Part shown: positions 1 through 64,000 of the stretch, one piece after another | How positions within the stretch are numbered: position 1 is the stretch's first letter | Layout: every line of letters begins with the position of its first letter | Origin: Naegleria gruberi | Taxonomy: Eukaryota | Assembly: GCA_000004985.1 (NCBI GenBank) | Contig: GG738862.1 | Strand: one strand, 5' to 3' | DNA length: 64,000 bases | Position numbers and translations under genes: made by a program | Notes under the pieces: generated by a model | What the model was told of the DNA's origin: nothing | Seen by the model: the letters and a program-made list of their open reading frames with translations, nothing else | The model's database searches: none

Positions 1-725
1 AAACTGAAACAGCCCTTAATTGAACTTTGTCCATTTTTGGAAGGAGATGTACAAGTTGGAATTTTTGATATTTTTGAAGGTTGACTTTCCAAAAAAGCAT
101 AGTTTTGTTGCATGTTATGTGGCATTTGCGTTAGTAATGAATTATTTTGCTGTTCTTGAACCAGAGTTGGTACTTGACTTAAATACATGTGTGTTTGATT
201 GTTCTTTCTTGATTGGTGACTTGATTTGATTATCTTACTGGTTGATTGGTTAGGTCTGGTAACAGTCCATCTGAATTGTTGATCATGTTGAGTTGGAGGT
301 GAAATTGGACGGGTTGGTTGTGGTGAGGTGACAGTTTGTTTGGCAGGTTGATTTGTCATGACATTTGGCAGCATGTAGTGTGAATAAACTGTTGGTTGTT
401 GAGGAGATAATGTTGGTGAGGTACTGTTAGCCTTTCTTTGTGGAGTCTTTCCTCTAAAACCTGCCAGTTGTCCATTTGCTGACATGTTCTTTGTGAGCTG
501 GCTCTGTGTTGTAGTTGGCTGCACTGGTTTGTTGACAGTAAATGAGGAACAGAATTGGTGTTGTGAAGAATTAGAATTTGGATCGAAAAAGTTAGTGGTA
601 GTTGTAGTTGTTCTGGTAATAATTTTGCTATTCGAAACAGTTTGTTTGTTATTAGAATCCTTCATGGTCTTCATCTTGAGAGCGGCAGAAGGAGAGCTCT
701 GAAAGTCAATAATACTAATCTTCAT
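1..725 (-). CDS. Partial (3'-truncated by window edge) S/T/Q/P-rich low-complexity protein; ATG at 723-725 (minus)
   Basis: Reverse-complement frame is open without a stop from 725 to position 1 (>240 codons, MKISIIDFQSSPSAALKMKTMKDSNNKQ...), which is highly improbable by chance in AT-rich DNA. It is absent from the ORF track because it runs off the window edge. Confidence 0.45.
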   Translation of the reverse strand, partial: MKISIIDFQSSPSAALKMKTMKDSNNKQTVSNSKIITRTTTTTTNFFDPNSNSSQHQFCSSFTVNKPVQPTTTQSQLTKNMSANGQLAGFRGKTPQRKANSTSPTLSPQQPTVYSHYMLPNVMTNQPAKQTVTSPQPTRPISPPTQHDQQFRWTVTRPNQSTSKIIKSSHQSRKNNQTHMYLSQVPTLVQEQQNNSLLTQMPHNMQQNYAFLESQPSKISKIPTCTSPSKNGQSSIKGCFS

Positions 726-1337
726 ATTGTGCTGATTTTTTTAAAGTGATTTCTTCAATAAAAAACCAAAACAGCAGTCAGTTGTCACTTTATGGCGATC
801 CAACCATTACCAAAGAGAAAGTAGAGACTAAAATATGAGTGCGTTAAAAAACCAAATCAATACACAAGGATCCAAAGTTGACATTTTAACAAACAATTAG
901 GGATTACCACTATCACCCTTTCGAATAACAATTGGGTTCACGTCGCCATATCATTGGCAACAAACCGCAAACTACCATCTCTGCCTAGGAAGAAATACCT
1001 AATCTGAACTATCTATCACTCACTCATAGAAGGAGTTGACTTTTTAATTGAAGAAATTTTTTCGTATCTCTTGTTACAAATGACTATTCAAGAAAAAGTG
1101 GTGGAAGGTTGATAACTTGGTAATGGAATCGCTACATGATTTTCACATTGCTTGTAAGGAAATGACCATATGATTATTGTGCACATGGATGTTTGTTGTC
1201 TTTTAGAGTAGTAACTTGTTTGAGTTGTGCTTGTTTATTTACAGTTTTTAATACTTACTTTCGTAAAGAGGTTGGAGAGAGATGAAATTTTGTTAAATTA
1301 ATAGAGATATAAGAATGTGAAAGAATAATACTCTTTT

Positions 1338-4300
1338 TTATTGTAATTTAGCAAAATTTCTTGGTGCTTTTCGATATTTGTTGTGGACAAATTCCAAAAA
1401 GTCATTCACCAATATTTCATTAGAATCGTGCATGTCCATAAAATCAGAAGGGAGAGAGTGAACTGGAATGCTTAATTGATAAAATTGATTTCTATTGTTG
1501 GAGGTTTGAGGAATTGGTTGTGGTGGAGGTGGACCGTGTGGATTAGAGATGGGAAATGAAGATGTTTCACTTTTAAAAACTTGTTGTTGTTGTTGAGGAT
1601 TGATCATACTTGAGGGTGGACTTGATCTGTTATTAGGTGGTGGCGGTGCAGTCATTGGTGAATTAGAGAAAATTGAGGAAAGAGAAGGTAATGAAGAGGA
1701 TCCAGTGGACACAGGTGATTGTTTTACATGAGACTGGTGTGATTGGGTTGGATATGGTGGGCTTCCAGAAGAAGATCTAACCTCTGATGGATGTTGTTGT
1801 TGTGAATAATAATGATTATTTTGAGAAGGGTTACCATTAACATTATTACTATCAAATATTAAGGAACTTGCACTGTAACTTGGCCTATAGGTTGATTGTT
1901 GTTGTGGAGGTGTTCCAAAAGATGAACTTACTGCATGGTTAATAGGTTGATTGTTTGAATAATAACCATGTCCTCCACCAGCAGAGGATGCAGCAGGACT
2001 ACCAGAAACATGATTAAATGATTGATTCGAATGACGTTGAGGTGGTTGATGATTCTTATAACCATCCATATAATACGGTGAAGGGGCTTGTTCTGGATGC
2101 AAGGGCGACACCACCACGTTATAGTGTTGTGGTGATTGTTGTTGGTGTGAAATACTGCTGTTATTGGCAAGCTGAGACAATTGGTTTCTAGAATCCCTTA
2201 AAGGTGGTGTTTGCTGGTGGTATGTTGTTGTTGTATGATGAGGTGTATGTGTTGGGGGATATGGATTGTAAGCATGTGAATGATTCGCCGAATGTTGCGA
2301 AAAGGTAACTGAAGGGGATTCATCACAAATTAAGGAATTTGATTTGGTGTTAGCGCCATCGCTTAGTGAAGAGGCCACTTGCCTTAATTTGGCACCGATT
2401 GGAGAGGAAGAAGATCCAGAATTAGAGGAAGTCAAACCACCATAACCTCCTCCACCTTGAGGGGTTGCACTGATACTTGTTGGATTTCCTGTGAGAGTAC
2501 CTTTTGCAGTCTTGATTCTCCGTTTGTCGAAGAAGAAGGAACGTGCAGTAAGGCAAACAATAGTTGGACTAAGCAAGAGTGAAATTCGTGTCTGTTGTTG
2601 TTGTTGTTGTTGCTGTAGTTCACTTAGATACGGGAGTGCAATCATTTCAAATCTAACTTTCAATCTCTTGTTCACAACCTTGACTGTCTTTCTTTCCAAA
2701 GAGAAATCCAAATTACGAGAGTAGACCAAGAATGAATCCACTGGTTTTTCCTCCTGTTCATTATTCTTTAAATATTTCTGATAGCATTGAATTGGATCTA
2801 GAGAAAATTCATGAACTAGCACTTCCTTTGCTGTAAATTCAGCATTCTTATAGAGTATTTGGTATTTGATTGGTGAAATAATGGAAGGATTTAAATTACC
2901 AGATGAAAAATCATCGAAAATTGTTTTAAATTGATTCAGAGTTTGTTCCTTAATTTTCACCCATAAATGAAGAACTACTTGCTGATTTTCATACCATGTT
3001 AAACCTTGTGTTTCTGAAGTATCTGGTGAATTTCTTCCACAAGAAGATGCAGAACTGGTTGAATCAGTACTCTTTCCACTTTCAAAATTTGTAAAAACTC
3101 CATTTGGTGTGCATTTAATATAGTCAATTCGAGTTAAATTACTATTATTATTTGCAGAAGAACTGCTCGATGATACACCATTCAATATAGATCCTTCAGA
3201 AGAATTAACACCAGTATTAACAGTAGCAGAAGTGGCAGTATTACTGTTCACTGAATCATAATTTCCACAAGAATTTAAATTATTTGCTATTGTGGAATTT
3301 GAGGTAGTGCCTGTCGCAGATAACAAGGATGGATTGTAATAACCATCTGAAAATAGCTGTCGCATATCACTATTAGAAAGATGCAACTCAAATTCTAACA
3401 TTTCATGCATGTGACATGTCATCCTCTCCACAAGTCTTTTAATGTGTTGATCATTTTCAATCATCGAAATAACATTATTTTGATGATATTGTTGTTGTGA
3501 TGTAATATTATTACCGTTATTTGAGTAGGAATGATCAGTCATCTGATTGTGGCTAAGTGATGATGGATTTGATTGTTGTTGTTGACCCATCATATTTAAA
3601 GAATTATTGGGAGAAGGATCCACGGCAAACGTTTGATTTGTTGTTGATCTATAAACTATATTTGAATACATAGTTTGTTCACTACCACACTGTCCATTGT
3701 TATTAGTATTAGTATTAGTATTCACATGTGGTGATTGCATCCTATTTTGTTGATTATTGTAATATGATTGTTGTCCTGTTGTTGGTGGAGGAGGATTTGA
3801 TGATGATGGCAACACGTGATGATGGTGGTGTGAATTTGTTTTGTTTTCCAAAACGGAACCGTCTTGCTGTTGTGAAACTCTTTGTTGAATCACTATGGGA
3901 GAACACATGTTCGAATCTTGGTGAATGGTAGGCAATGAACTATAGCTCGATTGAATTTCACAGGACATATTTGTGGCCTTACTACCTAATGTGAGATCAC
4001 AAAGATCGGTGCTATGAAAGCTCTTTGAAGAGTTGGCAGGTTGTTGTTGCCTTTCATTCATAGATGGTTGTTGGTTGGATATATGTGATGAGGCGGTGAA
4101 GTTTTTTGGAGTTGGAGATGATTGGATTCGTAGTATAGAAAGATTGCTACCATGCATGGTTGTAGGCTGAGGTGGAGAATGGAAACTTTTTGGAAAAGAA
4201 TCCTTATATAAGGATGTTGATGAAGCATGTGGGGAAGTCTGATAAGATGCAATTACATTCATATTGTTTGCTTGATTATTGGAAGTAGTTTGATTTAAGG

Positions 4301-4451
4301 GTTGTTGTGTTGAGTTGAGATGGTGATGGGAATATGTTGATGTTATTCTTCTTAAGGATCCTTCTTCTGCTTCTTCTTGTATTGCTGGGAATGAATTATT
4401 TGGAGAGTGTTGTTGTAGTGGGGAATTGTCCATCATGAATCTATAACTCAA
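1338..4451 (-). CDS. Large Q/N/S-rich low-complexity protein (1037 aa), probable nuclear/regulatory protein with a structured central domain (…RFEMIALPYLSEL…)
   Basis: Uninterrupted 1037-codon ORF with poly-Q, poly-N and His runs. The central ~150 aa is non-low-complexity. No family assignment possible by eye. Confidence 0.7.
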   Translation of the reverse strand: MSYRFMMDNSPLQQHSPNNSFPAIQEEAEEGSLRRITSTYSHHHLNSTQQPLNQTTSNNQANNMNVIASYQTSPHASSTSLYKDSFPKSFHSPPQPTTMHGSNLSILRIQSSPTPKNFTASSHISNQQPSMNERQQQPANSSKSFHSTDLCDLTLGSKATNMSCEIQSSYSSLPTIHQDSNMCSPIVIQQRVSQQQDGSVLENKTNSHHHHHVLPSSSNPPPPTTGQQSYYNNQQNRMQSPHVNTNTNTNNNGQCGSEQTMYSNIVYRSTTNQTFAVDPSPNNSLNMMGQQQQSNPSSLSHNQMTDHSYSNNGNNITSQQQYHQNNVISMIENDQHIKRLVERMTCHMHEMLEFELHLSNSDMRQLFSDGYYNPSLLSATGTTSNSTIANNLNSCGNYDSVNSNTATSATVNTGVNSSEGSILNGVSSSSSSANNNSNLTRIDYIKCTPNGVFTNFESGKSTDSTSSASSCGRNSPDTSETQGLTWYENQQVVLHLWVKIKEQTLNQFKTIFDDFSSGNLNPSIISPIKYQILYKNAEFTAKEVLVHEFSLDPIQCYQKYLKNNEQEEKPVDSFLVYSRNLDFSLERKTVKVVNKRLKVRFEMIALPYLSELQQQQQQQQTRISLLLSPTIVCLTARSFFFDKRRIKTAKGTLTGNPTSISATPQGGGGYGGLTSSNSGSSSSPIGAKLRQVASSLSDGANTKSNSLICDESPSVTFSQHSANHSHAYNPYPPTHTPHHTTTTYHQQTPPLRDSRNQLSQLANNSSISHQQQSPQHYNVVVSPLHPEQAPSPYYMDGYKNHQPPQRHSNQSFNHVSGSPAASSAGGGHGYYSNNQPINHAVSSSFGTPPQQQSTYRPSYSASSLIFDSNNVNGNPSQNNHYYSQQQHPSEVRSSSGSPPYPTQSHQSHVKQSPVSTGSSSLPSLSSIFSNSPMTAPPPPNNRSSPPSSMINPQQQQQVFKSETSSFPISNPHGPPPPQPIPQTSNNRNQFYQLSIPVHSLPSDFMDMHDSNEILVNDFLEFVHNKYRKAPRNFAKLQ

Positions 4452-6116
4452 TGCTTACAAATATTAATGTCTTCAGCGGAACTCAATATAGTAGAAAGGA
4501 GATGTTCTTGCAAAGGCTTGGCTGCCTACTGAGAGATTTTGAGCAATATAAATTGGTAATGCACAATGGCAAATAAATTAGCAAAAGTGATGGAAGACAG
4601 TTTGATTCAGTCGTTGTTGTCGTCGAAAGATTACCCGAGGGAGAGTTTTATTGAGGGTCGGGTTGAGAAAATTGTTGAATTCAAAGTTTGATCCAAAATA
4701 CAGTCAAAATAGTAGTGATGACGATATTATTGTTGTTGTATTGGATTGGAGGTAAGGTTGCGTGTTGAGGTGTTTTATTCGTTTTCGCACCAAACCATGA
4801 ATTGAGGCAGATTGCGGTCGGTGCCAACAACAACAATAAAAAAAACCACAGCAAGAGCCGTAATTAAGTTACAGGCGAAGAACGAGTATTGATACTACCC
4901 TCTAGAAATGTACTTACCTTATTTAATGCTACTGTCGGTTCGCTAAGGCGCAAACTGTAATGAATATGGGCACACTTTTACAAGTCCAGATATATGTACC
5001 GTAATCTTGAGATTAAAATTAAAAAGGAACAACGTTGGGATTATGGAATTCAGGCTTTATGAACAATGCAAAAAGGTAAAATTGAGAGAAAAGCTTGTTG
5101 TGATGAAGAGAATTTGTCAGAGCCAATTTTTGTGTTGAAGAGGATGACACAATTTTGAATGAGGAGAAGAAGGTTTGGTTTCTTTTTTTTGTTGTTTTGT
5201 GGCAACATCAATGATCGAACAAAATCAGGTCAATTGTCAATAATTAAATAAGCTTCAGACGGTATTTAGTTTCATGAACCAATGATGTAATGACATGTTA
5301 CAAGCCATATCTGCAACATTTCCATACAATTTTGCTTTTGGTAGTGAAAGGATCAAATAAAGAATTTGTAATTGACAAAACCACTCAAGACGTGGACAAA
5401 CACTACTCTCTCAGATTGGAAGAAAAGTTCGCAACTCATCTGTTAAGCAACATAAAACCATTTCATCACATTGTCAACAAACAAGATAACAACAGCAAAC
5501 TTGGTTTTCTCTCTCTTCACTTGTGAAAATCCCCCCATCACGCAACCTTACCAACAGAAGCAAAAACTATACCATAGCAAAATATGAAGTGACTTTTCGC
5601 TGATTAAATACAATACCTTCGAGCACTTTAATAAGGTAGCCCGAATTATGAGGATATTTCCACTACAGTGTTTATTCCTCTCAATGATACTTCAAGCTTC
5701 TCAACAAACGGCGAAAGTAAGGCTACCAAATTCTCCTATGGAAATATACCTTCCTTATTTCTCCTTGGCAAGTTCTTCTTTGGGATTTGCAACTTTGTTT
5801 GGTCGTCTGTTAAGCGATTGAAATCAAAGGAGCATGTTGAAAATATTCCGTGTAAATACATATGCGATGTTAGCAAATCAAAATTGGATGTTTTTTTCAA
5901 TTTGCCAAACAGCCCTGTGGTGATTAGAATATAAATGACCTTAAGGACAGGATTCTGAATGTCAGAATACTGTTTCAGTCTGTTGCAGTTGCTTTTTTAT
6001 TGTTAAGCTTTCTTAATTGTTTGGCTAACAACTTTGCTAATGAGAAGGTTAACTATTGGATTCTTAGGTTATGGCGCCAAAAGAAAAAACCGTTTTGTTA
6101 TTTTAAAAAAAAAAAA

Positions 6117-7285
6117 ATGAAAAAAGTTATTCAAGACGAATCAGACCACGACGATGAATACGAACCAGAGGAAAATACTCCAATGGACGATGAAGAAGAA
6201 GTAGAGGAAGAAACAACATCTTCATCACAAGCAAGTAGTAGTAATAGTAGTATTAATAATATTGCTGGATCTAGTAGTAATGTTGATGCTGATGATGAAG
6301 ATGAGAATGCCTATGTGATGGGTATCGATGAAGCCGGAAGAGGTATTGTAGTTTATATTTAATTATTGAATATTAACAACTTATTGCGATGATACGTTTA
6401 CTTTAAAATACAATAATTCATCATCTTCATCATTTAAACTTGATGAAAATAGGACCTGTTCTTGGACCACTTGTCTATGCTTGCATGTTTTGTAAATCCA
6501 AGTATAATACTGATAATTTCCTGAAGAAAACTTTCCATGTTAATGATTCTAAAAAACTGACAGCCAAAATGAGAGAAAAGATCTTCAAGACACTCAAGGA
6601 AAATTCAAAAATTGTACACTACATTACTTGTATTGTTCAGTCAGATGAAATTTCACACAAAATGCTCTCGAGGAAAAAGTATAATCTCAACTTAATTTCT
6701 CACGATTGTGCCATTCATCTTATCAAGACAGCATCAGAAACTCTCAGTAAAAAGGGAAAGTATTTGAAAGAGGTTTATATTGATACAGTTGGTGATCCAA
6801 AAAAGTATCAAGCCAAGCTACAAGAAAAATTCCCAGAAATTGAATCCATAGTGGTTGATAAGAAGGCTGATTCCAAATATCCAGTGGTTGGTGGTGCTTC
6901 AATTGTTGCCAAGGTGAAGAGAGATGAAATTGTGGAGGAAATACAGTCATTGAAATATTCTAAACTGAAAATGGGAAGTGGTTACACTTCAGATAAGTAT
7001 ACCAAGGATTTTTTGAATAAGGCATTGGATAAAGTTTTTGGATACCACCACACAGATGTAAGATTCAGTTGGTCTACCATAAAAAAAATTTTAGATGATA
7101 GTGCAGTATCAGTTGAGTGGGAGGATGATGGAATGGATGACGGCACAAATGAAGATGAATTCGAATCTCCTTTTGAAACCAAGCAACAGACCAAATTGTC
7201 TTTCCACATTTCAGCAGCGGAGAAACAAAGACACAGAATTGATTTTATGGCAAATAGAAATATTGAACTGGTTTCAGAATTTTAA
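6117..7285 (+). CDS. Ribonuclease H2 subunit A (RNase HII family); 2 exons join(6117..6342,6453..7285), intron 6343..6452 (GTATTG…AG, 110 nt)
   Basis: Exon 1 ends in the catalytic motif GIDEAGRG and exon 2 continues PVLGPLVYA, restoring the canonical GIDEAGRGPVLGP motif with correct phase. An acidic N-terminal extension is present. Start 6117 chosen as the in-frame ATG after an A-run. Confidence 0.75.
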
Positions 7286-7601
7286 TTTTTACAAAATTTT
7301 GGAAATTTTGTAAAAATACACAATTATTTCAACAATTTAATCTGAGTCGATAGGACCAGCAACCAAACTTTTTGATTCAATTTGGACTTTTCCCTTCTCT
7401 TTTGTTGATTCTTTCCACGTTCCTCATCAATTTTATAGAGTGCATCAATTCTAACTTTCTCCAATTCTTCGCTATCGATGATATTGCGGATCATGAGATG
7501 AGATCGGCAGAGTTTCATCATCTGCATCTATCCTCATCAGCCTTTCTTTGCTTGTTGCATTTTTTTCTTGTTGAGCAAGGATTTTGTAATCAATTAAAAA
7601 A

Positions 7602-8797
7602 ATGGGAAACCAGCAACCAAGGCATGGTAGTGTTTCTTCATCATCGGAATCATTAACAACTAATAGAACAAGTAACAATTTTCTTCCCAATGAAATTTAT
7701 TTAGAAATTATGAGCTATATGGACAGTGGGCAAATAATTAAAAATTGTTCTTTAATTTCCAAGCAATGGTGGACCATGATCAAACAACACTGTTCTTTTA
7801 GAATTATTCTCCGATATAAACTTGATATGATTCATGTAAAATCAATGAGCAAGTGTAGATTCTTGGAAAATATTAAAAGCATTGAAATTAATGCAACATA
7901 TGAGAATCATACTGAAAGATTGAAAATATATCAAGAACTATTAAGAGTTATGGGAAGGATAAAGAATTTGCATTTCTTTCCATTAATTCATTGATGATCA
8001 ATCCAAAACAAGCTGAATTGATATTGAATTTGAAAGGATTACAATATCTGAATATTGGAAGGAACAATATTGATGATGCTACTATTTGCAAAATTAGCAA
8101 AATGGATAAATTGACATCTCTAAATATTGAATCAATACATATAGGAATTGAAGGATTTAAGGCAGTATGTGGGATGAAACAATTGACAGCATTATATACC
8201 TGTTTCAATGTCGAAGTTCATACAAACGATGTAGTCAAACTAATTTCTTTATCATTACCTAATTTAACACTTTTGGATATTCAAGCAAGTTATCTAAAGG
8301 AACAAGAAGCAAAATATTTGAGTCAACTGGTAAATCTAAAATCACTGAATGTTAGATTTAACTTTCTTGGAGACGAAGGAATGCAATATATTAGTAAATT
8401 GGAAAATTTAACATTTCTGAATATTGCTCATAATATTATAACACCTGAAGGAGCAAGACAATTTAAGGAGCTGAAACACCTGACGAATCTCAATTTAAAA
8501 GGATGTGGACTTGGTGAAAAGGGATTTGAGGCACTCAAAATTAATGAACTCTGTAATTTGACAATATTAAATATTAGTGCTAATAACATTGGTTTAAAGC
8601 AAGTTCAATTCATTTGTAAGATGACTCAATTGATATCACTCGATACCAGTGAAAATCTCATTGACATAGATGGTTCCCAAATAATTAGTGAAAGGCTGTT
8701 AAATTTAAGAGAACTTGTAATGGATGAGATTGCTTTTGATGAGGAAGCAATCTCTAATATGCCTCGATTGATCTCTGTGGAATTGTTTCAAAGATGA
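7602..8797 (+). CDS. F-box-like / RNI-type leucine-rich-repeat protein (paralog A); reading frame shifts by one between 7916 and 7994 (ORFs 7602..7994 and 7991..8797)
   Basis: N-terminal F-box-like motif (LPNEIYLEIMSYM) followed by about 24-aa LRRs with the L..L.I..N.I.DEG motif, the same architecture as the single-ORF paralogs at 41135 and 45493. Both frames are open in the 7916-7994 overlap and no plausible intron is present, so this is a frameshift (pseudogene or sequence error). Confidence 0.55.
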
Positions 8798-8916
8798 AGG
8801 AGATTTTAGACATCTGACAACGTTTTGGTGTTCAATGGTTTTGGTGAAACCTTGCCACTTTGTAGTTAGGCGAGTTGTGAGTTGACTAAAATAATTTATG
8901 AAAATTACGAAAAAAA

Positions 8917-9852
8917 ATGTCATTGATGAATCAAGATGGGGACTGCTGTTGTACGGTGGACTTGATTGATTTCTCGAGTGGTGGTTGCAATAGTGAATCA
9001 TATCAAGATCCAATGATCGGAATGTTGAAACAAAAATTTAGATCACCAAAGCGAATTGCCTTCTCCAACAAATTTGAACAATTCAAAAGTATTGAATTAG
9101 AAGGTGATGATGTGTTTGATGTTAGGATTTCTCGGTCCTGCTCATTGATAATTGCCGTTAACAACAACTGTTTTGTTTTTATAGATTATGAAACATTGGA
9201 AATCAAGCGACAAGTAGAAACTGAAGAAGAATGCATGTATTTCGAACTTGAGGAAGATTATGATTATTGTGGAAATGATGCCTTGTTGATTAATTACAAT
9301 AGGAGTGTTTCGAAATATGATTTGAAACAATTTATTACAGAAGGGGAGAGTTGTAAACCCATTTGGACCTATTGTACAGGCATTGTTACAAGCCAACCTG
9401 TTAGTGTGATGATTTTGGATGGAAAAAAAGTTGTGGTCTTTAATGAGGATAGCTGTATGGCCTTTCTTGATACCAAGATAGGAACAAAGCTAATAGAGTA
9501 CACTATCAAATTGGAGGGCTCTATTTCTGGATGCATTGAACCTGATCGTAGGAAACCAAACACTCTTTATCTCTTCGTGAAGGAAATGATGAGATTTGAA
9601 TATGAGAATGGGAATTGGAAAAGTACCTCATTTACTACCGATCATAGTAATATTGATGGATTATGCATGGATAGAGTTTCTGGTGTTCTTTATTTTAGTG
9701 GATATTGTGAGACCAAATGGAGCATTTCTGCATATACAACTTCTGGAACATTTATTGGAACACATTATGTCATTTGTGGTGGTTTTTGCATTGACGAGAG
9801 AACAGGATTAATGTACATGGCAGAATCGAACAAGATTTCAATTGTGAAATAA
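8917..9852 (+). CDS. Hypothetical protein (311 aa), Cys-rich N-terminus
   Basis: Clean 311-codon ORF with ATG in an A-rich context. No recognisable family. Confidence 0.55.
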   Translation: MSLMNQDGDCCCTVDLIDFSSGGCNSESYQDPMIGMLKQKFRSPKRIAFSNKFEQFKSIELEGDDVFDVRISRSCSLIIAVNNNCFVFIDYETLEIKRQVETEEECMYFELEEDYDYCGNDALLINYNRSVSKYDLKQFITEGESCKPIWTYCTGIVTSQPVSVMILDGKKVVVFNEDSCMAFLDTKIGTKLIEYTIKLEGSISGCIEPDRRKPNTLYLFVKEMMRFEYENGNWKSTSFTTDHSNIDGLCMDRVSGVLYFSGYCETKWSISAYTTSGTFIGTHYVICGGFCIDERTGLMYMAESNKISIVK

Positions 9853-10665
9853 TGGGGGAGACAACCTGCACATTATGCTTATCCCTGGATAACTGCTCGA
9901 TAGACCACCGTCAGCTTGTTCCCGCCAAGTCCTGACTTTGTTATGTGGGGATAAGCATATTGTGCTGGCTTCAGCTACCACTGTCAGCCAATAATGCACA
10001 GTTGAACATTTTTTGACCCATTTTCTTTATTATCTATTGAAATTCTTGTTCAATACTCGCAATTAAAGTTCAATGTAATAATGTCACTTCTGTGTTTGCT
10101 CCATGTTCAACTATTTCAAAGAAGTCTAATCATGAAAAAACAAACAACGACCATAATTCAGTTTTCAAAAAACATCCATCGAGAAAGGTTTTTAAGATTT
10201 GTTCGAATTTCCACTCTTTGGTTTCTTCATACTTACCTTGAAGGACATTTCAGTGATCATGCAGACTGAAATGTGAATCTGGAAACTCTCCTCCTTGCAC
10301 TCAGAGGATGAGTAGCCAGAGTTTGGTCAATAATCAAAGTGGTTGTTGCACTCCTTCTCAATTTTTTCCTGTGAGGATTCATCTGGTATGATTTCTCGCT
10401 CTGTTAACAAATAGAAATTCAATGAAAATATGTGTTGAAGTGGTCTTGCATTCGAATAGTTGCTGCAACGAAGAATCTCCAACAAGTCCAAGTTACCTTG
10501 TATTGGCCTTCACTTGCTGGATTATTTAATACCAACTGAACCCAAATACATGGTGATAGATTTGCTGAAGCTACTGAATAATTCATCAAAATTTCAAAAG
10601 CTCAAGCTGTGAGTCATTTTTTATATCTTAAATAAACGTTGGATTTAAAGTGTTAATTTGAAAAA

Positions 10666-10783
10666 GACTACAGCACCACAGGTTCCCAAGTTGTCTCCAA
10701 CCTCAGTACTGATGTGGCTCGACGATGCTTAACTTCTCAAATCGGACGGGATGAGGTGCATTCATCGTGATATGGCCGTAGCC
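10666..10783 (-). rRNA. 5S ribosomal RNA, copy 1
   Basis: Reverse complement reads GGCTACGGCCATATCACGATGAATGCACCTCATCCCGTCCGATTTGAGAAGTTAAGCATCG…GGTTGGAGACAACTTGGGAACCTGTGGTGCTGTAGTC. The ends pair as helix I, box C (GAAGTTAAGC) is present, and a T5 run follows the 3' end (pol III terminator). Confidence 0.9.
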
Positions 10784-11697
10784 ATTCATTTCTTCAAAAT
10801 GTTAAACTTCAATGTAGAATCCAACAGTTTGCTTTAAGCACCTACCAAATCTGTTCTTTGTATTCAACAACTCCTGTTCACACAACCCAGACCAAAAAAT
10901 CTAGGAAATCAATTTGGAATTTTCAACATTACGGACAATTCCAATCCAACAACTAACTGCACACCTCATTCCACAAACACTGTTCTTTTGAAAAAAAAAC
11001 CTTTAAATGAAACGAAAACAAGCAGCTCGTATCTTGAAAGCATTCCTATCTCTGTTGAGGATTCTCATTCTACATTTCTATCCACAACTGTTTGGTCAAT
11101 TCCAGAGCAAAGTGGCGCAAGTTGTGGAGGAGAAGAAGGGTCAATTGATATTGAAAAGGAAGGCACTCAAACAATTCCTCCAGAAATTATATACCATCCT
11201 CTTGTTTAGAATGTTATTGAGGAAGAGGAAAAGTAGATTCACAATGATCGGAATTAGAAAATTTACTACTCCACAACAACAACAACAACAATCTAATGAT
11301 GGAGCAGTAAGAACATTAACTGCATTGGCCAATAACTAGGAAGGGAAATATTGGATAAGAAAAGAATCAAAGTGTTGCTGAGAAGTTGAGAATGAGAATT
11401 GTAAAGCGTGAAGAATCATGTGATGAAGGTTCAAGTGAAGTATTTCGTGGATTCTCAATCAATATATCTCTAGAGAGAAGATGCTGATTTCAAATAGTTT
11501 GGATAATGGTGCATTATAATGATGAAGATAATGAGAAAATTGGATATTCGAATATCTGGATAAGAAAGGTATTGGATAAGAGTGCATTAGTCAACTTGTA
11601 ATATTGAGCAGGTTGAAACTAGTTGAAGATATGATAATTTACAATTTGTAATATTTTGTAATTGTTGAAATTAATTAAATAAAAATTATTAAAAAAA

Positions 11698-13185
11698 ATG
11701 ACTGACAGTTCGTGGCAGATTATTCCTGATGAAATTTTGATCAATATTTTCGAATATTTACATTCGATTGATTATGTCCGTATTGCCCACGTTTCTTCTC
11801 ACTGGAGAAAACTTGCAAAATTATCCTATTGTCATTCGGTGTGGAATTTACAACAATATCACAAGGATTTGAGTAGAACTACTCCATCACTCTGTCAACC
11901 TAAACTAAATAATGATGTTTTATGGTTGTTTTCGAAAGTTTATTTATCAATTGATCCCAATAATGTGAAATTTATTAATGAATTTATCAAGAATTTGTTA
12001 ACTTCTAAAAAATTGAAACATTTAATTGTGGAAAATCCAAGTTTTTTGGAAAGTTCGAATATTTTCAAACAGTTTGATAATGGAGCGACAAGTTGTGAGA
12101 GTCTTACTGCTTTGGAGATTGTTTCTAGTTATGCTATGATTGACTGTATGGATAAATTTCCAAATTTGAAAGTTCTCAAGTTTAGAAATTGTTATGGAGT
12201 AATTGGAATTTCATTGATGAAACATATTCATCAAAGATTGGAGAGTTGTGCTATTGAAAATTCATATTTTGATTCAAAAACGTTTTTCAATGCGATTGAG
12301 AATGGAGTTTCGAATTTAAAAAAGATTAGTTTAGAGTTTATCAAAAAAGAAGATTTAACTGCATTGAGCTTGAGCTCGTTTCCCTATTTGAGAAAATTGA
12401 AAATATCAAAAATTAACCTTCAAATAGCTCACTTATTATGGAATTCGTTTAGTCATCAATTGAAAAAGTTCAATATTACTCTGGCTGATGATGAATATCA
12501 AGTTTTTGATTTTCAAAAAAGAAATGCTCCTCATTTGAAATCATTGCAACTTTGCAACTCAACTTTGGATGAATGTGATATAGAAATGCCTCAATTAGAG
12601 CATTTGGAATTTTATTATGTATACGAATTGCCAGTAATCATTTCCAAATTCGTTGGATTGAAAACTCTAATTATTAGAAACTGTTACGAAATGGATTTTT
12701 CCAATATTGGTCAACTCTTGCAATTACGACACTTGGAAGCAAGTAATGTTGGCGATTTGGAAGCTGTTAGACATATTTCGAAATTGGAAAATATCATTCA
12801 TTTAACAATTTCAGGAATTAATGATGCTGGAAGTGAAATTATTTCTAATGGAAATCTTAGAAACCTGAAATGCTTGGAAATTGATTTTGAAAATCCTGAG
12901 AAATCAGCTTACTATCTCTCACACTCCAATTTAACAAACTTGAGAATTATTCGATTCACTCTCAATGAAGAGGCAAGCAAAATATTCAGTCGAACGAGCT
13001 TGGAATTGAGGACTGTTATTCTAAACGAAATATGTGAAGTTTCACACCTTATCAAGAACTTGCAATGTGACCAAATTGTTGTGTGGACATTAAAACGCCT
13101 CCCCAACTTGGACCAAAATTCCAAATTGGCTATGAAATGCAATAAGAGATTAATATTCACCAATGATTACAAACCATTCCTTTAA
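11698..13185 (+). CDS. F-box / LRR-like protein (495 aa)
   Basis: N-terminal F-box (IPDEILINIFEYLHSIDYVRIAHVSSHWRKLA) followed by Leu-rich repeats. Intact ORF. Confidence 0.75.
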   Translation: MTDSSWQIIPDEILINIFEYLHSIDYVRIAHVSSHWRKLAKLSYCHSVWNLQQYHKDLSRTTPSLCQPKLNNDVLWLFSKVYLSIDPNNVKFINEFIKNLLTSKKLKHLIVENPSFLESSNIFKQFDNGATSCESLTALEIVSSYAMIDCMDKFPNLKVLKFRNCYGVIGISLMKHIHQRLESCAIENSYFDSKTFFNAIENGVSNLKKISLEFIKKEDLTALSLSSFPYLRKLKISKINLQIAHLLWNSFSHQLKKFNITLADDEYQVFDFQKRNAPHLKSLQLCNSTLDECDIEMPQLEHLEFYYVYELPVIISKFVGLKTLIIRNCYEMDFSNIGQLLQLRHLEASNVGDLEAVRHISKLENIIHLTISGINDAGSEIISNGNLRNLKCLEIDFENPEKSAYYLSHSNLTNLRIIRFTLNEEASKIFSRTSLELRTVILNEICEVSHLIKNLQCDQIVVWTLKRLPNLDQNSKLAMKCNKRLIFTNDYKPFL

Positions 13186-13489
13186 AGATGATCAAAATTA
13201 AAAAGACAACCACCACACCAGCTAGCCGACGAGGAAATAACAGTAACCAAACCAGCTGGGGTGGTAAGTTGCCCTTTCTCCTTTCGAAGATCAATGGAGA
13301 CCAGAGGCCGTCGGGGTTGCAGTGTGATCACTTATTCCTCGCTATCTTAAACATGATTAGGGCATGTTTCTGTACCAGTTTAGATTGTAAATAACTCCCT
13401 CTTGTGGTTTATTAATTTTATTATTTTTATTTATGAACTTTCGATTTCAGAACCATATGAGGAAAACAAAGATTTGTTGTGATATGAAT

Positions 13490-16009
13490 TTACTGAGTGA
13501 TGGTGGCGTTGGTGATAAATTGTTGGATAACTTGTTCGGCTTTTGCAATTGCCCTTTTACCTCCTCCTAAGAGAATGCTTACAGTTGTTGGATCAGTAGG
13601 TGTAGTGGTAGTGGTGGCAATTGGGAATTTGATATATTCACATCCTGAACGATATTTGATATGGCTGGATCTGTGTGAAATCTTATTGTATTGTTCCTGA
13701 GTGATTTTAACCTCCTTTTCTCGAATGAGCAAATCATTGATTGTTCCCACTTCATGATAAGATCCAAATACAATAAATGTCTGTTCTGAAGTTCCCATAG
13801 AAACTGATGGAAAGTTCATAACCAGCTCTGCAATATGTTTACCCTTAGAACCAATTAGTTTACCAAGGAAATATTTGGAAGTAAATTGCGGAGTTTCATC
13901 TTGGGTGATTGTTACAACCCTGTTCGGATTATTATTGTTCATAAATTCAAATTCACAATTTTTAGCAAGCTCCTTTCCAACAAAGAAGTAAAGCCTCAAA
14001 TGTTGTTCCTTATTTTCATTTTGGGATTTACTCTTGTAATATTCATCCAGAGGAATATCCACATAAAAGTATCCATCGTCCATTACACCATTTTCCCTCA
14101 AGTATTCTTTTCTTTCTTCTGTAAGGTATGGAAATTCATAATCTCTCAAGGTTCCATCATATAGATAGCTTCTTCTGATAATTGTTGACGCTAGGGAAGG
14201 GCTTTCATTACCAGGTTTAAACTTTTTGTTCATGAGGTGTAATCTTTGTGTTTCATAGAGGAAGAGCAAATATTTTACGTCCAACGCAGCTCCTTCCAAT
14301 TGATCACTACTCAAAGGTCTCGTTTTCCAGTAAGTTTCCTCAGATATTACTTGTTCTTGAATGGTTTTCTTGGAGGAATAATCTATCATACAAAAGTCGT
14401 GTAGTAATCGAACCAATCCCTTAATCTTGAAATAGTTAGTGATTGGGTAGTGAGTTACAAACATTCCTAGGTTGTTGGTGTTGTTATTAGTCACAATAGT
14501 ACTAGGTTGTGAAAGTTGTTTCAATTGCCATTTTTCGTTAATATTTACAATATCCAGGGAGACAATATTTACATTAGCATCAATGTTAGTAAACAATTCA
14601 GTTGAAACAGTTGCTTCACCTTTGGCAGCATTCAAATAAGGGCTAGACGGTGACAATACTGCTTGCTCAGTATTCATCCAAGATTTGATAGTTTCTCGCA
14701 AGTTTTCCAGATTATCATTTATACAATCATCGTCCTCAATGTTCTTTTCACTGAGAAAGACTACCAAATAATTTAATCTGACAATATAGTAAGTCAACTC
14801 TAGATTGGATTCAATTTCTTGGGATATTAACACGTCCAATATCTTTTCAATAAATAATTTTCTCTCAATAACTCTTAGGTGATATAAATTTACAATAAAT
14901 ATAATGTTAAGAAAACCAGTTCTTTCAAACATGTTGGTAGCCACTGTTTTGCTAATTAGTTCAGAGCTGGTAGGTAATATAGAACTATTATGTTTGGCAC
15001 TTTGACTATTTAAATGGTTTCTAGATTGGTATTCGTCAAAATTAGCTTTAGAAAGTGTTGATGTGAATTTTTCAATAGTCTTTTCTATGATTTGATCCTT
15101 GAAGGCTTTCAAAAACTTGTCCTTTCCATCCTTTTGGAAAAATACACTATTCCTAACATTATTTGTAACATCTCTACAAAATTTAGCTGCTATATGGGCA
15201 TCTTTTCTTTCATGTGACTTGAAACTATGGGCTGCATTTACAATCATGTTGGCAATGGAACGAGCACAGTCGGCTTGAAGTTCTGGAGCTTGCTTATAGT
15301 TTTGCTTGTTATAGGTTTCCTTTACAAAATCTTCCAAATCAGTCATGAATCCCTTCAACATGTCACCATAGTGTTCAGGTGAGCTATTTCCTGTAATCAA
15401 ATCGATGTAACAAAACCACTTGACAAACTTGGGCAAGAAGTTTGATTCAAATAAGGATAAAACAGTGTTATTACTCTTATATAGAGAATAGAATACATGA
15501 CTTTGTCTTATAGAAACATCAGCAATTTGTGTGTCGAATGTGAAATTTAGTTTGGTTCCATTCATTTGATAGAAGAGAACATCCGAATCTCTTCTACCAT
15601 CATGGATTACTTTTAGTACTGTTTTGGACTCTAGGAGTTTTCGGAGATTGGTCTTGTTTGATAACTCTTGTCCTCCAATTTTAAATACATCAATAATGTA
15701 AATATCTAGAATTTCAGGATGTAATTTGTTAATTAAAGATATTTGTATAATACATAGTGTTCCACTTTGCTTGACTAGATCAGGAGATCCTTCACAATCA
15801 AGACCAATACAAGGGGTATTGTTGTTGTATAAATGTGTTTGTGAAAAGGAATTTGTCCTATTTCTACATGATTCTCCTTGCTCTAGTAAATCCTCTACTA
15901 TTGGACTTAACTTTTCTGTGTAAACCTCCAAAGAGTCAATCAAGTGAACAACATGATTGATAGAAAGAACATTCGTGTCCGAGACACCATTGTTATTATT
16001 AGAAATCAT
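13490..16009 (-). CDS. 3'-5' exonuclease (DEDD family) domain protein with C-terminal KH domain (839 aa)
   Basis: Exo motifs IGLDCEGS…LCIIQIS, KVIHDGRRDSDVLF and FDTQIA. KH-like LIGSKGKHIAELV near the C-terminus. Confidence 0.7.
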   Translation of the reverse strand: MISNNNNGVSDTNVLSINHVVHLIDSLEVYTEKLSPIVEDLLEQGESCRNRTNSFSQTHLYNNNTPCIGLDCEGSPDLVKQSGTLCIIQISLINKLHPEILDIYIIDVFKIGGQELSNKTNLRKLLESKTVLKVIHDGRRDSDVLFYQMNGTKLNFTFDTQIADVSIRQSHVFYSLYKSNNTVLSLFESNFLPKFVKWFCYIDLITGNSSPEHYGDMLKGFMTDLEDFVKETYNKQNYKQAPELQADCARSIANMIVNAAHSFKSHERKDAHIAAKFCRDVTNNVRNSVFFQKDGKDKFLKAFKDQIIEKTIEKFTSTLSKANFDEYQSRNHLNSQSAKHNSSILPTSSELISKTVATNMFERTGFLNIIFIVNLYHLRVIERKLFIEKILDVLISQEIESNLELTYYIVRLNYLVVFLSEKNIEDDDCINDNLENLRETIKSWMNTEQAVLSPSSPYLNAAKGEATVSTELFTNIDANVNIVSLDIVNINEKWQLKQLSQPSTIVTNNNTNNLGMFVTHYPITNYFKIKGLVRLLHDFCMIDYSSKKTIQEQVISEETYWKTRPLSSDQLEGAALDVKYLLFLYETQRLHLMNKKFKPGNESPSLASTIIRRSYLYDGTLRDYEFPYLTEERKEYLRENGVMDDGYFYVDIPLDEYYKSKSQNENKEQHLRLYFFVGKELAKNCEFEFMNNNNPNRVVTITQDETPQFTSKYFLGKLIGSKGKHIAELVMNFPSVSMGTSEQTFIVFGSYHEVGTINDLLIREKEVKITQEQYNKISHRSSHIKYRSGCEYIKFPIATTTTTPTDPTTVSILLGGGKRAIAKAEQVIQQFITNATITQ

Positions 16010-16572
16010 AATTTCTCCAAAATATATAATCTGATCTTATCCACAATAAATTATATGTTTGATTCTATTAACATTACAAGATGATGATACAATCCTTGTC
16101 AATATATGTACAATATTCCAATATATTATTACTATTATTATTAAAAATATTTAATAACTGTTTGATGATGATGAAATTGTTGTAACTGCTTTCAACACTG
16201 AAAAAATCAACAAAAAAACCTTCAAAGGTTGCGTGTGCTGATGATGTGCAGGAATTTTTTTATGAAGAGAAAAGGTCATTTTTAGCCTTGGAAGATTACG
16301 CGCCAAAAAATCATCAAACAATTGTTGATGAAAATTCAATGTGAAGTTACTATTGGAGATTGATGGTGCAATGTTGTGGTGGTGATGATGAAGGAATTTT
16401 CATAATGCTGATTAATTAAAATTATCGGAATTGATACCGAGAAGATGCACGAATGGAATTTACTTTTGAATATTTGGATAATAATTATTTTAATATTATA
16501 TATTTTAATAATTATATAATAATAATATTATGTTCACAATTTATTGAATATGCATGTCTTTGTATCAAGATT

Positions 16573-17208
16573 TCAAGGCATTACCTTTTTGAGTTGTTCA
16601 TTGACTTGATTTTTCAAAGAATTGATTCCTTCCTTTGCTGCTATATCAATTGTTGATTGAATGAGTTTGGAATTGGATGATGTAAAATCTTTCATTGAGG
16701 AAATTGTTGACTTGACACTCTGTGCCATGTTCTGTTTGAATTTGGAATATCTTGAGGTTATATTTTCCTTAATTTTCTGGATTGCTTGGTTGACTGATTG
16801 TTTGGAATTGTTTCTGAACTGGTTGATCTTGTCTTTCAACATTTGTTCAGTGATTTTTTGTTTATCCCTTACCAAGTTTTCAATTCTATCGACTTCTGTC
16901 TGAGCTTTTGTATTTGTTGCCTCGACAGCTTCCTCAACATTCCTTTCAACTGTTTCTTGGATATCATGATTGACTTTTTGGACTTGTTTATCAATATAAA
17001 ACTTTTTCTTATTGACATAGTTTTGAATTTGATCCTTGACAGCTAAAGTGTCCTCCTTGAAATCTTCCTTCTTTACATTGAGGAATGATGAGCTAGCTGT
17101 AGGTTGATTTGGTTGGAGAGAAACAGATTCAGAGGAAGAGATGGAAAGTACTACAATGAGCAGTATGCCCAATAGCAAGATGGTTGTTTGTTGATTTGTT
17201 TTTTTCAT
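16573..17208 (-). CDS. Secreted coiled-coil protein (211 aa) with N-terminal signal peptide
   Basis: Hydrophobic leader MKKTNQQTTILLLGILLIVVLSISSS followed by a charged, heptad-rich sequence. Confidence 0.6.
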   Translation of the reverse strand: MKKTNQQTTILLLGILLIVVLSISSSESVSLQPNQPTASSSFLNVKKEDFKEDTLAVKDQIQNYVNKKKFYIDKQVQKVNHDIQETVERNVEEAVEATNTKAQTEVDRIENLVRDKQKITEQMLKDKINQFRNNSKQSVNQAIQKIKENITSRYSKFKQNMAQSVKSTISSMKDFTSSNSKLIQSTIDIAAKEGINSLKNQVNEQLKKVMP

Positions 17209-17810
17209 TTTGTTTGATGCTCAAAGAGAATTGTTATGCGAATCGCATACAAAATTTATAATTCGAATTTTTTTCTGTTTTTGGTAAGAGAATTTGATAT
17301 AAGGAAACCATTTGTAACAATGTGCGCCTTTCTTTTCAAGATGCCGTATGAAAATTCAACATGAAATTATAAATCAGATCCGACAATGAAACTCTACCAC
17401 TCCATATTTAATCAAAGTAGACAAAGAAAATATTAAACAATTAAATAATAATAAAAAATAATTTCTGATATTCTGAAGAAAGTAAAAATCAGAAATACCG
17501 AATATTTAATTAATAAAATATTTAATATTAATTACAATTAAGCATATTATAATATTGATTAATTAATAAAATAATAAATATTTTTAAAAAATACTAATAG
17601 CATGTTGAATTTAGAACTTGAACAGTTGAAACGTTAAATGAACATAATAAAGTTCTATTACAATGTAAAATATATTTTAAATATAAAAAACAAAAAATAA
17701 GATAGGGGTCTGATCTTCCTTCCATTTTTGGATTCAACACACAAACAATAAATAGTTTGTAATTAATTTCAAGTTAAGGGCCTGATCTTCCTTCCAAATA
17801 TTGATAAAAT

Positions 17811-17859
17811 GACCCCAGGATTAGAAGTCCTGTGCTCTATCCAACTGAGCTATGACGGC
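17811..17859 (-). tRNA. tRNA-Arg(UCU) 5' fragment (acceptor 5' strand + D arm + anticodon arm only); no T arm or 3' acceptor found. Likely truncated pseudogene or non-canonical gene
   Basis: Reverse complement GCCGTCATAGCTCAGTTGGATAGAGCACAGGACTTCTAATCCTGGGGTC folds as 7-bp acceptor half, D arm and anticodon stem-loop (CTTCTAA, anticodon TCT). The expected GTTCGAATC T arm is absent and replaced by AT-rich sequence containing an 18-nt direct repeat. Confidence 0.4.
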
Positions 17860-18090
17860 TTTATTTCTTCTAATATTAAGGGGAGGCTCACACAACAAAC
17901 AAGTTAGGGGTTATAGTTAAGCTCCCTAAAACCACATTCTTGGAATCGATATCGGAGATGTGTAAATCTTGTCAAACTATCATCACTATTTCTGTTATTG
18001 TAATACACTGTTCAAAAATGTATTCAGTAGTCATTGATTTTCCTCTTTGACCAAAATTCAACACAAAATTCATATGGCTCGCCACGTTTA

Positions 18091-18161
18091 CCGTCTCGGG
18101 AGGAATCGAACCTCCGTCAATGGATTCAAAGTCCACTATGCTACCATTACACCACGAGACG
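18091..18161 (-). tRNA. tRNA-Gln(UUG)
   Basis: Reverse complement CGTCTCGTGGTGTAATGGTAGCATAGTGGACTTTGAATCCATTGACGGAGGTTCGATTCCTCCCGAGACGG gives a complete cloverleaf: 7-bp acceptor, D arm, anticodon loop CTTTGAA, T arm GGAGG/TTCGATT/CCTCC and discriminator G. Confidence 0.8.
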
Positions 18162-19651
18162 AGCACATAGACGCTAAAATTCTTGTGTTGATATAACGCT
18201 ACCATTACGTCTGTTTTTTAATTGTTGCTGGAATCAGTTTCAATGACATTCAACCCTGTTGTAAAGTTAGGTCAATAAATATTGAATGCAAAGTTATAAC
18301 AAGGATTGGTCACATGATTGAACATCAGTTTCGAATTTTCTTTCAACTCGTTGTATACAACAGTTGTTTTAATAGAAGAATATTCTATCATATCCAAAAA
18401 GTTTAGTTTCCTTCCGAATGCATCAAAAAATACCAAATCCGGAGATTCTATTACTAAAAGTAAAATTTAGTAATTTGAATTTCAAAGTTGGTGCAAAAGT
18501 TCTGAAAATCAAGTACAGTTCCCTAATCGTTGAACACTGCATCAAAATTACCTCTATTGTAAATTGTCAACCCTTTCCTGCAAATATATCAACATTGTTT
18601 AGGTTGTCTTTGATTGAAATTTTACTCCCATTCACCAAAACAATATTTTTCATTCATTGGAATGCTCTTCCTTTTCAGTTTACAAATCATCCAAACTCTC
18701 TGCTTTCAATTTGAATATTAAATCATGAAATTTGTCAATTATTAATAACTTGAAGTCTATTGAAATGCAATTCACATGAATTACCTAACAAGTTGAATTG
18801 GTAATCAGACCTGCCATGTGTTGATGGAGATAACGAGGTCTGTGTTTCTCAATATCGACATCCAAAAATTCATCTTTTCAACGTTCATAATCAACACATT
18901 CATATGAATCATAACGAATCTTTCAACATGCATCAATGAAATCCACAATTTCACTTATTTAAATATTTGAAACTTAGTTGGCATTCTGCATTCTCTTTGA
19001 ACATTAAGTGGCGTTCATGGTTTTTCAAATCCACAAACGGAAAGGAAATCTATATTCCGGTTTATCGATAAACACCAAAACACTCTTCTTGTCTCATGTG
19101 TCAGCTATTGATTTTGGTACGATCACCGCTTTATTTACATGTTCCTTCTCATGTCAACTAGAAATGTCTTTATTGATACTTTCTACAGAGCAATAATTTT
19201 GAGAGAATCTTTGTAAGAGCACAATTGAGGCCATCATGTTGACTCTTATTGGACAATCTAAACTGAAATGGTTAGTTTGATAGCTTGTTTGTGATGTGAT
19301 GCATTTTCTCTTGTGAATCACAGAGAGGAGCGAGTTGTTATTATGGTCCAAAAACGCAAAACCACAGTCCAAATGAATAAAAGCCATGAACAATGCGACT
19401 TGTTACCTCAAAACAAATCAAAACAAATAACATCACACCCTGAAGCGAGTGCTAACAACGAACAGCCTTGTTTTCCGAAGCCTTTGAAAACTTATTCTCC
19501 CCAACACCCAATAATTGCTACAGGCTGATCCATCCTAAGATAAATTCTATTAGGTGTTATCACTCTACCAATTAATTCAATCTACCCTTTTAATTTATTA
19601 TCCACTTTATCGCGAGACGTCTCTCTTACACACACAAGTCCAAAGCCTTGA

Positions 19652-21125
19652 TTGCGAGATACCAACCAACAACACCCAACCAACCTACACAACCGAATTT
19701 CCTCATCATCCAAAACAATATATTCACTAACAAAGAAAATGGTCGAAAAGAAAGCTGCTAGTCGTAAGAATTCAAACGGAAGCTCCCTCTTCACTGCTGA
19801 AGATGATCAAAAACTTATCGAAGGCTACAGAAAGTATGGTAACAACTGGAAGGACATTTCCAAAGAGTATTTTAATGGTAAATTCAAGACTAACCAATTG
19901 TTCCAACGTTATAAGAGAGTCCTTGTTGCTAAGGACAAGGAAAGTACCTGGTCAAAGAATGAAGACATTGAACTCCTTTCAGTCTATCATCACTTTGAAG
20001 GATCATGGGTTCAAATGAGCAAGAAGTATTATATTGGTATGTATTCAATTAATGTTTCAATTATTTAATGACATTTGATTAGACACAAGAACTGATAACC
20101 AACTTTCAAATAGATGGGCTAGTTTAAAGAAGAGTTGTTGTTTGATTGATACTTTTGCCAAGTTGAAACCTACTGTCAAGAAGGATCTCTACAATTTATA
20201 TAAGAAAGTTAGAAAGGCTGATGGTCCTGATGCTATTAAGAATACAAATTATACCGATATTGTCGAAATTCCAGACGATTCATTCCCAAAGATTTACCTT
20301 GGTGAAGGTAGAAAGGTTCAAAAAGAAGGATCAAAGAAGAGAAAGTCAACCAAGAAATCAACTGAAACAATTGAATCACCAAAGAAGAGAAAGTCAAATA
20401 CTAAGGATGCTTTCATAGTTGAAGAAGAAGAGGAAGAAGATAACTCATCTGTTTCTTCATCTGAAGAAGATAATACTTCTGAAGAAGCTCCACTTCGTGT
20501 TATTCCAACAAGAAGATCTCAACGTGTAAATTATTCCAAGATGCTCAGTGATGAAGAAGAAGAAGAAAAGCAATCATCACCTGAAGATGAAAAGCCTCAT
20601 CTCTCTGCAGATCAAATCCAATGGCTCAAGGCTCAAAAGTGTCCTGCCAAGAGACAATCATCATCAAGCACTGCTCCATTTACTTTTGATCTTGCTTGTG
20701 ATGAACATCTTGAAAACACTGTTACTCAACAACCACAACCAGTCCAACAACCACAACAAACTGTATCTGTACAACCATTGGCCATGCCAACCAAGCAAAT
20801 CCAATACACAGTTGTTGAAAATCATGATTTTAACTTGGACTTTAACGAAGATGAATTCCTTGAAATTGAAAGATTTATTGGTGCTCCATATAGCCACTAC
20901 GAACAAGAAAGAACCATCTCTATTGAAGATATTGTTAATCAAACAAGAAGCATTAAGGAATTTTTCGAGCAAACAAAACCAACTCCAAAGGTTGAAGAAG
21001 AACAAAATCTATTCGACTTTAATATGACAGATTTTGGTGAAGATGGTCTTGACTTGTTTGATTTCTCCAATCCTTCAAGAGCTCCAAAGTCTCCATTGTT
21101 ATTTGAAGATGGTTTGGACTTTTAA
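19652..21125 (+). CDS. Myb/SANT-domain transcription factor with acidic C-terminal region; join(19652..20036,20083..21125), intron 20037..20082 (GTATGT…AG, 46 nt). Alternative start at 19739
   Basis: Two Myb-like repeats (LFTAEDDQKLIEGYRKYGNNWKDISKEY… and WSKNEDIELLSVYHHFEGSWVQMSKKYYI|DTRTDNQLSNRWASLKK). The splice restores the conserved GRT..Q…RW…L pattern across the junction. The C-terminus is acidic with FDF motifs. Confidence 0.7.
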
Positions 21126-21324
21126 ATCTTGATCATCAATTTTGCCTTCCGAATCTCTCCCACACAAATCTAACGATTGTACTACCCTAAGCTTTTTTAC
21201 TGTACCAGAAATATGTACATAACATCAAATCATTACTAATTTATAAACACAAATCTCTTAAATTCTTGATGCTCATCTTCTTCAAATCCTCCTTCTTGTT
21301 GAATTATTTCCAAAATTTGTCTTT

Positions 21325-22139
21325 TTAGTCCCATTTCAAGAGACCTGCCACAGAGTCTGATCTCTGAGCTGATTGAGGTCTTCCTCTAGGTTTTAATTCA
21401 ATTGTATTTGAATTTAAAACTCTCCAATAATTTGTTGTTGGTAGTAAATCTTTCGATGCTTCTGGCTGTGATTTGTTCATTTGAATTAATTATACATAAT
21501 AAAAATAAGGCTCATTGGTATATTTCATGATCAACTTACCTTGACATTGGCAAATGATCCGCCCTCAAAGGAAGATCTAAGGGCCATTGGACTTGCTCTT
21601 CTTCCTCTCTTATCGGAATGATCGTTCGATGTCTTATCTTCATACGACAATAGACTCTTCACGCTTACTGACTCATGTAGAGATCCACTTAAACCAGCTG
21701 CTGGAGTCGACCCATCTTCTCCTAATGATGATCTATTTGGTCTCTCTCGTGTTGGTGTAATAACCTTTCTTCTATTGTATAAATGATCCTCTGGTGGATT
21801 GATAACTACATTCCTCGATTCATAACTCGCAGATGTTGGCCTCTTTCTCATATACCTTGGAGGAGGAGGTTTACTCTCATCATTTGCCTTAGGACCATCC
21901 CATTTACCTCTCCTTGTTGGTGTCTCACTCCTCGTTGGCACAGGTTGTGTAAAGGTCTTTTTCCTTGGTATCTCCAACTCTTGAGAAGAGTTCAAAATGG
22001 TTTTCCTTCCTGCTGAATAGTTTGCCATTGGAATACTCGATGTATTACTTGTACTCGAATAATTGATACCAGCCCTACCAAACATACTAGTGGCTGGTGA
22101 TGGACTTCTCGTTGGTCGACCTGAGGCAAGTGGACACAT
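21325..22139 (-). CDS. Hypothetical S/T/P/R-rich protein; join(21540..22139,21325..21464) on minus strand, intron 21465..21539 (GTAAGT…CAG)
   Basis: The 202-codon ORF ends …FANVK immediately followed by GTAAGT. An acceptor 75 nt downstream continues in frame for 46 codons to TAA. Confidence 0.5.
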
Positions 22140-22900
22140 TTTTTGTTGTTTTCTTAGAAAATTGTGTTCTCAAATACGTAACGGTTTAAAACGAAGTTAC
22201 CTTTGTATTGTTGTTGTTATTGGTGATGATGTAAGTTAACTTTGAAGGTGGAGATGAAGTAAGTTTGATCAAACTTTTCCTTATTGAACCTCAATTGTAG
22301 AGTTAGTTTGAAAATAAGATACTAGTTCTAAGGATGATTGAATATTGTAGATTTTCACTCTGATACTACAACAACTTCAATAGCGCGGACTCATTTGCTC
22401 CTTTTTTTTCAAAGATGTATTCCTGTAGATCATTCATTGTGTATTACTGATCGAGATGATACACAAGTGTCTTGGTTCTACAACGATCTTGTATGATGGG
22501 CTGATGATGTTTTGAGAAGCAATTTGTGATGCAAAATGAGAAGATTTCAACTCGAGCATGTTGTAGAGTGGTGTGTGAACTACAAAAATTGTAGAATGTC
22601 AGATGGGTTTCGAATTGAGGTGATGGCACACTATGGGAATACAAACAGAACGGATGGGGCTACTCGACAGGGGATTTCTTCTTAATGAGGAAAGTTGAAT
22701 ACTTGATTAGTTTGGTTTCGATTAGTTGAATTATAATTAAGGGTAAAATTTTCAGCACGTTTTGTATTGAATTATAAAGTAATGGATAATTGCAATTCAA
22801 TACATCTCGAATCAATTTCTGCCTCAATAATCAAAAATTTATTTTAATTATTAAAAGAAAATTAAAGTTTCAAGACACTTGCAAGTTGTATGGAAATGCA

Positions 22901-22914
22901 TTTTGGCGCCAAAA
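22901..22914. promoter_or_regulatory. Palindromic E2F-like site TTTTGGCGCCAAAA about 120 bp upstream of the centrin gene
   Basis: Exact palindrome matching the E2F consensus TTTSGCGC on both strands. A second partial GCGCC half-site lies 10 bp downstream. Confidence 0.3.
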
Positions 22915-23035
22915 TGTAAAATTGCGCCACACCTTAAAATAAAATACAAACCTTAAAAAAAATATTCAACCCACCACACTTGGGCCAAATTATTGTATTA
23001 TAGAAAAACTAGATTGAAGTTGTTGATAAGAAAAG

Positions 23036-23593
23036 ATGAGTTCATTTCGAGGAAAGACTGATTATTTGAGCAGAAAGCCATCTCCTTCATCCATATCGTC
23101 GAGTAAATTATCGGGGAAGAAGATGAAATTAAGTGATGAACAAAAACAAGAAATTAAAGAGGCTTTTGATTTATTTGATACAGATAAGGATGGACAACTT
23201 GATGCTCATGAATTTAAAGTTGCTATGAGAGCTTTGGGATTTGATGTTAAAAAGGAGGAAGTTCTCCGATTAATTAGGGAAAATCTTGATGAACGACCTC
23301 TCGATGATTCTTATCCAATGCTGATAAGTGCCGATTCATTCATGCAAGTAATGACAGATAAGATTTTAGAAAGAGATCCACTGGAGGAAATTAGAAAAGC
23401 ATTTAAATTGTTTGATGAGGATGGAACTGGAAAAATCAGTGTTAAAAACCTGAAAAAGATTGCAAGAGAAATTGGAGAAAGTATGAGTGAAGAGGAATTA
23501 CAAGCCATGATTGATGAATTTGATTTGGACAGAGATGGTGAAATTAATGAGAATGAATTTATTGCCATCATGAGTAACAATGAAGATTATTAA
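23036..23593 (+). CDS. Centrin / caltractin (EF-hand protein, 185 aa) with degenerate second EF-hand
   Basis: EF-hand loops [26 protein letters not shown] and [13 protein letters not shown], with centrin-type N-terminal extension and a C-terminal …EDY tail. Confidence 0.85.
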
Positions 23594-23695
23594 AATTAAT
23601 TATTTCTAAATAATATGTAATTGATTATTATTTTCTTTATTAATTTTAAATCATCTTATAATAATTTAATAAATAATTTAAACAAGATCAAAAAA

Positions 23696-24471
23696 ATGCC
23701 ATCACAAACTCTTTCCCATTTTGTGGGTGATTTAAAGGAATTTTTATTTAATGCAAAGAATTTAAATGCTCCAGAAAATCTGCCGGAACCATCATCCTCG
23801 GAGGAACCAACATCAACATACTTTTTTGAATTGGGAAGGATGTACAATTCGAAAATTGAATTTTGGTTGGCCAAAATGAGAAAGTTTTCCTATGCTTTTG
23901 CGTTATTGACAGTATTACATTTTTGTAAATTATTATTTCATGATTCTATAGATTCGGAAATGAGTCAGTGGAGCGATTTGATGGCAGTGGAAACAGCTCA
24001 AACATTTGTCTTGTCAAATTATCCACTTGTTGGATCGATATTGAATTTAGTATTTGTCAAATTATTAATCTTGATCATGACATTCACTTTGTGTTATCAA
24101 TATTACAACAAGACTAATACTGAAAATATGAAACGACTCAATTTTATCTATTATGCAACAAGTGTTGACATTTTCTTCTTCATGTTACATGTTGTTTTCT
24201 TCTTGTGGAGAGAATATTACACTAACAATGATGGATTATTCATGTTTTCTGATCCACTGTTTAATAGTGTGACATATGTTGGATGGATCATTGTTTCCCT
24301 TTTCTATGTAAGTTGTTTTTCAAATTTGTATGAAATATTTACAATTCATTTTCAATAATAATTTAGATTTGTTACTCTCATGCATCAAAGGAATTATCTT
24401 TGAATATTTTAATTAAAACTGAATTAATACCTTCAATTGAGGAAGATCAATACAATAAGGATGTTTTATAA
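23696..24471 (+). CDS. Hypothetical multi-pass membrane protein; join(23696..24307,24367..24471), intron 24308..24366 (GTAAGT…TAG, 59 nt)
   Basis: Start MPSQTLSHF. Several hydrophobic helices. The ORF ends …SLFY followed by GTAAGT, and an acceptor restores the frame to TAA. Confidence 0.5.
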
Positions 24472-24999
24472 AATCATTACTATTTAAATAATGGTAAGAA
24501 GAATTAGAATAAACCTCATCATTTTAGTTTAATAAGGATTTAATATTCGAATCTTTTACCAAGAGAACATCAAGCTGGAACAAATCTTGTTAGGGCTCCT
24601 AATTGGATGTTATTGTTTTATTTTAATATGATGATGTTTGTTTCAATCACTCATCAGTACAGTAGTAGCAACAATTGTATACCAACAATAATTATCATTG
24701 TAATATTTAAACGTTAAACATTAATGAATAATGACACAATCAACCAATAAGAGGTCAAAAGATGCAAACATCATCACTGATTAATAACAATTAATACACC
24801 TTCAGTATTGTCAATGAGACCATGATTAGACCTTCAAGGCCATTTTCCACGGAACCATCAACTGTCTGTTGTGAAACTCATCAACTTTAAAAAAAAGTAC
24901 ATCAAGAGACAACTCACCCATTACTCTCTTGAAACTTTTCAACAAGAACAAACTACCGAAAAGAAGAGCTTTTTTCGTCTTTAATTATAATTCGAAACA

Positions 25000-27900
25000 A
25001 TGGGTAAAGACGATATTGTTTTCTTACCATCCAAAGAAGTGGTAATTAGTACAATTAAAAAGTTTCAAACAGATTCTTCACTTGAATGGATATTCTTTGC
25101 CTATCAAGAATCTGATCCATCCACAAAACTTGCCAAAGGAAACAGCAATACTATTGAATTGGCTCGTACAGGAAGTGAACCACTCGATAGAAATCAATTG
25201 CAAACTCTTCGTGATGTGACAAAGGATTCTGAAGAAAGTATCAAGGCCTACCTCTCTCCACACAGTGCCAACTACTTTATTGCTCGTATTGATGCAAATC
25301 GTTACATTTTCATTAATTGGATTGGTACAAAAACCAAGACATTACAAAAAACCAGAGTAATGACTCACAGACTTGAATTGAAATCAATGGCTGAGAAATT
25401 ATTGTCCATGTCCTTTGTTTTCGATCATAATGGAATTGATGAGTTTGACAAATTGGTTAATATTGTTGATTCTTCTCGTTCTTTTGAATTTGAAAATATG
25501 AAAGATCAAAAACAAACATCCTCTCCACGTACCACTACTACCACAACTGCTACTACTGGTGGCTCTTCTCAAGTTGCCTCTGCCTCTGCTTCTTTAAAGT
25601 CTGCTTCTTCTTCATCATCATCATCATCTAGTAATACTACTAGTGCTAGTTCTTCTTCAAGTGGTAACAATTCTGCCACTAAGGGATCCTTAATGAACAG
25701 ATACAATCCTCAAACTTTAACAGAACAAGAACAAATCAATGCTAGACGTCATCAACGTTCTGGATCCAAACCACCAAAACTTGGACTTGCTGCAATTATG
25801 CGTCAAGTGTTGAAATTGGACGAAACAAACATTACTCCACTCTTGAAACAACGTTCATTTGGTTGGTTATTGTTGGGTTATAATGCTGATGGTTTGTGTC
25901 AAGTTGAAGGTCAAGGAAATGATCAATGTACATTCCCAGATCCACTCTTTGATGCTTTGAAAGAAGATGATATGCAATATATTGTTCTTCGTTGGGTTTT
26001 ATCTGACACTGGTTATGGTGGTGATGTTGAAAAGACCTATTTCTTGTCATATGTTGGTTCTGCTGTTAATTCTGTTCGTCGTGGTAAGGTAAATCAACAC
26101 AAACAAGAAGTTTATGATTATGTTAATAAGCATTTCCAATTGGGAGGTGAAGTTACAATTACTGCTCTTGAAGAATTGAATGTTGATTACATTAAGAATG
26201 TCATGTTGGGTAATAGAAGTGCTAATACTGTTACTTTGACAGATTGGGGTACTGTTCCAGTTAAGGCATCCCCAGTTGTTGGACAAACTAGTCAACCAAA
26301 GGCAACTGCTTCTCCAATCAATTCTCCAAGAAACATCAAGAAGGAAACAGCTACTGCTTCTGTTGCTACATCATCAGTTACAACAGATGCTCCAGAAAAA
26401 CCAATCGAAAGAAAGGGAAGTGAATTGTTGAGTAAGATTAAATTGGGATTCAAGGAAGGAAAATTGAAGGGTATCAAGGGAACTACTCCTGAACCTGCTG
26501 AAGATCTTACTTCACCTAAGAATTTGAAATCTCCTGGAAGAGAACCACTTAAATCACCAGGTAGAGATGGTCTTACTTCTCCTGGAAGAAAAAAGTCAAC
26601 CAAGGGTGGTATTCTCAGTTTCTCAGCTAACAATATGGACAAATTCTCTGCTAGTTTGAAAAAGAAGGATATTGTAAAGGTTCCTAATTTGGGAACTGGT
26701 CAAAACGCCATCAAGATTGAAGACGAAACTAAGGTTATTGACAAGTTGTACGATCTCAAAGATCCACTCGATAGAAATAACCAATGGGTTTTATTCAGTT
26801 ATCCAAATGACAAGACTCTCAATATTTTATCGCTTGTTGATAGTGGTTCTGAACCAATTTCTAAATCTGTTGCTGTCACCTCTCAATTGACTGATAATGG
26901 TGTCAAGTACTTTATTCACAAGTTCTACGTTGAAAGAAATGGAAGAATTGAAGCTAAATTCAGAGTTATTATCTGGAGAGGTAAATCTATTAGAGCTTAC
27001 TTCAAGGCCATTTGTACTAACCATGCCATGAAGTTGGTCACTACTATTGCTCCTGTCATTACTCAAGTTGAAGGTGATCCAATTATTTTGACTGATGTTG
27101 CTGAAGTTCCAAATGTTGTCTTATCATTGGAAGGTTTTGGTACTCCACTCGATCATGATTCTGCCATTAAGAAATTGGAAGAAAAATTGGCTGCTGCTGA
27201 ACAACGTGAAAAGCAAAAGGAAACTTCATCACCATCCAATAAGATCCAACACGAAAAGAGAGTGTCAATGAAGAAGGCTGATTACAATGCAGGTATTGAA
27301 GCTGGTTTGAAGATTTTGAACGAAGAAGAATTGATTCAAAGAATGAAGGAATTGCAAAGTGATGAAAGTGCCGTTTCCTGGGTCACCATTAGTTATAAGG
27401 ATTCCAAGACTTTGCAACTTGATGGATATGGTTCTGGAACTGCTGAATCATTCAAATCCAAGTTTACTGATGATAAGGTTTACTACACATTGTACAAACA
27501 ATTCTTGGAAGAATTGGGTGGTGCTCCAAAGACTATTCTCATTGCTTGGGTTGGTCAAGATGTCAAGCCAATGGCCAAGGCCTCTACTACTCCTCATCGT
27601 ATTGCTCTCTTCAAGTATTGCTTACGTCACGTCACTTTATCTAGTGAATATCAACCAATCACTATCAATGATTTGGATAATGATTCAATCTTTGGTAAGG
27701 TTTCTGGTGGAAGCAAGAGTGGATCAAGTGGTGTTGTTTCTAAATCATTTGGTGGTAAGAGTCAATCCCTTACACTCGCTGATGAGAATATCATTCTCGA
27801 ACAAGTTAAGGATTTGAATTCTGATGCCACTGCCACAAACTGGGTCAAGCTAGGATATAATGAATCTGGACATTTGAAATATGAAGAAAAGGGACAAGGT

Positions 27901-29859
27901 GGTTTGGCTGAATTTGAACGTCGTCTCTCTGATGATTCTGTAAATTATGTACTTTACAAGACCTATGTTGAACACAGTCCAAAGATTACTTTGATTACAT
28001 GGGTCGGTTCTGGTGTCACTGCTGGTACTGCCAAGGCAAGAGCTACCACACATCAACTTGAATTGGAAGCTTTCGTTAAGAAGGTCTTCACTGTTGCTGC
28101 TTTATATCAAGCTTTAGAAAGAGAAGAATTGAAGGAAGAATTAATCTACAAGAAGGTTGCTGGTTCCAACATTATTATCGCTCCAACTGCTGTCTCAAAG
28201 GGTACATTTGGTGGTAGAGATTCTAGTTTGAAATTCGATAATGATCAAGCTGTTCTTGATGCTTTCAAGGAATTGAGAGGAAATTCTGGAATCAGATGGT
28301 TGCTTTTCGAATATGTTCCTGGAAATCAATACACTGTTCGTGTTTCTCAAATCGGTAAGGGAGGTGTCAGAAACTTCAAACAATACCTCACTGATAACGT
28401 TGTTTGCTATGTTGTCATGCGTTTGACATTTATGGAATATTCAGATGTTGCCAAGGCTATTGTCATTACATGGGTTGGTGAAAATGCTCAAAGTTTCCAA
28501 AAAGCCCTCTCAGGTGGTCATAGAATCAACTTGTACGATTTCACTAGAAAGCAAATCTCAGTTGGTGGTGAATATCAACCTGAAAGTCTTGAAAGCTTGT
28601 CTGATGAAGATTTGCTTTCCAAGATTACTGGTACTAAGAGTGATAATGCTGGTGATGCTTTAGAAGAAAAGATTCAACAACAACGTGCCTTTGAAAGAGA
28701 ACGTATTGTGCAAGTTCAACCAACTATTGAAGTTAAGGATTCCAAGCAATATATTGGTGAATTTAAGGATATTGATTTTAATGGAAAGGAAGAAATCAAG
28801 AAGGCCTTGTTAGAACTTTCTGAAAAGTGTAGAAAGGAACAACATGATAGAGCTCTTGAAGATGCCACCATTCACTACATTAAGATGAAGTTGACTGGTA
28901 AGGAATTACGTGATGTAGTCATTGAATCTACTGGAGATGGTGCATTGAGTGAAGAATGGAGAGCTACTCATCTCGATTCAAAGGAATTCCTTCTCTTCAT
29001 CTTTGGTTTGTTCACATCTGAAGGTGGTTATGGTATGATGACCAAGTATGTCTTTGTTCAATGGACAGGACATGATACCAAGCACTTGTTGAAGGCCAAG
29101 GCCAGTGAAATCAGACAATCCATCTACAATTTCTGTAATAAGGAGTTGAACATGTCTGGCGAAATTCAAGGTTGCACTAAACCAGAACACATTACCAAGA
29201 AGTTGGTTTTGGAAAAGATTACCGGTTCAAACGTTCGTGGTAGTGAAATGAGATTGGAAAAGAAGGACAAGAAATTCGAAGGCTTGGGTAAGGAAAAGAA
29301 GAGTAAACTTGTCATCAAAGACCAAGAAACATTGAATCACTACGTTGAAGATATGATTCTCCAAGATTACCTCGAAAAAGATGAGGATAAGAAGGACGAT
29401 GATGATCCAGAAGAATGGAGAAATCACAAGAGAATTACTAAAGGTAAACTTGATTGGATCTTGTTGAGCTATTCCAAGGATTCCATTGATGAAATCAACG
29501 TTACTGCTCATGGTGAAGGTGACGTTCAAGCTTTTAAACAACACTTGAAACCAGATAGTGTCAACTTTGTAATTATCAGAGTTTTCCACGCTCAAGGTTA
29601 TGCAAAGGATATTTCCATGTTGACCGATAATAGAATCAACCTTGCCAAGCCATACTTTACTCTCATCTATTGGAAGGGAGAAAATGTTCAAGTTTTAGAA
29701 AAGGCTCTCACTTCTCATCACTTTAATGCATTCCACAAGTTGATGACTCAAAAATTCATGAGAATGAAATCATCACTCCAAGGTTCAACTTATCAAGCTG
29801 AAACTTATGAAGAATTGGACATGGAACGTATTAAGAAATTGATGAGATTGTATGATTAA
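25000..29859 (+). CDS. Giant actin-binding-type protein composed of about 8 tandem ADF-H (coactosin/drebrin-like) domains, 1619 aa, single exon
   Basis: Repeated about 130-aa modules, each with a W(V/L)LxxY start, GxGG(L/V)xE(F/L) centre and a (I/L)xW(V/T)GxxV…(K/H) tail, as in coactosin (e.g. WVKLGYNESGHLKYEEKGQGGLAEFERRL…ITLITWVGSGVTAGTAKARATTHQ). Ser/Thr-rich linkers separate the modules. Confidence 0.85.
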   Translation: MGKDDIVFLPSKEVVISTIKKFQTDSSLEWIFFAYQESDPSTKLAKGNSNTIELARTGSEPLDRNQLQTLRDVTKDSEESIKAYLSPHSANYFIARIDANRYIFINWIGTKTKTLQKTRVMTHRLELKSMAEKLLSMSFVFDHNGIDEFDKLVNIVDSSRSFEFENMKDQKQTSSPRTTTTTTATTGGSSQVASASASLKSASSSSSSSSSNTTSASSSSSGNNSATKGSLMNRYNPQTLTEQEQINARRHQRSGSKPPKLGLAAIMRQVLKLDETNITPLLKQRSFGWLLLGYNADGLCQVEGQGNDQCTFPDPLFDALKEDDMQYIVLRWVLSDTGYGGDVEKTYFLSYVGSAVNSVRRGKVNQHKQEVYDYVNKHFQLGGEVTITALEELNVDYIKNVMLGNRSANTVTLTDWGTVPVKASPVVGQTSQPKATASPINSPRNIKKETATASVATSSVTTDAPEKPIERKGSELLSKIKLGFKEGKLKGIKGTTPEPAEDLTSPKNLKSPGREPLKSPGRDGLTSPGRKKSTKGGILSFSANNMDKFSASLKKKDIVKVPNLGTGQNAIKIEDETKVIDKLYDLKDPLDRNNQWVLFSYPNDKTLNILSLVDSGSEPISKSVAVTSQLTDNGVKYFIHKFYVERNGRIEAKFRVIIWRGKSIRAYFKAICTNHAMKLVTTIAPVITQVEGDPIILTDVAEVPNVVLSLEGFGTPLDHDSAIKKLEEKLAAAEQREKQKETSSPSNKIQHEKRVSMKKADYNAGIEAGLKILNEEELIQRMKELQSDESAVSWVTISYKDSKTLQLDGYGSGTAESFKSKFTDDKVYYTLYKQFLEELGGAPKTILIAWVGQDVKPMAKASTTPHRIALFKYCLRHVTLSSEYQPITINDLDNDSIFGKVSGGSKSGSSGVVSKSFGGKSQSLTLADENIILEQVKDLNSDATATNWVKLGYNESGHLKYEEKGQGGLAEFERRLSDDSVNYVLYKTYVEHSPKITLITWVGSGVTAGTAKARATTHQLELEAFVKKVFTVAALYQALEREELKEELIYKKVAGSNIIIAPTAVSKGTFGGRDSSLKFDNDQAVLDAFKELRGNSGIRWLLFEYVPGNQYTVRVSQIGKGGVRNFKQYLTDNVVCYVVMRLTFMEYSDVAKAIVITWVGENAQSFQKALSGGHRINLYDFTRKQISVGGEYQPESLESLSDEDLLSKITGTKSDNAGDALEEKIQQQRAFERERIVQVQPTIEVKDSKQYIGEFKDIDFNGKEEIKKALLELSEKCRKEQHDRALEDATIHYIKMKLTGKELRDVVIESTGDGALSEEWRATHLDSKEFLLFIFGLFTSEGGYGMMTKYVFVQWTGHDTKHLLKAKASEIRQSIYNFCNKELNMSGEIQGCTKPEHITKKLVLEKITGSNVRGSEMRLEKKDKKFEGLGKEKKSKLVIKDQETLNHYVEDMILQDYLEKDEDKKDDDDPEEWRNHKRITKGKLDWILLSYSKDSIDEINVTAHGEGDVQAFKQHLKPDSVNFVIIRVFHAQGYAKDISMLTDNRINLAKPYFTLIYWKGENVQVLEKALTSHHFNAFHKLMTQKFMRMKSSLQGSTYQAETYEELDMERIKKLMRLYD

Positions 29860-30631
29860 TCGACATATCTTTAAATAAATATTCTAAATGTAAAATTGAG
29901 CAAAAGTGTGATGATATTTGTGTAGGTGATCTGGGAATGCAAACTCCATACAATATTAACAATCTTTGTATGTAAACTAATGAAGTAATCCTTGTCAGCT
30001 GTAATCTTGACACCTTAATTATCATCATTTGTTTGCTCTTTCAGTGCAGTTGCACATCCCTCACATAAGGACATGTGACCACAAGGTAAAACAACAGTAT
30101 TAGCCTCTTCAGACATACAAACAACACATAAATTCTCTTTCTCTTCATGATGATGATCAATAGGTGGTAGTAGTAGTATAACTCAATATTGAGACAAGTT
30201 CTTCATCCAAATTTACAAATGGTAAGTTTTTACAATAACAATGATTTGTGATGTTTTGATTTTAAAATATTCGAATAATTGAGGATTGGTATTTAAATAT
30301 TGTAATAATAACTATTGAACTATTTTGAAATTTCTTGAATAAATTAATGAGTATTACAATTATTGTATTTCTTTCAAAGGTTATCAACATTAAGAATCTT
30401 GCCTTTCAAATATTAGAAATCTACCGAAACCTGACAATAAACACGTGGAAGGAATTACATACCTTACAATCGACATTTTCTTCTTTGGTTCCTCTCAAAC
30501 TTTACTACTTTTTAGATCTCTGTCATTCCCGCTCAAACCTTCCGTTACCAAAACAACTATTTGTCTAGCGAACAGTCAAAAAAAATATTCGAAAATAGAA
30601 TATTAGAAACTCTAGCCACGTCAACAACAAT

Positions 30632-32566
30632 ATGAATGACTTTTTGGAGTCGTCTGCTCCTTCTTCGTGTATTACACCAAGACAAAACCATCATTCATCA
30701 ACAGCAAATAATTTCTTCTTGTCCATAAAACAAGTTTCGAATAGTAATGGACACGCCGAGACGAAACATTTGGATGATGAAAATAACAGTAGCATGTATA
30801 GAACCCCTCCACGAAAGCACAAAACTTTCGATTCTTCATCGAGTAATCTTGCAAGTACAGCAAGTATGACCACAGTTTCGGATATGAGTTTAACTCCACA
30901 ACATGCTTGTACATCCATGATTGAATCTGATATGGTTTCGTATGATTCTTTCATATCTAGGACTTCACAATTCTCTTCATCTACCTTCACTTTACTTCAA
31001 GGTGAAAATTCTGATAAGAATTTAATGAACAATAATATTGAACGAAAGTCGTCGATTCTGGACGAATTACTGCAGGACGAAAGTGATTTTATTATTATGG
31101 TAGAATCACCACCTTCCTCTCCAATGAAGAAAGATACTCCTATCAAAGAAAGTCAAAATATTGAGTATTCAATTACCACTTCCTCCATTTCTGTAAATAA
31201 TAGCAACAATAATTCACCTAAACTTGTAAATAATAATCCAGAAATTTCTGGTTATTTATCACCACCAATGCTCAACAAGAAACAATTTTCCAGGAGTTTC
31301 AATGATATTTCTTCTCAAACATGTGAAAGAAATTTATTCGAAAATTCCCCAACAATGGACGAATCCCAGTCAACCACGAGACATATTCGAAGAGAAACCC
31401 TTACTCCAGTCACTGCTGCTTTCCTCAAACAAGCCAGAACTCAAAGAAATTCACTAGCAAGAAAGGGAAATTTCGTTCATCGACTTTCTATGAGAAAATT
31501 TAAAGATTTTTCAGATTTTCAAATTTTCAACTCACAAAATTCTGAGAATTTGGAAAAATCAAAGAAATTGGCACATCAGGAGATTTTTGAAAGAATGAAG
31601 ACAAATCAAGGCAAGTCAATTTGTGAGCTTTCTCAGGAATTTTCAATAGTTTTGATATTTGTTAAGAGTTTCCTTTGTCCTTACTCGTCGCTTTCTATTG
31701 GAAACATGAATAGACAATTGACTAAAATGTTGAGTATGAATGTCATGCCAGTATTTGTCATATTTGGTGAAGAGAGTACTTGTGAAAATGGAGGATTATC
31801 TTTTGAAGGACTGAATGATGGTTCAGAAAATAGACGAAACTCTGTCATTCTTTCAGGGTTAAAGAAGAGTTGGAGAAGTTTCCGTAAGAAACCCAAAGAA
31901 TCATCCAATTCTTCAAGTAGTCTCGATACAATCTTTGGCACCAACTTTACTCAATCAAATTATGACAAATTTTCACAGTACAAACAATTAGTCCAAAGTT
32001 TCAACAGAGTATACGATTCAACAGGTGAATTCTTCCAATATTTCAATGTAAATAAGCTTCCAGTTCAGTCAACCATCAATTTAAGCTCTCTATTCTCAGC
32101 CATCAACATAACAATGCAAGGTTTCAAAGTGGGAATCACCACAGATCATGTTTCCCAATTCAAAAGACTACCAGCACTTTTCCTAATCCACAACAATGCA
32201 GTGATGGAATATAAATTTGTGGACATGCAGGAAAAGCCAGAATATATTGAATTTATGATTGATGCGAATAGTGAGGAATGCGTGGATTCAGAGATGGAAT
32301 CATCAATTTCTGGAATTGAATATGATCTCAATACTCCAGATCAAGATTTTGATAAGGAGAATAAGGAAATTATTACTACCATTCATCCAGAGCAGTTTGT
32401 CTATACGAATAATGTCCAGCAACCATCAAATCAATATAGAGAGCTTTCGGATAATTTCTCAAAACAAAAAGAGGGTCAAAAGAAGGGTATTCGTAGAACT
32501 TTATCATGTTTCTTTGGACAAAACAATTCACCAACTTGTTCGCCAAGAAAGAGAAGTATCAGGTAG
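30632..32566 (+). CDS. Hypothetical Ser-rich protein (644 aa) with a structured C-terminal domain
   Basis: Continuous ORF. The N-terminal half is low-complexity and the C-terminal roughly 300 aa is non-repetitive. Confidence 0.6.
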   Translation: MNDFLESSAPSSCITPRQNHHSSTANNFFLSIKQVSNSNGHAETKHLDDENNSSMYRTPPRKHKTFDSSSSNLASTASMTTVSDMSLTPQHACTSMIESDMVSYDSFISRTSQFSSSTFTLLQGENSDKNLMNNNIERKSSILDELLQDESDFIIMVESPPSSPMKKDTPIKESQNIEYSITTSSISVNNSNNNSPKLVNNNPEISGYLSPPMLNKKQFSRSFNDISSQTCERNLFENSPTMDESQSTTRHIRRETLTPVTAAFLKQARTQRNSLARKGNFVHRLSMRKFKDFSDFQIFNSQNSENLEKSKKLAHQEIFERMKTNQGKSICELSQEFSIVLIFVKSFLCPYSSLSIGNMNRQLTKMLSMNVMPVFVIFGEESTCENGGLSFEGLNDGSENRRNSVILSGLKKSWRSFRKKPKESSNSSSSLDTIFGTNFTQSNYDKFSQYKQLVQSFNRVYDSTGEFFQYFNVNKLPVQSTINLSSLFSAINITMQGFKVGITTDHVSQFKRLPALFLIHNNAVMEYKFVDMQEKPEYIEFMIDANSEECVDSEMESSISGIEYDLNTPDQDFDKENKEIITTIHPEQFVYTNNVQQPSNQYRELSDNFSKQKEGQKKGIRRTLSCFFGQNNSPTCSPRKRSIR

Positions 32567-32579
32567 ATATCTACAGATT

Positions 32580-33245
32580 TCAAAATCCACTACCACCACC
32601 AAAATTAAAACCACTACCGTTACTTGGTTTAATTGGTGGTTTAGTTCCAAATGTAGTACTAGTACTTCCAAAAGCAAATCCAGTAGTAGGTTTAGTTTCC
32701 ACATTTTCCAAATATTTCGAAATCAATTGTTGATGGGACTTTGAAATCAATTCAGTCAATCCATCCATACTGTAATATCTTGCCTCAACAAACAAACTCT
32801 CCAAAGCATGATTATCACTAGGAAGCACAAAATTCTTCACATCACCTCCACTTCTCAAATAATTCAAAATATATCTGAAATAAGTTGGATCTCTATCAAT
32901 AAAAATTGATTCATCAGCCGAATCTTTGATTAAATTATGTAAACCAGAGACAAGTGAATTGAAATAATTTGGATCATAGTGCGTATTTTCTAATGATTTT
33001 GAAGGTTTGATCAATTTTTGAGTTAAAGTTTCTTTGGAAACTGCAAAAATAACGCCTCCAACGTTTAGTTTAATTATTTCACCATCTTGGAATTCGTATT
33101 TGGTGGAAACTTTTTTCAATTCAAGGAATTCGTGTTCTCTCTTTGTCATGGAAGTGCTCCAAGAGGAAAGTTTTTCTTCTAGTTGTTTCATAGTTTCCGA
33201 AATATCTTGTTTGATGGTGTCAAAAGTATTCTCAGAGTTGTTCAT
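32580..33245 (-). CDS. BTB/POZ (KCTD/T1-type) domain protein with C-terminal FG-repeat tail
   Basis: BTB signature IIKLNVGGVIFAVSKETL…IFIDRDPTYFRYILNYLRSG. C-terminus GFAFGSTSTTFGTKP…GFNFGGGSGF. The stop lies 13 bp from the stop of the convergent gene at 32566. Confidence 0.75.
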   Translation of the reverse strand: MNNSENTFDTIKQDISETMKQLEEKLSSWSTSMTKREHEFLELKKVSTKYEFQDGEIIKLNVGGVIFAVSKETLTQKLIKPSKSLENTHYDPNYFNSLVSGLHNLIKDSADESIFIDRDPTYFRYILNYLRSGGDVKNFVLPSDNHALESLFVEARYYSMDGLTELISKSHQQLISKYLENVETKPTTGFAFGSTSTTFGTKPPIKPSNGSGFNFGGGSGF

Positions 33246-33415
33246 TTTTTTTGATTAGTTTCGAATTCCACGAAACCATTCCAATAATTTAATAATCCAA
33301 TTTATTATTTGTTTTGTCATCTCGTATTTACCTGGTCTGTAACCAAAACATTTAGATGAAGTAGGTTATTGTCCATTTCTCAACTGATTTAACAAAAAGA
33401 AGTTAATTTGAAAAA

Positions 33416-33533
33416 GACTACAGCACCACAGGTTCCCAAGTTGTCTCCAACCTCAGTACTGATGTGGCTCGACGATGCTTAACTTCTCAAATCGGACGGG
33501 ATGAGGTGCATTCATCGTGATATGGCCGTAGCC
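33416..33533 (-). rRNA. 5S ribosomal RNA, copy 2 (identical to copy 1)
   Basis: Same 118-nt sequence as 10666..10783, with the same 3' flank (T-run, CAAATTAAC). Confidence 0.9.
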
Positions 33534-33774
33534 ATCTACAATCTTAAATTCTGAAATATATTCAAAATGTTAAACTAAATGTAGCGTCCCACACCAGAAA
33601 CATTTACAATTGGAAGAAAATTATGATCAGAAACAAGATTTTCGAATTGGTGTTTCTGGAGTGACTGGTGTAGTTGGAGTAGCCACAACAATTTTCACAA
33701 CACTGAACGAATCACTTTGAATATTTTTGGATAGATATTGTTAAATTTGAAGATTCAAATGCCAAACCATCACA

Positions 33775-36700
33775 TTGAGTACAAATTATAATCCCCTCCT
33801 CTCCGCAAGCTCCACCAATACATCATTTCCAAAATGCAATGACACTAATCTCAGTAACCTTCTTAAAAATCTTCAAATTTTCCCTCTTTCACTGAATTTT
33901 GTGAATAGAAAACCAAAAAAAAAGAGTTGCCACACTAACATGCCACCATTGATCAGTTCATCATCTCTAAATGGTGATGAATTGGAAGAACTTGATCTCA
34001 ATGAAGATTATGCTAGTGGTGAAGTGTTTAAGAATGGGAATGATGATGATTCGTCTCCAGAGCCATTGCATAAGGGAGCTTCTTGGATATCAATCTTGTT
34101 CTTTATGTTTGCTGGCAAGTTGATGAGTATTGGCTTTAGAAGGGCTGGTGAGAATTATTTGATGAAAATGATAAAGAACATGTTGAATCGTGTTGGAATC
34201 TTTGGTCGATTTGAGATTAGAAAGGAGGAGGGAATGAATCATGGGGATATTCCCAAGTTGGCCGAAAGTGAAAAGTCAAGCAATCATTGTGAATTATTCG
34301 AAAGAGAATATAGAGAATTGTATCGTGAGAGGGGCAATTATCGTGAAGATGGAGGATTTAGAAAGAATTATGGAGGTCTATTGTTGAGAGTAATTGAGAG
34401 AGTTTATAGAAGAAGAGGATTGTATACAGTTTCTTTGTGGAGAGTTGCAGAAATGATATGTTTGTACATGTCACCACTCATTCTCTATATTTTACTCGAG
34501 TCAATCAAAGTTGATGAGTATGTGAAAAGTGCTATACCAGCAGCCACTCAATATTTAATTCCAACATCTTCTTACGGAATATTGAGTAATGACACTGTCA
34601 TTGCATCCAATTTCACAATGAACAATGAAACAAATTGGTTTCAAGAAAACTTGCCACTCTCAAATATTTTCTTCCAGTTAACTTTGGTACTTTTTTGCAA
34701 CTTCTAAAATTTGGATTCCACTCATTGGAGCTCTTCAAGGTTCAATCCTGCAAAAGTTGAATAGAATCAAGAGTGTGGAAAGAAGAAAATTCAAAAGTGG
34801 TGAGTTGAACAATCTATTTGCCATAGACACCAGAAGTGTAGCCATGGATGGTATTGATATTCATGAAGCTTGGTTAATGCCATTGACCTTAATTGTTGGT
34901 ATTGTGTTGGTTTTCGTATTTTTTGGATATAGCTCACTTGTTGGTGTTCTTGCAATGATTATATGTGGACCAGTTCTTCCATTTTTGGGTAAATATCAAA
35001 CTAGTTTTGCAGGCAAAGCTGCACAATTCAGAGATGAAAGAATCAAACACATGAGTGAAATATTGAATGGTATTAGAATTGTTAAATTTTATGTTTTTGA
35101 AGATAAGATGAAAGAAAAGGTTAATCAAGCAAGAGAAAAGGAATATTCACTCCTCCGAAAGTATGTTACTGTAATGAGTGGATATTGCTTTACTTCATCC
35201 CTGATGGCCATTGTTGGAAGTGGAGCTACTTTTGTGACTTTCTACTATGCAGGTGGAGATTTGACTTTACCTAAAATGTTTACTGGACTAGTGTTGTTTG
35301 GAACCTTTAGATTACCATTGTTGCATTTACCTTGGGCCATTTCAAACTTGGTTTTCGCCTATGTGAGTGCCAAACGTATTGGTAGATTCTTGTTTAGTGA
35401 AGATACTGAGAAATTGCCACATGATCATGAAAATAAGGCAAACTTGTGGGAATTTGATGAAGAACAAACAGAATTTTCGTCCATTATGGATAATGACACT
35501 GCTATTGAATGTAAGGATGCTTCCATTGGATGGTCAGAAGAGGAAGCTCCAACCCTCACTGATTTAAATTTGAAAATTGAGAGAGGAAAGCTCTACTGTG
35601 TCATTGGTAATACTGGTAGTGGAAAATCAACCTTAATTTCCTCCATTTATGGTGAATCTGTTGTAAAGAGCGGAAAAGTTAAAGTTAATCCATTGTGTAA
35701 TATTTCACTCAGTGATGAAACCCCATGGTTGATCAATGCATCTGTAAGGGAAAATATTGTCTTTGATAAGAATTTAACTTTTGACAGGGAAAGATATAAT
35801 AGAATATTGGATGTTTGTCAATTAAGAGATGATCTCAGTCGATTCCCAAATTATGATAAGACTGAAATTGGTTTTTCTGGAATTAATCTTTCAGGAGGTC
35901 AAAAACATAGAATTAGTTTAGCCAGAGCTTGTTACAGTAATTCTGAAATTGTCTTGATGGATTCCACACTCAACTCAATTGATGCCAAATTGTGTAGAAA
36001 GATTTTCAATGAATGCATTTGTGGATTTTTGAAGGATAGAACTAGAATTCTCGTTACACATTCACTTCAATTATTGGAAATGGCTGATGAAGTCATTGTT
36101 TTTGAGAATGGAAAGTTGATTGCTAAAGGGTCTTTGAAGGAAATTAAGAATTCCTATGACTTTTCCAAACTAATCTCTGAAGAAAAGGAAGAAAGTGAAA
36201 CAGAAGAGAATGAAGTAACAGAAAAGGATATGAAACAAGACGAAAAGAAAGGTCAACTCGTCGCTGCAGAAGATAAGAGCTATGGTGAAGTTAGTTGGTC
36301 TGTCTTTATGACCTATATCCGTCGGTGTGGAATTTTCTTAACTGTCATCAGTCTCCTTTTGAATGTAATGTCAATGGGTGCAAAAACAGCAAGTCAAGTC
36401 TGGATATCTGTTATGAATAGTGACATGCTTAGCTTACCTCTGGTTGCCTATGTTTGGGTTTTCTTCTCTTTTGGATTAATGGACTGTTTCATCATTTTCT
36501 TTAAGGAACTAAGCTTAGGATTTGCCACATTGAAAGGTTCTAACAATCTTCATAGAAGTATGCTGAATAACATTCTGAGAGCACCAATTCAATTCTTTGA
36601 TCAGAATCCAGTCGGAAGAATATTGAATAGATTCACTCAAGATTTGGAAACTTTGGATAATATGGTCATGTTTGCTTCGGATTTTATTAGCAATGTATTG

Positions 36701-38138
36701 AATATCATCTTTACCTTAACTCTAATTTCTGTAATTAATCCAATGTTTTTAATTGTGGTTGTTCCAATTGGTTTTGCATTTTACATAATTCAAGAATATT
36801 ATAGGACTACATCAAGAGAACTTAGAAGATTGGAATCGATTTCAAAGAGTCCTGTAATGTCACATTTCAATTCTTGTCTGGAAGGCGTCAATACTGTCAA
36901 GGCATCTCTTGTACATTCGAATATTTATGAGGATAGTTTTAACAAGATTGACTTTGCAAATAAGCATACCTTTAACAGATTTATGGTGAACAGATGGTTG
37001 GGTGTTAGAATCCATCTCAGTAAGTATTTTCACATTAACATTATTGCTCATCTTCACAGTTTCTCAATCTGTTTTGTTTTTTACTGCTATCTTTGCTATC
37101 ATTGCCAAACATACTCAAGAAATTAGTAGCCCAGCTTTCCTTGTATTGACCATTTCAAACTCTCTTCAGTTGAGTGATTGTTTCCAATCACTAGTTCGTT
37201 CGTTTGTTGAAGTTGAAAGTAACATGACTTGCGTGGAGAGAATTGTGTACTATGCTCAAAGTATCCCACAAGAAGCTGCCTACGATAAAGAAGGTGATCC
37301 AACCACAAGAGAATGGCCAACTAAGGGACACATTCAATTAGATCAATTGTCGGTAAGATACAGAGATGATTTGGATCCAGTTTTGAAGAATCTCGATTTG
37401 GATATCAAAGCAGGCACCAAAGTTGGTGTTGTAGGAAGGTATGTTTGAATATTTCTAACTTTCAAAATTAATATATAACATGAATATAGAACTGGAAGTG
37501 GAAAGAGTACTTTATTGATTTCTCTATTCAGATTCCTTGAAGCCAATGAAGGTAGCATCTCAATCGATGGTCTAGATATTTCCAATATTGGTTTGAGAAC
37601 TTTACGTAAAGCATTATTAATCATTCCTCAACAACCTGTTCTATTCTCTGGATCTATTCGATACAATTTGGATCCTTTCGATGAATTTGAGGATTATGAA
37701 ATATGGAATGCCCTCGAACGAGTTCATATGAAAGAAAAGATTCAACCACTCCAACTCTCCTTCACTGTTACTGAGAATGGAAGCAATTTTTCAATTGGTG
37801 AAAGACAATTACTCTCCCTTAGTAGATGTATTTTGAGGAAGGCAAATATTATCATCTTTGATGAATCCACTGCCTTTGTAGATCATAATAGTGATGAGTT
37901 GGTTCAGAAGGTTGTTAGGGAGGAATTTAAGGATAGTACAATCATAACCGTTGCTCACAGATTGGACACCATCATTGATTCGGATTGTATTGTATTTATG
38001 AAGGAGGGTGAAATTATAGAAACTGGAAGTCCAAAGGAATTACTCTTAGATGAAAGATCGAATTTCTCCTCTCTTGTGAGGGAAACTGGTAAACAATACT
38101 CTGACCACTTGAAGAACAAAGCTTTCAAGCTTGCTTAA
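33775..38138 (+). CDS. ABCC (MRP-type) ABC transporter, multi-exon. Resolved introns 37020..37059 (40 nt) and 37439..37489 (51 nt); N-terminal exon structure unresolved (frame change near 34680-34760); candidate starts 33775 or 33940
   Basis: TMD1 segment (ILNGIRIVKFYVFEDKM…). NBD1 has Walker A GNTGSGKST, signature LSGGQKHRISLAR and Walker B IVLMDS. TMD2 is present. NBD2 Walker A GVVGRTGSGKST is reconstructed across the GTATGT intron, followed by ABC signature and Walker B (IIIFDEST). Confidence 0.75.
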
Positions 38139-38812
38139 TAATTTTTTAAATAAACCACAATTCGAAAGATGCAATTTTCATGAAACCTCACAACAACTAA
38201 GGAATTAAGGTGAACAACAACGAGAGATAAGGGAACAATACAGCAAAATACCATCCATTGAACGGACAGAGCCACCATTCAGATGACTGTTTCCTGTTCA
38301 TTCTCTCGTTTCATCTGAGGAAGTGGCCTGTCTTTTAGTATCTTTTTTCATGACCAAACTGTGATTGAAGAGGACTGCTAGCTAATGAATTTTGGGTTCA
38401 TCATTTCGAAAAAGAATGTGCTTAGTGGAAAAACATGATAGTTGAACTTGGCTTTACAACGTAAACTTATTTATCCATTTGAGGATCTCTTAATTTCCAA
38501 ACAATTTTCCCAAAATTGCCTCATAAATTATCAACCTATCATCCCTCATCTTGAAATTATTGAAATATTTTAAGCCAATGATTGTTTTAAGTTGTTTACA
38601 TGTTAGAGTACTGTAACGTAAACTTGTAACAAGATTTTGTGCGCATTCCACTACATTCTTCAGAGGTCACTACCGATACTGCTTCTTGTTCACACCAGGG
38701 ATGATATCGAGGATTTTGTTGAGTTTTTCACAAACACAACAACAGAAAAAAACGAACAAATTGAGGATTTGAGGATCTTTGATAACAATTTTGAAGAGTA
38801 ATATATAGCAAG

Positions 38813-40349
38813 ATGAGTGATATTGCAAGCGATTTTGAAACTGTACCAGAACCATACAAGATTAAGGTAGTAGAACCAATTAAATTAATTGCAAGACAGG
38901 AGAGAGAAGTTGCCATTAAGGAAGCTGGCCTCAATCAATTCTTATTAAAATCTGATGATGTTTTCATTGACTTATTAACGGACAGGTAAGTGGTATTATC
39001 TTGTTTCAAACCTATATAAAATCGGAACTTATTCAACTTTATCAATTTGTTACAGTGGTACAGGTGCAATGAGTCAAAACCAGTGGGCTGGGATGATGCT
39101 TGGTGATGAATCATACACTGGAAGGTTTGTTTTCATTTTCTTCTTTTAACCAAATGATGTAATAATAACTATTAATACATAATATGTAATCAGCCGTAAT
39201 TATTATAATCTCCAAAAGAGTGTGGAAGATATCTTGGGATTTAAATACTATTGTCCAACCCATCAAGGAAGAGGTGCTGAAAATATCTTGTTTGGTATCA
39301 TCATTAAGAAGGGTCAATATATTCTCGGAAATTATCACTTTGATACTACAAAGGCACATATTGAATTGAATTCTGGTTTGGCTGTCAATTTAATTCATGA
39401 AAGAGCTTATAACACATCTGTTGAACATCCATTTAAGGGAAATATTGATCTTGAAAAGTTGGAACACTTTATTGTGGAAAAGACTCCAGAAAAGATTGCA
39501 TTCTTGTTAATGACCATCACTTGTAATAGTGTTGGTGGTCAACCTGTTTCAATGGAAAATCTTCGTGGTGCCTATCAAGTTGCAAAGAAGTATAATTTAC
39601 CAATCTTTATTGATGCTGCTCGTTTTGCAGAGAATGCTTACTTTATTAAGAAGAGAGAAGCAGGTTATGAAAATAAGACAATTACAGAAATTGTTTGAGA
39701 AATGTTCTCATACAGTGATGGTTGTACAATGAGTGCCAAGAAGGATGGTCTTGTCAATATTGGTGGTATGATTGGTATTAAGGAGGATGAAGAATTATTC
39801 AAAAAGGTTAAACAAAGATGTGTTCCAATGGAAGGTTTCCCAACTTATGGTGGTTTGGCTGGCAGAGATATGGAAGCTTTGGCAATTGGTATGAGAGAAG
39901 TTGTAGATGAAGCTTATTTGGCTTCTCGTATCGATCAAGTTGAATATTTGGGAAGAAAGTTGAAAGAAGCTGGCATTCCTATTCAACAACCGTTGGGAGG
40001 TCATGCAGTTTTCATCAATGCTAAAGAATTCTTGCCTCACATTCCTCAAACTCAATATCCAGCTCAAGCTCTCTGTGTGGAATTGTATCTTGAGGGTGGT
40101 GTTAGAGCTGTTGAAGTGGGAACTTTATTGGCAGGTAGAGATCCAGAAACTGGTTTGGAAATTTTACCTGAACTCGATCTTTTACGTTTGACAATACCAA
40201 GAAGAGTTTATACAAATAATCACATGGATTGGGTTGCCACTTGCTTGAAGAGAATTGCTGCCAGAAAGGACAGGATTAGAGGGTTGAAGATTGTTGAAGA
40301 ACCACCAATTTTACGTCACTTTATGGCAAGATTTGATTGGGCAGAATAA
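38813..40349 (+). CDS. tnaA-like: Tryptophanase (tryptophan indole-lyase, beta-eliminating lyase family); exons 38813..38985, 39056..39124 and 39194..40349; introns 38986..39055 (GTAAGT, 70 nt) and 39125..39193 (GTTTGT, 69 nt). In-frame TGA at 39696..39698
   Basis: The protein is collinear with bacterial TnaA: …FIDLLTDSGTGA…, THQGRGAEN, and [12 protein letters not shown] containing the PLP lysine. Introns have correct phase. A single TGA splits two same-frame ORFs (…[13 protein letters not shown]…) and aligns to a conserved Arg (E. coli ITRETYKYAD). Confidence 0.8.
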
Positions 40350-40723
40350 ATTATTTTTATTTTGTAAAGTTAATATAATATTTAAGATTAACAGACGAAC
40401 ATTCGACAATGTAGCTACCATTGAATCCATTCAAACAAACAAAAAAATGAGCGTGAATATATAAAATGGTCGACCAATTTTCTATTGAATTGTATGATTG
40501 GAATAGATTCTCCAAGAATGTAAGTACACGATTAGTTTCGAATAATTAAATGTGAAATGAAATGCAGGTATTGCTCGATAGAACTGCTTTGATTTTTAAA
40601 CCTTATGATGTCACTCCAAAAGAAAACACTTGGATTGGGATGAAAGTGGAAAAGTGGAAGATCTGATTCCACAACTGAATAAACCCAGATCAAACCAAAA
40701 CCATAACTTCTCTCAAAACTTCT

Positions 40724-40795
40724 GCTGACGGACGGGATCGAACCGGCGACCAATGGCTTATTAGACCAACGCTCTACCGACTGAGCTACGCCAGC
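40724..40795 (-). tRNA. tRNA-Ile(AAU)
   Basis: Reverse complement GCTGGCGTAGCTCAGTCGGTAGAGCGTTGGTCTAATAAGCCATTGGTCGCCGGTTCGATCCCGTCCGTCAGC folds as a cloverleaf with anticodon loop CTAATAA, TTCGATC T-loop and discriminator A. One mismatch in each of the anticodon and T stems. Confidence 0.75.
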
Positions 40796-40872
40796 TTATT
40801 GATAATAATTGGTTTTAATAATTCTGTAAATGATGCTATGTCATTTGACATTTTAAATATATAACTCAAATT

Positions 40873-40986
40873 GAAATTGTTCTCAATAAAATGTAGGGTT
40901 TGTTTAGAAATTGTTCTCAATAAAATGTAACATAACGTAGCTCTTTCAACGTTAAAATTATTAAATACCAACTGAGCTACGCCAGC
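40873..40986. repeat. Two 23-bp tandem copies GAAATTGTTCTCAATAAAATGTA (40873..40895, 40907..40929) plus a 20-nt duplicate of the tRNA-Ile 5' end (40967..40986), all just upstream of tRNA-Ile
   Basis: Exact direct repeats 34 bp apart. ACCAACTGAGCTACGCCAGC is the reverse complement of the first 20 nt of the tRNA with one mismatch. Confidence 0.7.
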
Positions 40987-41134
40987 TTCTAGAAGACCCT
41001 TAATGAACTTAGCAAATACCTTACCATGGTGGACAAGCTAAAAGTACTATTTTTGAACATTTTGGTAAATTGTGGTTGGTTCTCTTCTAACATGAATACA
41101 GAAGATGTCACATCTCTTTAGAACATCATAAAAC

Positions 41135-42553
41135 TTGACAAGAAAAAATAAGCAAACAAAGCAGATCTGCAAGATTTTGAAAATTAATTTCGGCGGAACT
41201 ATTCATCAAAAAAACATGGAGAAAAAACTCGAGTCTCTCCAACGAGAAGAAATATTTTCAGATGATATTTGTTTTGAAATAATTTCCATGATTGATGATT
41301 CGTGGTTTATTTTGAATAATTGTTCCTTGATTTCAAAACAATTCTTTAATGTGATCAAGGAACGTTCAAAACTTTTTATTGAATTTAAAAAAAAATTTAC
41401 AGAAAAAAGAATTGAACTATTCACAAAGAGTCAATTTATGAATAGTATTGTTAAAGTTAAATTTTCAACAAATTTGTTTGTCTCTATTGAAAATCACAAA
41501 TTCATAAGTGAAATGAAACAATTAACTTCACTTAATATTTCTAACAATCAAATTAATGATGAAACAGCCAAATCAATAATTGAAATGAAACGATTAACAT
41601 CACTTGATATTGGTGGAAATCAAATTGGTGATGAAGGAATCAAATTAATTAGTGAAATGAAACAATTAACATTACTTGATATTAGTGGAAATAGTATTGG
41701 TGATAAAGGAGTCAAACCAATTAGTAAAATGAAACAATTAACATCACTTAATATTTATAACAACGAAATTGGTGTAGCAGGATCCAAATTTATAATTGAA
41801 ATGAAACAATTAACATCACTTGATATAAGCTACAATGAAATTGGTGATGAAGGAGCCAAATCAATAAGTGAATTGAAACAATTAACATCACTTACTGTTA
41901 GTGGAAATCAAATTGGTGATGAAGGAATCAAATTAATTAGTGAAATGAAACAATTAACATTACTTGATATTAGTGGAAATAGTATTGGTGATAAAGGAGT
42001 CAAACCAATTAGTAAAATGAAACAATTAACATCACTTAATATTTATAACAACGAAATTGGTGTAGCAGGATCCAAATTTATAATTGAAATGAAACAATTA
42101 ACATCACTTGATATAAGCTACAATGAAATTGGTGATGAAGGAGCCAAATCAATAAGTGAAATGAAACAATTAACATCACTTACTATTAGTGGAAATCAAA
42201 TTGGTGATGAAGGAATCAAATTAATTAGTGAAATGAAACAATTAACATTACTTGATATTAGTGGAAAATCAGTTGGTGATAAAGGAGTCAAATCAATTAG
42301 TAAAATGAAACAATTAACATCACTTACTATTTATACCAATGAAATTGGTGTAGCAGGAGCCAAATTTATAAGTGAAATGAAACAATTAACATCACTTGAT
42401 ATAAGCTACAATGAAATTGGTGATGAAGGAGCAAAATCAATAAGTGAATTGAAACAATTAACATTACTTGATATTAGTGGAAATGGAATTGGTGATGAAG
42501 GATCCAAATTTATAATTGGAATGAAACAATTAAAATCACTTGATATTCAGTAG
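41135..42553 (+). CDS. F-box-like / RNI-type LRR protein (paralog B, 472 aa; alternative start 41216)
   Basis: N-terminal EIFSDDICFEIISMI motif, then about 16 repeats of a 24-aa LRR (MKQLTSLDISGNQIGDEGAKSISE). Confidence 0.7.
   Translation: MTRKNKQTKQICKILKINFGGTIHQKNMEKKLESLQREEIFSDDICFEIISMIDDSWFILNNCSLISKQFFNVIKERSKLFIEFKKKFTEKRIELFTKSQFMNSIVKVKFSTNLFVSIENHKFISEMKQLTSLNISNNQINDETAKSIIEMKRLTSLDIGGNQIGDEGIKLISEMKQLTLLDISGNSIGDKGVKPISKMKQLTSLNIYNNEIGVAGSKFIIEMKQLTSLDISYNEIGDEGAKSISELKQLTSLTVSGNQIGDEGIKLISEMKQLTLLDISGNSIGDKGVKPISKMKQLTSLNIYNNEIGVAGSKFIIEMKQLTSLDISYNEIGDEGAKSISEMKQLTSLTISGNQIGDEGIKLISEMKQLTLLDISGKSVGDKGVKSISKMKQLTSLTIYTNEIGVAGAKFISEMKQLTSLDISYNEIGDEGAKSISELKQLTLLDISGNGIGDEGSKFIIGMKQLKSLDIQ
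41627..42490 (+). repeat. Higher-order tandem repeat inside the LRR gene: three 288-bp units (4 LRRs each) at 41627..41914, 41915..42202 and 42203..42490. The first two are about 98% identical
   Basis: GGTGATGAAGGAATCAAATTAATTAGTG… recurs at exactly 288-bp spacing, with only a few substitutions between units 1 and 2. The 72-bp sub-period corresponds to one LRR. Confidence 0.8.
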
Positions 42554-42876
42554 TATTATACAGTCAATCCTTTGTTAAGCACTAACATATGGTTCCTTTA
42601 AATTACGATTAGTTAACCTAATATAAATGTAGCAAGTATTTTAACAGTCCAACCTGCATTACAATGGACAGTGTTATTGTAAAAGGAGTGGGATTGAAAC
42701 AAGCAAGGAATTTCATAGATTGGGAGTAACTGGCTGTCAGGAATCAACAGGCAACAGAATTAATCGAAAAGGAAAATGGAATGATAGATTAATGACTTAA
42801 AAATCGATTTGACACTCTATCATCAATCGAGCTATTGTTCCATCTTCCTGGTTGTTACTAACTTCCACCATAAAAA

Positions 42877-44148
42877 TTGCAATCAACTTGCTGCATTGAG
42901 TTCCACTTAAAAAAAATAGGCAGAACAATGTTCCCATTTCACAAACGGAAAACCCAACTGTTGGACGAAACTTCATTGGAAACAGTGGATATTTTGTCTC
43001 TTGTTTTTCAATTTCTCGAGCTGAAAGAATTATTCGCTCTCCAAAAAGTATCACCCTTCTTCTACCGAACCATTGAACATTTGAAATCCTTACTGATCCG
43101 ACCAATATATGAAGTTGGTTTAGTTTCGTCCGATAAGAAACAATTATCGGAATTTCTTCAACTTACTTTAAAATCAGAATTAATTAGTTCAGCCACAAAG
43201 GAAAACCCACAAAAAGTTTCAAGTACTAGATACACTTATTATTCTACAACCGAAATCGACATGACAGATAAAAATGATGGCAATCAGCTCAAAAGTGTGA
43301 AATTTGGAGAGCATCATATGATTCATGCTTTTAACAAGGTTGAAAAGGAGTTTGTCTTTAAGAATGATAGATTTAGAGTATTCTTTTATCCATTGTATTG
43401 TGAAAAGAGTACGAGTTTATCACATGATGATTATCAACGACTGGATGGGTTCATATTTTTGAATCCAAACAGCAAAGATGGATATTCAACAATGCCGAAT
43501 GGATGTAGTTTTTGTGCAACACTCTTGGATTATAATAATTCTTCAGTTGCCAATGAAACAGTACTAATGCCAGTAAGAAATTTCGGATCTTTTAAAGTTG
43601 AGAAAGTGAGTGAAAGATATTCGATAGAACAATCAATTCTCGACTGTATTAATTACATTTCAGAGAACTCAAATCGATCAATTCAATTGAACTCAATAGG
43701 AGATGGCTTAAAATCATGTTTATTAGAAAAAATTTCATTAATCATTAAGGAACCCAATGATGAAATGGTTGCCACTAAAATATCAGATCTATTCAAGAAC
43801 AAATACACACTCAAAGAGCTGATACTCTCAGAGAAAGTGAGATACATGACCAGAAAATTGAATTTCTTCAATTATCCACACAATGTCCAATTCAGTCTTT
43901 TGAAAAGACTTTACACAGCTCATTTGGGAAATGAAAATGTTAAATTCAAAGATGATCTCTATGCCATTCAGGTTATTTTCAATCAGCAATTCAATTCTAG
44001 AAAAAGGGATTCATACGATGACCATTTGGTGGAAATGAAAACTACGCTCTCATTCAATTTAGTATCTCAGGAAATTAAGTTCGAATACAAGAATATTACA
44101 AGAGCAAGTACTATTGGCATTAGTAATAAAAAGTGCATCATTTGTTAG
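42877..44148 (+). CDS. Hypothetical F-box-like protein (423 aa; probable start 42928)
   Basis: N-terminal motif VDILSLVFQFLELKELFALQKVSPFFYRTI resembles an F-box. The remainder has no recognisable family. Confidence 0.55.
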   Translation: MQSTCCIEFHLKKIGRTMFPFHKRKTQLLDETSLETVDILSLVFQFLELKELFALQKVSPFFYRTIEHLKSLLIRPIYEVGLVSSDKKQLSEFLQLTLKSELISSATKENPQKVSSTRYTYYSTTEIDMTDKNDGNQLKSVKFGEHHMIHAFNKVEKEFVFKNDRFRVFFYPLYCEKSTSLSHDDYQRLDGFIFLNPNSKDGYSTMPNGCSFCATLLDYNNSSVANETVLMPVRNFGSFKVEKVSERYSIEQSILDCINYISENSNRSIQLNSIGDGLKSCLLEKISLIIKEPNDEMVATKISDLFKNKYTLKELILSEKVRYMTRKLNFFNYPHNVQFSLLKRLYTAHLGNENVKFKDDLYAIQVIFNQQFNSRKRDSYDDHLVEMKTTLSFNLVSQEIKFEYKNITRASTIGISNKKCIIC

Positions 44149-44363
44149 TCAATTCCAATTAAGAAAATTCTTCTTAGATCGGAGCAAAATATAAATTTTA
44201 ATTTTAATTAATATTTTAAAAAATGTTGTATTAACAACTTCATCCATCTACCAAATCATCATCACGAATAACAAAATAAATCATCAAAAACAGATATTCT
44301 TTACCTTCATGAAAAACACTAAACCATCATCAATCCTTCTAGTATGGGATTAGCATTTAAAAA

Positions 44364-45446
44364 ATGGGCAATAATCAAACCACTTCTCACAGATCCCTTC
44401 CTACCGAGCATGCATCTTTCTCCAATTCTTCTCGCGAATATGCCAATCAATACATAATGATCGCAGGTGGTCCATCAGTAGTAATTTATCAAGGCTTGGT
44501 TGATCAAATAATTTCTATCGAAAATCGAATAGAAAATGCTGCTAATTATGAGAAGGTAAAGAGTGAATGTCTGAAAGGTATTCAGCAACGTTTGGTGAAA
44601 TATTTCCCTGTTCATTTTCATGATACAGTTTCGGAAAAGATAGAAGAACAATTGGTTGACCTGTGGCATAGCCCCAATTTTAAAGAGGAATACTTTGCGA
44701 ATAGATTCCAGGTAGATCCATACTTGGTCTTGCCAACTGTATTTAATAATTTGGAGAGAGGAATCAAATTTAATTTGAAAAGAACTTGCTTGTTCCAACC
44801 AGCAGGTAGACAATATTATTTCACAACATGCTATTCGAAAACAACTGATAATTTTCCACACAGCCGTAATCAAAAGTTGACATTTGAATTATTTGCTAAT
44901 TGTTTTTCTGCTGATACTTGGGCTGATGTAGTTGGAGCATCATTTTCTCTATCTGACTATGATAACAATCAATATTTAGATGAATTTTATCAAGTGTGTA
45001 GAAGATTGTCTGGATTTTCTACATACAGAATGATTTTAATATTTACTCATCTTGATGTTCTCAATGAAAAGATAAAGTTGGGACTAATTAACTATGGAGG
45101 AGATAAAGATATAGAAATTCGAAAAGAATTCAATCATATTCCAAAAGAATGTGCTCTCATCATTGAATATCTCATCAAAGAAGCCAAAAAAAATATAGAA
45201 ATGAATCCAAGCCATGACTTTCCCAATAGGACATTGGAATACCACATTGTAAATACATCAAGTGACAGTGATATGAAAGAATTATTGGATTGTATTTGTA
45301 TTGGAGCAAATTCTAAGAGAAAATGCTTCATATCCTCTAAAATTGAAATGCCACCTTTCTCATATCCTAACACCAGATTCAAGAGCAACATGCACAGAAC
45401 CTCAGAACTAAATCAGTTTTGTGATATTGCAATATTGCTAAATTGA
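44364..45446 (+). CDS. Hypothetical protein with N-myristoylation-type start (MGNNQT); possibly a degenerate Gα-like pseudo-GTPase
   Basis: Begins MGxxxT. Has weak Gα-like remnants (IMIAGGPSVV in place of the P-loop, TTCYSKTTD, MILIFTHLDVLNEKIK) and no intact GKS P-loop. Family assignment is speculative. Confidence 0.5.
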   Translation: MGNNQTTSHRSLPTEHASFSNSSREYANQYIMIAGGPSVVIYQGLVDQIISIENRIENAANYEKVKSECLKGIQQRLVKYFPVHFHDTVSEKIEEQLVDLWHSPNFKEEYFANRFQVDPYLVLPTVFNNLERGIKFNLKRTCLFQPAGRQYYFTTCYSKTTDNFPHSRNQKLTFELFANCFSADTWADVVGASFSLSDYDNNQYLDEFYQVCRRLSGFSTYRMILIFTHLDVLNEKIKLGLINYGGDKDIEIRKEFNHIPKECALIIEYLIKEAKKNIEMNPSHDFPNRTLEYHIVNTSSDSDMKELLDCICIGANSKRKCFISSKIEMPPFSYPNTRFKSNMHRTSELNQFCDIAILLN

Positions 45447-45492
45447 CTTTAGTTTTCCATTTCCTAAAGGTCAGAACTCTTCAAAATAAAAA

Positions 45493-46533
45493 ATGAGCCA
45501 ACAAGAAAAGGAGGAAACAGTGGCACCAACCAAAGAAGAATCACCACAGCCAGTTTTTCCCGATGATGTGATATTTGAAATTATTTCCTTCAATAATGAT
45601 TTTAAATTTACAGTAAGGAGTTGTGCGTTGGTTTCTTCACAGTGGTTTAATGTCATTTTGGAAAGATCAAAACTTTCACTCACACACAACAGTAAAAAGA
45701 AAATTAATGGCCAATTTTTACAGCGTATTGTAGCTGTCAATGGGATGAAAAAATGTGATTGTATTCCATTTCTTGATCAAGTATTTGATCTCAAGAACTT
45801 GACTACCCTTGACGTTAATTGTATGAAAATTAAAGATGAAGGAGTAAAGATAATAAGTGAAATGAAACAGTTGACCAATCTTAATGTAGGCAGCAGTGGT
45901 ATTAGTGTTGAGGGAGTCAAATATATCAGCGGCATGAATCAATTAACTAATCTCAATATAAGCCGCAATAATATACGAGCAGAAGGAGCCCGTTACGTTA
46001 GTGAAATGAAACTATTAACCAATCTTAATATTTATTTAAACGGTATTAGAGCAGAAGGTACCAAATACATCAGTGAAATGAAAGAATTGACTTGTCTTAA
46101 TATAATGAGTAATGCAATTCACGATAAAGGCGCAGAACACCTTCGTCAAATGCCTAAATTGAATACACTCAATATTAATTCAAATAGTATCAGTGTAGAA
46201 GGAGCCAAATTTATTAGTGAAATACAGTCATTAACTAATCTTGATATTGGTTTCAATACTATTGGAGATGACGGTGTCAAATTTATAAGCAAAATGGAAA
46301 AACTAACAAAACTTTATACAATGTACATTAATATTGGAGAAAAAGGAGCCAAACACATTAGTGAAATGGAACAATTAACTAGTCTCAATATTAATTCGAA
46401 TAATGTAGGAACAGAAGGAGCAAAGTACTTATGTGAAATGAAACATTTAACATATATGAATATTTGCAACAACAATGTAGACAAACAATCCCAATTTATC
46501 AAAGATGCTACAGTCTGTTTCATCCAATGCTGA
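45493..46533 (+). CDS. F-box-like / RNI-type LRR protein (paralog C, 346 aa)
   Basis: N-terminal FPDDVIFEIISF motif and about 10 LRRs of the MKQLTNLNI.SN.I..EGAKYISE type. More diverged at DNA level than paralog B. Confidence 0.7.
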   Translation: MSQQEKEETVAPTKEESPQPVFPDDVIFEIISFNNDFKFTVRSCALVSSQWFNVILERSKLSLTHNSKKKINGQFLQRIVAVNGMKKCDCIPFLDQVFDLKNLTTLDVNCMKIKDEGVKIISEMKQLTNLNVGSSGISVEGVKYISGMNQLTNLNISRNNIRAEGARYVSEMKLLTNLNIYLNGIRAEGTKYISEMKELTCLNIMSNAIHDKGAEHLRQMPKLNTLNINSNSISVEGAKFISEIQSLTNLDIGFNTIGDDGVKFISKMEKLTKLYTMYINIGEKGAKHISEMEQLTSLNINSNNVGTEGAKYLCEMKHLTYMNICNNNVDKQSQFIKDATVCFIQC

Positions 46534-47100
46534 ACGCAAAAAAATGAAGTTTTTCAAACTTTTAGTCAGGAATGGCAGTTTTCTGATCGATTGGCCTTTG
46601 TGTTTTGCTACTTACCATTGCTTTATTGGCGTGTGACTAGACATGTTTTTCAACATTGGCTGAAACAGACTGTATGAAACACATTAAAATTAGATAGGAT
46701 CCGTCTGATTTTCACAACTTGATTGTAAAGTGAAATTCATTAGCAAAATTTCATTTTAGTAACACATCTTTCACATTGGGAGTAGATAGATGAATTGGAT
46801 AACACACGCAACTTAGGGTCTCTCCTACTAAATTAGGAAGTAAAACATTATTGAGAGAGATGAAATTTGCCGTGATAATTGCTATTTCACTTGTCGGTTG
46901 TGGCACATACTCATAAAAGCAAGAATGTTACTCTTCCACCAACTTTCGTAACCTGATTCCAAACTGAACTATCTGAAAGTCATCCACAAATATTTCTTAC
47001 TGTATCGATACCCTTTCGATTATAATCCTCATGATATTTTGCTAACAGTAAATCACACTGATTCACAAAACACATCAAAACAAAAATTCCACACATCAAA

Positions 47101-48093
47101 ATGAAATCCTTCTTCCATTCACTTTCGTTTGTATTACTGTTACTTTCGTCCTTGATGATATCCATCGCAAATGGACAACAATCCAATTCCACCACCCCAA
47201 CCTACACCATTTCGAGGGATTTCGTCAATGCCATCGATAATGCCATGAGTAAATTAATAGTTGACCCTGATTTTCAGAAAGGAATGAATGATCTTGGAAT
47301 GATCTTTTCAAGTCCTTCATGTTCTGCACTTCCATACACGAGATTGGCAATTCCTGATGCTCCTACAAGTCTCACTCTACCAAGAACAAGTCCACTTGTG
47401 ATGTGTTATGAAAATGATGCTTTATTTCAGTTTCCAGCTGTTCATGAGTTGGCAGGAAGAATTCTTATCAAGATTTTGAATAGCAAATATAATAAGGATA
47501 TTCCATATACGTTCATGAAGGTGAATACTACTGTTTTGGGATATTTCAATACTTTGAAATCTTTGGTGGATAATGGATCTTGTGATGTTGCCATAGCTTC
47601 TACAAATTTGGACACAGATCGTTTATCCAAGGTCCATTTCAATTGTCCGTATGGTTCTTCATCTCCTGGATTTTTGAGATCTGCATTGGATAATGGCACT
47701 GTCATTATTAATTCTGAATCTGATATTGATTCTGCTAATGTTACAGTATTGACCTATAAGGGAAGTTCTTATGATACCTATGCCAAATCAACCTATAAGA
47801 ATGCAATCGTTAAAAGTGTTTCGTCTGGATATACTGAATGTTTCGACATGATTATGAAGAAAGAAGCTCACGTATTGTTAGGTGATGCAACTGACATGGC
47901 TACTTGGTTGTCCAGAAACAGAAATGCATGTGGTGCTTCTTGTTTTACAAAAGTTTATGGAAATCCATTCTCATTTGGTTCTTTCCTTTCTAATAATATT
48001 AGAGAATCGAATGCAAATTTAGTTTCAAATGGAATTTTGAATAATGTCATGATAATTATTGGAATGTTACTCTTGATTTTCACTACCCTGTAA
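47101..48093 (+). CDS. Secreted periplasmic-binding-protein-like / ionotropic-glutamate-receptor-type ligand-binding-domain protein, with signal peptide and hydrophobic C-terminus (possible GPI anchor)
   Basis: Signal peptide MKSFFHSLSFVLLLLSSLMISIANG. Motif CDVAIASTNLDTDRLSKVHFNCPY resembles the SBP_bac_3 / iGluR S1 core. C-terminus NVMIIIGMLLLIFTTL. Confidence 0.6.
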   Translation: MKSFFHSLSFVLLLLSSLMISIANGQQSNSTTPTYTISRDFVNAIDNAMSKLIVDPDFQKGMNDLGMIFSSPSCSALPYTRLAIPDAPTSLTLPRTSPLVMCYENDALFQFPAVHELAGRILIKILNSKYNKDIPYTFMKVNTTVLGYFNTLKSLVDNGSCDVAIASTNLDTDRLSKVHFNCPYGSSSPGFLRSALDNGTVIINSESDIDSANVTVLTYKGSSYDTYAKSTYKNAIVKSVSSGYTECFDMIMKKEAHVLLGDATDMATWLSRNRNACGASCFTKVYGNPFSFGSFLSNNIRESNANLVSNGILNNVMIIIGMLLLIFTTL

Positions 48094-48199
48094 ATAATCC
48101 CATCTTTCATTTTCAATTTTGAACTCGAGAAATTTTTGTAACATAAAAACAGATAAACAGCAAATTCAAAGTTAAAATTGCATTTTCAAATTTCAAAAA

Positions 48200-49336
48200 A
48201 TGTCTCAACAACAAAACAACACAACCACTAACTCGAACAATAGCCCTTACGCAGCATTTGCATCAAATACTCCAAGAAATAACAACCCTAACAATTTCCG
48301 AAAGAAACACAAGTTTTTCCTAAAGGTTTCTAACGAAAACAATTCATCATCTACCTCTTCATCAAATCAAGCCTCATCTTCTTCTGATGATCAAAATAAT
48401 TCTTTGGAAAATAATCAACAACAACTAATTGATGGATTTAAATGTTGTACTTATAATATTCATGTTTTTAAATCAGGAAATGGACAAACAACTTTAGATA
48501 AGCTAATTGATTATCTAACTGTTGGACAGATTGGATCTAAACCTTTTGATATCATTGGATTGAATGAAGCTTTCGAGTCGAAATATAGAAGGGGACAAAT
48601 TTTGACACCTTTAAATGAAATTCAAAAGTCACTTACTAAATATTATGGAACAGAATACAAGTGTTATTATGCACCAACTTGTAAAACGATGGGAAATTGT
48701 TTCATAACTGCATTGCCTGTTAAGAAAACTCAAACTTGGAGACTTGCGAAAGGACCTGGTGGAGTGAGAAATGTTTTAGGATTGCAACTTGATTTGGAGA
48801 AATGCAAGTCACCAGTTGAATATTTCTTTCTCACACATTTGGATTTTATTAATGAGGAATGGAGAGTGAAACAATTTTCACAGATTTTGGAATTTATGGA
48901 AAAATTCATGAGACAATCGTTCAATACTAAGGATAATAATTTTGTAATGATGGGAGATTTCAATGCCATGTATAAGAATGATTATACTCAAGAATTTTGG
49001 GATCAAATTCAAATGGACAGAATGCAAGAGCAATGGGAACCAGCTGTCAGTACTCTTATGGACATTTTGCTTGGTGACATTAAGGATGAGCGATTACCCA
49101 TTCAGAAAAATCTCAAATGCGAAAAATTATATGATACATGGCGAATGTGCAATAAGGAATTACAATTCAATGGTAGAAACCTTTCCTCCTCAAGACTGAA
49201 AACCAGAATTGACTATATTCTTTGCTCTAAGAGTTTATCCAAGAATGTTCTCCACAGCTGCATTGATACCAAATCAAAAACTACTTCAATTTCAGATCAC
49301 AATCCAGTCATTACACACTTTTCCTTTTTAGCATAG
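48200..49336 (+). CDS. Endonuclease/exonuclease/phosphatase (EEP) family protein (378 aa)
   Basis: EEP motifs FDIIGLNEAFE, MMGDFNAMY and RIDYIL…SDHNPV. N-terminal S/N-rich region. Confidence 0.7.
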   Translation: MSQQQNNTTTNSNNSPYAAFASNTPRNNNPNNFRKKHKFFLKVSNENNSSSTSSSNQASSSSDDQNNSLENNQQQLIDGFKCCTYNIHVFKSGNGQTTLDKLIDYLTVGQIGSKPFDIIGLNEAFESKYRRGQILTPLNEIQKSLTKYYGTEYKCYYAPTCKTMGNCFITALPVKKTQTWRLAKGPGGVRNVLGLQLDLEKCKSPVEYFFLTHLDFINEEWRVKQFSQILEFMEKFMRQSFNTKDNNFVMMGDFNAMYKNDYTQEFWDQIQMDRMQEQWEPAVSTLMDILLGDIKDERLPIQKNLKCEKLYDTWRMCNKELQFNGRNLSSSRLKTRIDYILCSKSLSKNVLHSCIDTKSKTTSISDHNPVITHFSFLA

Positions 49337-49593
49337 CTTTTCAACATTGAAACACTACAAATTAATAGTATGCAGCATAGTTCTGCAGTAAATTAAGCAT
49401 TGTCCAATTCCAAAATGGTATGACACAATTCTCCTTCGTTCGTTCTATTTCATTCTCTAAGGACCTCCAAAGTGTTGCACCTCAATAAATACATCCGCAC
49501 CATCTATTTCAAGGAACACCTTCAATGTGAAAAACCTAACAATCTCGAAAAAAATGGTTAATGGACTAGCTGTATTTTAGTGACAACAGTTGC

Positions 49594-49932
49594 ATGGTTG
49601 TACCATTAGTGTTCTTTCCTGAGAAATTATTGGCCAAATTGCAATTTGAATTGAAACCTTTAATGTACGGTCGTTTGTTGGGAGTTGCCTATTCTGCCTT
49701 ATTAGTAGGTTATGGACATGGATTGCATTCTGTATTGGTTGAGAATGTCTATCCAAAACACATTGTTTGGATGGGTCTAGTGAGTAATGGAGGAGCTTTT
49801 ACTGTATTATTGAGTGAAATTCTCAACAAATTGTCAACTGGAAAGAAACTTAAAGTTGTCGAAGTTGCCTCAATGATTACTCTTGGACTCATTTCACTTG
49901 GATTATTAATTTTTGGTCCACTTTCTAATTAA
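49594..49932 (+). CDS. Small hydrophobic membrane protein (112 aa), hypothetical
   Basis: ORF with three or four predicted TM helices and Gly-rich helices (TMEM14-like feel). Start uncertain. Confidence 0.35.
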   Translation: MVVPLVFFPEKLLAKLQFELKPLMYGRLLGVAYSALLVGYGHGLHSVLVENVYPKHIVWMGLVSNGGAFTVLLSEILNKLSTGKKLKVVEVASMITLGLISLGLLIFGPLSN

Positions 49933-50064
49933 TCCATTGTTAACTTGATAGAATTCCCAAAATACTGACTTTTTTCCATTCCTTTTTGGAGTGTGAAGAA
50001 AGAAATTGATTGAAAATTAAAAAAACACATCAAAAATTTATTGAATTAAAATTTTAAATAAAAA

Positions 50065-51195
50065 ATGTTTTCGGGTTCAAAGTTGCGATTCCTGTGTCGT
50101 CGTCTGCATCAACATCAACATCATCAGATGATGGAGAGTAATTTTCATCATCAACATCAACAAACAATGCTTCTTCTTCGGAAATCCATGGTGATGAATA
50201 AACCACTCTATAATTATAGTACAAGCACAATAACAGCCAATGAAGCTACAACAACCGAGTCGACTCCAACAACCACTACTAATACACCAACAACAGCAAC
50301 AACAACTTCAACAACAACAAATTCTAATACAATGAAGTACACATCAACAGAAATTAGACTCATCAAGAAACAAAAAGAAAGAGTTTTGAAAAAGGAAAAG
50401 ATTGATGAAGTAGTTGGGAAACTTTTCAATATTAACCAGAAGAAGGAAATGGGACAATTTTCAGAAAATGTTGTGGATGTAGTATCGGAGACACCTGCTG
50501 TTGAAAAGAAGAAGAGAAAATCGAAAAAGGCTGAAGCTAAAGAAGCAGCATCAAAAGCAATTGTTGAAGAACCAATCAAGAAGGAAGCCTTTACAAATCC
50601 AGAAATCGATTCTCTTGTCGATAATATTCTCACCATGACCATTGCAGGACAAGCTAGTTTGGCTGCCTCTGCTGAAGAAGAAGATGAATTAATTTCTCTG
50701 TTAAAGACAAAGAGAAGACAAAGATTCAACACTTTAAATAGTAATAATGGTGTTAATGTTGGTCCGACAACTTACAAGTCATCAATCGACAAGTTTTCAC
50801 AACAAGAAGTTGATTTTAAACAATATACACAAACCAAGGAATCTGAATTGTCTTCACCTCTTGAAATGTCAGAAGAGGGTGATGAAGATATTAAAACTCC
50901 ACAAATTGATCCAGAGGATGAGGATATTCTTTCTTATTTACGTGAATTGAAGGATAGAACAGTCAAACAAAAGGAAGAAGAAAAGAAATCAGCATTGGAA
51001 AATGACAATGAATTGGATGAGGAAGATAAGATTGTTGAGAAAGCTTGGCAAGATATTGCCTCAAAGCCAGAAAGTGCTGCCAAGACTGTAGAAGCTGAAC
51101 TTGATGAACCAGTTTCAAGATCTTCTAAATCATCTTCCAATAATTCAAAGAAGGACGATGTCATTATGCAATTTTTACAAGATCTCCTCAAATAA
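50065..51195 (+). CDS. Hypothetical His/Thr-rich then acidic/lysine-rich protein (376 aa)
   Basis: Continuous ORF with low-complexity Thr tract. No family recognised. Confidence 0.5.
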   Translation: MFSGSKLRFLCRRLHQHQHHQMMESNFHHQHQQTMLLLRKSMVMNKPLYNYSTSTITANEATTTESTPTTTTNTPTTATTTSTTTNSNTMKYTSTEIRLIKKQKERVLKKEKIDEVVGKLFNINQKKEMGQFSENVVDVVSETPAVEKKKRKSKKAEAKEAASKAIVEEPIKKEAFTNPEIDSLVDNILTMTIAGQASLAASAEEEDELISLLKTKRRQRFNTLNSNNGVNVGPTTYKSSIDKFSQQEVDFKQYTQTKESELSSPLEMSEEGDEDIKTPQIDPEDEDILSYLRELKDRTVKQKEEEKKSALENDNELDEEDKIVEKAWQDIASKPESAAKTVEAELDEPVSRSSKSSSNNSKKDDVIMQFLQDLLK

Positions 51196-51698
51196 AAATT
51201 TCAAATTATTTACAATAACTGCTATCTCCCTACCTAGATTTAACATGATAAATGGCAACCAAATGAAACATATGTAACATTATTCGTCAAATTACCGAAA
51301 ATAAACCTGTTTTCTTAGCCAGCAAAACCTTTCTCATTGCAAGTGCTGAGTAATAGGACGCTGTACTCCTCTATTCCATTACTCCATCTCCATTAAACAC
51401 AAGTTTACAAAACTCTACTTGCAAACTCCATTCCCAATCCAGAAATAAGCGATTTTCAATGACCATTAATAATTTTTCGCGTTTTTGCTGTGACCTCTCA
51501 TTAAGGTCTTATCAACTAATTAATCAAGGATAATATTTTGGAATTTTCCGACAAAGAAAGATTTCCCTCCTAACTGAATGAACCTTCATTCTCTATTCCT
51601 TAATCCCGAGCGCGTTCTCTGTGTTATCCACTGGTACTGCTGTTTATCAAATTGCATCTTGGTGGAACGTCCTTAAAATTTCCATTCATCAAAAAAAA

Positions 51699-52999
51699 AT
51701 GATCAACAGTAGTTGTTGGTTGGTAGCTGTTTTGTTGATGTTGTGCCTCGTCTCAACTGCAACATGTGCTATTGCCTTGGCTGGTAATAAGAGAGCTGCT
51801 CCATCAACTGCTATGTGTACTCGTTACACTTCTGCATCATTGGTTGGAGATGTTGATTTGAGTAAGGTCACTCCAAAGCCTGTTAACTGTCCTTTGGGAT
51901 GTAATTTGTATACTGTTTCTGGCTCTGCATTGGGTTATAATGGTCCACTTGGGGCTTTGGGGTATGTTGTGTAGCTTTTATGATTTGTTTTACTATTTAT
52001 CAAACATTTTCATTATCATGATCAATCAGTCCTTTGGGTCCTTTGGGTCCTGTTTCCACTGGTACCCCTTACAATGTTCCTGATAATTTTGTTTGGTATG
52101 GAAATAACTTTAATACTTACCTTAAGGAAATGAATGCATGTGATAAGTTATTGAGCCATCCACAAAATCCACTCTCTTCTGCTGGCCCAATGGGTGATGC
52201 TTTCTTTGATGTCATGCCAAAGATTAACGATTTCACTAAACACATGATGGGTAAGTTGTTAAATAGTATTTGAATGCTAATAGGAATATTTCAATACGAA
52301 ATGTTGATGAAACCATTATTATATATTTACAAATTTTACACATTAAAAGGTATGGGAGTTTGGACTGTTTTGGGACCATTGGGACCTTTGGGCCCACTTG
52401 GTGCTTTGGGACCATTGGGTCCAGTTGGTTGCCACATGTTGGACGTTGATAAGGATGGTCAATTCGTCAGTAAGAAGGGTGAAGTTTTGAGAACTACCTC
52501 AGTTGTTTATAACTCGTCCCTCACTGTTAACTGGCCTCTTTTCGAAAGATATAAGAGTAGAGAATTCGTTGACAAATTGTCCAAGAAGGGTTTGCTCGAC
52601 ACTTCTTTCATGGTTTCTGCTAGTGTTGATATTACTGGTCATGCCTATGACATGGTTGTTACTGAACCTCAATACGTCACTGTCACTGTTATCCCAACTC
52701 TCTGGGCTAAGAACTTCTTCTTGGAAGCTTTCATTAACGGTAAATCTGTTATGAAGTCTGAAAAGCTCTTATTCACTCCTTGGTTCCAAGTCCACATTTC
52801 TGGAGCTGATTTGCAAAATGCTGGTCCAGGTGGAGCTAAATTGAAGGTTGTCATTAAGACTGATCCTCTCGATTGTGGAATGATGTCTGTCTTTGGATGT
52901 ACTATGGATTACACAATGCATGTTGTTGGTTCAACTTCATTCATGATGAGAAAGCCACACCTCAGTTACACTGGTCCACATATTAAGCAATGTGAATAA
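51699..52999 (+). CDS. Secreted protein with two short collagen-like Gly-X-Y tracts; join(51699..51961,52030..52250,52350..52999), introns 51962..52029 (GTATGT, 68 nt) and 52251..52349 (GTAAGT, 99 nt)
   Basis: Signal peptide MINSSCWLVAVLLMLCLVSTATCA. After splicing, exon 1/2 gives GPLGALGPLGPLGPV and exon 3 gives GPLGPLGPLGALGPLGPVG, with Gly every third residue. A roughly 190-aa C-terminal globular domain follows. Splice phases are consistent. Confidence 0.65.
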
Positions 53000-53204
53000 A
53001 TAATTCATGTGTTGTTTAAATGATTGCTCTTGATATTTTATGCCCACCTCTATTTAGGAACTGAGAATACTGTAGTGAGAAGAAGGTTAAATGGACTTTT
53101 GCAAACAAGAAACAAGTTGACAAAAGATTTTTATCCAAATCAAACCAATGACATTATTTTACAATGAATTTATCTGCAGTTTGCTGGAAATCAAAATTAA
53201 AAAA

Positions 53205-54410
53205 ATGGCAACACGTGCAACGGATGATTTGGCACCACCTTTGAAGAAGATGAAAACATCATTTGCCTCTTCTGCTTGTCGATTGTGCCATGATGAAATT
53301 TTAAATATTATGCAATTTTTAACAATTAAAGATGTCGTGTCTTGTTTATTGATTGACACCAATTGGAATATTGTCGGCTCATCAAATGCAATATGGAAAC
53401 CACTCTATGATGAGTTTTTCATGAATGAATTCTTTGAGTGGGATAGACAATTTTTGCAAGATTCTAACAAGCTTGAAAGTGATACTTTTGTTGCAATTGA
53501 TTATGATGATGACTATGAAGATGATGAAGAGGATGAAGAGGATGATGAGGATGAGTATGATGATAACAAACAGGAAAAAAAGAAAGTTGATAAAAGGAAG
53601 GATGATAAAGTAGTGGAAAAACTGGAAGAAACACAAAATGATATTGATCAAATCAAGGACAAGAATGGAAATATTAGTTATTATCGATTATTTCAATTTG
53701 ATTGTCATTATCCGCAAATTGATGAATCATATGTTGATATTATTGACAAATTGAGAAATATAGATTCAATTACCAATGTTGAAACTTTGAAAGAATTAAT
53801 CAAACACATTTGGACAGATAATACAGATTCAGATACTTGGAAAAAAGTTATTGGAACATCAGAAATGGTTCTTGGCAAATCGAATAGGTTATGGAGAAGT
53901 AAGCCACTTCTTGTTTTCCTTTCCATGGTCTTACTGATATTATTCAATAAGGAAAAAATTAATTATTCAGATAGTACCATCCAATTAACAGGACCTAGAG
54001 ATCAACCAGCTTGTGAAATGCCAATATTAGCTTTTTGTAAAATGCTTTCCTCAAATAGATCGAACATTTCCAAATTATGTTCCAAACACAAAATTGATAT
54101 CAAGTCTCTGGGAGCATTTCTAAAAGTTTCTGAACCAAAGACAGAAGAGAGTGAACGCAAATGGTACTACAACGATCGAAGGCAACCAGATGTTTATTTA
54201 TCAGTTATGAAAAACCTATTCAGTCACAAGAATGATGGAACATTTAGTGCTAAACAACAAAATAGTGATTTCGCCAATCCTGATACCGAGGAGTTTGCTC
54301 CTTCCTTTTTCAATGCTGGTTCCTCATTGGTTTGTTTTCAATCTGTGACAGCCCATATCGTTGGAAATGTTATCAAATTTGAATTTATTACAACAGCTAA
54401 ATATTACTGA
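53205..54410 (+). CDS. Hypothetical F-box-like protein with acidic D/E-rich tract (about 400 aa)
   Basis: N-terminal CHDEILNIMQFLTIKDVVSCLLIDTNW resembles an F-box, followed by poly-D/E and a C-terminal unique domain. Confidence 0.55.
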   Translation: MATRATDDLAPPLKKMKTSFASSACRLCHDEILNIMQFLTIKDVVSCLLIDTNWNIVGSSNAIWKPLYDEFFMNEFFEWDRQFLQDSNKLESDTFVAIDYDDDYEDDEEDEEDDEDEYDDNKQEKKKVDKRKDDKVVEKLEETQNDIDQIKDKNGNISYYRLFQFDCHYPQIDESYVDIIDKLRNIDSITNVETLKELIKHIWTDNTDSDTWKKVIGTSEMVLGKSNRLWRSKPLLVFLSMVLLILFNKEKINYSDSTIQLTGPRDQPACEMPILAFCKMLSSNRSNISKLCSKHKIDIKSLGAFLKVSEPKTEESERKWYYNDRRQPDVYLSVMKNLFSHKNDGTFSAKQQNSDFANPDTEEFAPSFFNAGSSLVCFQSVTAHIVGNVIKFEFITTAKYY

Positions 54411-54482
54411 ACATTTCAAAGATGAAGGAACTATTCCAGTAAAATCTTAATTTATCAACGAACTTGATTCTTTCAGAAAAAA

Positions 54483-55118
54483 ATGTCAGAACTTCTCAAG
54501 GTAATTATTGGAGATTCCGATGATGAAGAAGATCTCGAAGATGATGATTTCGACTATTCTTCTTCTGCTTCCGAAAGTATTGAAGAAGAAGATGCCAATG
54601 AATGAGTGCCATACCAATATTTTGGAAAAGTATTTGGAATACCTATACATGGGTTCTCTTTATTTGGAAAATTCAGAGATGGTCCACAAATTTTTGGAAT
54701 TTGTTAAAGAGATTTCCCCAACCAGACATTATCCTTTTATTGAAAAGATTTATTCTATGGAAAATAGAAAGGATTTGAGTTTGACGAGAGAAATATTGAA
54801 GGAATTGTACAAGGATTTGGCTACTCTAATTGATGACAGCACCTACAGTGATTTGGTTGTTGTTTTGGATCAGGACAATCCATTCGTCCAACCCTCTCCT
54901 TCTTGGTTATTTCACTATTGGACAAGAGCACTGTTTGGGTAGTTCACGAAATTGCCATTCTCTACAATGAAAAATCCTTAGAAAGTGAATGTGAGCTCTA
55001 CATTGCCAATAATTTTGAAGTTTTACATTCTGCCTCTTCCTTTTTAGAGCTTCCAGAAATGGCTAGAATTAAAATTAAGCAATTATACAAAAAGAAGCAT
55101 CATAAAAAGACAAAATAA
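54483..55118 (+). CDS. BTB/BACK-like protein gene with apparent frameshift (ORFs 54508..54942 and 54903..55118 in different frames; possible short acidic 5' exon from 54483)
   Basis: The second frame carries the BACK-like sequence VVHEIAILYNEKSLESECELYIANNFEVLHSASSFLELPEM. No intron of plausible length joins the frames. Confidence 0.3.
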
Positions 55119-55453
55119 GGTTTTTTGATCTTTTATATGTGGTACTTTAGAAGAACCCATTACTTCTGAAAAGAAAAGTATTCAGATGTTCCAAAGAAGT
55201 GTAGCATGCCAATAATCTCCACCAATAGATGTTGTGTGTAATGGAACTGGAAAGACAGTTGCTAGTATGTTACAATAAAAATCTCAATCTGATTTAACAA
55301 AAAGAGGTTCCATAAAAGCAAAAAGAAAGTTACAATCGACTTGTTGATGATCATATCATATTAAATTGAACTCATTAGGGAAGTGATACAAGAATAGAAA
55401 ATGTAGAATAATTTATTGACAATAATTGAAAGAATCTATGATATTTTGCTAAC

Positions 55454-55912
55454 TTAACCACCTCTCAATCTCAATACTAAATGCACAGTTGAATCCTTTT
55501 GAAGATTGTAATCACCAATAGTTCTTCCATCTTCCAATTGCTTACCGGCATAAATCAATCGTTGTTGATCTGAAGGAATACCTTCCTTATCAAATATCTT
55601 TTGTTTCATATTCTCAACAGTATCATTCGATTCCATTTCAATAGTGATTGTCTTTCCAGTTAAGGTTTTTACAAAGAGTTGCATTCCTCCTCTTAATCTC
55701 AACACCAAATGAAGAGTGGAGTCTTTTTGAATGTTGTAATCATTAATAGTTCTGCCATCTTCTAATTGTTTACCTGCAAAGATGAGTCTTTGTTGATCTG
55801 GTGAAATTCCTTCCTTATCTTGTACCTTTTGTTTCACATTTTCAATTGAATCATTAGATTCAACCTCCAAAGTGATAGTTCTTCCAGTGAGTGTCTTGAC
55901 AAATAATTGCAT
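55454..55912 (-). CDS. Di-ubiquitin-like protein: two head-to-tail ubiquitin-fold repeats, each ending RLRGG, about 85–88% identical to canonical ubiquitin
   Basis: [76 protein letters not shown] followed by a second repeat. K6, K27, K29, K33, K48, K63, L8, I44 and V70 are retained. The two repeats differ substantially at the DNA level. Confidence 0.85.
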
Positions 55913-56402
55913 TATGTTTGTTGTCTTGTTTTTCTTATTGTTTTTCTTGAATTCAAAACATGTTTCCTTGCTTTTTATACTGTTTTGAGATGTTTGTATT
56001 TTTAGAAAGTAGTTCTTCTTTGCAAAGAAATTCTTTCAATGAACCGATTTTTGTTTCTGGACACAAACTTGGTTCATGTTTTGTAATTATGTGCTGTAGT
56101 TGTTCATACAATAATCACATCTTTTTCGATTTTTATCTTCTTATTTGTGGTGGTTGATTGTTTAGCTCTCTTTTCAATTGAATTTGTTTACCATTTAAAT
56201 TTGAAAGATTATAATCAATATTATTACGATGTCTAGTTCCACTTATAATATTCTTGGAGACAAACCAACTTGTTCAATTTTGTTTCATCTTCTTCATTAA
56301 GAAGAGAGTTGGCATTTGTTTTGTTGTGGAAATATCATCATCAGTTATCTATTTATTTATTAAGGAAATAAAATACAAATCAACAAACAATAAGAGAAAA
56401 AA

Positions 56403-56520
56403 AGACTACAGCACCACAGGTTCCCAAGTTGTCTCCAACCTCAGTACTGATGTAGCTCGACGATGCTTAACTTCTCAAATCGGACGGGATGAGGTGCATT
56501 CATCGTGATATGGCCGTAGC
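56403..56520 (-). rRNA. 5S ribosomal RNA, copy 3 (1 substitution relative to copies 1 and 2)
   Basis: Same 118-nt sequence, with GATGTAGCTCGAC in place of GATGTGGCTCGAC. The upstream TTCAAAATGTTAAACT element is conserved. Confidence 0.9.
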
Positions 56521-56744
56521 CATTCATTACTTCAAAATGTTAAACTTCAATCTATCATCAAACGAAGTTCTGAATAACAAGATTTTCGATGAAATCACTT
56601 GATTCATCTTTTGATATTTGTAACAAATTATATTAACTAATAATTTACATAATTGTTTGCCTTAACTCCCAAATGGACTTTGCTTTACAATTAGCCATTA
56701 AAAAAACTCCGACAGATGTCCTCTTAAAATAAAAATAAAAATAT

Positions 56745-58539
56745 TTGAATTTAAAAAAAATGAACAAACAAATACTGGGCCTTGCTCTCACGCTCTTGCT
56801 CTGTATTTCTTGTAGCGTATTTGCTTTGGACGCAACCGTTTACTATCAAAATGGTAAATATGTTGTTAAAAACGGATATGATTTGCAATCTGGTATTGCC
56901 GCAGCACATTATGATGATAGTTTTGAAGCTAAAGGATGGGATGTTCTCTCTATCGAAACTAATCACTTGACCAAGGATGATATGCAAAGTTATGGTGCTG
57001 GTTATTTGGAAGGTGTATTGACTAGAAAGAGAATTTATAATCACTATGTCAATATGCACACTTATTCATGGGCCAGTACTCCTGATAAGAAAATGCCACA
57101 ATATGTGAGAGATTTCTTTGAATCTCAACGTGCTTGGGTCAGAGATTCATCTGCCAAGTATGCCAACGATCCTTTCTGGCAACAAATCAAGACCGTTTAC
57201 TTGCAAATGGAAGGTCTCGTTCAAGGTTACAATGATGCTACTACTGATGCTTCCGAAAAAATTGATTATGCTAGCATGCAAGTTATGAGCTCTTTTGGTG
57301 ACATTTTCGATATTCTCAATGTCAAGAAGGATTTCAGACCAAACTTTAACAAGATGACTCCTGCTCAAGTTATTCAATTCGCTCAAGACAATGGTCACTG
57401 TTCTGCCTTGTTCAAGGTTACTCCAGATTTCAGTAATATCTACTTTGGACACACATCTTGGTTTACGTTTAGGTAGAGTTTCGTTTGTTTTTGACATTTT
57501 TTGTTATCTAACCATGTGCATTTTGTTAATATTTTACTGTTTATGTCACTTTTCACTTTTTAATTGAATTTTCACACATTCAGTGCTATGACGTAAGTTT
57601 CCTATTGCTGTTTTCTAACCATTAATCTCACGTTAAATTTTCAGTCGTATCTACAAGACTTACACTTTCAACTTCAACAGCAGATTGGTTGCTTCACCAA
57701 AGGTTACTTTCTCAAGTTACCCAGCTAATCTTGCTTCTAATGATGATTTTTACATTACTCAAAGTGGATTGGTTGTTATTGAAACATCTAACAATATTTT
57801 CAATACTTCTCTCTATGATTTGGTTAAGCCACAATCATTGCTCTGTTGGCAAAGAGTTATTTTGGCTAACAGACTTGCTGATGATGCTCCTTCTTGGAAT
57901 GATATCTTCTCTGAATATAACTCTGGTACTTACAATAACCAATTCATGGTTTTGGATACTAAGAAATTCGTTCCAGGTCAACCACTTGCCAAGAACTTGT
58001 TCTGGGTTGTTGAACAAATTCCAGGTAAGGTCGTTGGTGGTGACCAAACTGAAGTTCTTAGCTATGGTTATTGGCCAAGTTACAATGTTCCATTCTATCC
58101 AGAAGTTTTCACCATTTCTGGATATCCTGAAATTTTGAAGAAACCAAATGCTTCTGATATGTTGTCATACGAAACTTGTGTCAGAGCTAACATCTTCAGA
58201 AGAGATCAATATAAGGTCAACTCAATTGATGGAATGAAGAACATACTTAGATATAACAATTGGAAGTATGATCCACTTTCTCTTGGACAACCTGGATACG
58301 CAATTGCTTCTCGTAACGATTTGTCTCCAACTGCTACTGATGCTACAAGAAGCTGCAGTGGTGGTTATGATACTAAGGTTTCCTCAATTCTCGACATTAA
58401 CACTGTCCATATTATCAATGGTCCAACCAGTGTTGATCAACCAGTCTTTGCTTGGAATGGTCAATGCCCTGCCAAGTTCAGCCATGTTGGTTTGAAGCAA
58501 TCTTTCAAATATGATTGGATGACTGTTAAATGGAATTAA
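56745..58539 (+). CDS. Phospholipase B-like (Ntn-hydrolase, PLBD family) secreted protein; join(56745..57472,57584..57592,57645..58539) with a 9-nt micro-exon; introns 57473..57583 and 57593..57644
   Basis: Signal peptide. GHCSALFKV contains the N-terminal nucleophile Cys motif. Splicing through the micro-exon TGCTATGAC yields …TSWFTF-SAM-TRIYKTY…, restoring the family motif S/A-A-M-x-R-I/V-Y-K. Unspliced reading hits a stop. Confidence 0.75.
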
Positions 58540-58617
58540 ATTTTTGATAATTAATTATGATTACAATCTCTTTATTGGTGGTGTAACCTTGAAAAAGATT
58601 GAAAAAATCAGCAACAC

Positions 58618-61600
58618 ATGACTGCAAACATCAACAAGCTTCAGTGCTGGCGGTCTTACTTGTTGATTCTTCTCTCTGTTATCCTTCTCGTTGGTGATGC
58701 ATCACCATTATCTTCATCAGCCCACTCAACATATGTTCGCTATCAGTTTGAAACTCTTGCCGGAAACCTTCAACCAGTTTTTTCTCTGTCATTCAAACAA
58801 ATTCAACAATCCAAAGTCAATCCTGATATTCTCTTCATAGTGTCTGCAAGTGATTCTCTTTACAAGTACAATCAAACAAGTGGAGAAAGGAACCTACTGG
58901 TCGGATGTGATGTGTTATCCTATAACTTGTGCATTAAAGAATCAATGGTAACCAACATTTCCCATCTGGCAACATCTGTTTCTATCTACATTACTGGATT
59001 TCATGTGATGGTTTCTTCTAATGAACAAGTAATTTATATTAGCACCGACCATCAATTGTTTCGAATGGAAAATAAGAATATTACACTCCTTTCGGCAATG
59101 TGGTCGACTAGTGATGAAAATCCAAACTTGGATGGAATGCATATTTCGGATAGTTGGTTTAGGTTTTTAAAATCAGTTGTTGTTGATGAAGATGAGAAGA
59201 CTTTATATCTTGCAGATGGACAAGTTATTAGAAAGTTGGATGTGGAAACTGGTATTTTAAAGTCCATCACAACAACAGGAGATGACCCAGTATCTAAGTT
59301 TGATGGACCTGCCAATCAGACTGTTCTTAAACTGCCACAAAAACTACTCCTTCATAATGGATTTCTTTATGGAAATGATGCATTTTCACTTTTTAAAATT
59401 AATATTCAAAGTGGATGGTTGACAGTAATAACTGGCACGATCAATTATATATTAGGTGTTAATTTTCCAGCTCCAAAATCAGGTGATAATGCTAAAAATT
59501 CAACACTTTTATCAATTCGTGGATTTCACATTATGGAGGATGATTCCATTCTAATAATTTCTGGAAATACTTTTTATCAGATCGATCAAAAAAGTGGATT
59601 ACTAACTATACTTTACAATTTTGAAGAAGCTATCTTTTTGGCAACACCCAATTTGGTATTTTCATTACAAAAGGTTTACAAATTAAATAGATTGAATTGG
59701 TCTATGGAAACAATTATAGATTCACATATTGGGGCCATTACGGATGGTTCAATAGCAAAGAATAGAAAATTCTTTGACATTTCAGCACTGACAATGAACG
59801 AAACCACTGGGGATTTACTATTTTCTGATTCATTGTCAAATTACAATCTTTACAAAGTTGATAAGGATGGAAGGTTTTTCACAGTGAATTTACAAATGTC
59901 AAACGTATCTTGTTGGAATTCCTCTATCAGAACTGATAGCTCTTTAACATTCAATCCAGTCTCTTTCCAATTGAGAAACTCTACTTTATATGTTGCCAAT
60001 TCTGGAATGCACAGTTCAATCCAAAAATTTGATCTATCTCAACAAGGATCAAGTTGCTTCTATTCAGGATCAATTTCAAGTGATAGACTTTTGCAACAAG
60101 GGAGTGGACTATCCATGTTGGTTAATAACCCTACTGGATTATATTGTAATATCAATTCTGACGAGATATTTGTTGCCGACACTGAAAACCACAGAATTCT
60201 CAAATATATTTCACATAATCTAGTTCAAGTAATTGCAGGTACTGGAAAGCAAGGTTTTTCAGGAGATGGTGGCTTAGCCATTCATGCTCAACTGAATAGA
60301 CCTCACTCAATTTCCTACGATCGTTCCAATAGAGATCTTTACATTGCAGGTATGTCATTCATTTTCATTATTTTAACATTCATAAAGATTCTGGAAATCA
60401 CAGAATTCGAAAGATTTCTTCTGATGGAACTATTTCTACAATTTTAGGAACTGGCTCGGGTGGATTTAATGGAGATGGTCTCCCTCCATTACAAACGCAA
60501 ATTAATTTCCCTAAAGGTGTTACTTACTCACCCTTTCTGGGAATTGCAATTTCTGATACCTATAACCATAGAGTGAGATTATTTAGAGAAGGAAATGTGA
60601 GCACAATATTGGGAACTGGAACATCTGGAATGAAAGTAGTGGAGGATAATCCAACAGAGACAGAGATTATTTCACCTTTTGGTCTGGTTTGGGCTGAATC
60701 AACTTCATCCCTTTACATAGCTGGTAAGTTTCGAATTTTAGTCGAACATTGACAAATTGTTTCAGATCAATTCAATCACAGAATATTACATCTCCAATAT
60801 CTATATGGTAGTGTAGCAATCATTGCAGGAACCAATTTACCTGGATATAATGGAGATGGCATGAAAGCTAACTTAGCCAAACTATTTCTTCCAAGTTCTG
60901 TAGTTTTGGCTCCTGACAATACAATTCTAATTGCAGACACTTACAATAATTTAATAAGGAAAATTAGTAATGGAATAATTTCTTCATTTGAAACAAAAAT
61001 TGGTCTTGGTCAATCCTATCAAATCAAACAACCGATTGGGTTGTGTTTAACATTATCTGGACCTTTTGTGACAACTGAAAATGCCGTTACCTCATTAAGT
61101 TCAGGCTATACCTCCAACATAATTGGAGGAAATGGAGATGGAATGAATGTTTATTATGCAGATGTTAATCCAACAAGAATGATACTCTCTCCATTTGGAA
61201 ATGAAGGATCAATGATATTTTCAGAATCGAATTCGAATAGAATAAGATATGTCGACAGTAATGGAATCATTTCAACCATTGTTGGTTGTGGAGTATTTGG
61301 ATATATGGGTGATAAATATCCTTCTCAATTTGCCTTTCTTGCTTCACCTACTGGTATAGCACTGAATCCAATAACAAATGATTTAATTTTCTGCGATACC
61401 TCCAATAATCGTATTAGAATAGCTTCTATAAATGAATTAAACGTAGTTGATACGATTGCTGGAACAGGAAATAGCGCATATGATTCAGAAGTATCAGATC
61501 CCTTACTCTCACCACTCAATAAGCCAAGAGTGGTTGCCACATTTAGCAATGGTGACATTGTCATTGGAGACACTTTAAATAATCTATTCAAGATGATTTC

Positions 61601-63431
61601 AAGGAGAGACGGAAAAATTAGAGCCATTGGTATGGGATTTGCAACTGACATGTACGTCACTAAGGATAACATTATCATCTTTTCATCAAGGGAAGAACTT
61701 ATCAAGATGGTTCCTTATTGTGATCTTGGCTATCAATTAGTTGAGAAAAATACCGACTGCATTCCAGTATGTTTTGGATTGACTGGAAATTTGACATGTA
61801 CTAGAAATGGAGAATGCACCTTACCAAATACTTGTAAATGCTCACCTGATTTCACTGGAAAAGCGTGCGAAATTCCAATTTGTTTTGGTTTACCATCCAA
61901 TTCTTCTAATGTTTGTAATAATGGAAATGGAACCTGTGTGTCACCAAATAAGTGCGTTTGTAATGATGGGTTTTATGGAGATCAGTGTCAATATCCTCTT
62001 TGTTTCTCATCATTAATAGAGGAATCATGTGGTGGAATTAATAGAGGAAGGTGTGTCCATAGAAATAAGTGTGAATGTAAGGATAATTTCACAGGTAGAC
62101 AATGTGAATATAGATCTTGTCTTGGAAAGAGTGAAGTTGACCAAAAAGTTTGCAATGGAAATGGTAGGTGTGGATCTGCAGGAAAATGCGAATGTAATTT
62201 GGGTTATTCTGGAGCAGATTGTTCTGATTTGACTCAAGTCTATGCAGTGAGCATCACAGCTGCTGTCATCTTATTAATTTTGATTATTCTAATTCTTGTT
62301 TCTTCTATTTTAGGATGGTTTTTATATAAGAGAAACAGGAGAGATCGAAAGATTATTGAAACAGAACTCTCTCTTGATGAAAGACTCTTGGCAACTACAG
62401 ATCTTGAGCTCTCCCAATTCAGCACAAGTGTTGGTTCAGGATCTCAATCATCCTCAGATGATTCTCCTTCATTTGTCATTCCACTTCACAAGCTAGGAAT
62501 GGATAAGCCAATTCGTAGATTGGGAGAAGGAGGCATGGGAAGCGTATTCATGACCAAATATAATGGAATGATTGTTGCTGTCAAGGTTTTTGATTTGAAT
62601 AATTTCAATATTTCAGAGGAAGATTTTAGAAATGAAGCCATTTTACTAAGTAGAATCAGACACCCAAATATTATAACTTTCTATGGAGTTTCTTCATCTC
62701 CTACGAAACGTTTTATAGTAATGGAATGTTTGGATCAGAGCTTGGAAAAGTTTATTTCTAAATTGGAAACTAAACTAATCAATCTTTCATTAGACCAAAA
62801 ATTGAAAATGTTATTGAATATTGCTAATGGAATTGAATATCTACATACAATGCAACCTAGAAAGATTATTCACCGTGACTTGAAACCTCAAAATATCCTT
62901 CTAGATTCGAATGGAAATTGTAAAGTTTGCGATTTTGGATTAAGCAAATCCATTTCACAAGGAACTATCTCAACAATCACTAATCAATTAGGTACTTTTT
63001 ATTATATGAGCCCAGAAATGTTTGATATTGAAGCTGTCGATCCTACTTACGCTACTGCAATTGACATTTACAGTTTCAGTATTATTGGATGGCAATTATT
63101 ATTCGAAAGCAAAGATCCTTACGTTTACAATAGTCAAGAAGTAGCTAGAAAGTTGAGCTCCAAACTACTCGAACATGTAACCTCCTACCAATTGACCAAG
63201 TTAATTTGTGAAAACAATCACAGACCTGCCATTCCATTCAATTCTCTCAAATCATGTCGTGAATGGTGTTTGGAATTTTTACCCACAACTGAACAAGAAA
63301 ATTATTCAATAGTATTCAAGTTATGCCAACTCATCAAACAATGTTGGCAAGGAAATCCAAAACTTCGACCAAGCATTGAACAAATTGTTGAACAATTACA
63401 AACCTTAGAACAAGAATTTAACAAGATTTAA
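58618..63431 (+). CDS. Receptor-type protein kinase: signal peptide, large extracellular region with NHL-type repeats, 5 tenascin/laminin-type EGF repeats, TM helix and cytoplasmic TKL-like kinase; join(58618..60349,60388..60723,60766..63431), introns of 38 and 42 nt
   Basis: Signal peptide MTANINKLQCWRSYLLILLSVILLVG. NHL-like repeats (…DTENHRILKY…, DSGNHRIRKI…, DTYNHRVRLF…, DQFNHRILHL…). EGF repeats CxCxxGFxGxxC ×5. TM AVSITAAVILLILIILILV. Kinase motifs GEGGMGSV, VAVK, HRDLKPQN, DFG and SPE. Both introns begin GTATGT or GTAAGT and keep the NHL repeat in frame. Confidence 0.75.
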
Positions 63432-63682
63432 CATGCAAGATTGGAATACTACTAATAGTATTTAAATAAAAATGTATGATGAATTCAATGTTTAATTTAT
63501 ACAATATGAAGTTTACAATTGGTGTGTTTGAAAGATTCGAATGGTAACACCTCAAAATCTGAACAAGGTTATTTAAAGATTTACAATTGTACTTAATGAG
63601 AAATTAGTTTATTTGAATTGTAACCTTCTATTCCAAACATAAATGAAACCAAACGAGAATTGAATATTTTCAAGATAAAAAA

Positions 63683-63976
63683 ATGTCAGATAGACGTTTC
63701 ATTGATATTAGTTTCTTTGGTACTCAACCAAAATCACAAAGAAGTTTCTGCTCGTTCACTGTTGAACATTCGAATAGTGCTCTTCCACATGAAGAGCTTT
63801 TGAAATTGTTGGGCACTGAATCAGATTTTTACCTTGGTTACATCGTAACAGATGTTTATGATGGAAATACTGGTGCTTTACTTTTCGATATTTTCAATTC
63901 TGAAGGTGGATCTTCAGAAAAACGGCCTTCATTAGTATCAAATCTGAAATTTTGTTTCAATTCTTGTGGAGATTGA
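63683..63976 (+). CDS. Hypothetical small protein (97 aa)
   Basis: ORF with ATG after an A-run. No family recognised. Confidence 0.35.
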   Translation: MSDRRFIDISFFGTQPKSQRSFCSFTVEHSNSALPHEELLKLLGTESDFYLGYIVTDVYDGNTGALLFDIFNSEGGSSEKRPSLVSNLKFCFNSCGD

Positions 63977-64000
63977 AAATTCAATTTCAACATTGATAAA

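Follow-up and report, generated by a model that had tools for sequence, protein, structure and literature searches.

F-box genes have undergone lineage-specific expansions in nematodes and in plants. The resulting families of SCF adaptors are large, turn over fast, and include many pseudogenes as well as many subfamilies restricted to one lineage. The LRR solenoid occurs next to an F-box in the FBXL receptors (Skp2, FBXL2, and FBXL17), where the N-terminal F-box is directly followed by the LRRs, and in the GALA/RipG type III effectors of Ralstonia solanacearum, which are secreted bacterial proteins hijacking the plant SCF. Ribonuclease inhibitor (RI) alternates repeats of 28 residues with repeats of 29. 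The GALA-LRRs, as defined by Kajava et al. (2008, PMC2244805), are 24 residues long and carry N3, I5-G6-D7, G9 or A9, and A10. Their apolar positions are 13, 19, 22, and 24, while position 16 is devoid of a conserved Leu, unlike in the GALA-like GL-LRRs. The FBXL repeats are CC-LRRs of ~26 residues (PMC2244805).

The window analyzed here, a 64-kb stretch of Naegleria gruberi NEG-M nuclear DNA, belongs to a scaffold of 502,116 bp, and five of its ORFs match EFC45523, EFC45535, EFC45536, EFC45645, and EFC45648 exactly. Our favored reading, which we consider fairly probable, is that it harbors three old paralogs of a Naegleria-lineage F-box and GALA/CC-LRR family, the members of which are probable SCF receptors, recombine their repeats, and shed copies.

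The three paralogs and their surroundings

Two HMMs, one for the N-terminal box and one for the 24-residue LRR, were run against the six-frame translation of the window. Both report matches at the same three loci (paralogs 1, 2, and 3; Table 1) and at no fourth one, with scores of 92, 108, and 97 bits for the box and of 134, 616, and 310 bits for the LRRs, respectively. This bears out a sequence-only reading of this DNA, in which three genes share an N-terminal box followed by 24-residue LRRs. The box motif proposed there, (L/F)P(N/D)(E/D)I, is found as such in paralog 1 only, the equivalent segments being FSDDI in paralog 2 and FPDDV in paralog 3. Likewise, the start listed for paralog 2, at 41135, is a mechanical ORF start on a TTG codon behind an in-frame stop (41129-41131), the first ATG lying at 41216. 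Pfam analysis of the whole proteins reports F-box (20.8 bits), F-box-like (23 bits), and LRR_6 (55 bits) hits for paralog 1, LRR_6 for paralog 2 (212 bits), and LRR_6 (88 bits) and F-box-like (14.9 bits) for paralog 3. The AlphaFold2 (AF2) model of paralog 3 has a pLDDT of 82, exceeding 90 in the LRR solenoid. In the favored reading, a family protein starts with a short leader, continues with a divergent F-box (~40 residues) and a conserved linker (~35 residues), and then forms a solenoid of GALA/CC-type LRRs of 24 residues each.

Table 1. Features of the window discussed in the text (all on the + strand)
Feature	Coordinates	Strand	Description
Paralog 1	7602..8797	+	F-box-like box and ~8 degenerate 24-residue LRRs; frame broken once
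F-box-like box, paralog 1	7677..7787	+	FLPNEIYLEIMSYMDSGQIIKNCSLISKQWWTMIKQH; canonical Leu-Pro kept
Frame-break site, paralog 1	7973..7976	+	Best read as a 1-nt deletion in TTT/C (cat ttc ttt cc)
Unrelated canonical F-box protein, different LRR type	11698..13185	+	PF12937 38.1, PF00646 35.1, LRR_14 39 bits
Paralog 2	41135..42553	+	Probable CDS 41216-42553; F-box-like box and 15 LRRs (LRR HMM, 15 units)
F-box-like box, paralog 2	41252..41374	+	IFSDDICFEIISMIDDSWFILNNCSLISKQFFNVIKERSKL; Ser instead of Pro in Leu-Pro
LRR array, paralog 2	41501..42550	+	14 full 72-bp units and a partial fifteenth; four-LRR (288-bp) higher-order repeat, ~3.6 copies
Youngest duplication, paralog 2	41613..42267	+	41613-41979 vs 41901-42267: 2 of 367 positions differ (offset-288 comparison)
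Borderline F-box candidate without LRR	42877..44148	+	Between paralogs 2 and 3; first ATG 42928
Paralog 3	45493..46533	+	Intact 346-residue ORF; F-box-like box 45553-45675; 10 LRRs at ~45781-46497
Sub-threshold F-box-like candidate without LRR	53205..54410	+	PF12937 15.1 bits, E=0.02, N-terminus alone

Pairwise identity among the three paralogs amounts to 29-45%. Paralog 1 shares 29-32% identity with the other two copies, and paralog 3 is closest, among the sequences compared, to paralog 2 (45%). Among N. gruberi database proteins, identity to paralog 3 does not exceed 48%, and paralog 3 itself is missing from the deposited N. gruberi protein set. At least 17 annotated N. gruberi paralogs are found on 16 scaffolds, to which environmental relatives are to be added, and a search of 1.84 billion proteins with the box profile returns only 38 cluster representatives at E<=1e-3. 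Judged by these identities and by the dispersal of the family over at least 16 scaffolds, the three genes are old paralogs and not a recent cluster. Their neighbors are ordinary eukaryotic genes. The family itself is an ordinary lineage-specific Naegleria gene family, the sole notable point being that its repeats are nearest to those of the bacterial GALA effectors.

Three further F-box-like genes had been listed in the window, of which one is clear. The gene at 11698 scores above the Pfam cut-offs. The gene at 42877 is borderline, falling just short of the PF00646 cut-off (20.2 versus 20.5 bits, E=5.6e-4), and shows no similarity to the family box. The gene at 53205 is below threshold: its whole protein returns no Pfam F-box match, and hhalign against the family box reports E=0.014. 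All three are unmatched by the box HMM, and the 11698 gene also by the LRR HMM, which places them outside the subfamily.

The N-terminal box and the type of the repeats

Scanned alone, the box of paralog 1 passes the cut-offs of PF12937 (24.5 bits against 24.3) and PF00646 (22.2 bits against 20.5), that of paralog 3 remains under the Pfam cut-off, and that of paralog 2 returns no Pfam match. Since paralog 1 alone passes, narrowly, and paralog 2 has no match, the F-box assignment rests on family-level evidence. The paralog 2 box aligns end to end with family members that do match the F-box models. Among 14 family N-termini, 11 are matched by PF12937, below threshold, and nine by PF00646 (best E 2.6e-6), while the family consensus box scores 22.1 and 19.7 bits against the Pfam F-box models. 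A profile built from the three boxes of the window retrieves canonical multi-F-box proteins from rice (P0101) and Chironomus (P0107) at ~1e-5 over the box columns, both being F-box proteins by Pfam (79 and 144 bits, respectively). The box profile has a single match in the PDB, the F-box of FBXO42, which aligns in the proper register (E=0.47). Besides, one family member is labeled "F-box domain-containing protein" in UniRef. Four columns of the box are invariant across paralogs and four others nearly so, and the GTDB set contains no prokaryotic genome with this subtype of box.

The resemblance to an F-box proposed from sequence alone therefore stands for the family, with individual scores that are borderline, and we consider the box to be a divergent F-box on this borderline basis. 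Alternatively, it may no longer work as an F-box and may be a helical cap or another module of proteins that act as LRR scaffolds or binders outside the SCF. Pfam scores are indeed under threshold in most members and nil for paralog 2, and in most of the family the Leu-Pro has lost its Pro to Ser, becoming Phe-Ser. AF2 predicts three box helices in both paralog 3 (residues 24-32, 37-47, and 49-58) and paralog 2 (residues 17-24, 30-37, and 42-51, pLDDT ~50), at low confidence (pLDDT 50-64 for both box models), and a fold search with only the N-terminal model reports nothing significant. Against this, the box is conserved among paralogs that share only 29-45% overall identity, and the sole protein family that it resembles, consistently and in the right register, is that of the F-box. 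Loss of F-box function thus appears unlikely to us.

The 33 LRRs fit a 24-column model with a core devoid of indels and a period of 24 residues throughout, and their consensus reads xxNxIGDEGAKxISEMKQLTSL(N/D)I. They carry the GALA diagnostics, with N3 in 25 of the 33 repeats, I5 in 26, G6 in 19, D7 in 16, G9 in 26, and A10 in 11, where Ala is the commonest residue; for the apolar positions, I13 is found in 24, L19 and L22 in 32 each, and I24 in 26. Position 16 is occupied by Met (23/33) or Leu (8/33), departing from the GALA definition and being GL-like in this single respect. A phmmer search of the PDB ranks RipG4 first (1.2e-29) and LegL1 second (1.1e-19), the next match falling to 5.2e-13. 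Foldseek also places RipG4 on top, and returns the FBXL2-SKP1 and FBXL17 complexes as well, each over 363-378 aligned columns. The LRRs are of the GALA/CC type and not of the classical ribonuclease-inhibitor type. The earlier label "RNI-type" does not agree with a repeat of 24, instead of 28/29, residues, but the repeats do belong to the wider RNI-like fold class (PMC2244805), and the window paralogs have strong Pfam LRR_6 matches (55-212 bits).

Repeat duplication and loss of copies

The LRR array of paralog 2 is repetitive at two levels. TRF reports, over 41497-42547, a period of 72 bp (14.6 copies, 78% matches) and a period of 288 bp (3.6 copies, 93% matches, score 1783), and the unit identity matrix shows that repeat types A-B-C-D return every four units. 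At an offset of 288, segments 41613-41872 and 41901-42160 are identical over 260 bp, and the two mismatches between the near-identical copies, at 41873 (TTG/ATG) and 41897 (GTT/ATT), are both non-synonymous. LRRs 3, 4, and 5 are 100% identical to LRRs 7, 8, and 9. The third unit is ~93% identical (89-97% per repeat for LRRs 11-14), and the mismatch lists at offsets 288 and 576 reveal a 79-bp segment that is invariant across the three units (41613-41691, 41901-41979, and 42189-42267). The four-LRR units described earlier, with the first two nearly alike, are thus confirmed by TRF and by the two mismatches in 367 bp, and their very recent intragenic duplication is supported by its sharp boundaries and by the 79-bp core common to three units. 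From the sequence, the four-LRR block of 288 bp is a very recent duplication.

The copy number of the 288-bp repeat is that of a single assembly. An exact repeat of 260 bp and a triple identity of 79 bp are the type of sequence that assemblers mis-count, and the nearest annotated paralogs (P0004, P0012, and P0015) stop abruptly within their LRRs, suggesting that the family is troublesome in this assembly. The near-identical second unit might then be an artefact, the true number of higher-order units being two or another value. We hold this to be very unlikely: the copies differ by two substitutions, the frame and the 24-residue register are maintained over every junction, and the duplicated tract of ~650 bp is within reach of a single Sanger read.

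Gene conversion between pre-existing higher-order units, that is, concerted evolution without a new duplication, is an alternative that we regard as rather unlikely. The tract of 367 bp exceeds one period of 288 bp and has sharp edges, and adjacent LRRs in paralog P0012 are almost alike, suggesting ongoing homogenization in the family. However, the additional 79 bp are also identical in the third unit, so that a single unequal crossover at this place explains the entire pattern without conversion; the two mechanisms overlap, and a single allele was read. In the favored reading, the family changes through unequal recombination or slippage among its own near-identical LRRs. The crossover probably occurred inside the 79-bp stretch common to all units, and the array grew from ~11 to 15 repeats, producing a longer solenoid.

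A rapidly evolving recognition surface, as suggested beforehand, is not supported. Units 2 and 3 differ at 12 codons, nine non-synonymous and three synonymous, roughly the neutral expectation, and just two of the nine replacements map to the x positions of the concave face, while one hits the conserved Asn.

In paralog 1, frame 1 covers 7602-7994 (stop within 7992-7997), and frame 3 is open over 7916-8797. Inserting one base after 7975 yields IKNLHxLSINSLMINPKQAELILN and recovers the 24-residue register; the frame break reads best as a 1-nt deletion, and a single missing base would explain the frameshift previously assigned to this gene. GT-AG introns across the break were also considered; the candidates have poor donors or delete a conserved linker motif. 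In paralog 2, the ATG of the ancestral leader has apparently been lost. The family also sheds copies, as illustrated by these two lesions, and, with paralog 3 lying outside the deposited proteins, some copies may be non-functional.

A further alternative is that none of the three loci is functional any longer, all being decaying remnants of a family that had expanded. The same three observations would fit such decay, as would the roughly neutral 9:3 ratio of codon changes between repeat units. In contrast, within this AT-rich DNA, paralog 3 and segment 41216-42553 remain open over 346 and 445 codons without interruption, paralog 1 displays a single lesion across 398 codons, and the LRR consensus is well preserved; we therefore find general decay improbable.

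Putative function and comparison with known systems

The likeliest function, which is inferred, would be that of an FBXL-like substrate receptor of SCF ubiquitin ligases. Skp1 would be the docking partner of the F-box, and a target protein captured by the LRR solenoid would then be ubiquitinated. A bolder proposal, to which we give little credence, is that of a native eukaryotic F-box and GALA-LRR lineage in which soil amoebae form a reservoir of effector repeats, taken jointly with a related idea of surveillance adaptors. If true, soil amoebae, instead of or besides plants, would have supplied the repeats of the Ralstonia RipG/GALA and Legionella LegL-type proteins, thereby revising the scenario "from plants to bacteria" put forward for GALA repeats by Kajava et al. 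(2008, PMC2244805). Under the related idea, the family would consist of fast-turnover intracellular adaptors that send proteins from giant viruses or intracellular bacteria to degradation.

Among known systems, the nematode and plant F-box expansions bring the Naegleria family to mind, with different substrate-binding domains; roughly neutral codon changes between units 2 and 3 provide no evidence of positive selection in the Naegleria family. RI shares the alpha/beta horseshoe, and its structures are among the Foldseek matches, but by sequence it reaches only ~5e-8, against 1e-29 for the GALA proteins, and its period differs from the 24 residues of Naegleria.

The FBXL domain order, an N-terminal F-box followed by LRRs to the end of the protein, is present in all three window genes. 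Foldseek aligns the full-length Naegleria model with FBXL2 of the SKP1 complex (6o60_C, E=5e-13, 378 columns) and with FBXL17 (6wcq_B and 6w66_B). However, the FBXL repeats of ~26 residues differ from the strict 24 of Naegleria, no FBXL protein is found among the 60 best PDB sequence matches, and the Naegleria F-box is at or below threshold, the Pro of Leu-Pro being mostly gone.

LegL1 of Legionella pneumophila, a "Gala protein type 1, 3 or 4", has the LRR type of Naegleria and comes second among the PDB matches (4xa9_A; 27% identity and a TM-score of ~0.9 on the target by Foldseek), but this Dot/Icm effector consists of LRRs alone, without F-box. The RipG effectors possess both modules, an F-box and 24-residue GALA-LRRs, as in Naegleria. 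They differ in being bacterial, whereas the Naegleria genes are native eukaryotic genes, in sharing just ~25% identity, and at position 16, which is a conserved Met/Leu in Naegleria (31/33). Nonetheless, RipG4 is the best solved structure for the Naegleria proteins, both by sequence (9j7j_A, 106.7 bits) and by fold (E=1.2e-15), and the two sets of repeats have N3, I5-G6-D7, G9, and A10 in common.

Genomic setting of the family loci

The window has a G+C content of ~34% and is dense in ORFs, five complete ones of which match exactly proteins of Naegleria gruberi NEG-M, all five from one 502,116-bp scaffold. The family loci are therefore nuclear genes of this free-living heterolobosean amoeba, neither prokaryotic nor viral. 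Contamination with bacterial DNA and a recent gene transfer to Naegleria are both rejected, given that the G+C content of 31-33% is usual for the scaffold, as are the neighbouring genes. The ORF list was made with the bacterial code and is a rough guide only, since introns split some neighbouring genes: the two ORFs of the RNase HII/H2A gene imply a short intron, and the beta-eliminating lyase, of a type whose bacterial origin is often suspected in protists, is probably divided among ORFs for the same reason.

Several neighbours are recorded here in their own right. Known twinfilins carry two cofilin/ADF-H domains, and the seven found in a single ORF are unusual. The two units of the di-ubiquitin gene share a DNA identity of only 77%, and several residues in both differ, by eye, from canonical ubiquitin. 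One gene lying between 41135 and 45493 encodes a divergent G-alpha-like protein that starts with MGNNQT (PF00503, 30 bits, under the cut-off of 48.8). A further ORF, devoid of any Pfam match, includes a 9-bp tandem repeat that codes for a short collagen-like stretch (GPLGPLGPLGALGPLGPVG). Two neighbouring genes both bear NHL repeats, and the second also has EGF-like domains and, at its C-terminus, a protein kinase domain, in a receptor-kinase-like layout.

Features of the window and their coordinates
Feature	Coordinates	Strand	Remarks
RNase HII/H2A gene	6000-7285	+	ORFs 6000-6362 and 6440-7285; implied intron ~6363-6439
7602, family paralog 1	7602-8797	+	frameshifted
EFC45523	8917-9852		exact match to window ORF
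11698, F-box-like gene	11698-13185		
Cofilin/ADF-H ORF	25000-29859	+	1619 aa; PF00241, 285.8 bits, 7 stretches
Beta-eliminating lyase	39222-40349	+	tryptophanase / tyrosine phenol-lyase type; adjacent ORFs
41135, family paralog 2	41135-42553	+	
42877, F-box-like gene	42877-44148		
G-alpha-like gene	44364-45446	+	
45493, family paralog 3	45493-46533	+	intact family ORF, 346 codons
EFC45535	48200-49336		exact match to window ORF
ORF with collagen-like run	52274-52999	+	run at 52369-52428
53205, F-box-like gene	53205-54410		
Di-ubiquitin gene	55454-55912	-	identical to EFC45648 'polyubiquitin'; two 228-bp units
NHL-repeat gene	58618-60447	+	
NHL-repeat/kinase gene	60861-63431	+	
EFC45536, EFC45645			exact matches to window ORFs

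The three family loci, named by their start coordinates, each translate into a protein with a short leader ahead of a conserved box, which a linker joins to 24-residue LRRs. Two HMMs, one of the box and one of the LRR unit, were run over all six translated frames of the window; both match these same three loci and no other, even at E=0.1. The three genes with an N-terminal box and 24-residue LRRs proposed by the sequence-only reading are thus recovered from both HMMs and from the translations. With pairwise identities of 29-45%, they are old paralogs and not a recent local burst. The 45493 and 41135 genes lie on the same strand with 3 kb between them, and 41135 is the top match of 45493 among the sequences compared, which would fit an ancient tandem duplication.

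The box occurs in no fewer than 17 named proteins of N. gruberi, encoded on 16 different scaffolds, including EFC45710, encoded elsewhere on the window's scaffold, and further family members occur in environmental assemblies. The prokaryotic species genomes of the GTDB set hold no gene with the box, and a viral contig scan reports only two weak LRR-only loci, distant relatives with 23-26% identity. The nearest relatives of 41135 are three annotated N. gruberi proteins (P0004, P0012, and P0015), encoded on other scaffolds and 63-75% identical. They comprise only 215-263 aa and end abruptly within LRRs, and consecutive repeats of P0012 are nearly identical, suggesting truncated gene models and a continuing homogenisation of repeats in the 41135 subfamily. 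Among the N. gruberi proteins of a 5.8-billion-protein collection, 45493 has no counterpart above 48% identity, and its gene appears to be absent from the deposited gene set. Given this apparently unannotated gene and the paralogs ending abruptly in LRRs, published family counts would be underestimates.

Relation of the box to F-boxes

Scanned alone, the 7602 box, which keeps the Leu-Pro pair, narrowly exceeds the Pfam cut-offs (PF12937, 24.5 bits for a cut-off of 24.3; PF00646, 22.2 bits for a cut-off of 20.5), while the 45493 box, with Phe-Pro, scores 14.9 bits and the 41135 box, with Phe-Ser, returns no Pfam match. At the level of individual genes, the F-box assignment would hence be borderline. 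The family-level matches are consistent with it: PF12937 is matched by 11 of 14 family N-termini and PF00646 by 9 of the 14, no rival family is reported, and the family consensus obtains 22.1 and 19.7 bits in Pfam F-box scans. The proposed F-box-like character is thus consistent for the family and borderline for its genes taken singly.

A profile built on the boxes of the three window loci retrieves only 38 of 1.84 billion representative proteins at E<=1e-3. N. gruberi paralogs make up most of those named, and two others, from rice and Chironomus, are canonical multi-F-box proteins according to Pfam. Against the PDB, the family profile matches only the FBXO42 F-box, aligned in proper register (E=0.47), and one member, D2V8N5, bears the UniRef name F-box domain-containing protein. 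AlphaFold2 predicts three helices on the box, an F-box-like count, with a pLDDT of 50-64. The N-terminal 100 residues of 41135 modelled alone reach a pLDDT of 67, ~50 on the box, and a fold search with this model gives no match below E=1. We conclude that the box is likely a divergent homolog of the F-box.

The domain order and the homologies are directly seen, and the function is deduced from them: the F-box is predicted to bind Skp1, with the substrate held by the LRR solenoid, in which case the family proteins may be substrate receptors of SCF ubiquitin ligases. A family filed publicly mostly under 'predicted protein' or 'LRR protein' would then probably consist of SCF adaptors.

Three further F-box-like genes had been noted in the window. 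In Pfam scans, 11698 is clearly an F-box protein, its LRRs being of another type; 42877 is borderline, and 53205 falls under the threshold. Hhalign analysis of the family box reports weak hits with 11698 (E=0.0076, right register) and 53205 (E=0.014), and no match with 42877. The three genes are unrelated to the family box, and the F-box-like genes of the window form no meaningful cluster apart from the neighbours 41135 and 45493.

Repeat array of 41135 and reading frame of 7602

Tandem Repeats Finder analysis of 41497-42547 reports a period of 72 (14.6 copies, 78% matches) and one of 288 (3.6 copies, 93% matches, score 1783). In register, the 41135 LRR units fall into four types, A-B-C-D, every fourth repeat being alike. 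Compared at a 288-bp offset, 41613-41872 and 41901-42160 are exactly equal, near-identity extends to 41979/42267 with only two mismatches (41873 and 41897), and divergence rises sharply beyond this tract. LRRs 7, 8, and 9 are 100% identical copies of LRRs 3, 4, and 5, and the third unit (LRR 11-14) exhibits 89-97% identity per repeat. Both analyses bear out a 288-bp unit of four LRRs, present three times. An exact 35-mer of the gene was not found in a metagenome scan, which provided no independent assembly of the locus. A miscount of units by the assembly is nonetheless improbable, as the two copies differ slightly from each other, and frame and register are unbroken across the whole array.

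A 79-bp stretch (41613-41691) is the same in all three units, as revealed by the offset-576 comparison. The simplest history would be one unequal crossover or slippage event inside this shared stretch, by which the array would have gained a 288-bp unit without loss of register. Conversion among pre-existing units could also yield the near-identity, one allele being compared here, and is considered rather unlikely. A duplication would make the solenoid of the 41135 protein four repeats longer, altering its arc and binding surface. The array had also been taken as a rapidly evolving recognition surface, which the unit comparison does not support. Between units 2 and 3, changes are seen in 12 codons, nine non-synonymous and three synonymous, a roughly neutral ratio; only two of the nine replacements fall at concave-face variable positions, and one hits a conserved Asn. 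Positive selection on the repeat surface is rejected, the differences between units being too few and scattered.

At the start of the same gene (41105-41218), the TTG at 41135 aligns with the initial Met of MSKRNRQ, the leader of the paralogs, would give MTRKNKQ if it were ATG, and has an in-frame stop a short way upstream (41129-41131). The ancestral start codon has probably been lost, and translation would now start from the ATG at 41216.

In the first paralog, frame 1 stays open from position 7602 until the double stop at 7992-7997, and frame 3, which codes for the LRRs, is open from 7916 to 8797, confirming the frameshift noticed by the sequence-only reading. A linker motif common to all three paralogs (CRFLENIKSIEI, SQFMNSIVKVKF, GQFLQRIVAVNG) is found in frame 1 of 7602 at ~7855-7890 (xF[LM]xxIxxVxF), which places the break between 7890 and 7994. 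One base added after 7975, in the run cat-ttc-ttt-cc, yields ...GRIKNLHxLSINSLMINPKQAELILNLKGLQYLNIG... and restores the 24-residue period exactly. The break would best be read as a single-base deletion in the assembled sequence, either a genuine mutation or a sequencing artefact. An intron was rejected, the GT-AG candidates of the right phase either deleting the linker motif or combining poor donors with LRR loss, as was programmed frameshifting, for which no support was found. The remainder of the gene contains no further stops, and inactivation, if any, would therefore be recent.

Eukaryotes are well known to have lineage-specific F-box/LRR families, LRR blocks duplicated in register, and pseudogenes within such families. 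The repeat history and the frame break are directly seen; none of the findings on this family overturns current understanding, F-box/LRR expansions, tandem-repeat instability, and pseudogenes being expected in a eukaryotic genome. The 41135 gene provides a clean small case of LRR-array growth, in which a four-repeat block appears to have been doubled, its register kept, at a perfectly identical stretch.

GALA-type repeats and bacterial effectors

Pfam LRR_6 matches the family LRRs strongly (55-212 bits). Their period is strictly 24 residues, and 33 repeats give the consensus xxNxIGDEGAKxISEMKQLTSL(N/D)I. Within the CC-LRR subfamily, the GALA-LRR branch is characterized by Asn3, Ile5-Gly6-Asp7, Gly9, Ala10, and apolar residues at positions 13, 19, 22, and 24 (Kajava et al., PMC2244805). 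The family consensus displays this pattern with one exception, a conserved Met/Leu at position 16, which is the state of GALA-like (GL) LRRs. In a PDB sequence search, the best hit is RipG4, a GALA effector of Ralstonia (1.2e-29), and the second-best is LegL1 of Legionella (1.1e-19); the third stands at 5e-13, and ribonuclease inhibitor at ~5e-8. Foldseek also picks RipG4, and the full-length model aligns to FBXL2 and FBXL17 in SKP1 complexes. The initial description of the repeats as RNI-type is thus retained as far as LRR_6 and the fold match with ribonuclease inhibitor go, but the strict 24-residue period and the consensus fit the GALA type. The proteins have the architecture of an FBXL-like adaptor, with GALA-type repeats.

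In the literature searched, no description of this Naegleria family and no link of Naegleria to GALA-LRRs were found. The GALA-type character of the repeats is the aspect most worth pursuing and the sole point beyond routine: elsewhere, GALA repeats are known from the effectors of bacteria pathogenic to plants and amoebae, and a native amoebal family bears on the origin of these effectors. Plants have been proposed as the origin of the RipG/GALA effectors (PMC2244805). The Ralstonia RipG effectors share their F-box and GALA-LRR architecture with the native Naegleria family, and an amoebal source would therefore be a testable alternative.

What the first reader, a model, noticed from the sequence alone, without database searches (positions are those of the whole stretch)
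10666..56520. Three dispersed, co-oriented 5S rRNA genes with conserved flanking modules
Identical 118-nt 5S genes (one SNP in copy 3) sit about 23 kb apart at 10666-10783, 33416-33533 and 56403-56520, all on the minus strand, embedded between protein-coding genes and not in a tandem array or rDNA unit. Each is followed by a T-run. Copies 1 and 2 share the 3' flank CAAATTAAC. Each is preceded (5' on the transcribed strand) by the element AGTTTAACATTTTGAA, at -10 in copies 1 and 3 and displaced by about 23 nt in copy 2. The near-regular spacing and shared flanks suggest either segmental duplication or a 5S-associated dispersal mechanism, and the upstream element is a candidate promoter module. 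The GGTTGGAGACAAC segment resembles dictyostelid 5S, which hints at lineage.
Basis: seen in the sequence. Interest (0 to 1): 0.55.

Follow-up and report, generated by a model that had tools for sequence, protein, structure and literature searches.

The report
Dispersed chromosomal 5S rRNA genes, Naegleria
These are three ordinary, intact copies of the roughly 270-member, chromosome-scattered 5S ribosomal RNA gene family of the amoeboflagellate Naegleria gruberi, already catalogued in 2012; their even 23-kb spacing is chance, and the short shared flanks are at most a small promoter-proximal unit.

Summary
Rfam 5S_rRNA scores 105/105/103 bits at 10665-10783, 33415-33533 and 56403-56521, all on the minus strand. 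Each gene ends in a T-run. Copy 3 has one SNP, C68U, which keeps a G·U pair. The window is Naegleria gruberi scaffold_18. All three genes are already in Table S1 of Feng et al. 2012, which lists 279 putative copies.

Segmental duplication is excluded at both DNA and protein level. Only the gene plus 13-30 nt of flank is shared.

The regular spacing is chance. Genome-wide gaps between copies run from 1.1 to 413 kb, and one near-equal gap pair among 95 matches the 0.95 expected.

The 16-mer AGTTTAACATTTTGAA is real and occurs only three times in the window. It ends at -10 in copies 1 and 3 and at -28 in copy 2, an 18-nt shift rather than 23. It is absent from the syntenic copy in a related Naegleria, from a further metagenomic copy, and from the two tRNA upstream regions. 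The proximal 30 nt upstream are modestly conserved and AT-rich. That fits a TATA-like TFIIIB site or shared descent, not a proven module.

The dictyostelid hint is wrong. Verdict: already known, low interest.

The parts
10665..10783 (-). 5S rRNA gene copy 1 (119 nt including the first T of the terminator)
   Evidence: Rfam RF00001, 105.4 bits, full model. Corresponds to R33539, scaffold_18:42664-42780, in Table S1 of PMC3369914.
33415..33533 (-). 5S rRNA gene copy 2, identical to copy 1. It lies in the 530-bp divergent gap between a BTB-domain ORF (32580-33245, -) and an ABC-C transporter gene (from 33775, +).
   Evidence: Rfam 105.4 bits. Pfam hits for the neighbours. A syntenic 5S sits upstream of the orthologous ABC gene in L001. 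Corresponds to R33540 in Table S1.
56403..56521 (-). 5S rRNA gene copy 3, with one SNP (C68->T at 56454, G-C to G·U). It lies between a di-ubiquitin ORF (55454-55912, -) and a phospholipase-B-like gene (from 56745, +).
   Evidence: Rfam 102.7 bits. SNP position. Neighbours. Corresponds to R33542 in Table S1.
10661..10665 (-). T5 run, the Pol III terminator of copy 1
   Evidence: Sequence. T-runs of four or more T are the Pol III termination signal (established knowledge).
33411..33415 (-). T5 run, the Pol III terminator of copy 2
   Evidence: Sequence.
56397..56403 (-). T7 run, the Pol III terminator of copy 3
   Evidence: Sequence.
10793..10808 (-). 16-mer AGTTTAACATTTTGAA at -25..-10 of copy 1. 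It lies within a 30-nt block (10784-10813) that is 29/30 identical to the block upstream of copy 3.
56531..56546 (-). The same 16-mer at -25..-10 of copy 3, within the shared 30-nt block 56522-56551
33561..33576 (-). The same 16-mer at -43..-28 of copy 2. The 27 nt between it and +1 hold TATATTT (-27..-21) and AGAATTTAAG (-19..-10).
10652..10660 (-). 3' flank CAAATTAAC just after the terminator of copy 1, identical in copy 2
   Evidence: BLAST 10652-10785 = 33402-33535, 100%.
33402..33410 (-). 3' flank CAAATTAAC of copy 2. The orthologue L001 has GCAATTATC here, so the sequence is ancestral at this locus.
10720..10734 (-). Internal control region box A (+50..+64, AGTTAAGCATCGTCG). The same positions hold in copy 2 (33470-33484) and copy 3 (56458-56472).
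   Evidence: Exact match to the degenerate box A consensus used in PMC3369914.
10687..10704 (-). Internal control region box C (+80..+97, GAGGTTGGAGACAACTTG). The same positions hold in copy 2 (33437-33454) and copy 3 (56425-56442).
Evidence: Matches the box C consensus with 2 mismatches, at the canonical position.

Best explanation
The three loci are ordinary, functional-looking members of the chromosomal 5S rRNA multigene family of Naegleria gruberi. The family has about 264 full-length copies scattered singly or in loose clusters over at least 113 scaffolds.

Each copy is a self-contained RNA polymerase III type-1 transcription unit. It has an internal control region (box A at +50-64, box C at +80-97) that recruits the Pol III factors. 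Initiation is at the G of GGCTACGG. Termination is in the T5-T7 run immediately after the gene.

The copies sit in intergenic gaps between unrelated protein-coding genes. They are not linked to the 18S-5.8S-28S genes, which Naegleria keeps on an extrachromosomal circle. The even ~23-kb spacing and the shared orientation are coincidences of this window.

The short shared flanks (up to 30 nt upstream, 13 nt downstream) are what remains of small DNA-level duplications of a gene unit of roughly 150-170 bp. This part is inferred, not shown: within that unit the AT-rich proximal upstream stretch probably survives because it serves as a TATA-like landing site for TFIIIB. That stretch includes the TTTAAC core of the 16-mer in copies 1 and 3, TATATTT / AGAATTTAAG in copy 2, and the TTTAAA and ATTATAG stretches in the L001 and L003 copies. 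Upstream elements of this kind are known from other eukaryotic 5S and tRNA genes.
For: Gene identity, structure and terminators: (MFE fold -41.5 kcal/mol with the canonical three-way junction).

Organism. The ABC-C protein is 100% identical to an NCBI N. gruberi protein on a 502,116-nt contig.

Catalogue match: Table S1 of PMC3369914 lists scaffold_18 copies at 42664, 65414 and 88402, with exactly the window's spacings of 22,750 and 22,988.

Dispersal: 264 copies of at least 110 nt on 113 scaffolds, with gaps of 1.1-413 kb.

No duplication of the intervals.

ICR: box A matches exactly and box C matches with 2 mismatches, both at canonical positions. Feng et al. also report an ICR and a TATA box.

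Age and selection: copy 2 is syntenic with a 5S gene upstream of the orthologous ABC gene in a related Naegleria (L001). There the gene is 116/119 identical, while the flanks are only 50-65% identical and the ABC coding sequence is 87.8% identical.

Proximal upstream conservation: 9-12 invariant columns in -30..-1 against 1.5-4 expected (P from 0.003 to below 0.0002), and none in excess in -60..-31.

CERE (the extrachromosomal rDNA circle) carries only 18S/5.8S/28S: PMC5805870.
Against: The promoter role of the upstream stretch is untested. Only five copies could be compared, and they represent about three independent lineages. The sequences are 70-77% AT, so similar columns arise easily. In the slid-register control the true register ranks only 11th of 441. 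With position left free, no motif is shared beyond chance.

The exact 16-mer lies at two different distances from +1. It is lacking in L001 and L003, so as a whole it cannot be a required element.

Feng et al. 2012 did not find TFIIIA in N. gruberi. The textbook type-1 pathway is therefore assumed rather than shown for this organism. Expression of these particular copies was not tested.
Confidence: 0.85

Rival explanations
1. The 16-mer AGTTTAACATTTTGAA is a sequence-specific upstream promoter element, bound by a dedicated factor. It drives 5S transcription in Naegleria, possibly replacing the TFIIIA/ICR route.
For: The exact 16-mer is conserved upstream of all three copies and occurs nowhere else in 64 kb. 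TFIIIA was not detected in N. gruberi by Feng et al. 2012. The proximal upstream region is more conserved than the distal one.
Against: Its distance to +1 differs by 18 nt between copies (-10 against -28). It is absent from the syntenic orthologue L001, where 12 nt of it are missing, and from L003. It is absent upstream of both tRNA genes. Copies 1 and 3 share it as part of a 30-nt block that looks like recent common descent. The ICR boxes are present at canonical positions.
Confidence: 0.12
2. The shared flanks are purely historical, left by recent small DNA duplications or ectopic conversion of a ~150-170-bp unit, and have no function at all.
For: The sharing is mosaic. Copy 1 shares its upstream with copy 3 and its downstream with copy 2. 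The downstream CAAATTAAC lies beyond the terminator, so it is unlikely to be functional, and it resembles the orthologous flank in L001. No free-position motif is shared beyond chance.
Against: Orthologous intergenic flanks have decayed to 50-65% identity. Yet the proximal 30 nt across lineages still show an excess of invariant columns. Upstream TATA-like elements are known to matter for Pol III genes in other eukaryotes (PMC7279448, from title and abstract only; S. pombe and Neurospora from my own knowledge).
Confidence: 0.3
3. Segmental duplication of ~23-kb blocks produced the three copies.
For: Only the near-equal spacings (22,750 and 22,988 nt) and the common orientation. In addition, two tRNA genes lie about 7.3-7.4 kb from copies 1 and 2 on the same strand.
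Against: There is no DNA similarity between the intervals apart from the 5S unit. There are no paralogous ORF pairs at that offset. The two tRNAs are different genes, Gln and Ile. The spacing coincidence is expected once among 95 gap pairs.
Confidence: 0.01
4. The copies were spread by a 5S-associated mobile element or by retroposition of 5S transcripts, in the manner of 5S-derived SINEs or Cassandra-type elements.
For: The family is large and dispersed, and the copies share very short flanks.
Against: The shared sequence lies upstream of +1 and downstream of the terminator, outside a Pol III transcript. There are no target-site duplications of 7 nt or more around copies 1 and 2, and only one distant 8-mer for copy 3. 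There is no A-tail, no LTR and no extra repeated body. Copy 2 occupies a position conserved in a related species. The genes are full-length and intact.
Confidence: 0.05

Closest known systems
The N. gruberi 5S rRNA gene set catalogued by Feng et al. 2012 (PLoS One 7:e36878, Table S1, 279 putative genes)
   Same: These are the very same loci. Entries R33539, R33540 and R33542 on scaffold_18 at 42664, 65414 and 88402 reproduce the window's spacings. That paper also reports separation from the rDNA unit, an ICR and a TATA box.
   Different: The paper's Table 1 scores the genes as 'tandem'. Its own coordinates show dispersal over 113 scaffolds, with only loose clusters whose smallest gap is 1.1 kb. 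The 16-mer and the shared flanks are not mentioned in the text I could read; the figure is not held.
Dispersed 5S rRNA gene families of Schizosaccharomyces pombe (~30 copies) and Yarrowia lipolytica (~108 copies); Neurospora crassa from my own knowledge
   Same: The 5S genes lie outside the rDNA unit and are scattered singly through the chromosomes. Each is an independent Pol III unit with its own terminator (PMC2566860). Short conserved upstream TATA-like sequences are described for S. pombe and Neurospora (my own knowledge).
   Different: A different eukaryotic supergroup (Discoba). The copy number is higher. There are no tRNA-5S dicistronic fusions as in Yarrowia; the nearest tRNA genes are more than 7 kb away. 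The large rRNA genes are on an extrachromosomal circle rather than in chromosomal arrays (PMC5805870).
Tandem 5S rDNA arrays of most animals and plants (Xenopus, Arabidopsis)
   Same: The same RNA, the same type-1 internal promoter layout (box A about +50-64, box C about +80-97) and a T-run terminator.
   Different: There is no head-to-tail array and no uniform spacer. The neighbours are unrelated protein-coding genes.
TATA-like upstream boxes of Pol III genes with internal promoters
   Same: An AT-rich hexamer or heptamer lies between about -30 and -15 in all five copies and upstream of both tRNA genes.
   Different: Function is not tested here. The background is 70-77% AT, so its presence alone is weak evidence.

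Membership tests
Eukaryotic 5S rRNA gene (Rfam RF00001) | Covariance-model score above the curated gathering threshold over the full model | tested here: met
   105.4, 105.4 and 102.7 bits against GA 38, model positions 1-120 of 120.
Eukaryotic 5S rRNA gene (Rfam RF00001) | Three-way-junction secondary structure (helices I-V) kept by the variant positions | tested here: met
   The MFE fold reproduces the junction at -41.5 kcal/mol. The copy-3 SNP C68U gives a G·U pair. The L001 and L003 differences lie at positions 21, 22, 24 and 25, in the helix III / loop region.
Pol III type-1 transcription unit | Internal control region: box A about +50-64 and box C about +80-97 | tested here: met
   Box A matches the consensus exactly at +50-64. 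Box C matches with 2 mismatches at +80-97. No intermediate-element consensus match lies at the canonical position, between boxes A and C; the matches found start at +61 and +78.
Pol III type-1 transcription unit | Run of at least four T immediately downstream as terminator | tested here: met
   T5, T5 and T7 in the window; T5 in L001 and T4 in L003.
Pol III type-1 transcription unit | Dependence on TFIIIA binding to the ICR | not testable with these tools
   Feng et al. 2012 failed to find TFIIIA in N. gruberi.
Tandem 5S rDNA array | Head-to-tail repeats of gene plus a uniform spacer | tested here: not met
   Self-BLAST and TRF find no such array. Genome-wide gaps are 1.1-413 kb and irregular.
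rDNA-linked 5S (L-type) | 5S lies within or next to the 18S-5.8S-28S unit | tested here: not met
   No SSU or LSU rRNA hit in the 64-kb window. Naegleria 18S/5.8S/28S are on the CERE (PMC5805870).
Segmental duplication | Extended similarity (DNA, or at least paralogous genes in the same order) between the duplicated blocks | tested here: not met
Yarrowia-type tRNA-5S dicistronic gene | A tRNA gene immediately 5' of the 5S gene, without an intervening terminator | tested here: not met
   The only tRNA genes are at 18090-18162 and 40723-40795, more than 7 kb from any 5S.
5S-derived retroposon (SINE3 or Cassandra type) | A 5S-related head joined to a non-5S body or LTR, with target-site duplications | tested here: not met
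   The gene is full-length and intact and is followed at once by the terminator. Nothing repeated lies beyond 13-30 nt of flank, and there are no TSDs.
   It ends at -10 in copies 1 and 3 and at -28 in copy 2. It is absent in L001 and L003. Only 5 copies were available, so the test is weak for the family as a whole.

The most novel reading that the evidence does not exclude
In Naegleria, where TFIIIA has not been found, 5S transcription might depend mainly on a gene-external proximal promoter rather than on the classical TFIIIA/ICR route. That promoter would be the conserved -30..-1 stretch with a TTTAA(C/G) / AGAATT core. The hexamer AGAATT also turns up upstream of both tRNA genes in the window, at -21 and -30. 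This would be a heterolobosean-specific general Pol III upstream element.
Probability: 0.1. Interest if true: 0.45.

Novelty: already known. Interest (0 to 1): 0.15.

Why it matters
It matters little beyond correct annotation.

These are the only ribosomal RNA genes Naegleria keeps on its chromosomes. The 18S/5.8S/28S genes are on a circle present at about 4000 copies per cell. [quoted passage not shown]

The published description of the family as "tandem" is contradicted by the same paper's own coordinate table.

A few hundred dispersed Pol III units have to match the output of thousands of extrachromosomal Pol I units. That makes their promoters mildly interesting. A genome-wide flank analysis would be cheap.

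Tried and rejected
1. Segmental duplication. Rejected by DNA self-BLAST and by protein all-against-all comparison.

2. A ~23-kb periodicity. Rejected using the 279 coordinates of Table S1.

3. Fetching more N. gruberi copies. Exact-protein look-ups of five window ORFs and of P0001, P0004 and P0005 all returned 'not on record'. The PLB-like neighbour gave only an Acrasis hit. A concatenated query of four flanking genes gave nothing.

4. Collection scans with a 28-nt 5S pattern. There was one metagenome contig, L003, and none in genome contigs or viral contigs.

5. The orthologous locus in a more distant relative, L002 (80% amino-acid identity). It has no 5S, but the upstream synteny is broken there, so it is uninformative about gain or loss.

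6. A free-position motif search among independent flanks. Nothing was shared beyond chance.

7. The 16-mer upstream of the tRNA genes. Absent.

8. TSD search. Negative.

9. The tRNA-5S spacing coincidence of 7.3-7.4 kb. Judged coincidental: the tRNAs are different and the intervals are not paralogous.

10. The dictyostelid lineage hint. Rejected. The GGTTGGAGACAAC segment is simply the box C / loop E-helix IV region, a variant of the pan-eukaryotic consensus (alignment).
Full report
OBSERVATION. A scan of the whole window against Rfam returns three full-length 5S_rRNA matches on the minus strand: 10665-10783, 33415-33533 and 56403-56521. Scores are 105.4, 105.4 and 102.7 bits against a gathering score of 38. 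It also returns two tRNA genes, Gln-TTG at 18090-18162 and Ile-AAT at 40723-40795, both on the minus strand. Copies 1 and 2 are identical. Copy 3 has one change, C68->T at window 56454, which converts a G-C pair into G·U. Each gene runs straight into a T-run of T5, T5 or T7. Copies 1 and 2 continue identically for nine more bases (CAAATTAAC). Copies 1 and 3 share 29 of 30 bases upstream. The exact 16-mer AGTTTAACATTTTGAA occurs three times in the window, only upstream of the 5S genes. Copy 3's coordinates are one base out of register. In copy 2 the 16-mer ends at -28 rather than -10, an 18-nt shift and not about 23.

WHERE IT COMES FROM. The window has 34% G+C and holds long eukaryotic ORFs: F-box/LRR, BTB, ABC-C, a protein with seven cofilin domains, phospholipase-B-like, di-ubiquitin and NHL/EGF kinases. 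The ABC-C ORF is 100% identical to an NCBI Naegleria gruberi protein on a 502,116-nt contig. The dictyostelid guess is therefore wrong. The organism is a heterolobosean. The GGTTGGAGACAAC segment is just the box C / loop E-helix IV region, aligned to the general eukaryotic consensus.

ALREADY CATALOGUED. Feng et al. 2012 (PMC3369914) searched the JGI N. gruberi assembly and listed 279 putative 5S genes. Their scaffold_18 entries at 42664, 65414 and 88402 have exactly the window's spacings of 22,750 and 22,988. The window is therefore scaffold_18 from about 31,999, and the three genes are their R33539, R33540 and R33542. That paper reports no linkage to the rDNA unit, an internal control region, a TATA box, and no detectable TFIIIA. 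The Naegleria 18S/5.8S/28S genes are carried on an extrachromosomal circle, the CERE, present in thousands of copies (PMC5805870). The 5S genes are thus the only chromosomal rRNA genes.

SPACING AND DUPLICATION. DNA self-BLAST finds nothing shared between the ~23-kb intervals except the 5S unit: 153 nt for copies 1/3, 134 nt for 1/2 and 125 nt for 2/3. A six-frame ORF all-against-all comparison finds no paralogous pair at a ~22.8-kb offset. Segmental duplication, recent or old, is excluded. Using Table S1, 264 copies of at least 110 nt lie on 113 scaffolds. The 151 same-scaffold gaps range from 1.1 to 413 kb, with a median of 33 kb and no peak near 23 kb. Of 95 consecutive gap pairs, only the window's own pair agrees within 1%, against 0.95 expected from random pairing. 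The regular spacing is a coincidence. Three copies in one orientation has a chance probability of 0.25. The same table contradicts the paper's label 'tandem': there are loose clusters (29 gaps under 5 kb) but no arrays.

ANATOMY AND MECHANISM. Each copy has box A at +50-64, an exact match to the consensus used by Feng et al. Each has box C at +80-97 with two mismatches. These are the canonical positions of a Pol III type-1 promoter, and each gene has a T-run terminator. No tRNA gene is adjacent, so these are not Yarrowia-type fusions (PMC2566860). There are no target-site duplications, A-tails or extra repeated bodies, so they are not retroposons. Copies 2 and 3 sit in short divergent intergenic regions, and copy 1 sits in a 1.8-kb gap.

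THE FLANKS. Further N. gruberi copies could not be fetched (see 'tried and rejected'). Two more Naegleria-type copies were obtained. L001 is an ENA metagenome contig whose ABC gene is 87% identical in protein to the window's. It carries a 5S gene in the same place upstream of that gene. Copy 2 is therefore older than that species split. There the gene is 116/119 identical. The upstream -30..-1 is 65% identical, -61..-160 is 50%, the downstream is 58%, and the ABC coding DNA is 87.8% (78.7% at third positions). So there is strong selection on the gene and little on the flanks. The 16-mer is not conserved in L001: only GATTTAA remains, and 12 nt are missing. L003 is a JGI metagenome contig with a 106-bit 5S gene. 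It also lacks the 16-mer but has AGAATTAACAT at -19. The tRNA upstream regions lack the 16-mer too.

With position left free, no k-mer is shared by the independent flanks beyond chance. Anchored at +1, the proximal 30 nt have 9-12 invariant columns against 1.5-4 expected (P from 0.003 to below 0.0002), whereas -60..-31 shows no excess. However, the true register ranks only 11th of 441 slid registers. The signal is a loosely positioned AT-rich similarity, not a sharply placed motif. All five copies have an AT-rich hexamer or heptamer between about -29 and -15: TTTAAC, TATATTT, TTTAAAT and ATTATAG.

The hexamer AGAATT is present upstream of copy 2, the L003 copy and both tRNA genes. It was noticed post hoc. 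Random AT-rich sets of five sequences share a 6-mer that widely in only 1.7% of trials, so it is a lead and nothing more.

INTERPRETATION. The best reading is that these are ordinary members of a known dispersed 5S family. The short shared flanks are remnants of small DNA-level duplications of a ~150-170-bp gene unit. Within that unit the proximal AT-rich stretch plausibly acts as a TATA-like TFIIIB site (inferred). The exact 16-mer as a required, fixed-position promoter module is not supported by the five copies available. A genome-wide flank alignment would settle it. The most novel reading still open is an upstream-driven, TFIIIA-independent 5S promoter in Naegleria, which I put at about 10%.

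VERDICT. The feature is already known, and interest is low (0.15).

Noticed in passing
window 41497-42547 (ORF 41135-42553, +); also 45493-46533 and 7991-8797: A 72-nt (24-aa) LRR_6-type repeat array of 14.6 copies, with a 288-nt higher-order period at 93% identity. This suggests recent four-repeat-block expansion inside an LRR protein gene. Two paralogous LRR ORFs lie elsewhere in the window.
   Followed up: partly
window 18090-18162 (-) and 40723-40795 (-): tRNA-Gln(TTG) and tRNA-Ile(AAT) lie 7.4 and 7.3 kb from 5S copies 1 and 2, on the same strand. They mimic the 5S spacing (22.6 kb apart). No paralogy exists between the intervals, so this is judged coincidental.
   Followed up: yes
window upstream of 33533 (-19), 18162 (-21), 40795 (-30); L003 upstream of 657 (-19): The hexamer AGAATT recurs upstream of 4 of 5 independent Pol III genes. 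Random AT-rich sets match this in 1.7% of trials. It was noticed post hoc, and copy 2 and L003 may share it by descent.
   Followed up: partly
window 25000-29859 (+): A 1619-aa ORF with seven cofilin/ADF domains, an unusual multi-ADF architecture.
   Followed up: no
window 55454-55912 (-): A di-ubiquitin gene of exactly two repeats (152 aa) whose two 228-nt repeats are only 77% identical at the DNA level.
   Followed up: no
literature (PMC3369914 Table 1 against Table S1; PMC5805870): Feng et al. score N. gruberi 5S genes as 'tandem', although their own coordinates show dispersal over 113 scaffolds. [quoted passage not shown]
   Followed up: yes
L002 4005-4706 (+): In the more distant Naegleria-like Logan contig, a Glyco_hydro_108 (phage or bacterial-type lysozyme) gene sits directly upstream of the ABC-C orthologue, where N. 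gruberi has the 5S gene. It is a possible horizontally acquired gene.
   Followed up: no
L001 2-610: On the far side of the syntenic 5S gene, L001 does not encode a recognisable orthologue of the window's BTB protein (no tblastn hit). Only the 5S-ABC adjacency is conserved.
   Followed up: partly

What the first reader, a model, noticed from the sequence alone, without database searches (positions are those of the whole stretch)
25000..29859. Single-exon 1619-aa protein built from about eight tandem ADF-H/coactosin modules
Known ADF-H proteins have one domain (ADF/cofilin, coactosin, drebrin/Abp1) or two (twinfilin). A polypeptide of roughly eight complete coactosin-like modules joined by Ser/Thr-rich linkers is highly unusual. 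It could act as a multivalent F-actin bundler or scaffold. The modules are diverged from one another, so this is an old array rather than a recent duplication or assembly artefact.
Basis: partly seen in the sequence, partly recalled or inferred. Interest (0 to 1): 0.6.

Follow-up and report, generated by a model that had tools for sequence, protein, structure and literature searches.

The report
Eight-domain ADF-H actin-binding protein, Naegleria
This is a real, intron-free gene of a Naegleria-type amoeba that encodes eight old, diverged copies of the ADF-H actin-binding fold on one chain; the fold is textbook, but this many copies has only been seen in unstudied amoeboid protists and has not been described in the papers searched.

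Summary
Window 25000..29859 (+) is one uninterrupted 1619-aa ORF. Pfam Cofilin_ADF (PF00241) matches it eight times (whole-protein E 3e-86), and each module alone passes Pfam's own cut-off.

AlphaFold models fold all eight modules as ADF-H domains, arranged as beads on a string. The best single-domain structural matches are coactosin-like protein and drebrin (TM 0.80-0.85).

The modules are only 12-34% identical to each other, and there are no DNA repeats, so the array is ancient. Collinear single-ORF orthologues exist in four independent assemblies, including Naegleria lovaniensis and Willaertia magna, and in Acrasis kona, so it is not a mis-assembly.

An exhaustive profile search shows the protein belongs to a wider uncharacterised family. 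That family shares a position-specific C-terminal core, M6-M7-M8, found in Heterolobosea and Paulinella. One environmental relative carries a coronin fusion. Amoebozoa have separate arrays of 4-6 generic coactosin-like domains. Eight is the highest count seen.

The lysine critical for F-actin binding in coactosin-like protein (K75) is kept in all modules (Arg in M1).

The most likely function is a multivalent F-actin side-binder that stabilises or cross-links filaments. This is inferred, not tested.

I rate it a new variant of a known kind, of moderate interest.

The parts
25000..29859 (+). Complete single-exon ORF, 1619 aa plus stop codon: the poly-ADF-H protein
   Evidence: ORF listing. Pfam PF00241 at E 3e-86 with 8 stretches. 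Both termini are shared with the orthologues.
25006..25476 (+). Module M1 (aa 3-159): ADF-H domain with insertions of about 30 aa; Arg101 sits at the position of coactosin-like protein Lys75
   Evidence: Pfam 29.8 bits. AF2 folded domain at aa 7-159, pLDDT about 70-87. No significant single-sequence PDB match. R101 located.
25477..25782 (+). Linker L1 (aa 160-261): disordered and Ser/Thr-rich, ending in the conserved basic motif RHQRSGSKPPKL (aa 250-261)
   Evidence: STNQGP fraction 0.64 and the conserved stretch. pLDDT below 50 for aa 163-259.
25783..26205 (+). Module M2 (aa 262-402): ADF-H domain, Lys345 at the K75 position
   Evidence: Pfam 42.5 bits. AF2 domain at aa 263-402. Position-specific orthologue in Acrasis kona (M2 HMM 85 bits against 44 for the next module).
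26206..26694 (+). Linker L2 (aa 403-565): disordered, net charge +15. It contains the conserved motif KGSELLSKIKLGFKEGKLKGIK (aa 472-493, nt 26413-26478) and three L-x-SPGR repeats (aa 505-530, nt 26512-26589).
   Evidence: Linker statistics and conserved stretches. pLDDT below 50 over aa 406-557. Orthologue sequences.
26695..27114 (+). Module M3 (aa 566-705): ADF-H domain, Lys653 at the K75 position
   Evidence: Pfam 28.1 bits. AF2 domain at aa 572-705. M3-specific match in Acrasis and in P0010.
27115..27294 (+). Linker L3 (aa 706-765), with a predicted charged helix at aa 719-740 (weak Stathmin-like match)
   Evidence: AF2 helix 719-740. Pfam Stathmin at E 0.005, below its cut-off.
27295..27705 (+). 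Module M4 (aa 766-902): ADF-H domain of the drebrin/Abp1/coactosin type, Lys844
   Evidence: Pfam 52.5 bits. phmmer matches to drebrin 5y1z (E 3e-7) and drebrin-like 1x67 (E 3e-6). AF2 domain at aa 770-902.
27706..27756 (+). Linker L4 (aa 903-919): 17 aa, Gly/Ser-rich
   Evidence: pLDDT below 50 for aa 904-922.
27757..28164 (+). Module M5 (aa 920-1055): ADF-H domain, Lys995
   Evidence: Pfam 55.1 bits. phmmer match to Entamoeba coactosin 4liz. AF2 domain at aa 929-1055.
28165..28215 (+). Linker L5 (aa 1056-1072): 17 aa, conserved (APTAVSKGTFGG)
28216..28632 (+). Module M6 (aa 1073-1211): ADF-H domain and first member of the family-defining core, Lys1152
   Evidence: Pfam 56.6 bits. phmmer matches to coactosin-like proteins. 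AF2 pLDDT about 85-90. M6-specific matches in Acrasis, Paulinella and environmental relatives.
28633..28755 (+). Linker L6 (aa 1212-1252), with the conserved motif FERERIVQVQPTIEVKDSKQYI
   Evidence: Mean identity 0.80 among four species.
28756..29223 (+). Module M7 (aa 1253-1408): divergent ADF-H domain specific to this family, Lys1349
   Evidence: Pfam 23.8 bits against a cut-off of 22.4. AF2 folded domain with ADF-H secondary-structure order. M7 HMM specific across the family (for example 117 against 23 bits). No significant PDB sequence match.
29224..29307 (+). Linker L7 (aa 1409-1436): GSNVRGSEMRLEKKDKKFEGLGKEKKSK. It is basic and the most conserved segment of the protein.
   Evidence: Mean identity 0.92. 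The consensus TGSNVRGxxMxLEKKxxKFxGLGKxxKSxL holds across 15 family members.
29308..29847 (+). Module M8 (aa 1437-1616): ADF-H domain with two insertions, Lys1550. It includes an acidic, Trp-containing loop at aa 1460-1481 (nt 29377-29442). The family-typical C-terminus …MRLYD follows.
   Evidence: Pfam 52.7 bits. phmmer match to drebrin-like 1x67 at E 0.002. AF2 domain with a loop of pLDDT below 50. M8-specific matches across the family.

Best explanation
The gene encodes a poly-ADF-H protein: eight ancient, diverged ADF-H domains of the non-severing drebrin/Abp1/coactosin type, strung on flexible linkers. I propose it is a multivalent side-binder of actin filaments. Each module would dock on the filament side with low affinity, as single coactosin and Abp1 domains do. 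Eight on one chain would give high avidity. The tightly spaced C-terminal block M4-M8 (17-41 aa linkers) would lie along one filament. The N-terminal modules M1-M3, on 65-163 aa disordered tethers, could reach neighbouring filaments. The expected result is filament stabilisation, including competition with cofilin for the same site, and/or cross-linking in the actin-rich cortex and pseudopods of the amoeba. Clustered S/T-P-x-K/R sites in linker L2 suggest control by phosphorylation. Shown here: the domain count, fold, class affinity, beads-on-a-string layout, conservation of the key lysine, and deep conservation of module order. Inferred: actin binding itself, avidity, decoration versus cross-linking, and regulation.
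For: All eight modules pass Pfam's ADF-H cut-off. AF2 folds all eight with the ADF-H order of secondary-structure elements at pLDDT 70-90. pTM is low (0.30-0.38) and the linkers have pLDDT below 50, which indicates independent beads. The best single-domain Foldseek matches are coactosin-like protein (TM 0.80-0.85, rmsd 2.0-3.1 Å) and the drebrin ADF-H domain (TM 0.80-0.85). A profile of the modules ranks drebrin-like 1x67 (E 1e-16), drebrin, Entamoeba coactosin and coactosin-like protein above cofilins, with no twinfilin or GMF match at E≤1. The conserved Lys before the 'xxIxW.G' strand aligns with Lys75 of coactosin-like protein. It is present in M2-M8, with Arg in M1. It is ≥90% conserved in M6, M7 and M8 across 15 family members. 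K75 is critical for F-actin binding, and the R73E/K75E mutant does not bind (PMC3890291). Coactosin and Abp1 bind F-actin with low affinity, do not bind G-actin and do not disassemble filaments (PMC2447895), so tandem copies make sense as an avidity device. COTL1 antagonises cofilin (PMC3890291). Domains are more conserved than linkers among four species (0.67-0.84 against about 0.5), and module order is kept from Naegleria to Acrasis. An environmental relative fuses the same core to a coronin propeller (DUF1899 + WD40_4), and coronin is an F-actin-binding protein (the coronin reading of those two Pfam families is my own knowledge).
Against: No binding experiment exists for any member of this family. 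M1, M2, M3 and M7 are so diverged that they have no significant sequence match to any solved ADF-H domain, so some modules may no longer bind actin. ADF-H domains can have non-actin partners: the drebrin ADF-H domain was crystallised with ZMYND8 (5y1z), and GMF binds Arp2/3 (my own knowledge). The very strong conservation of the M7-L7-M8 unit suggests a more specific job than generic side-binding. The AF2 models say nothing about how the protein is arranged on a filament.
Confidence: 0.55

Rival explanations
1. The conserved M7-linker-M8 pair acts like twinfilin. It would bind actin monomers and/or cap barbed ends, while the upstream modules anchor the protein to the filament side.
For: M7, the basic linker L7 and M8 form the most conserved unit of the protein (identity 0.80, 0.92 and 0.84). 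They are the family signature. Paulinella P0019 repeats just this pair four times. The top Foldseek match for both models is twinfilin on a barbed end, 7ccc_B (E 2.6e-14 and 5.5e-15).
Against: The twinfilin match reflects the two-domain layout, with rmsd 21-24 Å and TM 0.32-0.35. No twinfilin sequence matches the module profile at E≤1. M8's own best sequence matches are drebrin-like and drebrin.
Confidence: 0.12
2. It is an Arp2/3-linked scaffold, like Abp1 or GMF. ADF-H modules hold it on filaments or on Arp2/3, and the acidic Trp-containing loop in M8 contacts the Arp2/3 complex.
For: The modules are closest to drebrin-like/Abp1 ADF-H domains. M8 carries a disordered acidic insertion, KDEDKKDDDDPEEW, conserved as [DE]n-EW in Naegleria and Willaertia. 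From my own knowledge, yeast Abp1 activates Arp2/3 through acidic DDW motifs combined with its ADF-H domain. A relative is fused to coronin, which is an Arp2/3 regulator.
Against: The Trp is missing from the same insertion in Acrasis, Paulinella and environmental relatives. No SH3 or other Abp1 feature is present. No GMF sequence match was found. The motif resemblance is by eye only.
Confidence: 0.12
3. Most modules have lost actin binding, and the protein is a scaffold for other partners built from a re-used fold.
For: M1, M2, M3 and M7 have no significant match to solved ADF-H sequences. Conserved linker motifs (aa 250-261, 472-493, 1231-1252, 1409-1436) point to partners beyond actin.
Against: The K75-equivalent basic residue and the W.G…K[AG]….H helix motif are kept in nearly all modules and across the family. 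There is a coronin fusion. Every relative found carries only actin-related domains.
Confidence: 0.1
4. The ORF is an assembly or annotation artefact that joins separate ADF-H genes.
For: None found. Repeat-rich genes are a known source of assembly error, so this was checked.
Against: Modules are 12-34% identical and share no long DNA repeats. The same eight modules occur in the same order in single ORFs on independent contigs from Logan (SRR29240419) and ENA (ERZ27315067), and in Willaertia magna and Acrasis kona.
Confidence: 0.01

Closest known systems
Coactosin / coactosin-like protein (COTL1, Dictyostelium coactosin, Entamoeba EhCoactosin)
   Same: Same fold (TM 0.80-0.85, rmsd 2.0-3.1 Å). 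Significant profile matches (E 1e-12 to 5e-10). The Lys75-equivalent residue is kept.
   Different: Coactosins are single-domain proteins of about 140-150 aa. This protein has eight domains in 1619 aa, with conserved linkers. Arg73 of coactosin-like protein is not kept; the modules carry the 'LPK/APK'-type context seen in drebrin and Abp1.
Abp1 / drebrin / drebrin-like (HIP-55) ADF-H domains
   Same: These are the best sequence matches: 1x67 at E 1.4e-16 and 5y1z at E 5.6e-13. They share the W.GE.V…K….H motif and have TM up to 0.85.
   Different: Those proteins have one N-terminal ADF-H domain followed by helical or Pro-rich regions and, in Abp1, an SH3 domain. None of these is present here.
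Twinfilin
   Same: It is the only described class with more than one ADF-H domain (PMC2447895). It is also the top multi-domain fold match (7ccc_B).
   Different: Twinfilin has two domains, not eight. There is no sequence-level match to twinfilin domains, and the class of ADF-H domain is different.
Gelsolin / villin superfamily
   Same: This is an analogy of design: three or six copies of a small actin-binding α/β domain on one chain. Multi-domain Foldseek matches reach E about 1e-9 to 1e-13.
   Different: It is a different sequence family, with no Pfam gelsolin match. The global superposition is poor (rmsd above 20 Å). No Ca2+-binding features were examined.
Uncharacterised database relatives
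   Same: Members: Naegleria lovaniensis C9374_008867; Willaertia magna ABK040_011917; Acrasis kona KAL0485428.1 and 'CoaA' KAL0487820.1; Paulinella micropora P011441, P007603 and P006631. They show collinear modules or the shared M6-M7-M8 core, with the same C-terminus …RL[YF]D.
   Different: The window's protein is 57-71% identical to the closest ones, and its exact sequence is not on record. Paulinella and several environmental relatives have fewer or rearranged N-terminal modules. None has been studied.
Amoebozoan poly-coactosin arrays (Vermamoeba vermiformis ×6, Dermamoeba algensis ×4, Vermistella antarctica ×4)
   Same: They carry multiple coactosin-like ADF-H domains on one chain in amoeboid protists.
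   Different: Their domains are near-equidistant from M4, M5 and M6, and they have no M7 or M8. They lack the shared core, so they are probably independent arrays.

Membership tests
ADF-H domain superfamily (Pfam PF00241 Cofilin_ADF) | A match to the family HMM above the curated gathering score, for each claimed domain | tested here: met
   The eight segments score 23.8-56.6 bits against a cut-off of 22.4. The whole protein scores E 3e-86 with 8 stretches.
ADF-H domain superfamily (Pfam PF00241 Cofilin_ADF) | ADF-H fold: a central β-sheet flanked by helices, including the long α3 helix | tested here: met
   AF2 models give each module the order β-α1-β-β-α2-β-β-α3(long)-β-α4 at pLDDT 70-90. Foldseek TM is 0.80-0.85 to coactosin-like protein and drebrin. 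These are predictions, and the Foldseek rows do not say which module was matched.
ADF-H domain superfamily (Pfam PF00241 Cofilin_ADF) | Binding to actin (or to Arp2/3 in the case of GMF) | not testable with these tools
   This needs co-sedimentation or imaging. The only indirect evidence is the conserved K75-equivalent residue.
Coactosin class | A single ADF-H domain makes up the whole protein of about 15-17 kDa | tested here: not met
   Eight domains in 1619 aa.
Coactosin class | The basic residue equivalent to coactosin-like protein Lys75, needed for F-actin binding (PMC3890291) | tested here: met
   The profile alignment places the conserved Lys opposite K75 of 1t2l. It is Lys in M2-M8 and Arg in M1.
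Coactosin class | Domains closer in sequence to coactosins than to any other ADF-H class | tested here: inconclusive
   Drebrin-like and drebrin score slightly better than coactosins. M1, M2, M3 and M7 have no significant single-sequence match. No class phylogeny was built.
Abp1/drebrin class | One N-terminal ADF-H domain plus a C-terminal SH3 domain (Abp1) or drebrin-specific helical/actin-binding regions | tested here: not met
   Pfam finds no family other than PF00241 above its cut-off.
Twinfilin class | Exactly two twinfilin-type ADF-H domains plus a C-terminal tail | tested here: not met
   There are eight domains. No twinfilin chain matches the module profile at E≤1. The twinfilin fold match is at layout level only (rmsd above 20 Å).
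Gelsolin/villin superfamily | Gelsolin-repeat sequence signature (a Pfam Gelsolin match) | tested here: not met
   No such Pfam match even at E≤10. The resemblance is at fold level only.
Poly-ADF-H family defined here (M6-M7-M8 core) | Position-specific M6, M7 and M8 modules in that order, the conserved linker TGSNVRG…LEKK…GLGK, and the C-terminus …RL[YF]D | tested here: met
   Module-specific HMMs separate best from next-best by wide margins in Acrasis, Paulinella and environmental relatives. The consensus of 15 members is. The family is my own delineation, not a curated one.

The most novel reading that the evidence does not exclude
The protein represents a sixth, undescribed class of ADF-H proteins. 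This 'poly-ADF-H' class would be defined by a conserved M6-M7-M8 core that predates the split of Heterolobosea and Rhizaria, or moved between them. The core has been extended to eight modules, re-duplicated as (M7-M8)×4 in Paulinella, or fused to coronin. Arrays that are probably independent arose in Amoebozoa. On this reading, multivalent ADF-H arrays are a recurrent solution for building or stabilising the actin cortex of crawling amoeboid cells, with the M7-L7-M8 unit carrying a new actin-regulatory activity.
Probability: 0.3. Interest if true: 0.7.

Novelty: new variant of a known kind. Interest (0 to 1): 0.5.

Why it matters
ADF-H proteins are central regulators of actin turnover and are taught as five classes with one or two domains. 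A conserved family with up to eight domains would add an untested design principle: avidity from many weak F-actin binders. The family occurs in amoeboid protists from at least two supergroups, including close relatives of the pathogen Naegleria fowleri. It offers a candidate for how Naegleria, whose crawling form relies on actin, stabilises or cross-links its very dynamic cortex. It also gives a clean set of diverged natural ADF-H variants for asking which surface features decide between side-binding, severing and capping. If it turns out to be a plain F-actin binder, it is still a useful new member for evolutionary surveys of the actin toolkit.

Tried and rejected
1. Two of the three homologous-protein searches returned nothing: the core alignment A3 and the core sequence aa 1066-1619. 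Members of the query are in the database, so the 8000-candidate word filter was evidently swamped. No conclusion is drawn from those empty results. Names and taxa came from cluster look-ups instead.

2. Foldseek against afdb50, which would have given organism names for structural relatives, was not available.

3. The exact protein is not on record, so the species could not be named. A 156-aa fragment that is 85% identical to M1 shows that a closer relative exists.

4. Single-module phmmer against PDB gave no significant match for M1, M2, M3 or M7, so per-module class assignment failed for these four.

5. A WH2 reading of the linker motif at aa 472-493 was considered and dropped. There is no Pfam WH2 match at E≤10 and no predicted helix.

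6. The weak Stathmin match at aa 715-788 (E 0.005, below its cut-off) is treated as a charged helix only.

7. Recent duplication or assembly collapse was rejected.

8. Literature searches found no description of proteins with more than two ADF-H domains. The searches were Naegleria + ADF-H, coactosin, or cofilin/twinfilin; tandem, multiple, three or four ADF-H domains; the Acrasis genome; and two Naegleria actin papers. The library lacks most subscription-journal papers, so this is absence in what was searched, not proof.

9. Conserved synteny was not found. An EF-1α-like gene lies upstream in two orthologous loci but not in the window.
Full report
**Observation**

Window 25000..29859 (+) is a single ORF of 1619 aa that starts at the first ATG after an in-frame stop. 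The surrounding sequence is AT-rich, at 32-38% G+C. The neighbouring ORFs are ordinary eukaryotic genes: F-box/LRR, a 3'-5' exonuclease, an ABC transporter, LRR proteins and an NHL/EGF receptor-like kinase.

Pfam Cofilin_ADF (PF00241) matches the protein at E 3.1e-86 with eight stretches. Nothing else passes a curated cut-off. Cut into eight segments, every segment passes the gathering score of 22.4 bits on its own: 29.8, 42.5, 28.1, 52.5, 55.1, 56.6, 23.8 and 52.7 bits. So the count of eight is not produced by summing weak signals. M7 is marginal by Pfam alone.

**Age of the array, and why it is not an artefact**

The modules are 12-34% identical to one another. At DNA level only 20-41 nt motif-sized matches at 62-81% identity are found. 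This rules out recent duplication and repeat-driven mis-assembly.

The closest proteins in a 5.8-billion-protein collection are four full-length relatives at 57-71% identity. Two come from independent assemblies: Logan SRR29240419 and ENA ERZ27315067, where they are single called genes on contigs of 24 and 17 kb. The other two are Naegleria lovaniensis C9374_008867 and Willaertia magna ABK040_011917. They share both termini with the window's ORF, so the gene is complete and has no introns.

The window therefore comes from a Naegleria-lineage heterolobosean. The exact protein is not on record. A 156-aa fragment that is 85% identical to M1 shows that a closer relative has been sequenced.

Among four species, the domains are more conserved (mean identity 0.67-0.84) than the long linkers (about 0.5). 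This is the pattern expected under purifying selection on the folds.

**Class of domain**

Searched as a whole, the protein matches solved ADF-H domains of drebrin, drebrin-like protein, coactosin-like proteins and Entamoeba coactosin, through M4, M5 and M6.

A profile of 32 module sequences (eight modules from four species, alignment A2) gave this ranking against PDB sequences:
- drebrin-like 1x67, E 1.4e-16
- drebrin 5y1z, E 5.6e-13
- Entamoeba coactosin 4liz, E 1.5e-12
- human and mouse coactosin-like proteins, about E 5e-11
- actophorin and cofilins, E 1e-8 and weaker
- twinfilin and GMF, no match at E≤1

M8 alone matches drebrin-like protein (E 0.002). M1, M2, M3 and M7 alone have no significant match to any solved chain. 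So 'coactosin-like' is right at the level of the coactosin/Abp1/drebrin group for M4, M5, M6 and M8, and unresolved for the other four.

**Structure**

AlphaFold2 on aa 1066-1619 (15-sequence alignment) gave mean pLDDT 76.8 and pTM 0.38. On aa 1-1075 (11 sequences) it gave mean pLDDT 64.9 and pTM 0.30.

All eight modules come out as compact domains at pLDDT about 70-90. Each has the same order of elements: β-α1-β-β-α2-β-β-long α3-β-α4. They are separated by segments with pLDDT below 50: aa 163-259, 406-557, 742-765, 904-922, and the L6 and L7 linkers. The low pTM means no fixed arrangement between domains is predicted. The protein is a string of beads.

Foldseek against the PDB returns three kinds of match:
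- Twinfilin on a barbed end (7ccc_B), as a two-domain layout match.
- Gelsolin and villin, as multi-domain analogues with poor superposition.
- Single-domain matches: coactosin-like protein (TM 0.80-0.85, rmsd 2.0-3.1 Å) and the drebrin ADF-H domain (TM 0.80-0.85).

**Anatomy**

| Element | Residues (aa) |
|---|---|
| M1 | 3-159 |
| M2 | 262-402 |
| M3 | 566-705 |
| M4 | 766-902 |
| M5 | 920-1055 |
| M6 | 1073-1211 |
| M7 | 1253-1408 |
| M8 | 1437-1616 |

The first three modules sit on long linkers of 103, 163 and 65 aa. The first two are disordered and rich in Ser/Thr/Asn/Gln/Gly/Pro.

M4-M8 form a compact block with linkers of 17, 17, 41 and 28 aa. L6 and L7 are as conserved as the domains, or more so. 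L7 (GSNVRGSEMRLEKKDKKFEGLGKEKKSK) has identity 0.92.

L2 carries a conserved basic motif at aa 472-493 and three L-x-SPGR repeats. Orthologues have S/T-P-x-K/R sites at the same place.

M8 has a disordered acidic loop with a Trp, KDEDKKDDDDPEEW. The [DE]n-EW form is conserved only in Naegleria and Willaertia.

**The actin-binding lysine**

In the profile-to-structure alignment, the conserved Lys that precedes the 'xxIxW.G' strand lies opposite Lys75 of human coactosin-like protein. It also lies opposite the equivalent Lys of Entamoeba coactosin, drebrin and drebrin-like protein.

Lys75 is reported as critical for F-actin binding, and an R73E/K75E mutant is used as a non-binding control (PMC3890291).

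In the window's protein the position is R101, K345, K653, K844, K995, K1152, K1349 and K1550. Across 15 diverse family members, the M6, M7 and M8 positions are at least 90% conserved.

**The wider family**

An exhaustive HMM search with the module profile covered 1.84 billion cluster representatives. It found 2115 proteins at E≤1e-3. Among the best 150, at least 25 have four or more matched stretches. Eight is the maximum.

Module-specific HMMs (M1 to M8) split these hits into two groups.

Group A shares position-specific modules with the window's protein:
- Acrasis kona KAL0485428.1 has eight modules in collinear order. Its M2, M3, M7 and M8 assignments are decisive; for example M7 scores 117 bits against 23 for the next module, and M8 scores 132 against 35.
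- Several environmental proteins have six or seven modules.
- The core, consisting of a generic module followed by M6, M7 and M8, recurs in: Acrasis 'CoaA' KAL0487820.1; Paulinella micropora and P. chromatophora (Rhizaria); and unnamed Logan, ENA and IMG sequences.
- Core members keep the L7 motif; most of them, including Acrasis 'CoaA', also end in …RL[YF]D.
- Paulinella P007603 consists of (M7-M8)×4.
- One environmental relative (P0025, with P0042) carries DUF1899 plus WD40_4 N-terminal to the core. From my own knowledge, those are the Pfam families of the coronin propeller.

Group B consists of arrays of four to six near-generic coactosin-like domains, with no M7 or M8. They come from the Amoebozoa Vermamoeba vermiformis (six domains, also by Pfam), Dermamoeba algensis and Vermistella antarctica. 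Their domains are equidistant from M4, M5 and M6, so they look like independent arrays.

Generic Pfam at E≤1e-3 finds only five to seven domains in the orthologues. The family-specific profile is needed to see all eight.

**Mechanism**

Shown:
- Eight ADF-H folds of the non-severing class lie on one flexible chain.
- The key lysine is conserved.
- Module order and two inter-domain linkers are deeply conserved.
- A relative is fused to an actin-related domain (coronin).

Established knowledge:
- Coactosin and Abp1 use the same surfaces but bind F-actin with low affinity, do not bind G-actin and do not disassemble filaments (PMC2447895).
- COTL1 competes with cofilin (PMC3890291).

Inferred: the array binds filament sides with high avidity. 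The compact M4-M8 block probably lies along one filament, and the long-tethered M1-M3 modules can reach other filaments. The expected result is stabilisation against cofilin and/or cross-linking, possibly switched by phosphorylation of L2. I put this at about 0.55.

Rivals:
- A twinfilin-like capping or monomer-binding role for M7-L7-M8 (0.12).
- An Abp1- or GMF-like link to Arp2/3 through the acidic Trp loop (0.12).
- A scaffold whose divergent modules no longer bind actin (0.10).
- An artefact (0.01).

**Comparison with known families and novelty**

The protein is a member of the ADF-H superfamily. The HMM and fold criteria are met, and actin binding is untestable here.

It fails the architecture criteria of every described class. 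Coactosins have one domain. Abp1 and drebrin have one domain plus SH3 or helical regions. Twinfilin has two twinfilin-type domains. It has no gelsolin signature.

The literature held here describes five classes with one or two domains (PMC2447895). It contains no description of proteins with more than two ADF-H domains, and nothing on ADF-H proteins of Naegleria. Relatives sit in public databases only as 'hypothetical protein' or 'ADF-H domain-containing protein'.

I therefore rate it a new variant of a known kind. The domain and its probable ligand are familiar. The eight-fold architecture and the conserved M6-M7-M8 core are not described. Interest is moderate (0.5). An actin specialist would be surprised by the architecture and its spread among amoeboid protists, but no function has been shown.

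Noticed in passing
window 26413-26478 (aa 472-493): The linker motif KGSELLSKIKLGFKEGKLKGIK is conserved in all four close orthologues, inside an otherwise poorly conserved disordered linker. By eye its spacing recalls a WH2 motif, but there is no Pfam WH2 match and AF2 predicts no helix.
   Followed up: partly
window 26512-26589 (aa 505-530): There are three L-x-SPGR repeats. Orthologues carry S/T-P-x-K/R sites at the same place in the linker with different sequences, which suggests a cluster of proline-directed kinase sites.
   Followed up: no
window 29377-29442 (aa 1460-1481): M8 carries a disordered acidic insertion, KDEDKKDDDDPEEWRNHKR. The [DE]n-EW form is kept in Naegleria and Willaertia but not in Acrasis or Paulinella. 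It resembles the acidic Trp motifs that bind Arp2/3 (my own knowledge); this is untested.
   Followed up: partly
P0025 and P0042 (Logan/ENA environmental proteins): A coronin-type propeller (Pfam DUF1899 + WD40_4) is fused N-terminal to the same ADF-H core (generic module, then M6, M7, M8). This is a domain fusion linking the family to another actin regulator.
   Followed up: partly
P0019 (Paulinella micropora P007603, 2177 aa): It has four near-identical repeats of about 440 aa, each made of the M7-M8 pair only. It ends in a Cys-rich, B-box-like segment. Unlike the Naegleria array, this is a recent re-duplication.
   Followed up: no
P0005, P0012, P0018 (Vermamoeba, Dermamoeba, Vermistella) and many proteins of about 500 aa with three domains: Amoebozoa have separate arrays of 4-6 generic coactosin-like domains. 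Dozens of unnamed cluster representatives have three such domains, and many proteins of about 300-370 aa have two. The two-domain proteins match the profile strongly, and that profile matched no twinfilin chain in the PDB.
   Followed up: partly
P0003 (Naegleria lovaniensis C9374_008867) and P0001: The N. lovaniensis gene model is defective. Part of M5 is replaced by unrelated residues, and the model ends inside M7 (1339 aa). P0001 has a 62-aa N-terminal extension that probably comes from a wrong start codon.
   Followed up: partly
P0158-P0163 and P0010 (JGI/IMG names): IMG names some of these ADF-H arrays 'ssRNA-specific RNase YbeY' or 'phosphopantetheinyl transferase'. These names are spurious for eukaryotic ADF-H proteins found in metagenomes.
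   Followed up: no
L001 480-1850 and L002 4337-5707, compared with window 20000-25000: An EF-1α-like GTPase gene lies directly upstream of the orthologue in both fetched loci. In the window, the upstream ORFs (20142-21125 and 23621-24358) have no Pfam match, so local synteny is not kept.
   Followed up: partly
window 41135-46533 and 60861-63431: Two LRR-protein ORFs (41135-42553 and 45493-46533) lie in a same-strand run of ORFs of 330-470 aa. There is also an 856-aa ORF that combines NHL and EGF repeats with a protein kinase domain (receptor-like kinase). The 644-aa ORF just downstream of the finding (30632-32566) has no Pfam match.
   Followed up: no
tool behaviour: the search for homologous proteins returned no hit for the core region, although 85%-identical proteins are in its database and were found with the full-length query. 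Negative results from that tool should not be trusted for this protein.
   Followed up: no

Follow-up and report, generated by a model that had tools for sequence, protein, structure and literature searches.

Does the in-frame TGA in the tryptophanase gene of Naegleria gruberi mark a gene that is being lost, a wrong base in the assembly, an intron or a recoded stop? The gene lies in a window of 64,000 nucleotides from contig GG738862.1 (GCA_000004985.1), the whole stretch of DNA analysed here. It occupies positions 38813-40349 and carries the TGA at 39696-39698, exactly where the original prediction had placed them. Both the gene and its bacterial origin are known from public sources. The present analysis adds that the public protein model, XP_002678275.1 / D2VBU7, is probably artefactual, with a 12-residue deletion hiding a premature stop, and the value of this finding is mostly at the level of curation.

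Gene structure and family membership

The public entries for this locus are NAEGRDRAFT_66340, XP_002678275.1, EFC45531.1 and UniProt D2VBU7, a "predicted protein" of 453 amino acids. This record, whose gene model splices around the stop, was overlooked in the original prediction, and a literature search with the locus identifiers found no mention of them. Outside the 12-residue gap the translation of the window is 100% identical to XP_002678275.1, and both share the start, the two N-terminal introns and the TAA stop. The public model treats 39664-39699 as an intron and thereby loses 12 codons, the TGA among them; read colinearly with its homologues, the DNA has 465 codons, interrupted by a premature stop.

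The gene consists of three exons with a spliced CDS of 1398 nt (465 codons and the stop), Table 1. There are no frameshifts, and the TGA at codon 249 is the sole internal stop. The two phase-consistent GT-AG introns of about 70 nt that had been predicted are found. Their splicing rebuilds the conserved DLLTDS/GTGAM at intron 1 and YTGS/RNYY at intron 2. The neighbours are of eukaryotic type, i.e. ABC transporter, LRR, BTB, ADF/cofilin and RNase H2 genes. Downstream, a tRNA gene limits the space for a 3' UTR of the tryptophanase gene or a SECIS element.

Table 1. Features of the tryptophanase locus. Positions are those of the window; a slash marks the boundary of an intron or segment.
Feature	Position	Strand	Description
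Exon 1 (ATG at 38813; ends ...LLTD-S)	38813..38985	+	173 nt; aligns from residue 1 with XP_002678275.1 and bacterial TnaA
Intron 1	38986..39055	+	70 nt, phase 2, CAG/GTAAGT...TTACAG/T, 27% GC; removal restores the invariant DLLTDSGTGAMS motif
Exon 2	39056..39124	+	69 nt
Intron 2	39125..39193	+	69 nt, phase 2, AAG/GTTTGT...AATCAG/C, 20% GC; removal restores the invariant Y-x-G-S-R-N
Exon 3	39194..40349	+	1156 nt; TAA at 40347-40349; holds the catalytic core and the internal TGA
In-frame GT...AG segment, phase 1	39664..39699	+	36 nt, CAG/GTTATG...TTTGAG/AA; encodes 11 residues and a stop
In-frame TGA, codon 249 of 465	39696..39698	+	15 codons upstream of the PLP-binding lysine
Codon of Lys264, the PLP (Schiff-base) lysine of S-A-K-K-D	39741..39743	+	downstream of the premature stop; aligned to 1AX4 and 1C7G
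tRNA-Ile(AAU), separate from the gene	40723..40795	-	374 nt downstream; ARAGORN; Rfam tRNA 59.9 bits

Judged by its sequence, the gene is a nuclear TnaA-type, PLP-dependent beta-eliminating lyase, that is, a tryptophanase. The protein scores 729.1 bits with the NCBIfam tryptophanase model NF009709 (cut-off 285) over residues 7-463 of 465, and PF01212 (Beta_elim_lyase) is assigned to the public 453-residue model in precomputed annotation. Solved structures of tyrosine phenol-lyase (TPL) and tryptophanase (1AX4, 2OQX, 1C7G, 2TPL) are found with E-values of 1e-144 to 1e-166. The match to the tryptophanases of Proteus vulgaris (1AX4) and E. coli (2OQX) and to the two TPLs is full length and ungapped around the active site. 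The PLP residues are encoded in invariant alignment columns, within SAKKD (K264) and DAARF (D221, R224). In the alignment to 1AX4 and the TPL 1C7G the S-x-K-K-D motif reads SAKKD/SGKKD. We take the second lysine of SAKKD to be the PLP binder, by equivalence to K270 of the E. coli enzyme and K257 of TPL.

The specificity residues are D137 and H463 (E. coli numbering) in tryptophanase and Thr124 and Phe448 in TPL. The N. gruberi protein has the tryptophanase type, the Asp of HFDTT and the His of LRHF, as in 1AX4, whereas the TPL 1C7G has YFTTT and LRFF at these two positions (Thr and Phe). The scores are below the equivalog cut-offs for tryptophanase (TIGR02617, 634.3 vs 825.8 bits; NF053783, 635.8 vs 750 bits) and for TPL (TIGR02618, 632.4 vs 720.7 bits), which places the protein in a different subclade of the family from the proteobacterial TnaA and the TPLs. 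The shortfall reflects the subclade and not decay, because the sister sequences from Bacillota are equally distant.

Bacterial origin and adaptation to the host

The protein is of bacterial type, as the original prediction held. It is 75-81% identical over its full length to a clade of 13 members that includes Anoxybacter fermentans, and at most 71% identical to all others among the best ~120 matches. The closest bacterial sequence matches it at 81% identity over the full length; together with the NF009709 score, this shows the ORF to be clearly non-random. In a neighbour-joining tree N. gruberi and the Anoxybacter clade group together with a bootstrap of 100/100, and N. gruberi is nested inside the clade. 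The donor, a lineage that the original prediction had not named, is thus an Anoxybacter-like bacterium (Halanaerobiales, Bacillota). The TnaA proteins related to that of Anoxybacter fermentans have the same catalytic and substrate-specificity residues as the N. gruberi protein. Their genes differ in being intronless, with no internal stop, 42-48% GC and another codon usage, and they are found in bacterial Hsp33-tnaA-AcrB settings.

The codon usage is host-like, also in agreement with the prediction. The RSCU values of the gene correlate with those of the neighbouring host ORFs at r=0.91, compared with 0.39 for the closest bacterial gene. GC3 is 0.27 in the gene vs 0.28 in the host, and the codon bias is strong and host-like, e.g. 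AAG 24 and AAA 7. Since its transfer the gene has been in the host for a time sufficient for two spliceosomal introns to arise and for its codon usage to become fully host-like. Contamination with bacterial DNA is rejected, since the gene has introns and host codon usage and stands among eukaryotic genes.

Tryptophanases acquired by lateral transfer have been described in Trichomonas, Entamoeba, Mastigamoeba, Blastocystis, Pygsuia and Monocercomonoides (PMC6759080; PMC8537960), and the tnaA tree of the latter study includes Naegleria. The tryptophanases of these anaerobic protists are likewise bacterial-type TnaA proteins encoded in eukaryotic nuclear genomes. N. gruberi differs in its way of life, being free-living and aerobic or microaerophilic and not a gut anaerobe. 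Among the 120 best matches there is no eukaryotic sequence besides that of N. gruberi, which suggests that the acquisition was separate from that of the anaerobic protists.

Age and origin of the in-frame TGA

The TGA had been placed at a conserved arginine and explained by a change from CGA. The alignment does not bear this out. In the 119 closest homologues the column holds R66/K36/L9/H4/Q2/V1/M1, and in the solved structures it holds His in tyrosine phenol-lyase and Phe in the Proteus tryptophanase. Leucine is present in 5 of the 13 sister sequences, the closest one included. The arginine codons of the gene are AGA (17), CGT (6) and AGG (1). With 17 AGA codons and no CGA in the gene, a CGA->TGA change is not favoured, and changes from AGA or TTA would be at least as likely.

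Conservation is equally strong on both sides of the stop. Compared with the closest homologue, the protein is 79% identical upstream and 82% identical downstream of the TGA, and 157 of 160 near-invariant residues are retained. The distance to the outgroup after the stop is 0.444 for N. gruberi vs 0.433 +/- 0.027 for the sister bacteria, and the overall distance (0.448 vs 0.418 +/- 0.022) gives no sign of acceleration. No second lesion, i.e. frameshift or further stop, is found in the 465 codons. With the part after the stop conserved and only one lesion present, two readings are left: the stop arose very recently, making this a nonsense allele or nascent pseudogene of strain NEG-M, or it is a sequencing error. 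If the gene is a pseudogene, it would be an extremely young one. Both readings were among those first proposed, and both survive.

We favour the former, at roughly an even chance: the laterally acquired tryptophanase gene would carry, in NEG-M, a real and very recent nonsense mutation. We infer that the TGA reflects a true mutation, not a wrong base call, and acts as a translation stop. A single recent base substitution (AGA, CGA or TTA to TGA) in the NEG-M haplotype would have made codon 249 an ordinary stop. Under the standard code, translation would then end after residue 248, and the product, without K264 and the entire C-terminal domain, would be catalytically dead, unable to convert tryptophan to indole, pyruvate and NH3. 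Naegleria has been described as a heterozygous diploid (PMC9928731), so the stop allele may be heterozygous.

If the stop is real, a long-domesticated laterally transferred gene is seen at the first step of its loss, possibly in an axenic laboratory strain. Phylogenies and metabolic reconstructions, for instance of indole production, should be drawn with caution, as the tryptophanase copy of the reference strain may be null. The total absence of relaxed constraint, together with the host-like codons, would however be the pattern of an intact, expressed gene and counts against a nonsense allele.

A base-call or consensus error in the single draft assembly accounts for the same data equally well. 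The real codon 249 of NEG-M would then be a sense codon (Arg or Leu), the TGA would exist in the draft only, and the gene would be intact and functional, an ordinary case of horizontal transfer. We regard such an error as possible but rather unlikely. It fits the presence of one lesion only, the retention of the near-invariant residues, a C-terminal half as conserved as the N-terminal half and a biased, host-like codon usage that is typical of expressed genes. It is also favoured by the fact that NEG-M is the sole N. gruberi genome in a pangenome study from 2023 (PMC9928731), which leaves the TGA base without a cross-check.

No independent copy of the gene was found in any collection searched. 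The intact protein, looked up exactly with codon 249 read as R, L, W, C, G or S, matched nothing besides the public 453-residue model. Exact look-ups of the 248-residue N-terminal product and of several possible N- and C-terminal ORF fragments likewise gave no match other than this model. Metagenome contigs scanned for the exact pattern around the stop gave no match, and look-ups of two neighbouring genes found no independent genomic contigs. A homology search with the C-terminal 216 residues returned only bacterial fragments of at most 68% identity; it missed the public N. gruberi model and is unreliable here.

Against an error stands the rarity of such errors in Sanger consensus sequence. 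Substitution errors are rare in a finished-consensus Sanger assembly, and one that falls in this gene and makes a stop would have a probability of about 1e-3 or less by a rough estimate. The argument is weak, because real nonsense alleles caused by a single hit are also rare. The public model further indicates that this TGA was also present in the assembly used for annotation, but this was probably the same assembly and hence not independent.

Possible splicing or recoding of the TGA

In place of a nonsense mutation or an error, the segment 39664-39699 could be a genuine micro-intron, either old or intronized after a nonsense mutation, so that splicing drops the TGA and yields the 453-residue XP_002678275.1. 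We consider this improbable. The segment has GT...AG ends, is 36 nt long and in frame, and it has been adopted in the public gene model, which lacks exactly the 12 residues concerned. The length alone is no argument against it. Credible introns in the window span 33-110 nt, with short ones of 33, 42, 46 and 51 nt, and those of 42, 46 and 51 nt restore conserved NHL, Myb and Walker-A motifs. Dismissing the intron by its length alone therefore fails, and the case against it rests on the splice sites, the coding conservation and the chance expectation.

The splice sites deviate from the local pattern. The donor GTTATG differs from the local GTA(A/T)GT at +3, +5 and +6, whereas 8 of 9 local introns have GTA(A/T)GT or GTTTGT; one local intron does use a non-GTNNGT donor, GTATTG. 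The acceptor is GAG, whereas a pyrimidine (C or T) occupies -3 in all nine local introns. The segment is also colinear with bacterial coding sequence. It encodes 11 residues, nine of which are the majority residue of the homologues, and none of the 119 homologues has a gap in the 12 columns. This colinearity makes an old intron impossible.

In-frame GT...AG pairs are in addition expected by chance, bracketing random host codons in 31% of cases within 36 nt and in 94% within 120 nt. Seven such pairs bracket the TGA. Placed on an AlphaFold model of the closest bacterial homologue, the deletion would remove a loop together with six residues of a ten-residue helix; this helix runs into the strand bearing the PLP lysine.

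Given the poor splice sites and the loss of conserved, never-gapped coding sequence, the annotated intron is probably a patch by the gene predictor that keeps the frame open. A real nonsense mutation rescued by splicing of this segment, i.e. intron gain through intronization in a gene of bacterial origin, seems to us more doubtful still than a micro-intron of either age; if borne out, it would be one of few cases documented. A data set of N. gruberi RNA-seq, PRJEB23822, is cited in PMC6142364.

Programmed recoding of the UGA, whether as selenocysteine, by efficient readthrough or through a code in which UGA is sense, is highly improbable. Selenoprotein machinery has been reported for N. gruberi, and the column tolerates R/K/L/H/Q/V/M, so that an enzyme made by readthrough would probably work. 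The readthrough or recoding offered in the original prediction nevertheless finds no support, and the in-frame TGA that other genes might have carried is absent from nine long neighbouring ORFs (21,783 nt, about 7,260 codons). At least three ORFs nearby (7892-8806, 32574-33254 on the minus strand and 44361-45449) have a TGA at their ends, 2-4 codons before the next TAA or TAG, as expected of terminators. A variant nuclear code with UGA as sense is rejected on these two observations.

For selenocysteine, the Rfam SECIS model has no match at E<=10 in 38000-42000, a custom scan for the SECIS core motif and helix gives 0 matches in 39699-40800, and the 3' flank folds no better than shuffled sequences (z=+0.8). 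These three negative SECIS tests and the lack of cysteine in the column (0/119; tryptophan is equally lacking) lead us to reject it. A purine at +4 favours termination, and UGA-CUAG is a known readthrough motif; here the context is UGA-G, and UGA-CUAG is absent. The window holds only two tRNA genes, neither with a UCA anticodon, which is weak evidence against recoding.

Elsewhere in the window another in-frame TGA, at position 60750, falls inside a clean intron of 42 nt.

A bacterial-type tryptophanase in a eukaryotic setting

The tryptophanase gene of N. gruberi has three exons, two GT-AG introns and a single in-frame TGA, at exactly the coordinates of the original prediction (table below). 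When both introns are removed, the alignment regains the invariant family motifs DLLTDS-GTGAMS and Y-x-G-S-RN, and besides the TGA at codon 249 there is neither a frameshift nor a second stop.

Features of the tryptophanase gene and tRNA genes in the window.
Feature	Position	Strand	Details
tRNA-Gln(UUG)	18090-18162	-	
Exon 1	38813-38985	+	opens with ATG at 38813
Intron 1	38986-39055	+	70 nt, phase 2, GTAAGT...TTACAG, 27% GC
Exon 2	39056-39124	+	
Intron 2	39125-39193	+	69 nt, phase 2, GTTTGT...AATCAG, 20% GC
Exon 3	39194-40349	+	TAA at end
Segment absent from public model	39664-39699	+	36 nt, in frame, CAG/GTTATG...TTTGAG/AA
In-frame TGA	39696-39698	+	codon 249 of 465, sole internal stop of the spliced frame
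PLP lysine codon (K264)	39741-39743	+	15 codons downstream of TGA
tRNA-Ile(AAU)	40723-40795	-	

With 729 bits against a cut-off of 285, the protein is accepted by the NCBIfam 'tryptophanase' subfamily model, and it stays below the pass level of the NCBIfam equivalog models for proteobacterial TnaA and tyrosine phenol-lyase. Solved structures of tyrosine phenol-lyase and tryptophanase are both matched full-length, E~1e-165. At the two positions that, in the enzymology literature, tell these enzymes apart, the protein carries the Asp of HFDTT and the His of LRHF that Proteus tryptophanase 1AX4 also has; tyrosine phenol-lyase has Thr and Phe.

The best database match is the N. gruberi 'predicted protein' NAEGRDRAFT_66340 (XP_002678275.1, EFC45531.1, UniProt D2VBU7). 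All 119 other top matches are bacterial, with 64-81% identity, and 13 of them form a separate group at 75-81% to which Anoxybacter fermentans (Halanaerobiales, Bacillota) belongs. By neighbour-joining, all 100 bootstraps unite N. gruberi with these 13, which without it are monophyletic in just 16 of 100, so N. gruberi is nested within them. The homologous bacterial genes share a conserved Hsp33-tnaA-AcrB neighbourhood.

The surroundings here are typical of N. gruberi: the neighbours encode an ABC transporter, RNI-type LRR proteins, a BTB protein, a 1622-aa protein with five ADF/cofilin domains and RNase H2A, and both tRNA genes are of eukaryote type. The gene is fully ameliorated, its RSCU correlation being 0.91 with nine long host ORFs versus 0.39 with the Anoxybacter gene, and its GC3 0.27 versus 0.28 for the host. 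Introns, neighbours and codon usage exclude bacterial contamination. In eukaryotes, tryptophanase is considered rare and laterally acquired (PMC6759080), and a published tnaA tree already contains Naegleria (PMC8537960). The observation is confirmed, but the gene is already known and the lesion is of an ordinary kind.

Age and nature of the premature TGA

Conservation among the 119 homologues reaches 97% or more at 160 residues, of which N. gruberi keeps 157, inside the range of the bacterial enzymes; it departs by A>T, Y>F and D>N. Compared with its closest homologue, it is 79% identical upstream of the stop and 82% identical downstream. The distance to the outgroup is 0.448, versus 0.418 +/- 0.022 for the sister bacteria; for the downstream part alone it is 0.444 versus 0.433 +/- 0.027. 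Residue retention, identity, distances and frame show no sign of relaxed constraint and there is no second lesion, which argues for purifying selection essentially until the present. Judged by these comparisons, the TGA arose very recently, if it is real at all.

The stop had been read as a conserved Arg, probably changed from CGA. CGA does stand as a one-step candidate, together with AGA and TTA, but the column is variable (R66, K36, L9, H4, Q2, V1, M1) and the gene never uses CGA (Arg codons: AGA 17, CGT 6, AGG 1). The 13 sister sequences have R7/L5/K1, with Leu in the closest.

We give about even odds to a nonsense allele, or nascent pseudogene, that is real and of recent origin. Naegleria is described as mainly heterozygous diploid (PMC9928731), which makes a heterozygous null allele plausible. 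Translation of such an allele would end after residue 248, and the product, lacking K264, the C-terminal domain and the specificity His, is predicted to be inactive. With both introns located 5' of the stop, the transcript would presumably escape exon-junction-dependent mRNA decay.

A base-call or consensus error is possible, if clearly less probable. Exact protein look-ups and look-ups of the encoding contig (the gene and two neighbours) gave no independent N. gruberi copy of the site, and no independent N. gruberi sequence came from scanning metagenomes for the pattern or from searching the literature for locus identifiers. A 2023 pangenome study had only one N. gruberi genome at its disposal (PMC9928731); RNA-seq for the species is on record as PRJEB23822 (PMC6142364).

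The annotated 36-nt intron and the question of recoding

XP_002678275.1 (453 aa) is identical to the window translation at all aligned residues and differs solely by lacking exactly 12 positions (11 residues and the stop). The window is therefore N. gruberi, and the annotators' assembly had the same TGA, which the model splices around.

That the removed segment is a genuine micro-intron is unlikely. Its length is compatible with the credible introns in the window (33, 42, 46, 51, 68, 69, 70, 98 and 110 nt), several of which are validated by regained motifs (Walker A, Myb ...NRW, RNase H2 DEAGRGPVLGP, NHL). However, its 11 residues are colinear with the bacterial homologues, with the majority residue at 9, and its 12 columns are gap-free in 119/119, which marks it as ancestral coding sequence. 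In the structure that AlphaFold2 predicts for the closest homologue (pLDDT 83.6), the 12 residues cover a loop and the opening six residues of a ten-residue helix leading to the PLP-lysine strand. The donor GTTATG departs from the local GTA(A/T)GT or GTTTGT pattern, and the acceptor is GAG, while position -3 is a pyrimidine in 9/9 local introns. Bracketing by in-frame GT...AG is also frequent by chance: of random host codons, 31% can be bracketed if the limit is 36 nt and 94% if it is 120 nt, and seven such pairs bracket this TGA. The annotated intron is most likely a gene-predictor patch, although, with low probability, a splicing rescue may have arisen recently. In practice, caution is needed over XP_002678275.1.

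Readthrough or recoding, also proposed originally, is very improbable. Among window ORFs bounded by TAA/TAG only, all nine long, clearly coding ones (1622, 1038, 848, 814, 655, 500, 473 and 424 codons, and 887 codons at 60768-63428, the part 3' of the intron in a 1032-codon ORF; 21,783 nt in total) contain no TGA. Several TAA/TAG-bounded ORFs have a TGA 2-4 codons ahead of the following TAA/TAG, where a true TGA terminator would be expected. The one other mid-ORF TGA that was examined, at 60750, sits within a clean 42-nt intron. Between 38000 and 42000, Rfam gave no SECIS match at E<=10, a custom SECIS core scan gave none, and the 3' flank shows no unusual folding (z=+0.8). None of the 119 homologues has Cys at codon 249, neither tRNA gene in the window has a stop-reading anticodon, and UGA-G is not among the known readthrough contexts.

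Other features of the window

Very short introns are found at 52251-52283 (33 nt, putative) and 60724-60765 (42 nt, GTAAGT...TTTCAG), both in frame with a TGA inside, and at 20037-20082 (46 nt) and 37439-37489 (51 nt, in the ABC transporter Walker A). Removing the last three regains the NHL-repeat LYIADQFNHRI, a Myb motif and GVVGRTGSGKS, respectively. Their donors are GTAAGT or GTATGT and their acceptors YAG, and all four are far below the genome-wide mean of 203 nt given in the literature. The RNase H2A gene has a 110-nt intron (6343-6452) with a non-GTNNGT donor, GAG/GTATTG...AAATAG/GA, whose removal regains DEAGRG-PVLGP.

The 1622-codon ORF (24991-29856, +) has five Pfam Cofilin_ADF matches (E 3e-86) and is unusually large for a multi-ADF-homology protein, with Ser/Thr-rich linkers. 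A large multi-exon gene (58555-63428, +) combines NHL-type repeats (DxxNHRI), several EGF-like Cys-rich repeats, a transmembrane segment and a C-terminal protein-kinase domain, a receptor-kinase-like architecture. F-box-like/RNI-type LRR proteins at 7892-8806, 11683-13182 and 41132-42550 (all +) share near-identical 24-residue repeats (…ISEMKQLTSLDISGNxIGDEGAK…), and the family appears locally expanded.

A possible two-exon ORF of about 50 aa (40467-40677, +; MVDQFSIELYDWNRFSKN/VLLDRTALIF...KWKI, TGA end), for which Pfam gives no match, sits in the interval from the tryptophanase stop to the tRNA-Ile gene. Should it be real, the tryptophanase 3' UTR would be limited to only about 117 nt. In an ORF without identified family (51941-52996, +), short collagen-like GPLGPLGPLGALGPLGPVG runs flank the putative 33-nt intron on both sides.

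Follow-up and report, generated by a model that had tools for sequence, protein, structure and literature searches.

Does the sequence between positions 58618 and 63431 encode one cell-surface receptor kinase whose gene is interrupted by two short introns, or does it hold separate genes or the remains of one? The first-pass annotation of the window (the whole stretch of DNA analysed, 64 kb in length) had proposed a single gene, and its coordinates and gene model were reproduced here. Removal of 60350-60387 (38 nt) and 60724-60765 (42 nt), both bounded by GT..AG, from 58618-63431 yields a single ORF of 1577 aa. It starts with the ATG at 58618 and ends with the stop codon at 63429-63431 on the plus strand. 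The spliced CDS comprises 4734 nt with 1577 codons, and its only stop is the terminal one. The locus is thus confirmed as a real three-exon nuclear gene for a cell-surface receptor kinase, composed as follows:

58618..60349, plus strand: exon 1, residues 1-577 and base 1 of codon 578 (ORF from the ATG, spliced translation)
60350..60387, plus strand: intron 1, 38 nt, GTATGT...TTAAC...AAAG, phase 1, between A577 and D578 (YIA/DSGNHRIR)
60388..60723, plus strand: exon 2, 336 nt or 112 codons, residues 578-689, symmetric phase 1-1
60724..60765, plus strand: intron 2, 42 nt, GTAAGT...TTGAC...TTTCAG, phase 1, between A689 and D690 (YIA/DQFNHRIL)
60766..63431, plus strand: exon 3, from residue 690 through residue 1577 and the stop (ORF, spliced translation; 57% identity to the colinear L001 sequence)

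The host genome is AT-rich and gene-dense. No paralogue of the receptor kinase gene was found elsewhere in the 64-kb window, and an exact-sequence look-up of a neighbouring 1619-aa ORF returned no record. For a neighbouring phospholipase B, the top match with an organism name is from Naegleria gruberi, at only 50% identity, and those from Monosiga and vertebrates reach 45-46%.

Within the encoded protein, Pfam and hydropathy agree on the domain order that had been proposed, namely signal peptide, ectodomain, NHL propeller, EGF modules, transmembrane helix and kinase. The corresponding segments are:

58618..58701, plus strand: predicted signal peptide, approximately residues 1-28, hydrophobic core 13-28 (Kyte-Doolittle window)
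58702..60006, plus strand: N-terminal ectodomain, residues 29-463, degenerate NHL-type blades
60007..61712, plus strand: canonical NHL beta-propeller region, residues 464-1005, with both introns inside (Pfam, blade HMM, AF2)
61713..62225, plus strand: two-Cys linker (C1008, C1021) and four EGF modules (1025-1057, 1062-1097, 1102-1136, 1141-1175)
62244..62324, plus strand: transmembrane helix, residues 1183-1209, then the basic stretch KRNRRDRK; Kyte-Doolittle maximum 3.3
62325..62510, plus strand: juxtamembrane segment, residues 1210-1271, containing a conserved LD..LL motif as well as Ser-rich sequence
62511..63395, plus strand: protein kinase domain, residues 1272-1566, TKL-like (Pfam, PDB matches, motif alignment)

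The N-terminal signal peptide of the first-pass annotation was recovered as a purely hydropathy-based prediction from hydrophobic residues at about 13-28; the N-terminus of L001, a full-length relative from a metagenome contig, is equivalently hydrophobic. On the same hydropathy plot, this N-terminus and the sole strong transmembrane segment (1183-1209), with KRNRRDRK after it, fit a type I topology.

NHL-type repeats extend over about 1000 aa, of which the first 460 are degenerate and the remainder is canonical. The presence of an NHL propeller was corroborated by Pfam: the NHL family (PF01436) scored 105.7 bits, above its curated threshold of 20, and TEN_NHL (PF25021) scored 86.1 bits at residues 512-757 against a cutoff of 27.1. 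Matches of a blade HMM start at residues 521, 578, 634, 690, 843 and 900. In the AF2 model, the region of approximately 508-998 has pLDDT values mostly between 85 and 97 and comprises about ten four-strand groups, which correspond to beta-propeller blades. Its best Foldseek matches are NHL propellers, namely 9ifo, SOQ1, NHLRC2 and Pizza6 (TM-score normalised to the target 0.80 for the latter). The best PDB sequence match of the NHL region is likewise 9ifo, a bacterial teneurin-like protein (1.6e-62, phmmer).

A large ectodomain in front of the NHL repeats had also been postulated. It is present, but it is itself degenerate NHL-type repeat sequence and not a separate entity. In an exhaustive phmmer search with residues 29-463, near-full-length alignment was obtained only with P0362 (36% identity), beside P0361, an ORF of L003, which is a metagenomic copy from the same species; the other matches were multi-stretch alignments to NHL/TEN_NHL repeat proteins. 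For the first ~460 residues the AF2 model contains beta-strand groups of low confidence (pLDDT below 50-70). Sequence motifs and DSSP strands together give approximately 17-18 blade-like units, a count that includes these 460 residues modelled at low pLDDT. AF2 confidence is low both in this N-terminal stretch and in the EGF modules, so that a layout of three propellers is tentative.

Between propeller and membrane, each of the four EGF modules contains six Cys (Cys 1025-1175). Pfam assigned EGF_2 (PF07974) with 57.3 bits against a cutoff of 22.1 and EGF_Teneurin (PF23106) with 46.4 bits against 24.3; EGF_TEN gave a sub-threshold match at 1033-1181. Of the five tenascin-type EGF repeats that had been described, the teneurin/tenascin type is therefore supported by matches above cutoff, but the number is four: the segment preceding them has two Cys only and does not make a fifth. 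The EGF region is 54% identical to that of L001, and every Cys is kept. In the juxtamembrane segment, L87, D88, L91 and L92 (alignment numbering) are invariant across five family members.

The kinase domain was recognised by Pfam (Pkinase) with 163.9 bits against a cutoff of 31.7 (6.4e-48). Alignment with CTR1 identified the motifs GEGGMG, VAVK, the alpha-C Glu (E in FRNEA), HRDLKPQN, DFG and SPE as well as a CW..P..RPS motif, in line with the expectation of a TKL-like kinase with all catalytic motifs. The first 23 distinct PDB sequence matches are all TKL-group kinases (CTR1 with 110 bits, LysM-RLK, CERK1, ZAK, Roco4, TAK1, SOBIR1, DLK). CDK1 is the best match outside this group, at 89 bits versus the 110 of CTR1; the margin is modest, and the Raf-like (CTR1) and RLK/Pelle (LysM-RLK) matches have near-equal scores. 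The HRDLKPQN motif suggests that the kinase is Ser/Thr-specific.

The relatives of the protein were exposed by searching with its C-terminal 578 aa, whereas a search with the whole protein was dominated by bacterial NHL arrays. Among the best 120 matches listed, the closest kinase relatives are all metagenome ORFs with 38-55% identity, and no close kinase orthologue with an organism name is present. L001 is 52% identical over its full length; after removal of its own four GT..AG introns (45, 42, 46 and 60 nt) it encodes a 1560-aa protein of the same architecture. A second copy from an independent metagenome assembly (L003) is 99.3% identical and has the same structure. Both contigs stem from sample ERZ929261, and L001 may be a paralogue from the same genome or may belong, as an orthologue, to a co-occurring relative. 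NHL, EGF, transmembrane and kinase regions are combined in the same way in P0123 and P0124. When the family alignment was used for a pattern scan across metagenomes, it recovered only generic kinases of about 30% identity and added no members to the family. The protein is read as belonging to a small family seen in metagenomes only. Identity to L001 is 35% in the N-terminal region, 54% in NHL plus EGF, 63% in the juxtamembrane segment and 72% in the kinase, and the N-terminal ectodomain (29-463) is the fastest-evolving part. This gradient agrees with a diversifying sensor joined to a conserved signalling module.

On these grounds, the gene probably encodes a type I single-pass receptor Ser/Thr kinase of the TKL group, produced from one three-exon gene, which carries NHL propellers on an EGF stalk and is proposed to be ligand-gated. 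The signal peptide would place about 1150 residues outside the cell. There, roughly 17-18 NHL-type blades would form, probably, three propellers of six blades each; divergence is greatest in the membrane-distal blades, which presumably make up the ligand-binding site. The small Cys loop and the four teneurin/tenascin-type EGF modules would serve as the stalk, and one helix would span the membrane, followed by the conserved juxtamembrane segment and a kinase predicted to be catalytically competent. Binding of a ligand or partner at the propellers might alter the oligomerisation of the receptor. As a consequence, the Ser/Thr-rich activation loop (DFGLSKSISQGTISTITNQLGTFYYMSPE) could become trans-phosphorylated, and this could in turn start downstream signalling.

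A different function is conceivable for the same spliced product. It might serve chiefly for adhesion or recognition in a teneurin-like manner, either homophilic or prey-binding, with a kinase that is constitutive or serves as a scaffold instead of being a ligand-gated switch. The NHL region has its closest solved relatives in the bacterial teneurin-like protein and in teneurins, adhesion proteins typically contain NHL propellers and EGF stalks, and the Naegleria protein P0008 has the same module of NHL repeats, Cys-loop and EGF without any kinase. However, the kinase is the most conserved part of the receptor and its catalytic residues do not vary among five family members, which argues for selection on catalysis. 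Moreover, adhesion and signalling can coexist. A mainly adhesive role is considered improbable, and a ligand-gated receptor kinase is preferred.

The receptor kinase model presupposes that both introns are spliced. Their excision restores the reading frame and the conserved NHL domain, and their location inside NHL repeats, already assumed in the first-pass annotation, is evident from domain matches that run across both junctions: the best Pfam NHL match (559-586) crosses the junction of intron 1, and the TEN_NHL match is colinear across both. Exon 2 corresponds to two NHL blades (blade HMM matches 578-633 and 634-688). At the site of intron 1, L001 is uninterrupted and reads LYIADSGNHRVR; at a position and phase identical to those of intron 2, it has a 46-nt GT..AG intron. 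An alternative intron 1 of 98 nt was rejected, as it would take out part of a blade whose sequence is conserved and aligns colinearly with L001. The two introns had been placed at the lower size limit for spliceosomal introns. In this genome such sizes are ordinary: candidate introns elsewhere in the window measure 33, 40, 46, 51 and 68 nt, so that introns of 33-68 nt appear usual there and lengths of 38 and 42 nt are unremarkable. Judged by these sequence features, both introns are presumably removed in vivo.

If they were not, the locus would be a pseudogene or would hold two or three independent genes, with a 609-aa secreted NHL protein (58618-60447) and an 856-aa membrane kinase (60861-63431), and the putative introns would be intergenic or frameshifted sequence. 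A mechanical list of ORFs indeed keeps these ORFs apart, and prokaryote-style gene callers split the metagenome copies likewise. Nevertheless, this interpretation is very unlikely. The 856-aa ORF would start partway through an NHL blade, with no signal peptide, and exon 2 would be orphaned although it codes for two perfect blades. The colinearity of the Pfam domains over both junctions and the continuity of L001 at the intron-1 site also contradict it, as does the overall architecture, which is common to other family members. Finally, of the 22 SNPs that distinguish the CDS from L003 over about 3000 coding nt, 14 are synonymous and 8 nonsynonymous; in exon 1, 12 of 19 SNPs are synonymous third-position changes, and intron 2 carries 3 SNPs in 42 nt. 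The pattern is that of purifying selection in exons 1 and 3, which speaks against separate genes or a pseudogene. Least probable of all is a regulated retention of intron 1 that supplies a soluble 609-aa decoy ectodomain beside the full-length receptor: read-through of this intron remains in frame for 32 codons until the stop at 60447 and would give an N-terminal propeller fragment bearing the signal peptide, but the idea is purely hypothetical and the read-through tail is unconserved, since L001 has no intron at this site.

For the receptor kinase encoded by one spliced gene, the introns also bear on the origin of the repeat array. Four introns are found at the same phase-1 position in four different blades. 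This pattern, with equal position and phase across blades and a presence that varies between relatives, is a small-scale example in which repeats expanded and introns were lost afterwards. Searches of the literature on protists or Naegleria for an NHL-EGF-kinase architecture returned nothing relevant; the combination of an NHL propeller, four EGF modules and a kinase is unreported, yet unsurprising. It is possible, though rather doubtful, that an unsampled, perhaps heterolobosean-like protist lineage independently put a teneurin-like ectodomain of tandem NHL propellers and EGF stalk on a TKL kinase. A small, fast-diversifying family with at least four members, so far from metagenomes only, would have resulted, the first eukaryotic counterpart of the bacterial PknD-type NHL-sensor kinases, and its repeat array would have grown by duplication of intron-flanked blade units.

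Among known systems, the GDT and DRK families of Dictyostelium are protist receptor kinases of the TKL group (Goldberg et al. 2006, PMC1420674). They share with the present protein a signal peptide, a lineage-specific ectodomain, one transmembrane helix and a C-terminal TKL-like kinase. The ectodomains described for them contain the gdt domain, the drk domain or TIG (PMC1420674), whereas the ectodomain found here consists of an NHL propeller array and EGF modules. The initial judgement that this is not a standard receptor-kinase architecture consequently holds in a weak sense only, as protist TKL receptor kinases routinely bear lineage-specific ectodomains (PMC1420674). The gene does not overturn current views; it adds a well-supported further case of single-celled eukaryotes repeatedly shuffling extracellular modules onto TKL kinases.

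The bacterial counterpart is PknD of Mycobacterium tuberculosis, a receptor Ser/Thr kinase with a six-bladed NHL propeller as sensor (PMC3322341; PDB 1rwi/1rwl). It likewise has an extracellular NHL beta-propeller, a single transmembrane helix and a Hanks-type kinase inside the cell, and both PknD and the Pizza designs derived from it were recovered as matches, although the sequence match of PknD is weak (1e-4). In PknD the kinase is N-terminal, only one propeller is present and EGF modules are absent, whereas here the order is reversed and several propellers are combined with EGF modules. The kinase is also nearer to eukaryotic TKL kinases than to bacterial STKs, and the gene has spliceosomal introns. 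Owing to the reversed domain order and the different kinase group, membership in the PknD type was rejected.

Teneurins are type II proteins that have an N-terminal intracellular domain and EGF modules next to an N-terminal transmembrane helix; TTR, FN-plug, NHL, YD shell, ABD and Tox-GHH come after these (PMC6428715). The NHL propeller of teneurins and bacterial teneurin-like proteins (PMC6428715; PMC13018210; PDB 9ifo, 6fb3) is the best match in sequence and fold, with a Foldseek value of 3.1e-24 for 9ifo versus the NHL region, and the EGF modules match teneurin-type Pfam models. In contrast to teneurins, the protein described here is type I, has NHL before EGF and contains a kinase. A Pfam search (E<=0.1) for the YD/Rhs, TTR, FN-plug, ABD and Tox-GHH families identified none of them in the receptor kinase. 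Teneurin membership was rejected because the topology is wrong (N-terminal hydrophobic signal, transmembrane helix 1183-1209 and then the kinase) and the YD shell is absent.

The sole eukaryote-named match in the whole-protein search was P0008 (Naegleria lovaniensis C9374_012056; 1.5e-114, 31% identity over 30% of the query). This single-pass membrane protein shares the module of NHL blades, C-x2-G/W..C-[IL]P-C loop and CFG-type EGF; instead of a kinase it has a GAIN-like membrane-proximal region (GAIN-B according to its UniRef name) and a very short cytoplasmic tail. Receptors of the LRP/LDLR type also have a type I ectodomain with tandem six-bladed propellers and EGF modules, and LRP4, LRP6 and megalin are among the Foldseek fold matches. 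Their propellers, however, are of the YWTD and not the NHL type, each is followed by its own EGF module, and a kinase is absent. The ectodomain of the receptor kinase pairs NHL with EGF, as is otherwise known from teneurins, and has an NHL sensor, a type otherwise known from bacterial PknD. This makes the gene a natural case for comparing how bacteria, protists and animals employ NHL propellers as sensors.

Three plus-strand ORFs lie along the receptor-kinase gene, whose exons are joined in one frame by the removal of two phase 1 introns.

58618-60447, +, ORF with ATG start
60573-60752, +, 59-aa ORF inside a longer stop-free stretch
ending at 63431, +, long ORF in a different frame
60350-60387, +, intron 1, GTATGTCATTCATTTTCATTATTTTAACATTCATAAAG, 38 nt, phase 1
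60724-60765, +, intron 2, GTAAGTTTCGAATTTTAGTCGAACATTGACAAATTGTTTCAG, 42 nt, phase 1
58618-60349, 60388-60723 and 60766-63431, +, exons joined after intron removal

The spliced coding sequence comprises 4734 nt with a single terminal stop and encodes 1577 aa, whereas retention of intron 1 would end translation at 60447. Both introns split the Asp codon (G/AT; the slash marks the splice site) of the NHL motif YIA/D..NHRI. In Pfam searches, the best NHL repeat (residues 559-586; NHL 4.8e-31) and the TEN_NHL match (residues 512-757; 3e-24) were present only in the spliced product, because they span the junctions 577/578 and 689/690. Both introns thus lie inside NHL repeats, as the first-pass annotation had proposed.

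Two contigs of the ENA metagenome assembly ERZ929261 allowed a comparison. On L001 (k127_175875; 5180 nt, 34% GC), the gene has a colinear relative with 52% identity. Once its four GT..AG introns (45, 42, 46 and 60 nt) are removed, this relative encodes a protein of 1560 aa with the same architecture. The site of window intron 1 is uninterrupted in L001 and reads LYIADSGNHRVR; at the site of intron 2, L001 has its own intron in identical position and phase. Two further NHL-region introns of L001 are absent from the window gene, one at YIA/D of another blade and one within a blade (YSG/GD); one intron is located in the kinase region. L003 (k127_452592) was assembled from the same sample and matches window positions 56479-61691 at 99.3% identity. 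It is an independent assembly from the same species and therefore confirms the window assembly. The 22 coding SNPs between L003 and the window gene, located in exons 1 and 3, comprise 14 synonymous (all at third positions) and eight nonsynonymous ones. Intron 2 contains three SNPs in 42 nt, approximately ten times the exon density, and intron 1 none. Given frame restoration, domain continuity and the comparison with L001 and L003, the two-intron, one-protein model can be regarded as confirmed at the sequence level, and splicing in vivo is probable. As one sample contains both a strain variant and a 52% relative, the organism, or two close relatives, must have been present in the sampled environment.

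The first-pass annotation had placed both introns at the lower size limit of spliceosomal introns. A mechanical survey of the window for short GT[AT][AT]GT..AG joins between long ORFs does not bear this out. It gave five other candidates:

37020-37059, +, 40 nt
37439-37489, +, 51 nt
20037-20082, +, 46 nt
52251-52283, +, 33 nt
51962-52029, +, 68 nt

Lengths of 38 and 42 nt are therefore typical here. Moreover, much shorter introns are known from other protists, which deprives the argument of its weight. Two of the candidates belong to an ABC-transporter gene. All five have GTAAGT or GTATGT donors, and most contain a TAAC/TGAC/TAAT-like motif shortly 5' of the AG.

Four introns of the two genes split the Asp codon of YIA/D..NHRI in identical position and phase, and fall in four different NHL blades:

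window, 60349/60388 and 60723/60766
L001, 1661/1707 and 2255/2302

With 112 codons and phase 1-1, exon 2 of the window gene covers precisely two blades. Taken together, these sites and the two-blade exon suggest that the repeat array may have grown as blade units were duplicated along with their flanking introns, and that introns were later lost differentially.

The Pfam scan supported the NHL, EGF and kinase assignments. A hydropathy scan identified only two hydrophobic segments, residues approximately 13-28 and, strongly, 1183-1209, in agreement with the proposed signal peptide and single transmembrane helix. The second is directly followed by KRNRRDRK, and 15 N-x-S/T sequons lie within residues 1-1195, a stretch that is nearly all ectodomain; together, these features fit a type I topology. 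The EGF repeats were correctly typed (EGF_2 1.9e-15; EGF_Teneurin 4.2e-12; EGF_TEN sub-threshold, residues 1033-1181). Their number had been given as five, which is one too many, since the cysteine map contains four six-Cys modules preceded by a two-Cys loop:

residues 1008 and 1021, two-Cys loop
residues 1025-1057, 1062-1097, 1102-1136 and 1141-1175, six-Cys EGF modules

The clear repeats were used to build a blade HMM, which placed the starts of canonical NHL units at 521, 578, 634, 690, 843 and 900; degenerate units lie between and ahead of these. An exhaustive search with residues 30-499 covered 1.84 billion representative proteins. Besides the gene's own metagenome copy, one near-full-length relative was found (P0362, 36%), and hundreds of other proteins matched in several stretches each. 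As the top matches are NHL/TEN_NHL repeat arrays, the large N-terminal region noted earlier does exist; it consists of degenerate NHL-type repeats and not of a different fold. AlphaFold2 modelling of residues 29-1180 gave a pLDDT of approximately 85-97 over approximately residues 508-998, which form approximately ten four-stranded blades; confidence was low in the N-terminal 460 residues and in the EGF stalk. Motif periodicity and DSSP strands point to approximately 17-18 blades, which would be consistent with three six-bladed propellers. Foldseek matches in the PDB were 9ifo (a bacterial teneurin-like protein), SOQ1, NHLRC2, LRP/megalin propeller-EGF arrays, teneurin-2 and PknD-derived Pizza6 designs. 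In sequence comparison, 9ifo/9pt5 is the closest solved relative of the NHL/EGF part (1.6e-62); the values for teneurin-2 and PknD are 2.6e-10 and 1e-4.

The kinase domain (Pkinase 6.4e-48, residues 1272-1566; PK_Tyr_Ser-Thr 2.1e-43) has exclusively TKL-group proteins as top solved structures: CTR1 (110 bits), LysM-type RLKs, CERK1, ZAK/MLT, Roco4, TAK1, SOBIR1 and DLK. The first non-TKL structure is CDK1 (89 bits). GEGGMG, VAVK, the alpha-C Glu, HRDLKPQN, DFG, SPE, DIYSF and CW..P..RPS are in register with CTR1, and an insertion of approximately 35-40 residues separates subdomains IX and XI. The HRDLKPQN motif presumably indicates Ser/Thr specificity. The earlier description as TKL-like with all catalytic motifs is thus confirmed by sequence comparison at the group level.

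Searches with the C-terminal 578 aa found a few close relatives, all metagenome ORFs:

P0121, kinase fragment, 55% identity
P0122, portion of L001
P0123 and P0124, 38-39% identity, with NHL blades, Cys loop, one EGF, TM helix and kinase

A five-member alignment shows no variation at any catalytic residue or in a juxtamembrane LD..LL motif. Identity to the L001 protein climbs from outside to inside: 35% in the N-terminal blades, 54% in NHL, 54% in EGF, 63% in the juxtamembrane segment and 72% in the kinase. Scanning the JGI metagenome collection by pattern gave no additional members, just generic kinases at approximately 30% identity. The only ectodomain match bearing a eukaryote name is P0008 from Naegleria lovaniensis (C9374_012056; UniRef: GAIN-B domain-containing), which shares NHL, Cys-loop and EGF module but lacks the kinase.

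The remainder of the gene-dense window (approximately 34% GC) contains no paralogue. Its other features include:

10665-10783, 33415-33533 and 56403-56521, all -, 5S rRNA genes (Rfam 103-105 bits)
56745-58539, +, phospholipase-B-like gene, two ORF pieces, approximately 165-nt gap between exons
25000-29859, +, 1619-aa ORF with at least seven cofilin/ADF domains (Pfam 3.1e-86, 7 stretches)
7991-8797, 11698-13185 and 41135-46533, +, several F-box and LRR_6-type leucine-rich-repeat ORFs
44364-45446, +, divergent G-alpha-like ORF among the latter

Just 78 nt separate the phospholipase-B-like stop codon from the receptor-kinase ATG downstream of it, and the first phospholipase-B-like piece is preceded at approximately 220 nt by a 5S rRNA gene; the locus is therefore compact. 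The closest organism-named match of this neighbour is from N. gruberi (only 50%). A heterolobosean affinity of the organism is no more than a lead. The 5S rRNA genes are dispersed among protein-coding genes at nearly regular spacing (22.75 and 22.99 kb) and have only the 5S body and approximately 40 nt of flank in common. For a tandem ADF-homology array, that of the 1619-aa ORF is unusually long; no exact copy of the protein was found in the assembly index. The F-box/LRR ORFs, some adjoining, suggest a locally expanded family.

Domain identity, topology signals and, as judged from its motifs, catalytic competence are apparent from the sequence, and we interpret the gene product as a type I receptor kinase of probable Ser/Thr specificity. 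We infer its activation mode, specificity and ligand as follows: Binding of a ligand or partner would take place at the fast-evolving distal propellers, which would be carried by a rigid stalk of EGF modules. Oligomerization induced by the ligand would then lead to phosphorylation, in trans, of the Ser/Thr-rich activation loop. The chief alternative is that the protein functions primarily in adhesion, as a teneurin would; the ectodomain is compatible with such a role, but the strong conservation of catalytic residues would be left unexplained.

A receptor kinase of this type has precedents. Dictyostelium possesses nine single-pass TKL receptor kinases with lineage-specific ectodomains (PMC1420674), and such protist kinases are an established kind. 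In M. tuberculosis PknD, an NHL propeller serves as a kinase-coupled sensor (PMC3322341), a coupling shared with the window protein; however, PknD was rejected as a homologue, as its domain order is reversed, its kinase bacterial and its propeller single. Teneurins, which have bacterial relatives (PMC13018210), likewise combine an NHL propeller and EGF repeats. In contrast to the window protein, which fits type I, teneurins have a type II topology and are defined by a superfold of TTR/FN-plug, NHL, YD-shell, ABD and Tox-GHH (PMC6428715). Of this superfold, Pfam found only the NHL propeller in the window protein, and teneurin membership was rejected given the absence of type II topology and of the other parts. 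Because of these differences, the gene belongs to neither group; it is a new domain architecture within an established kind of receptor kinase.
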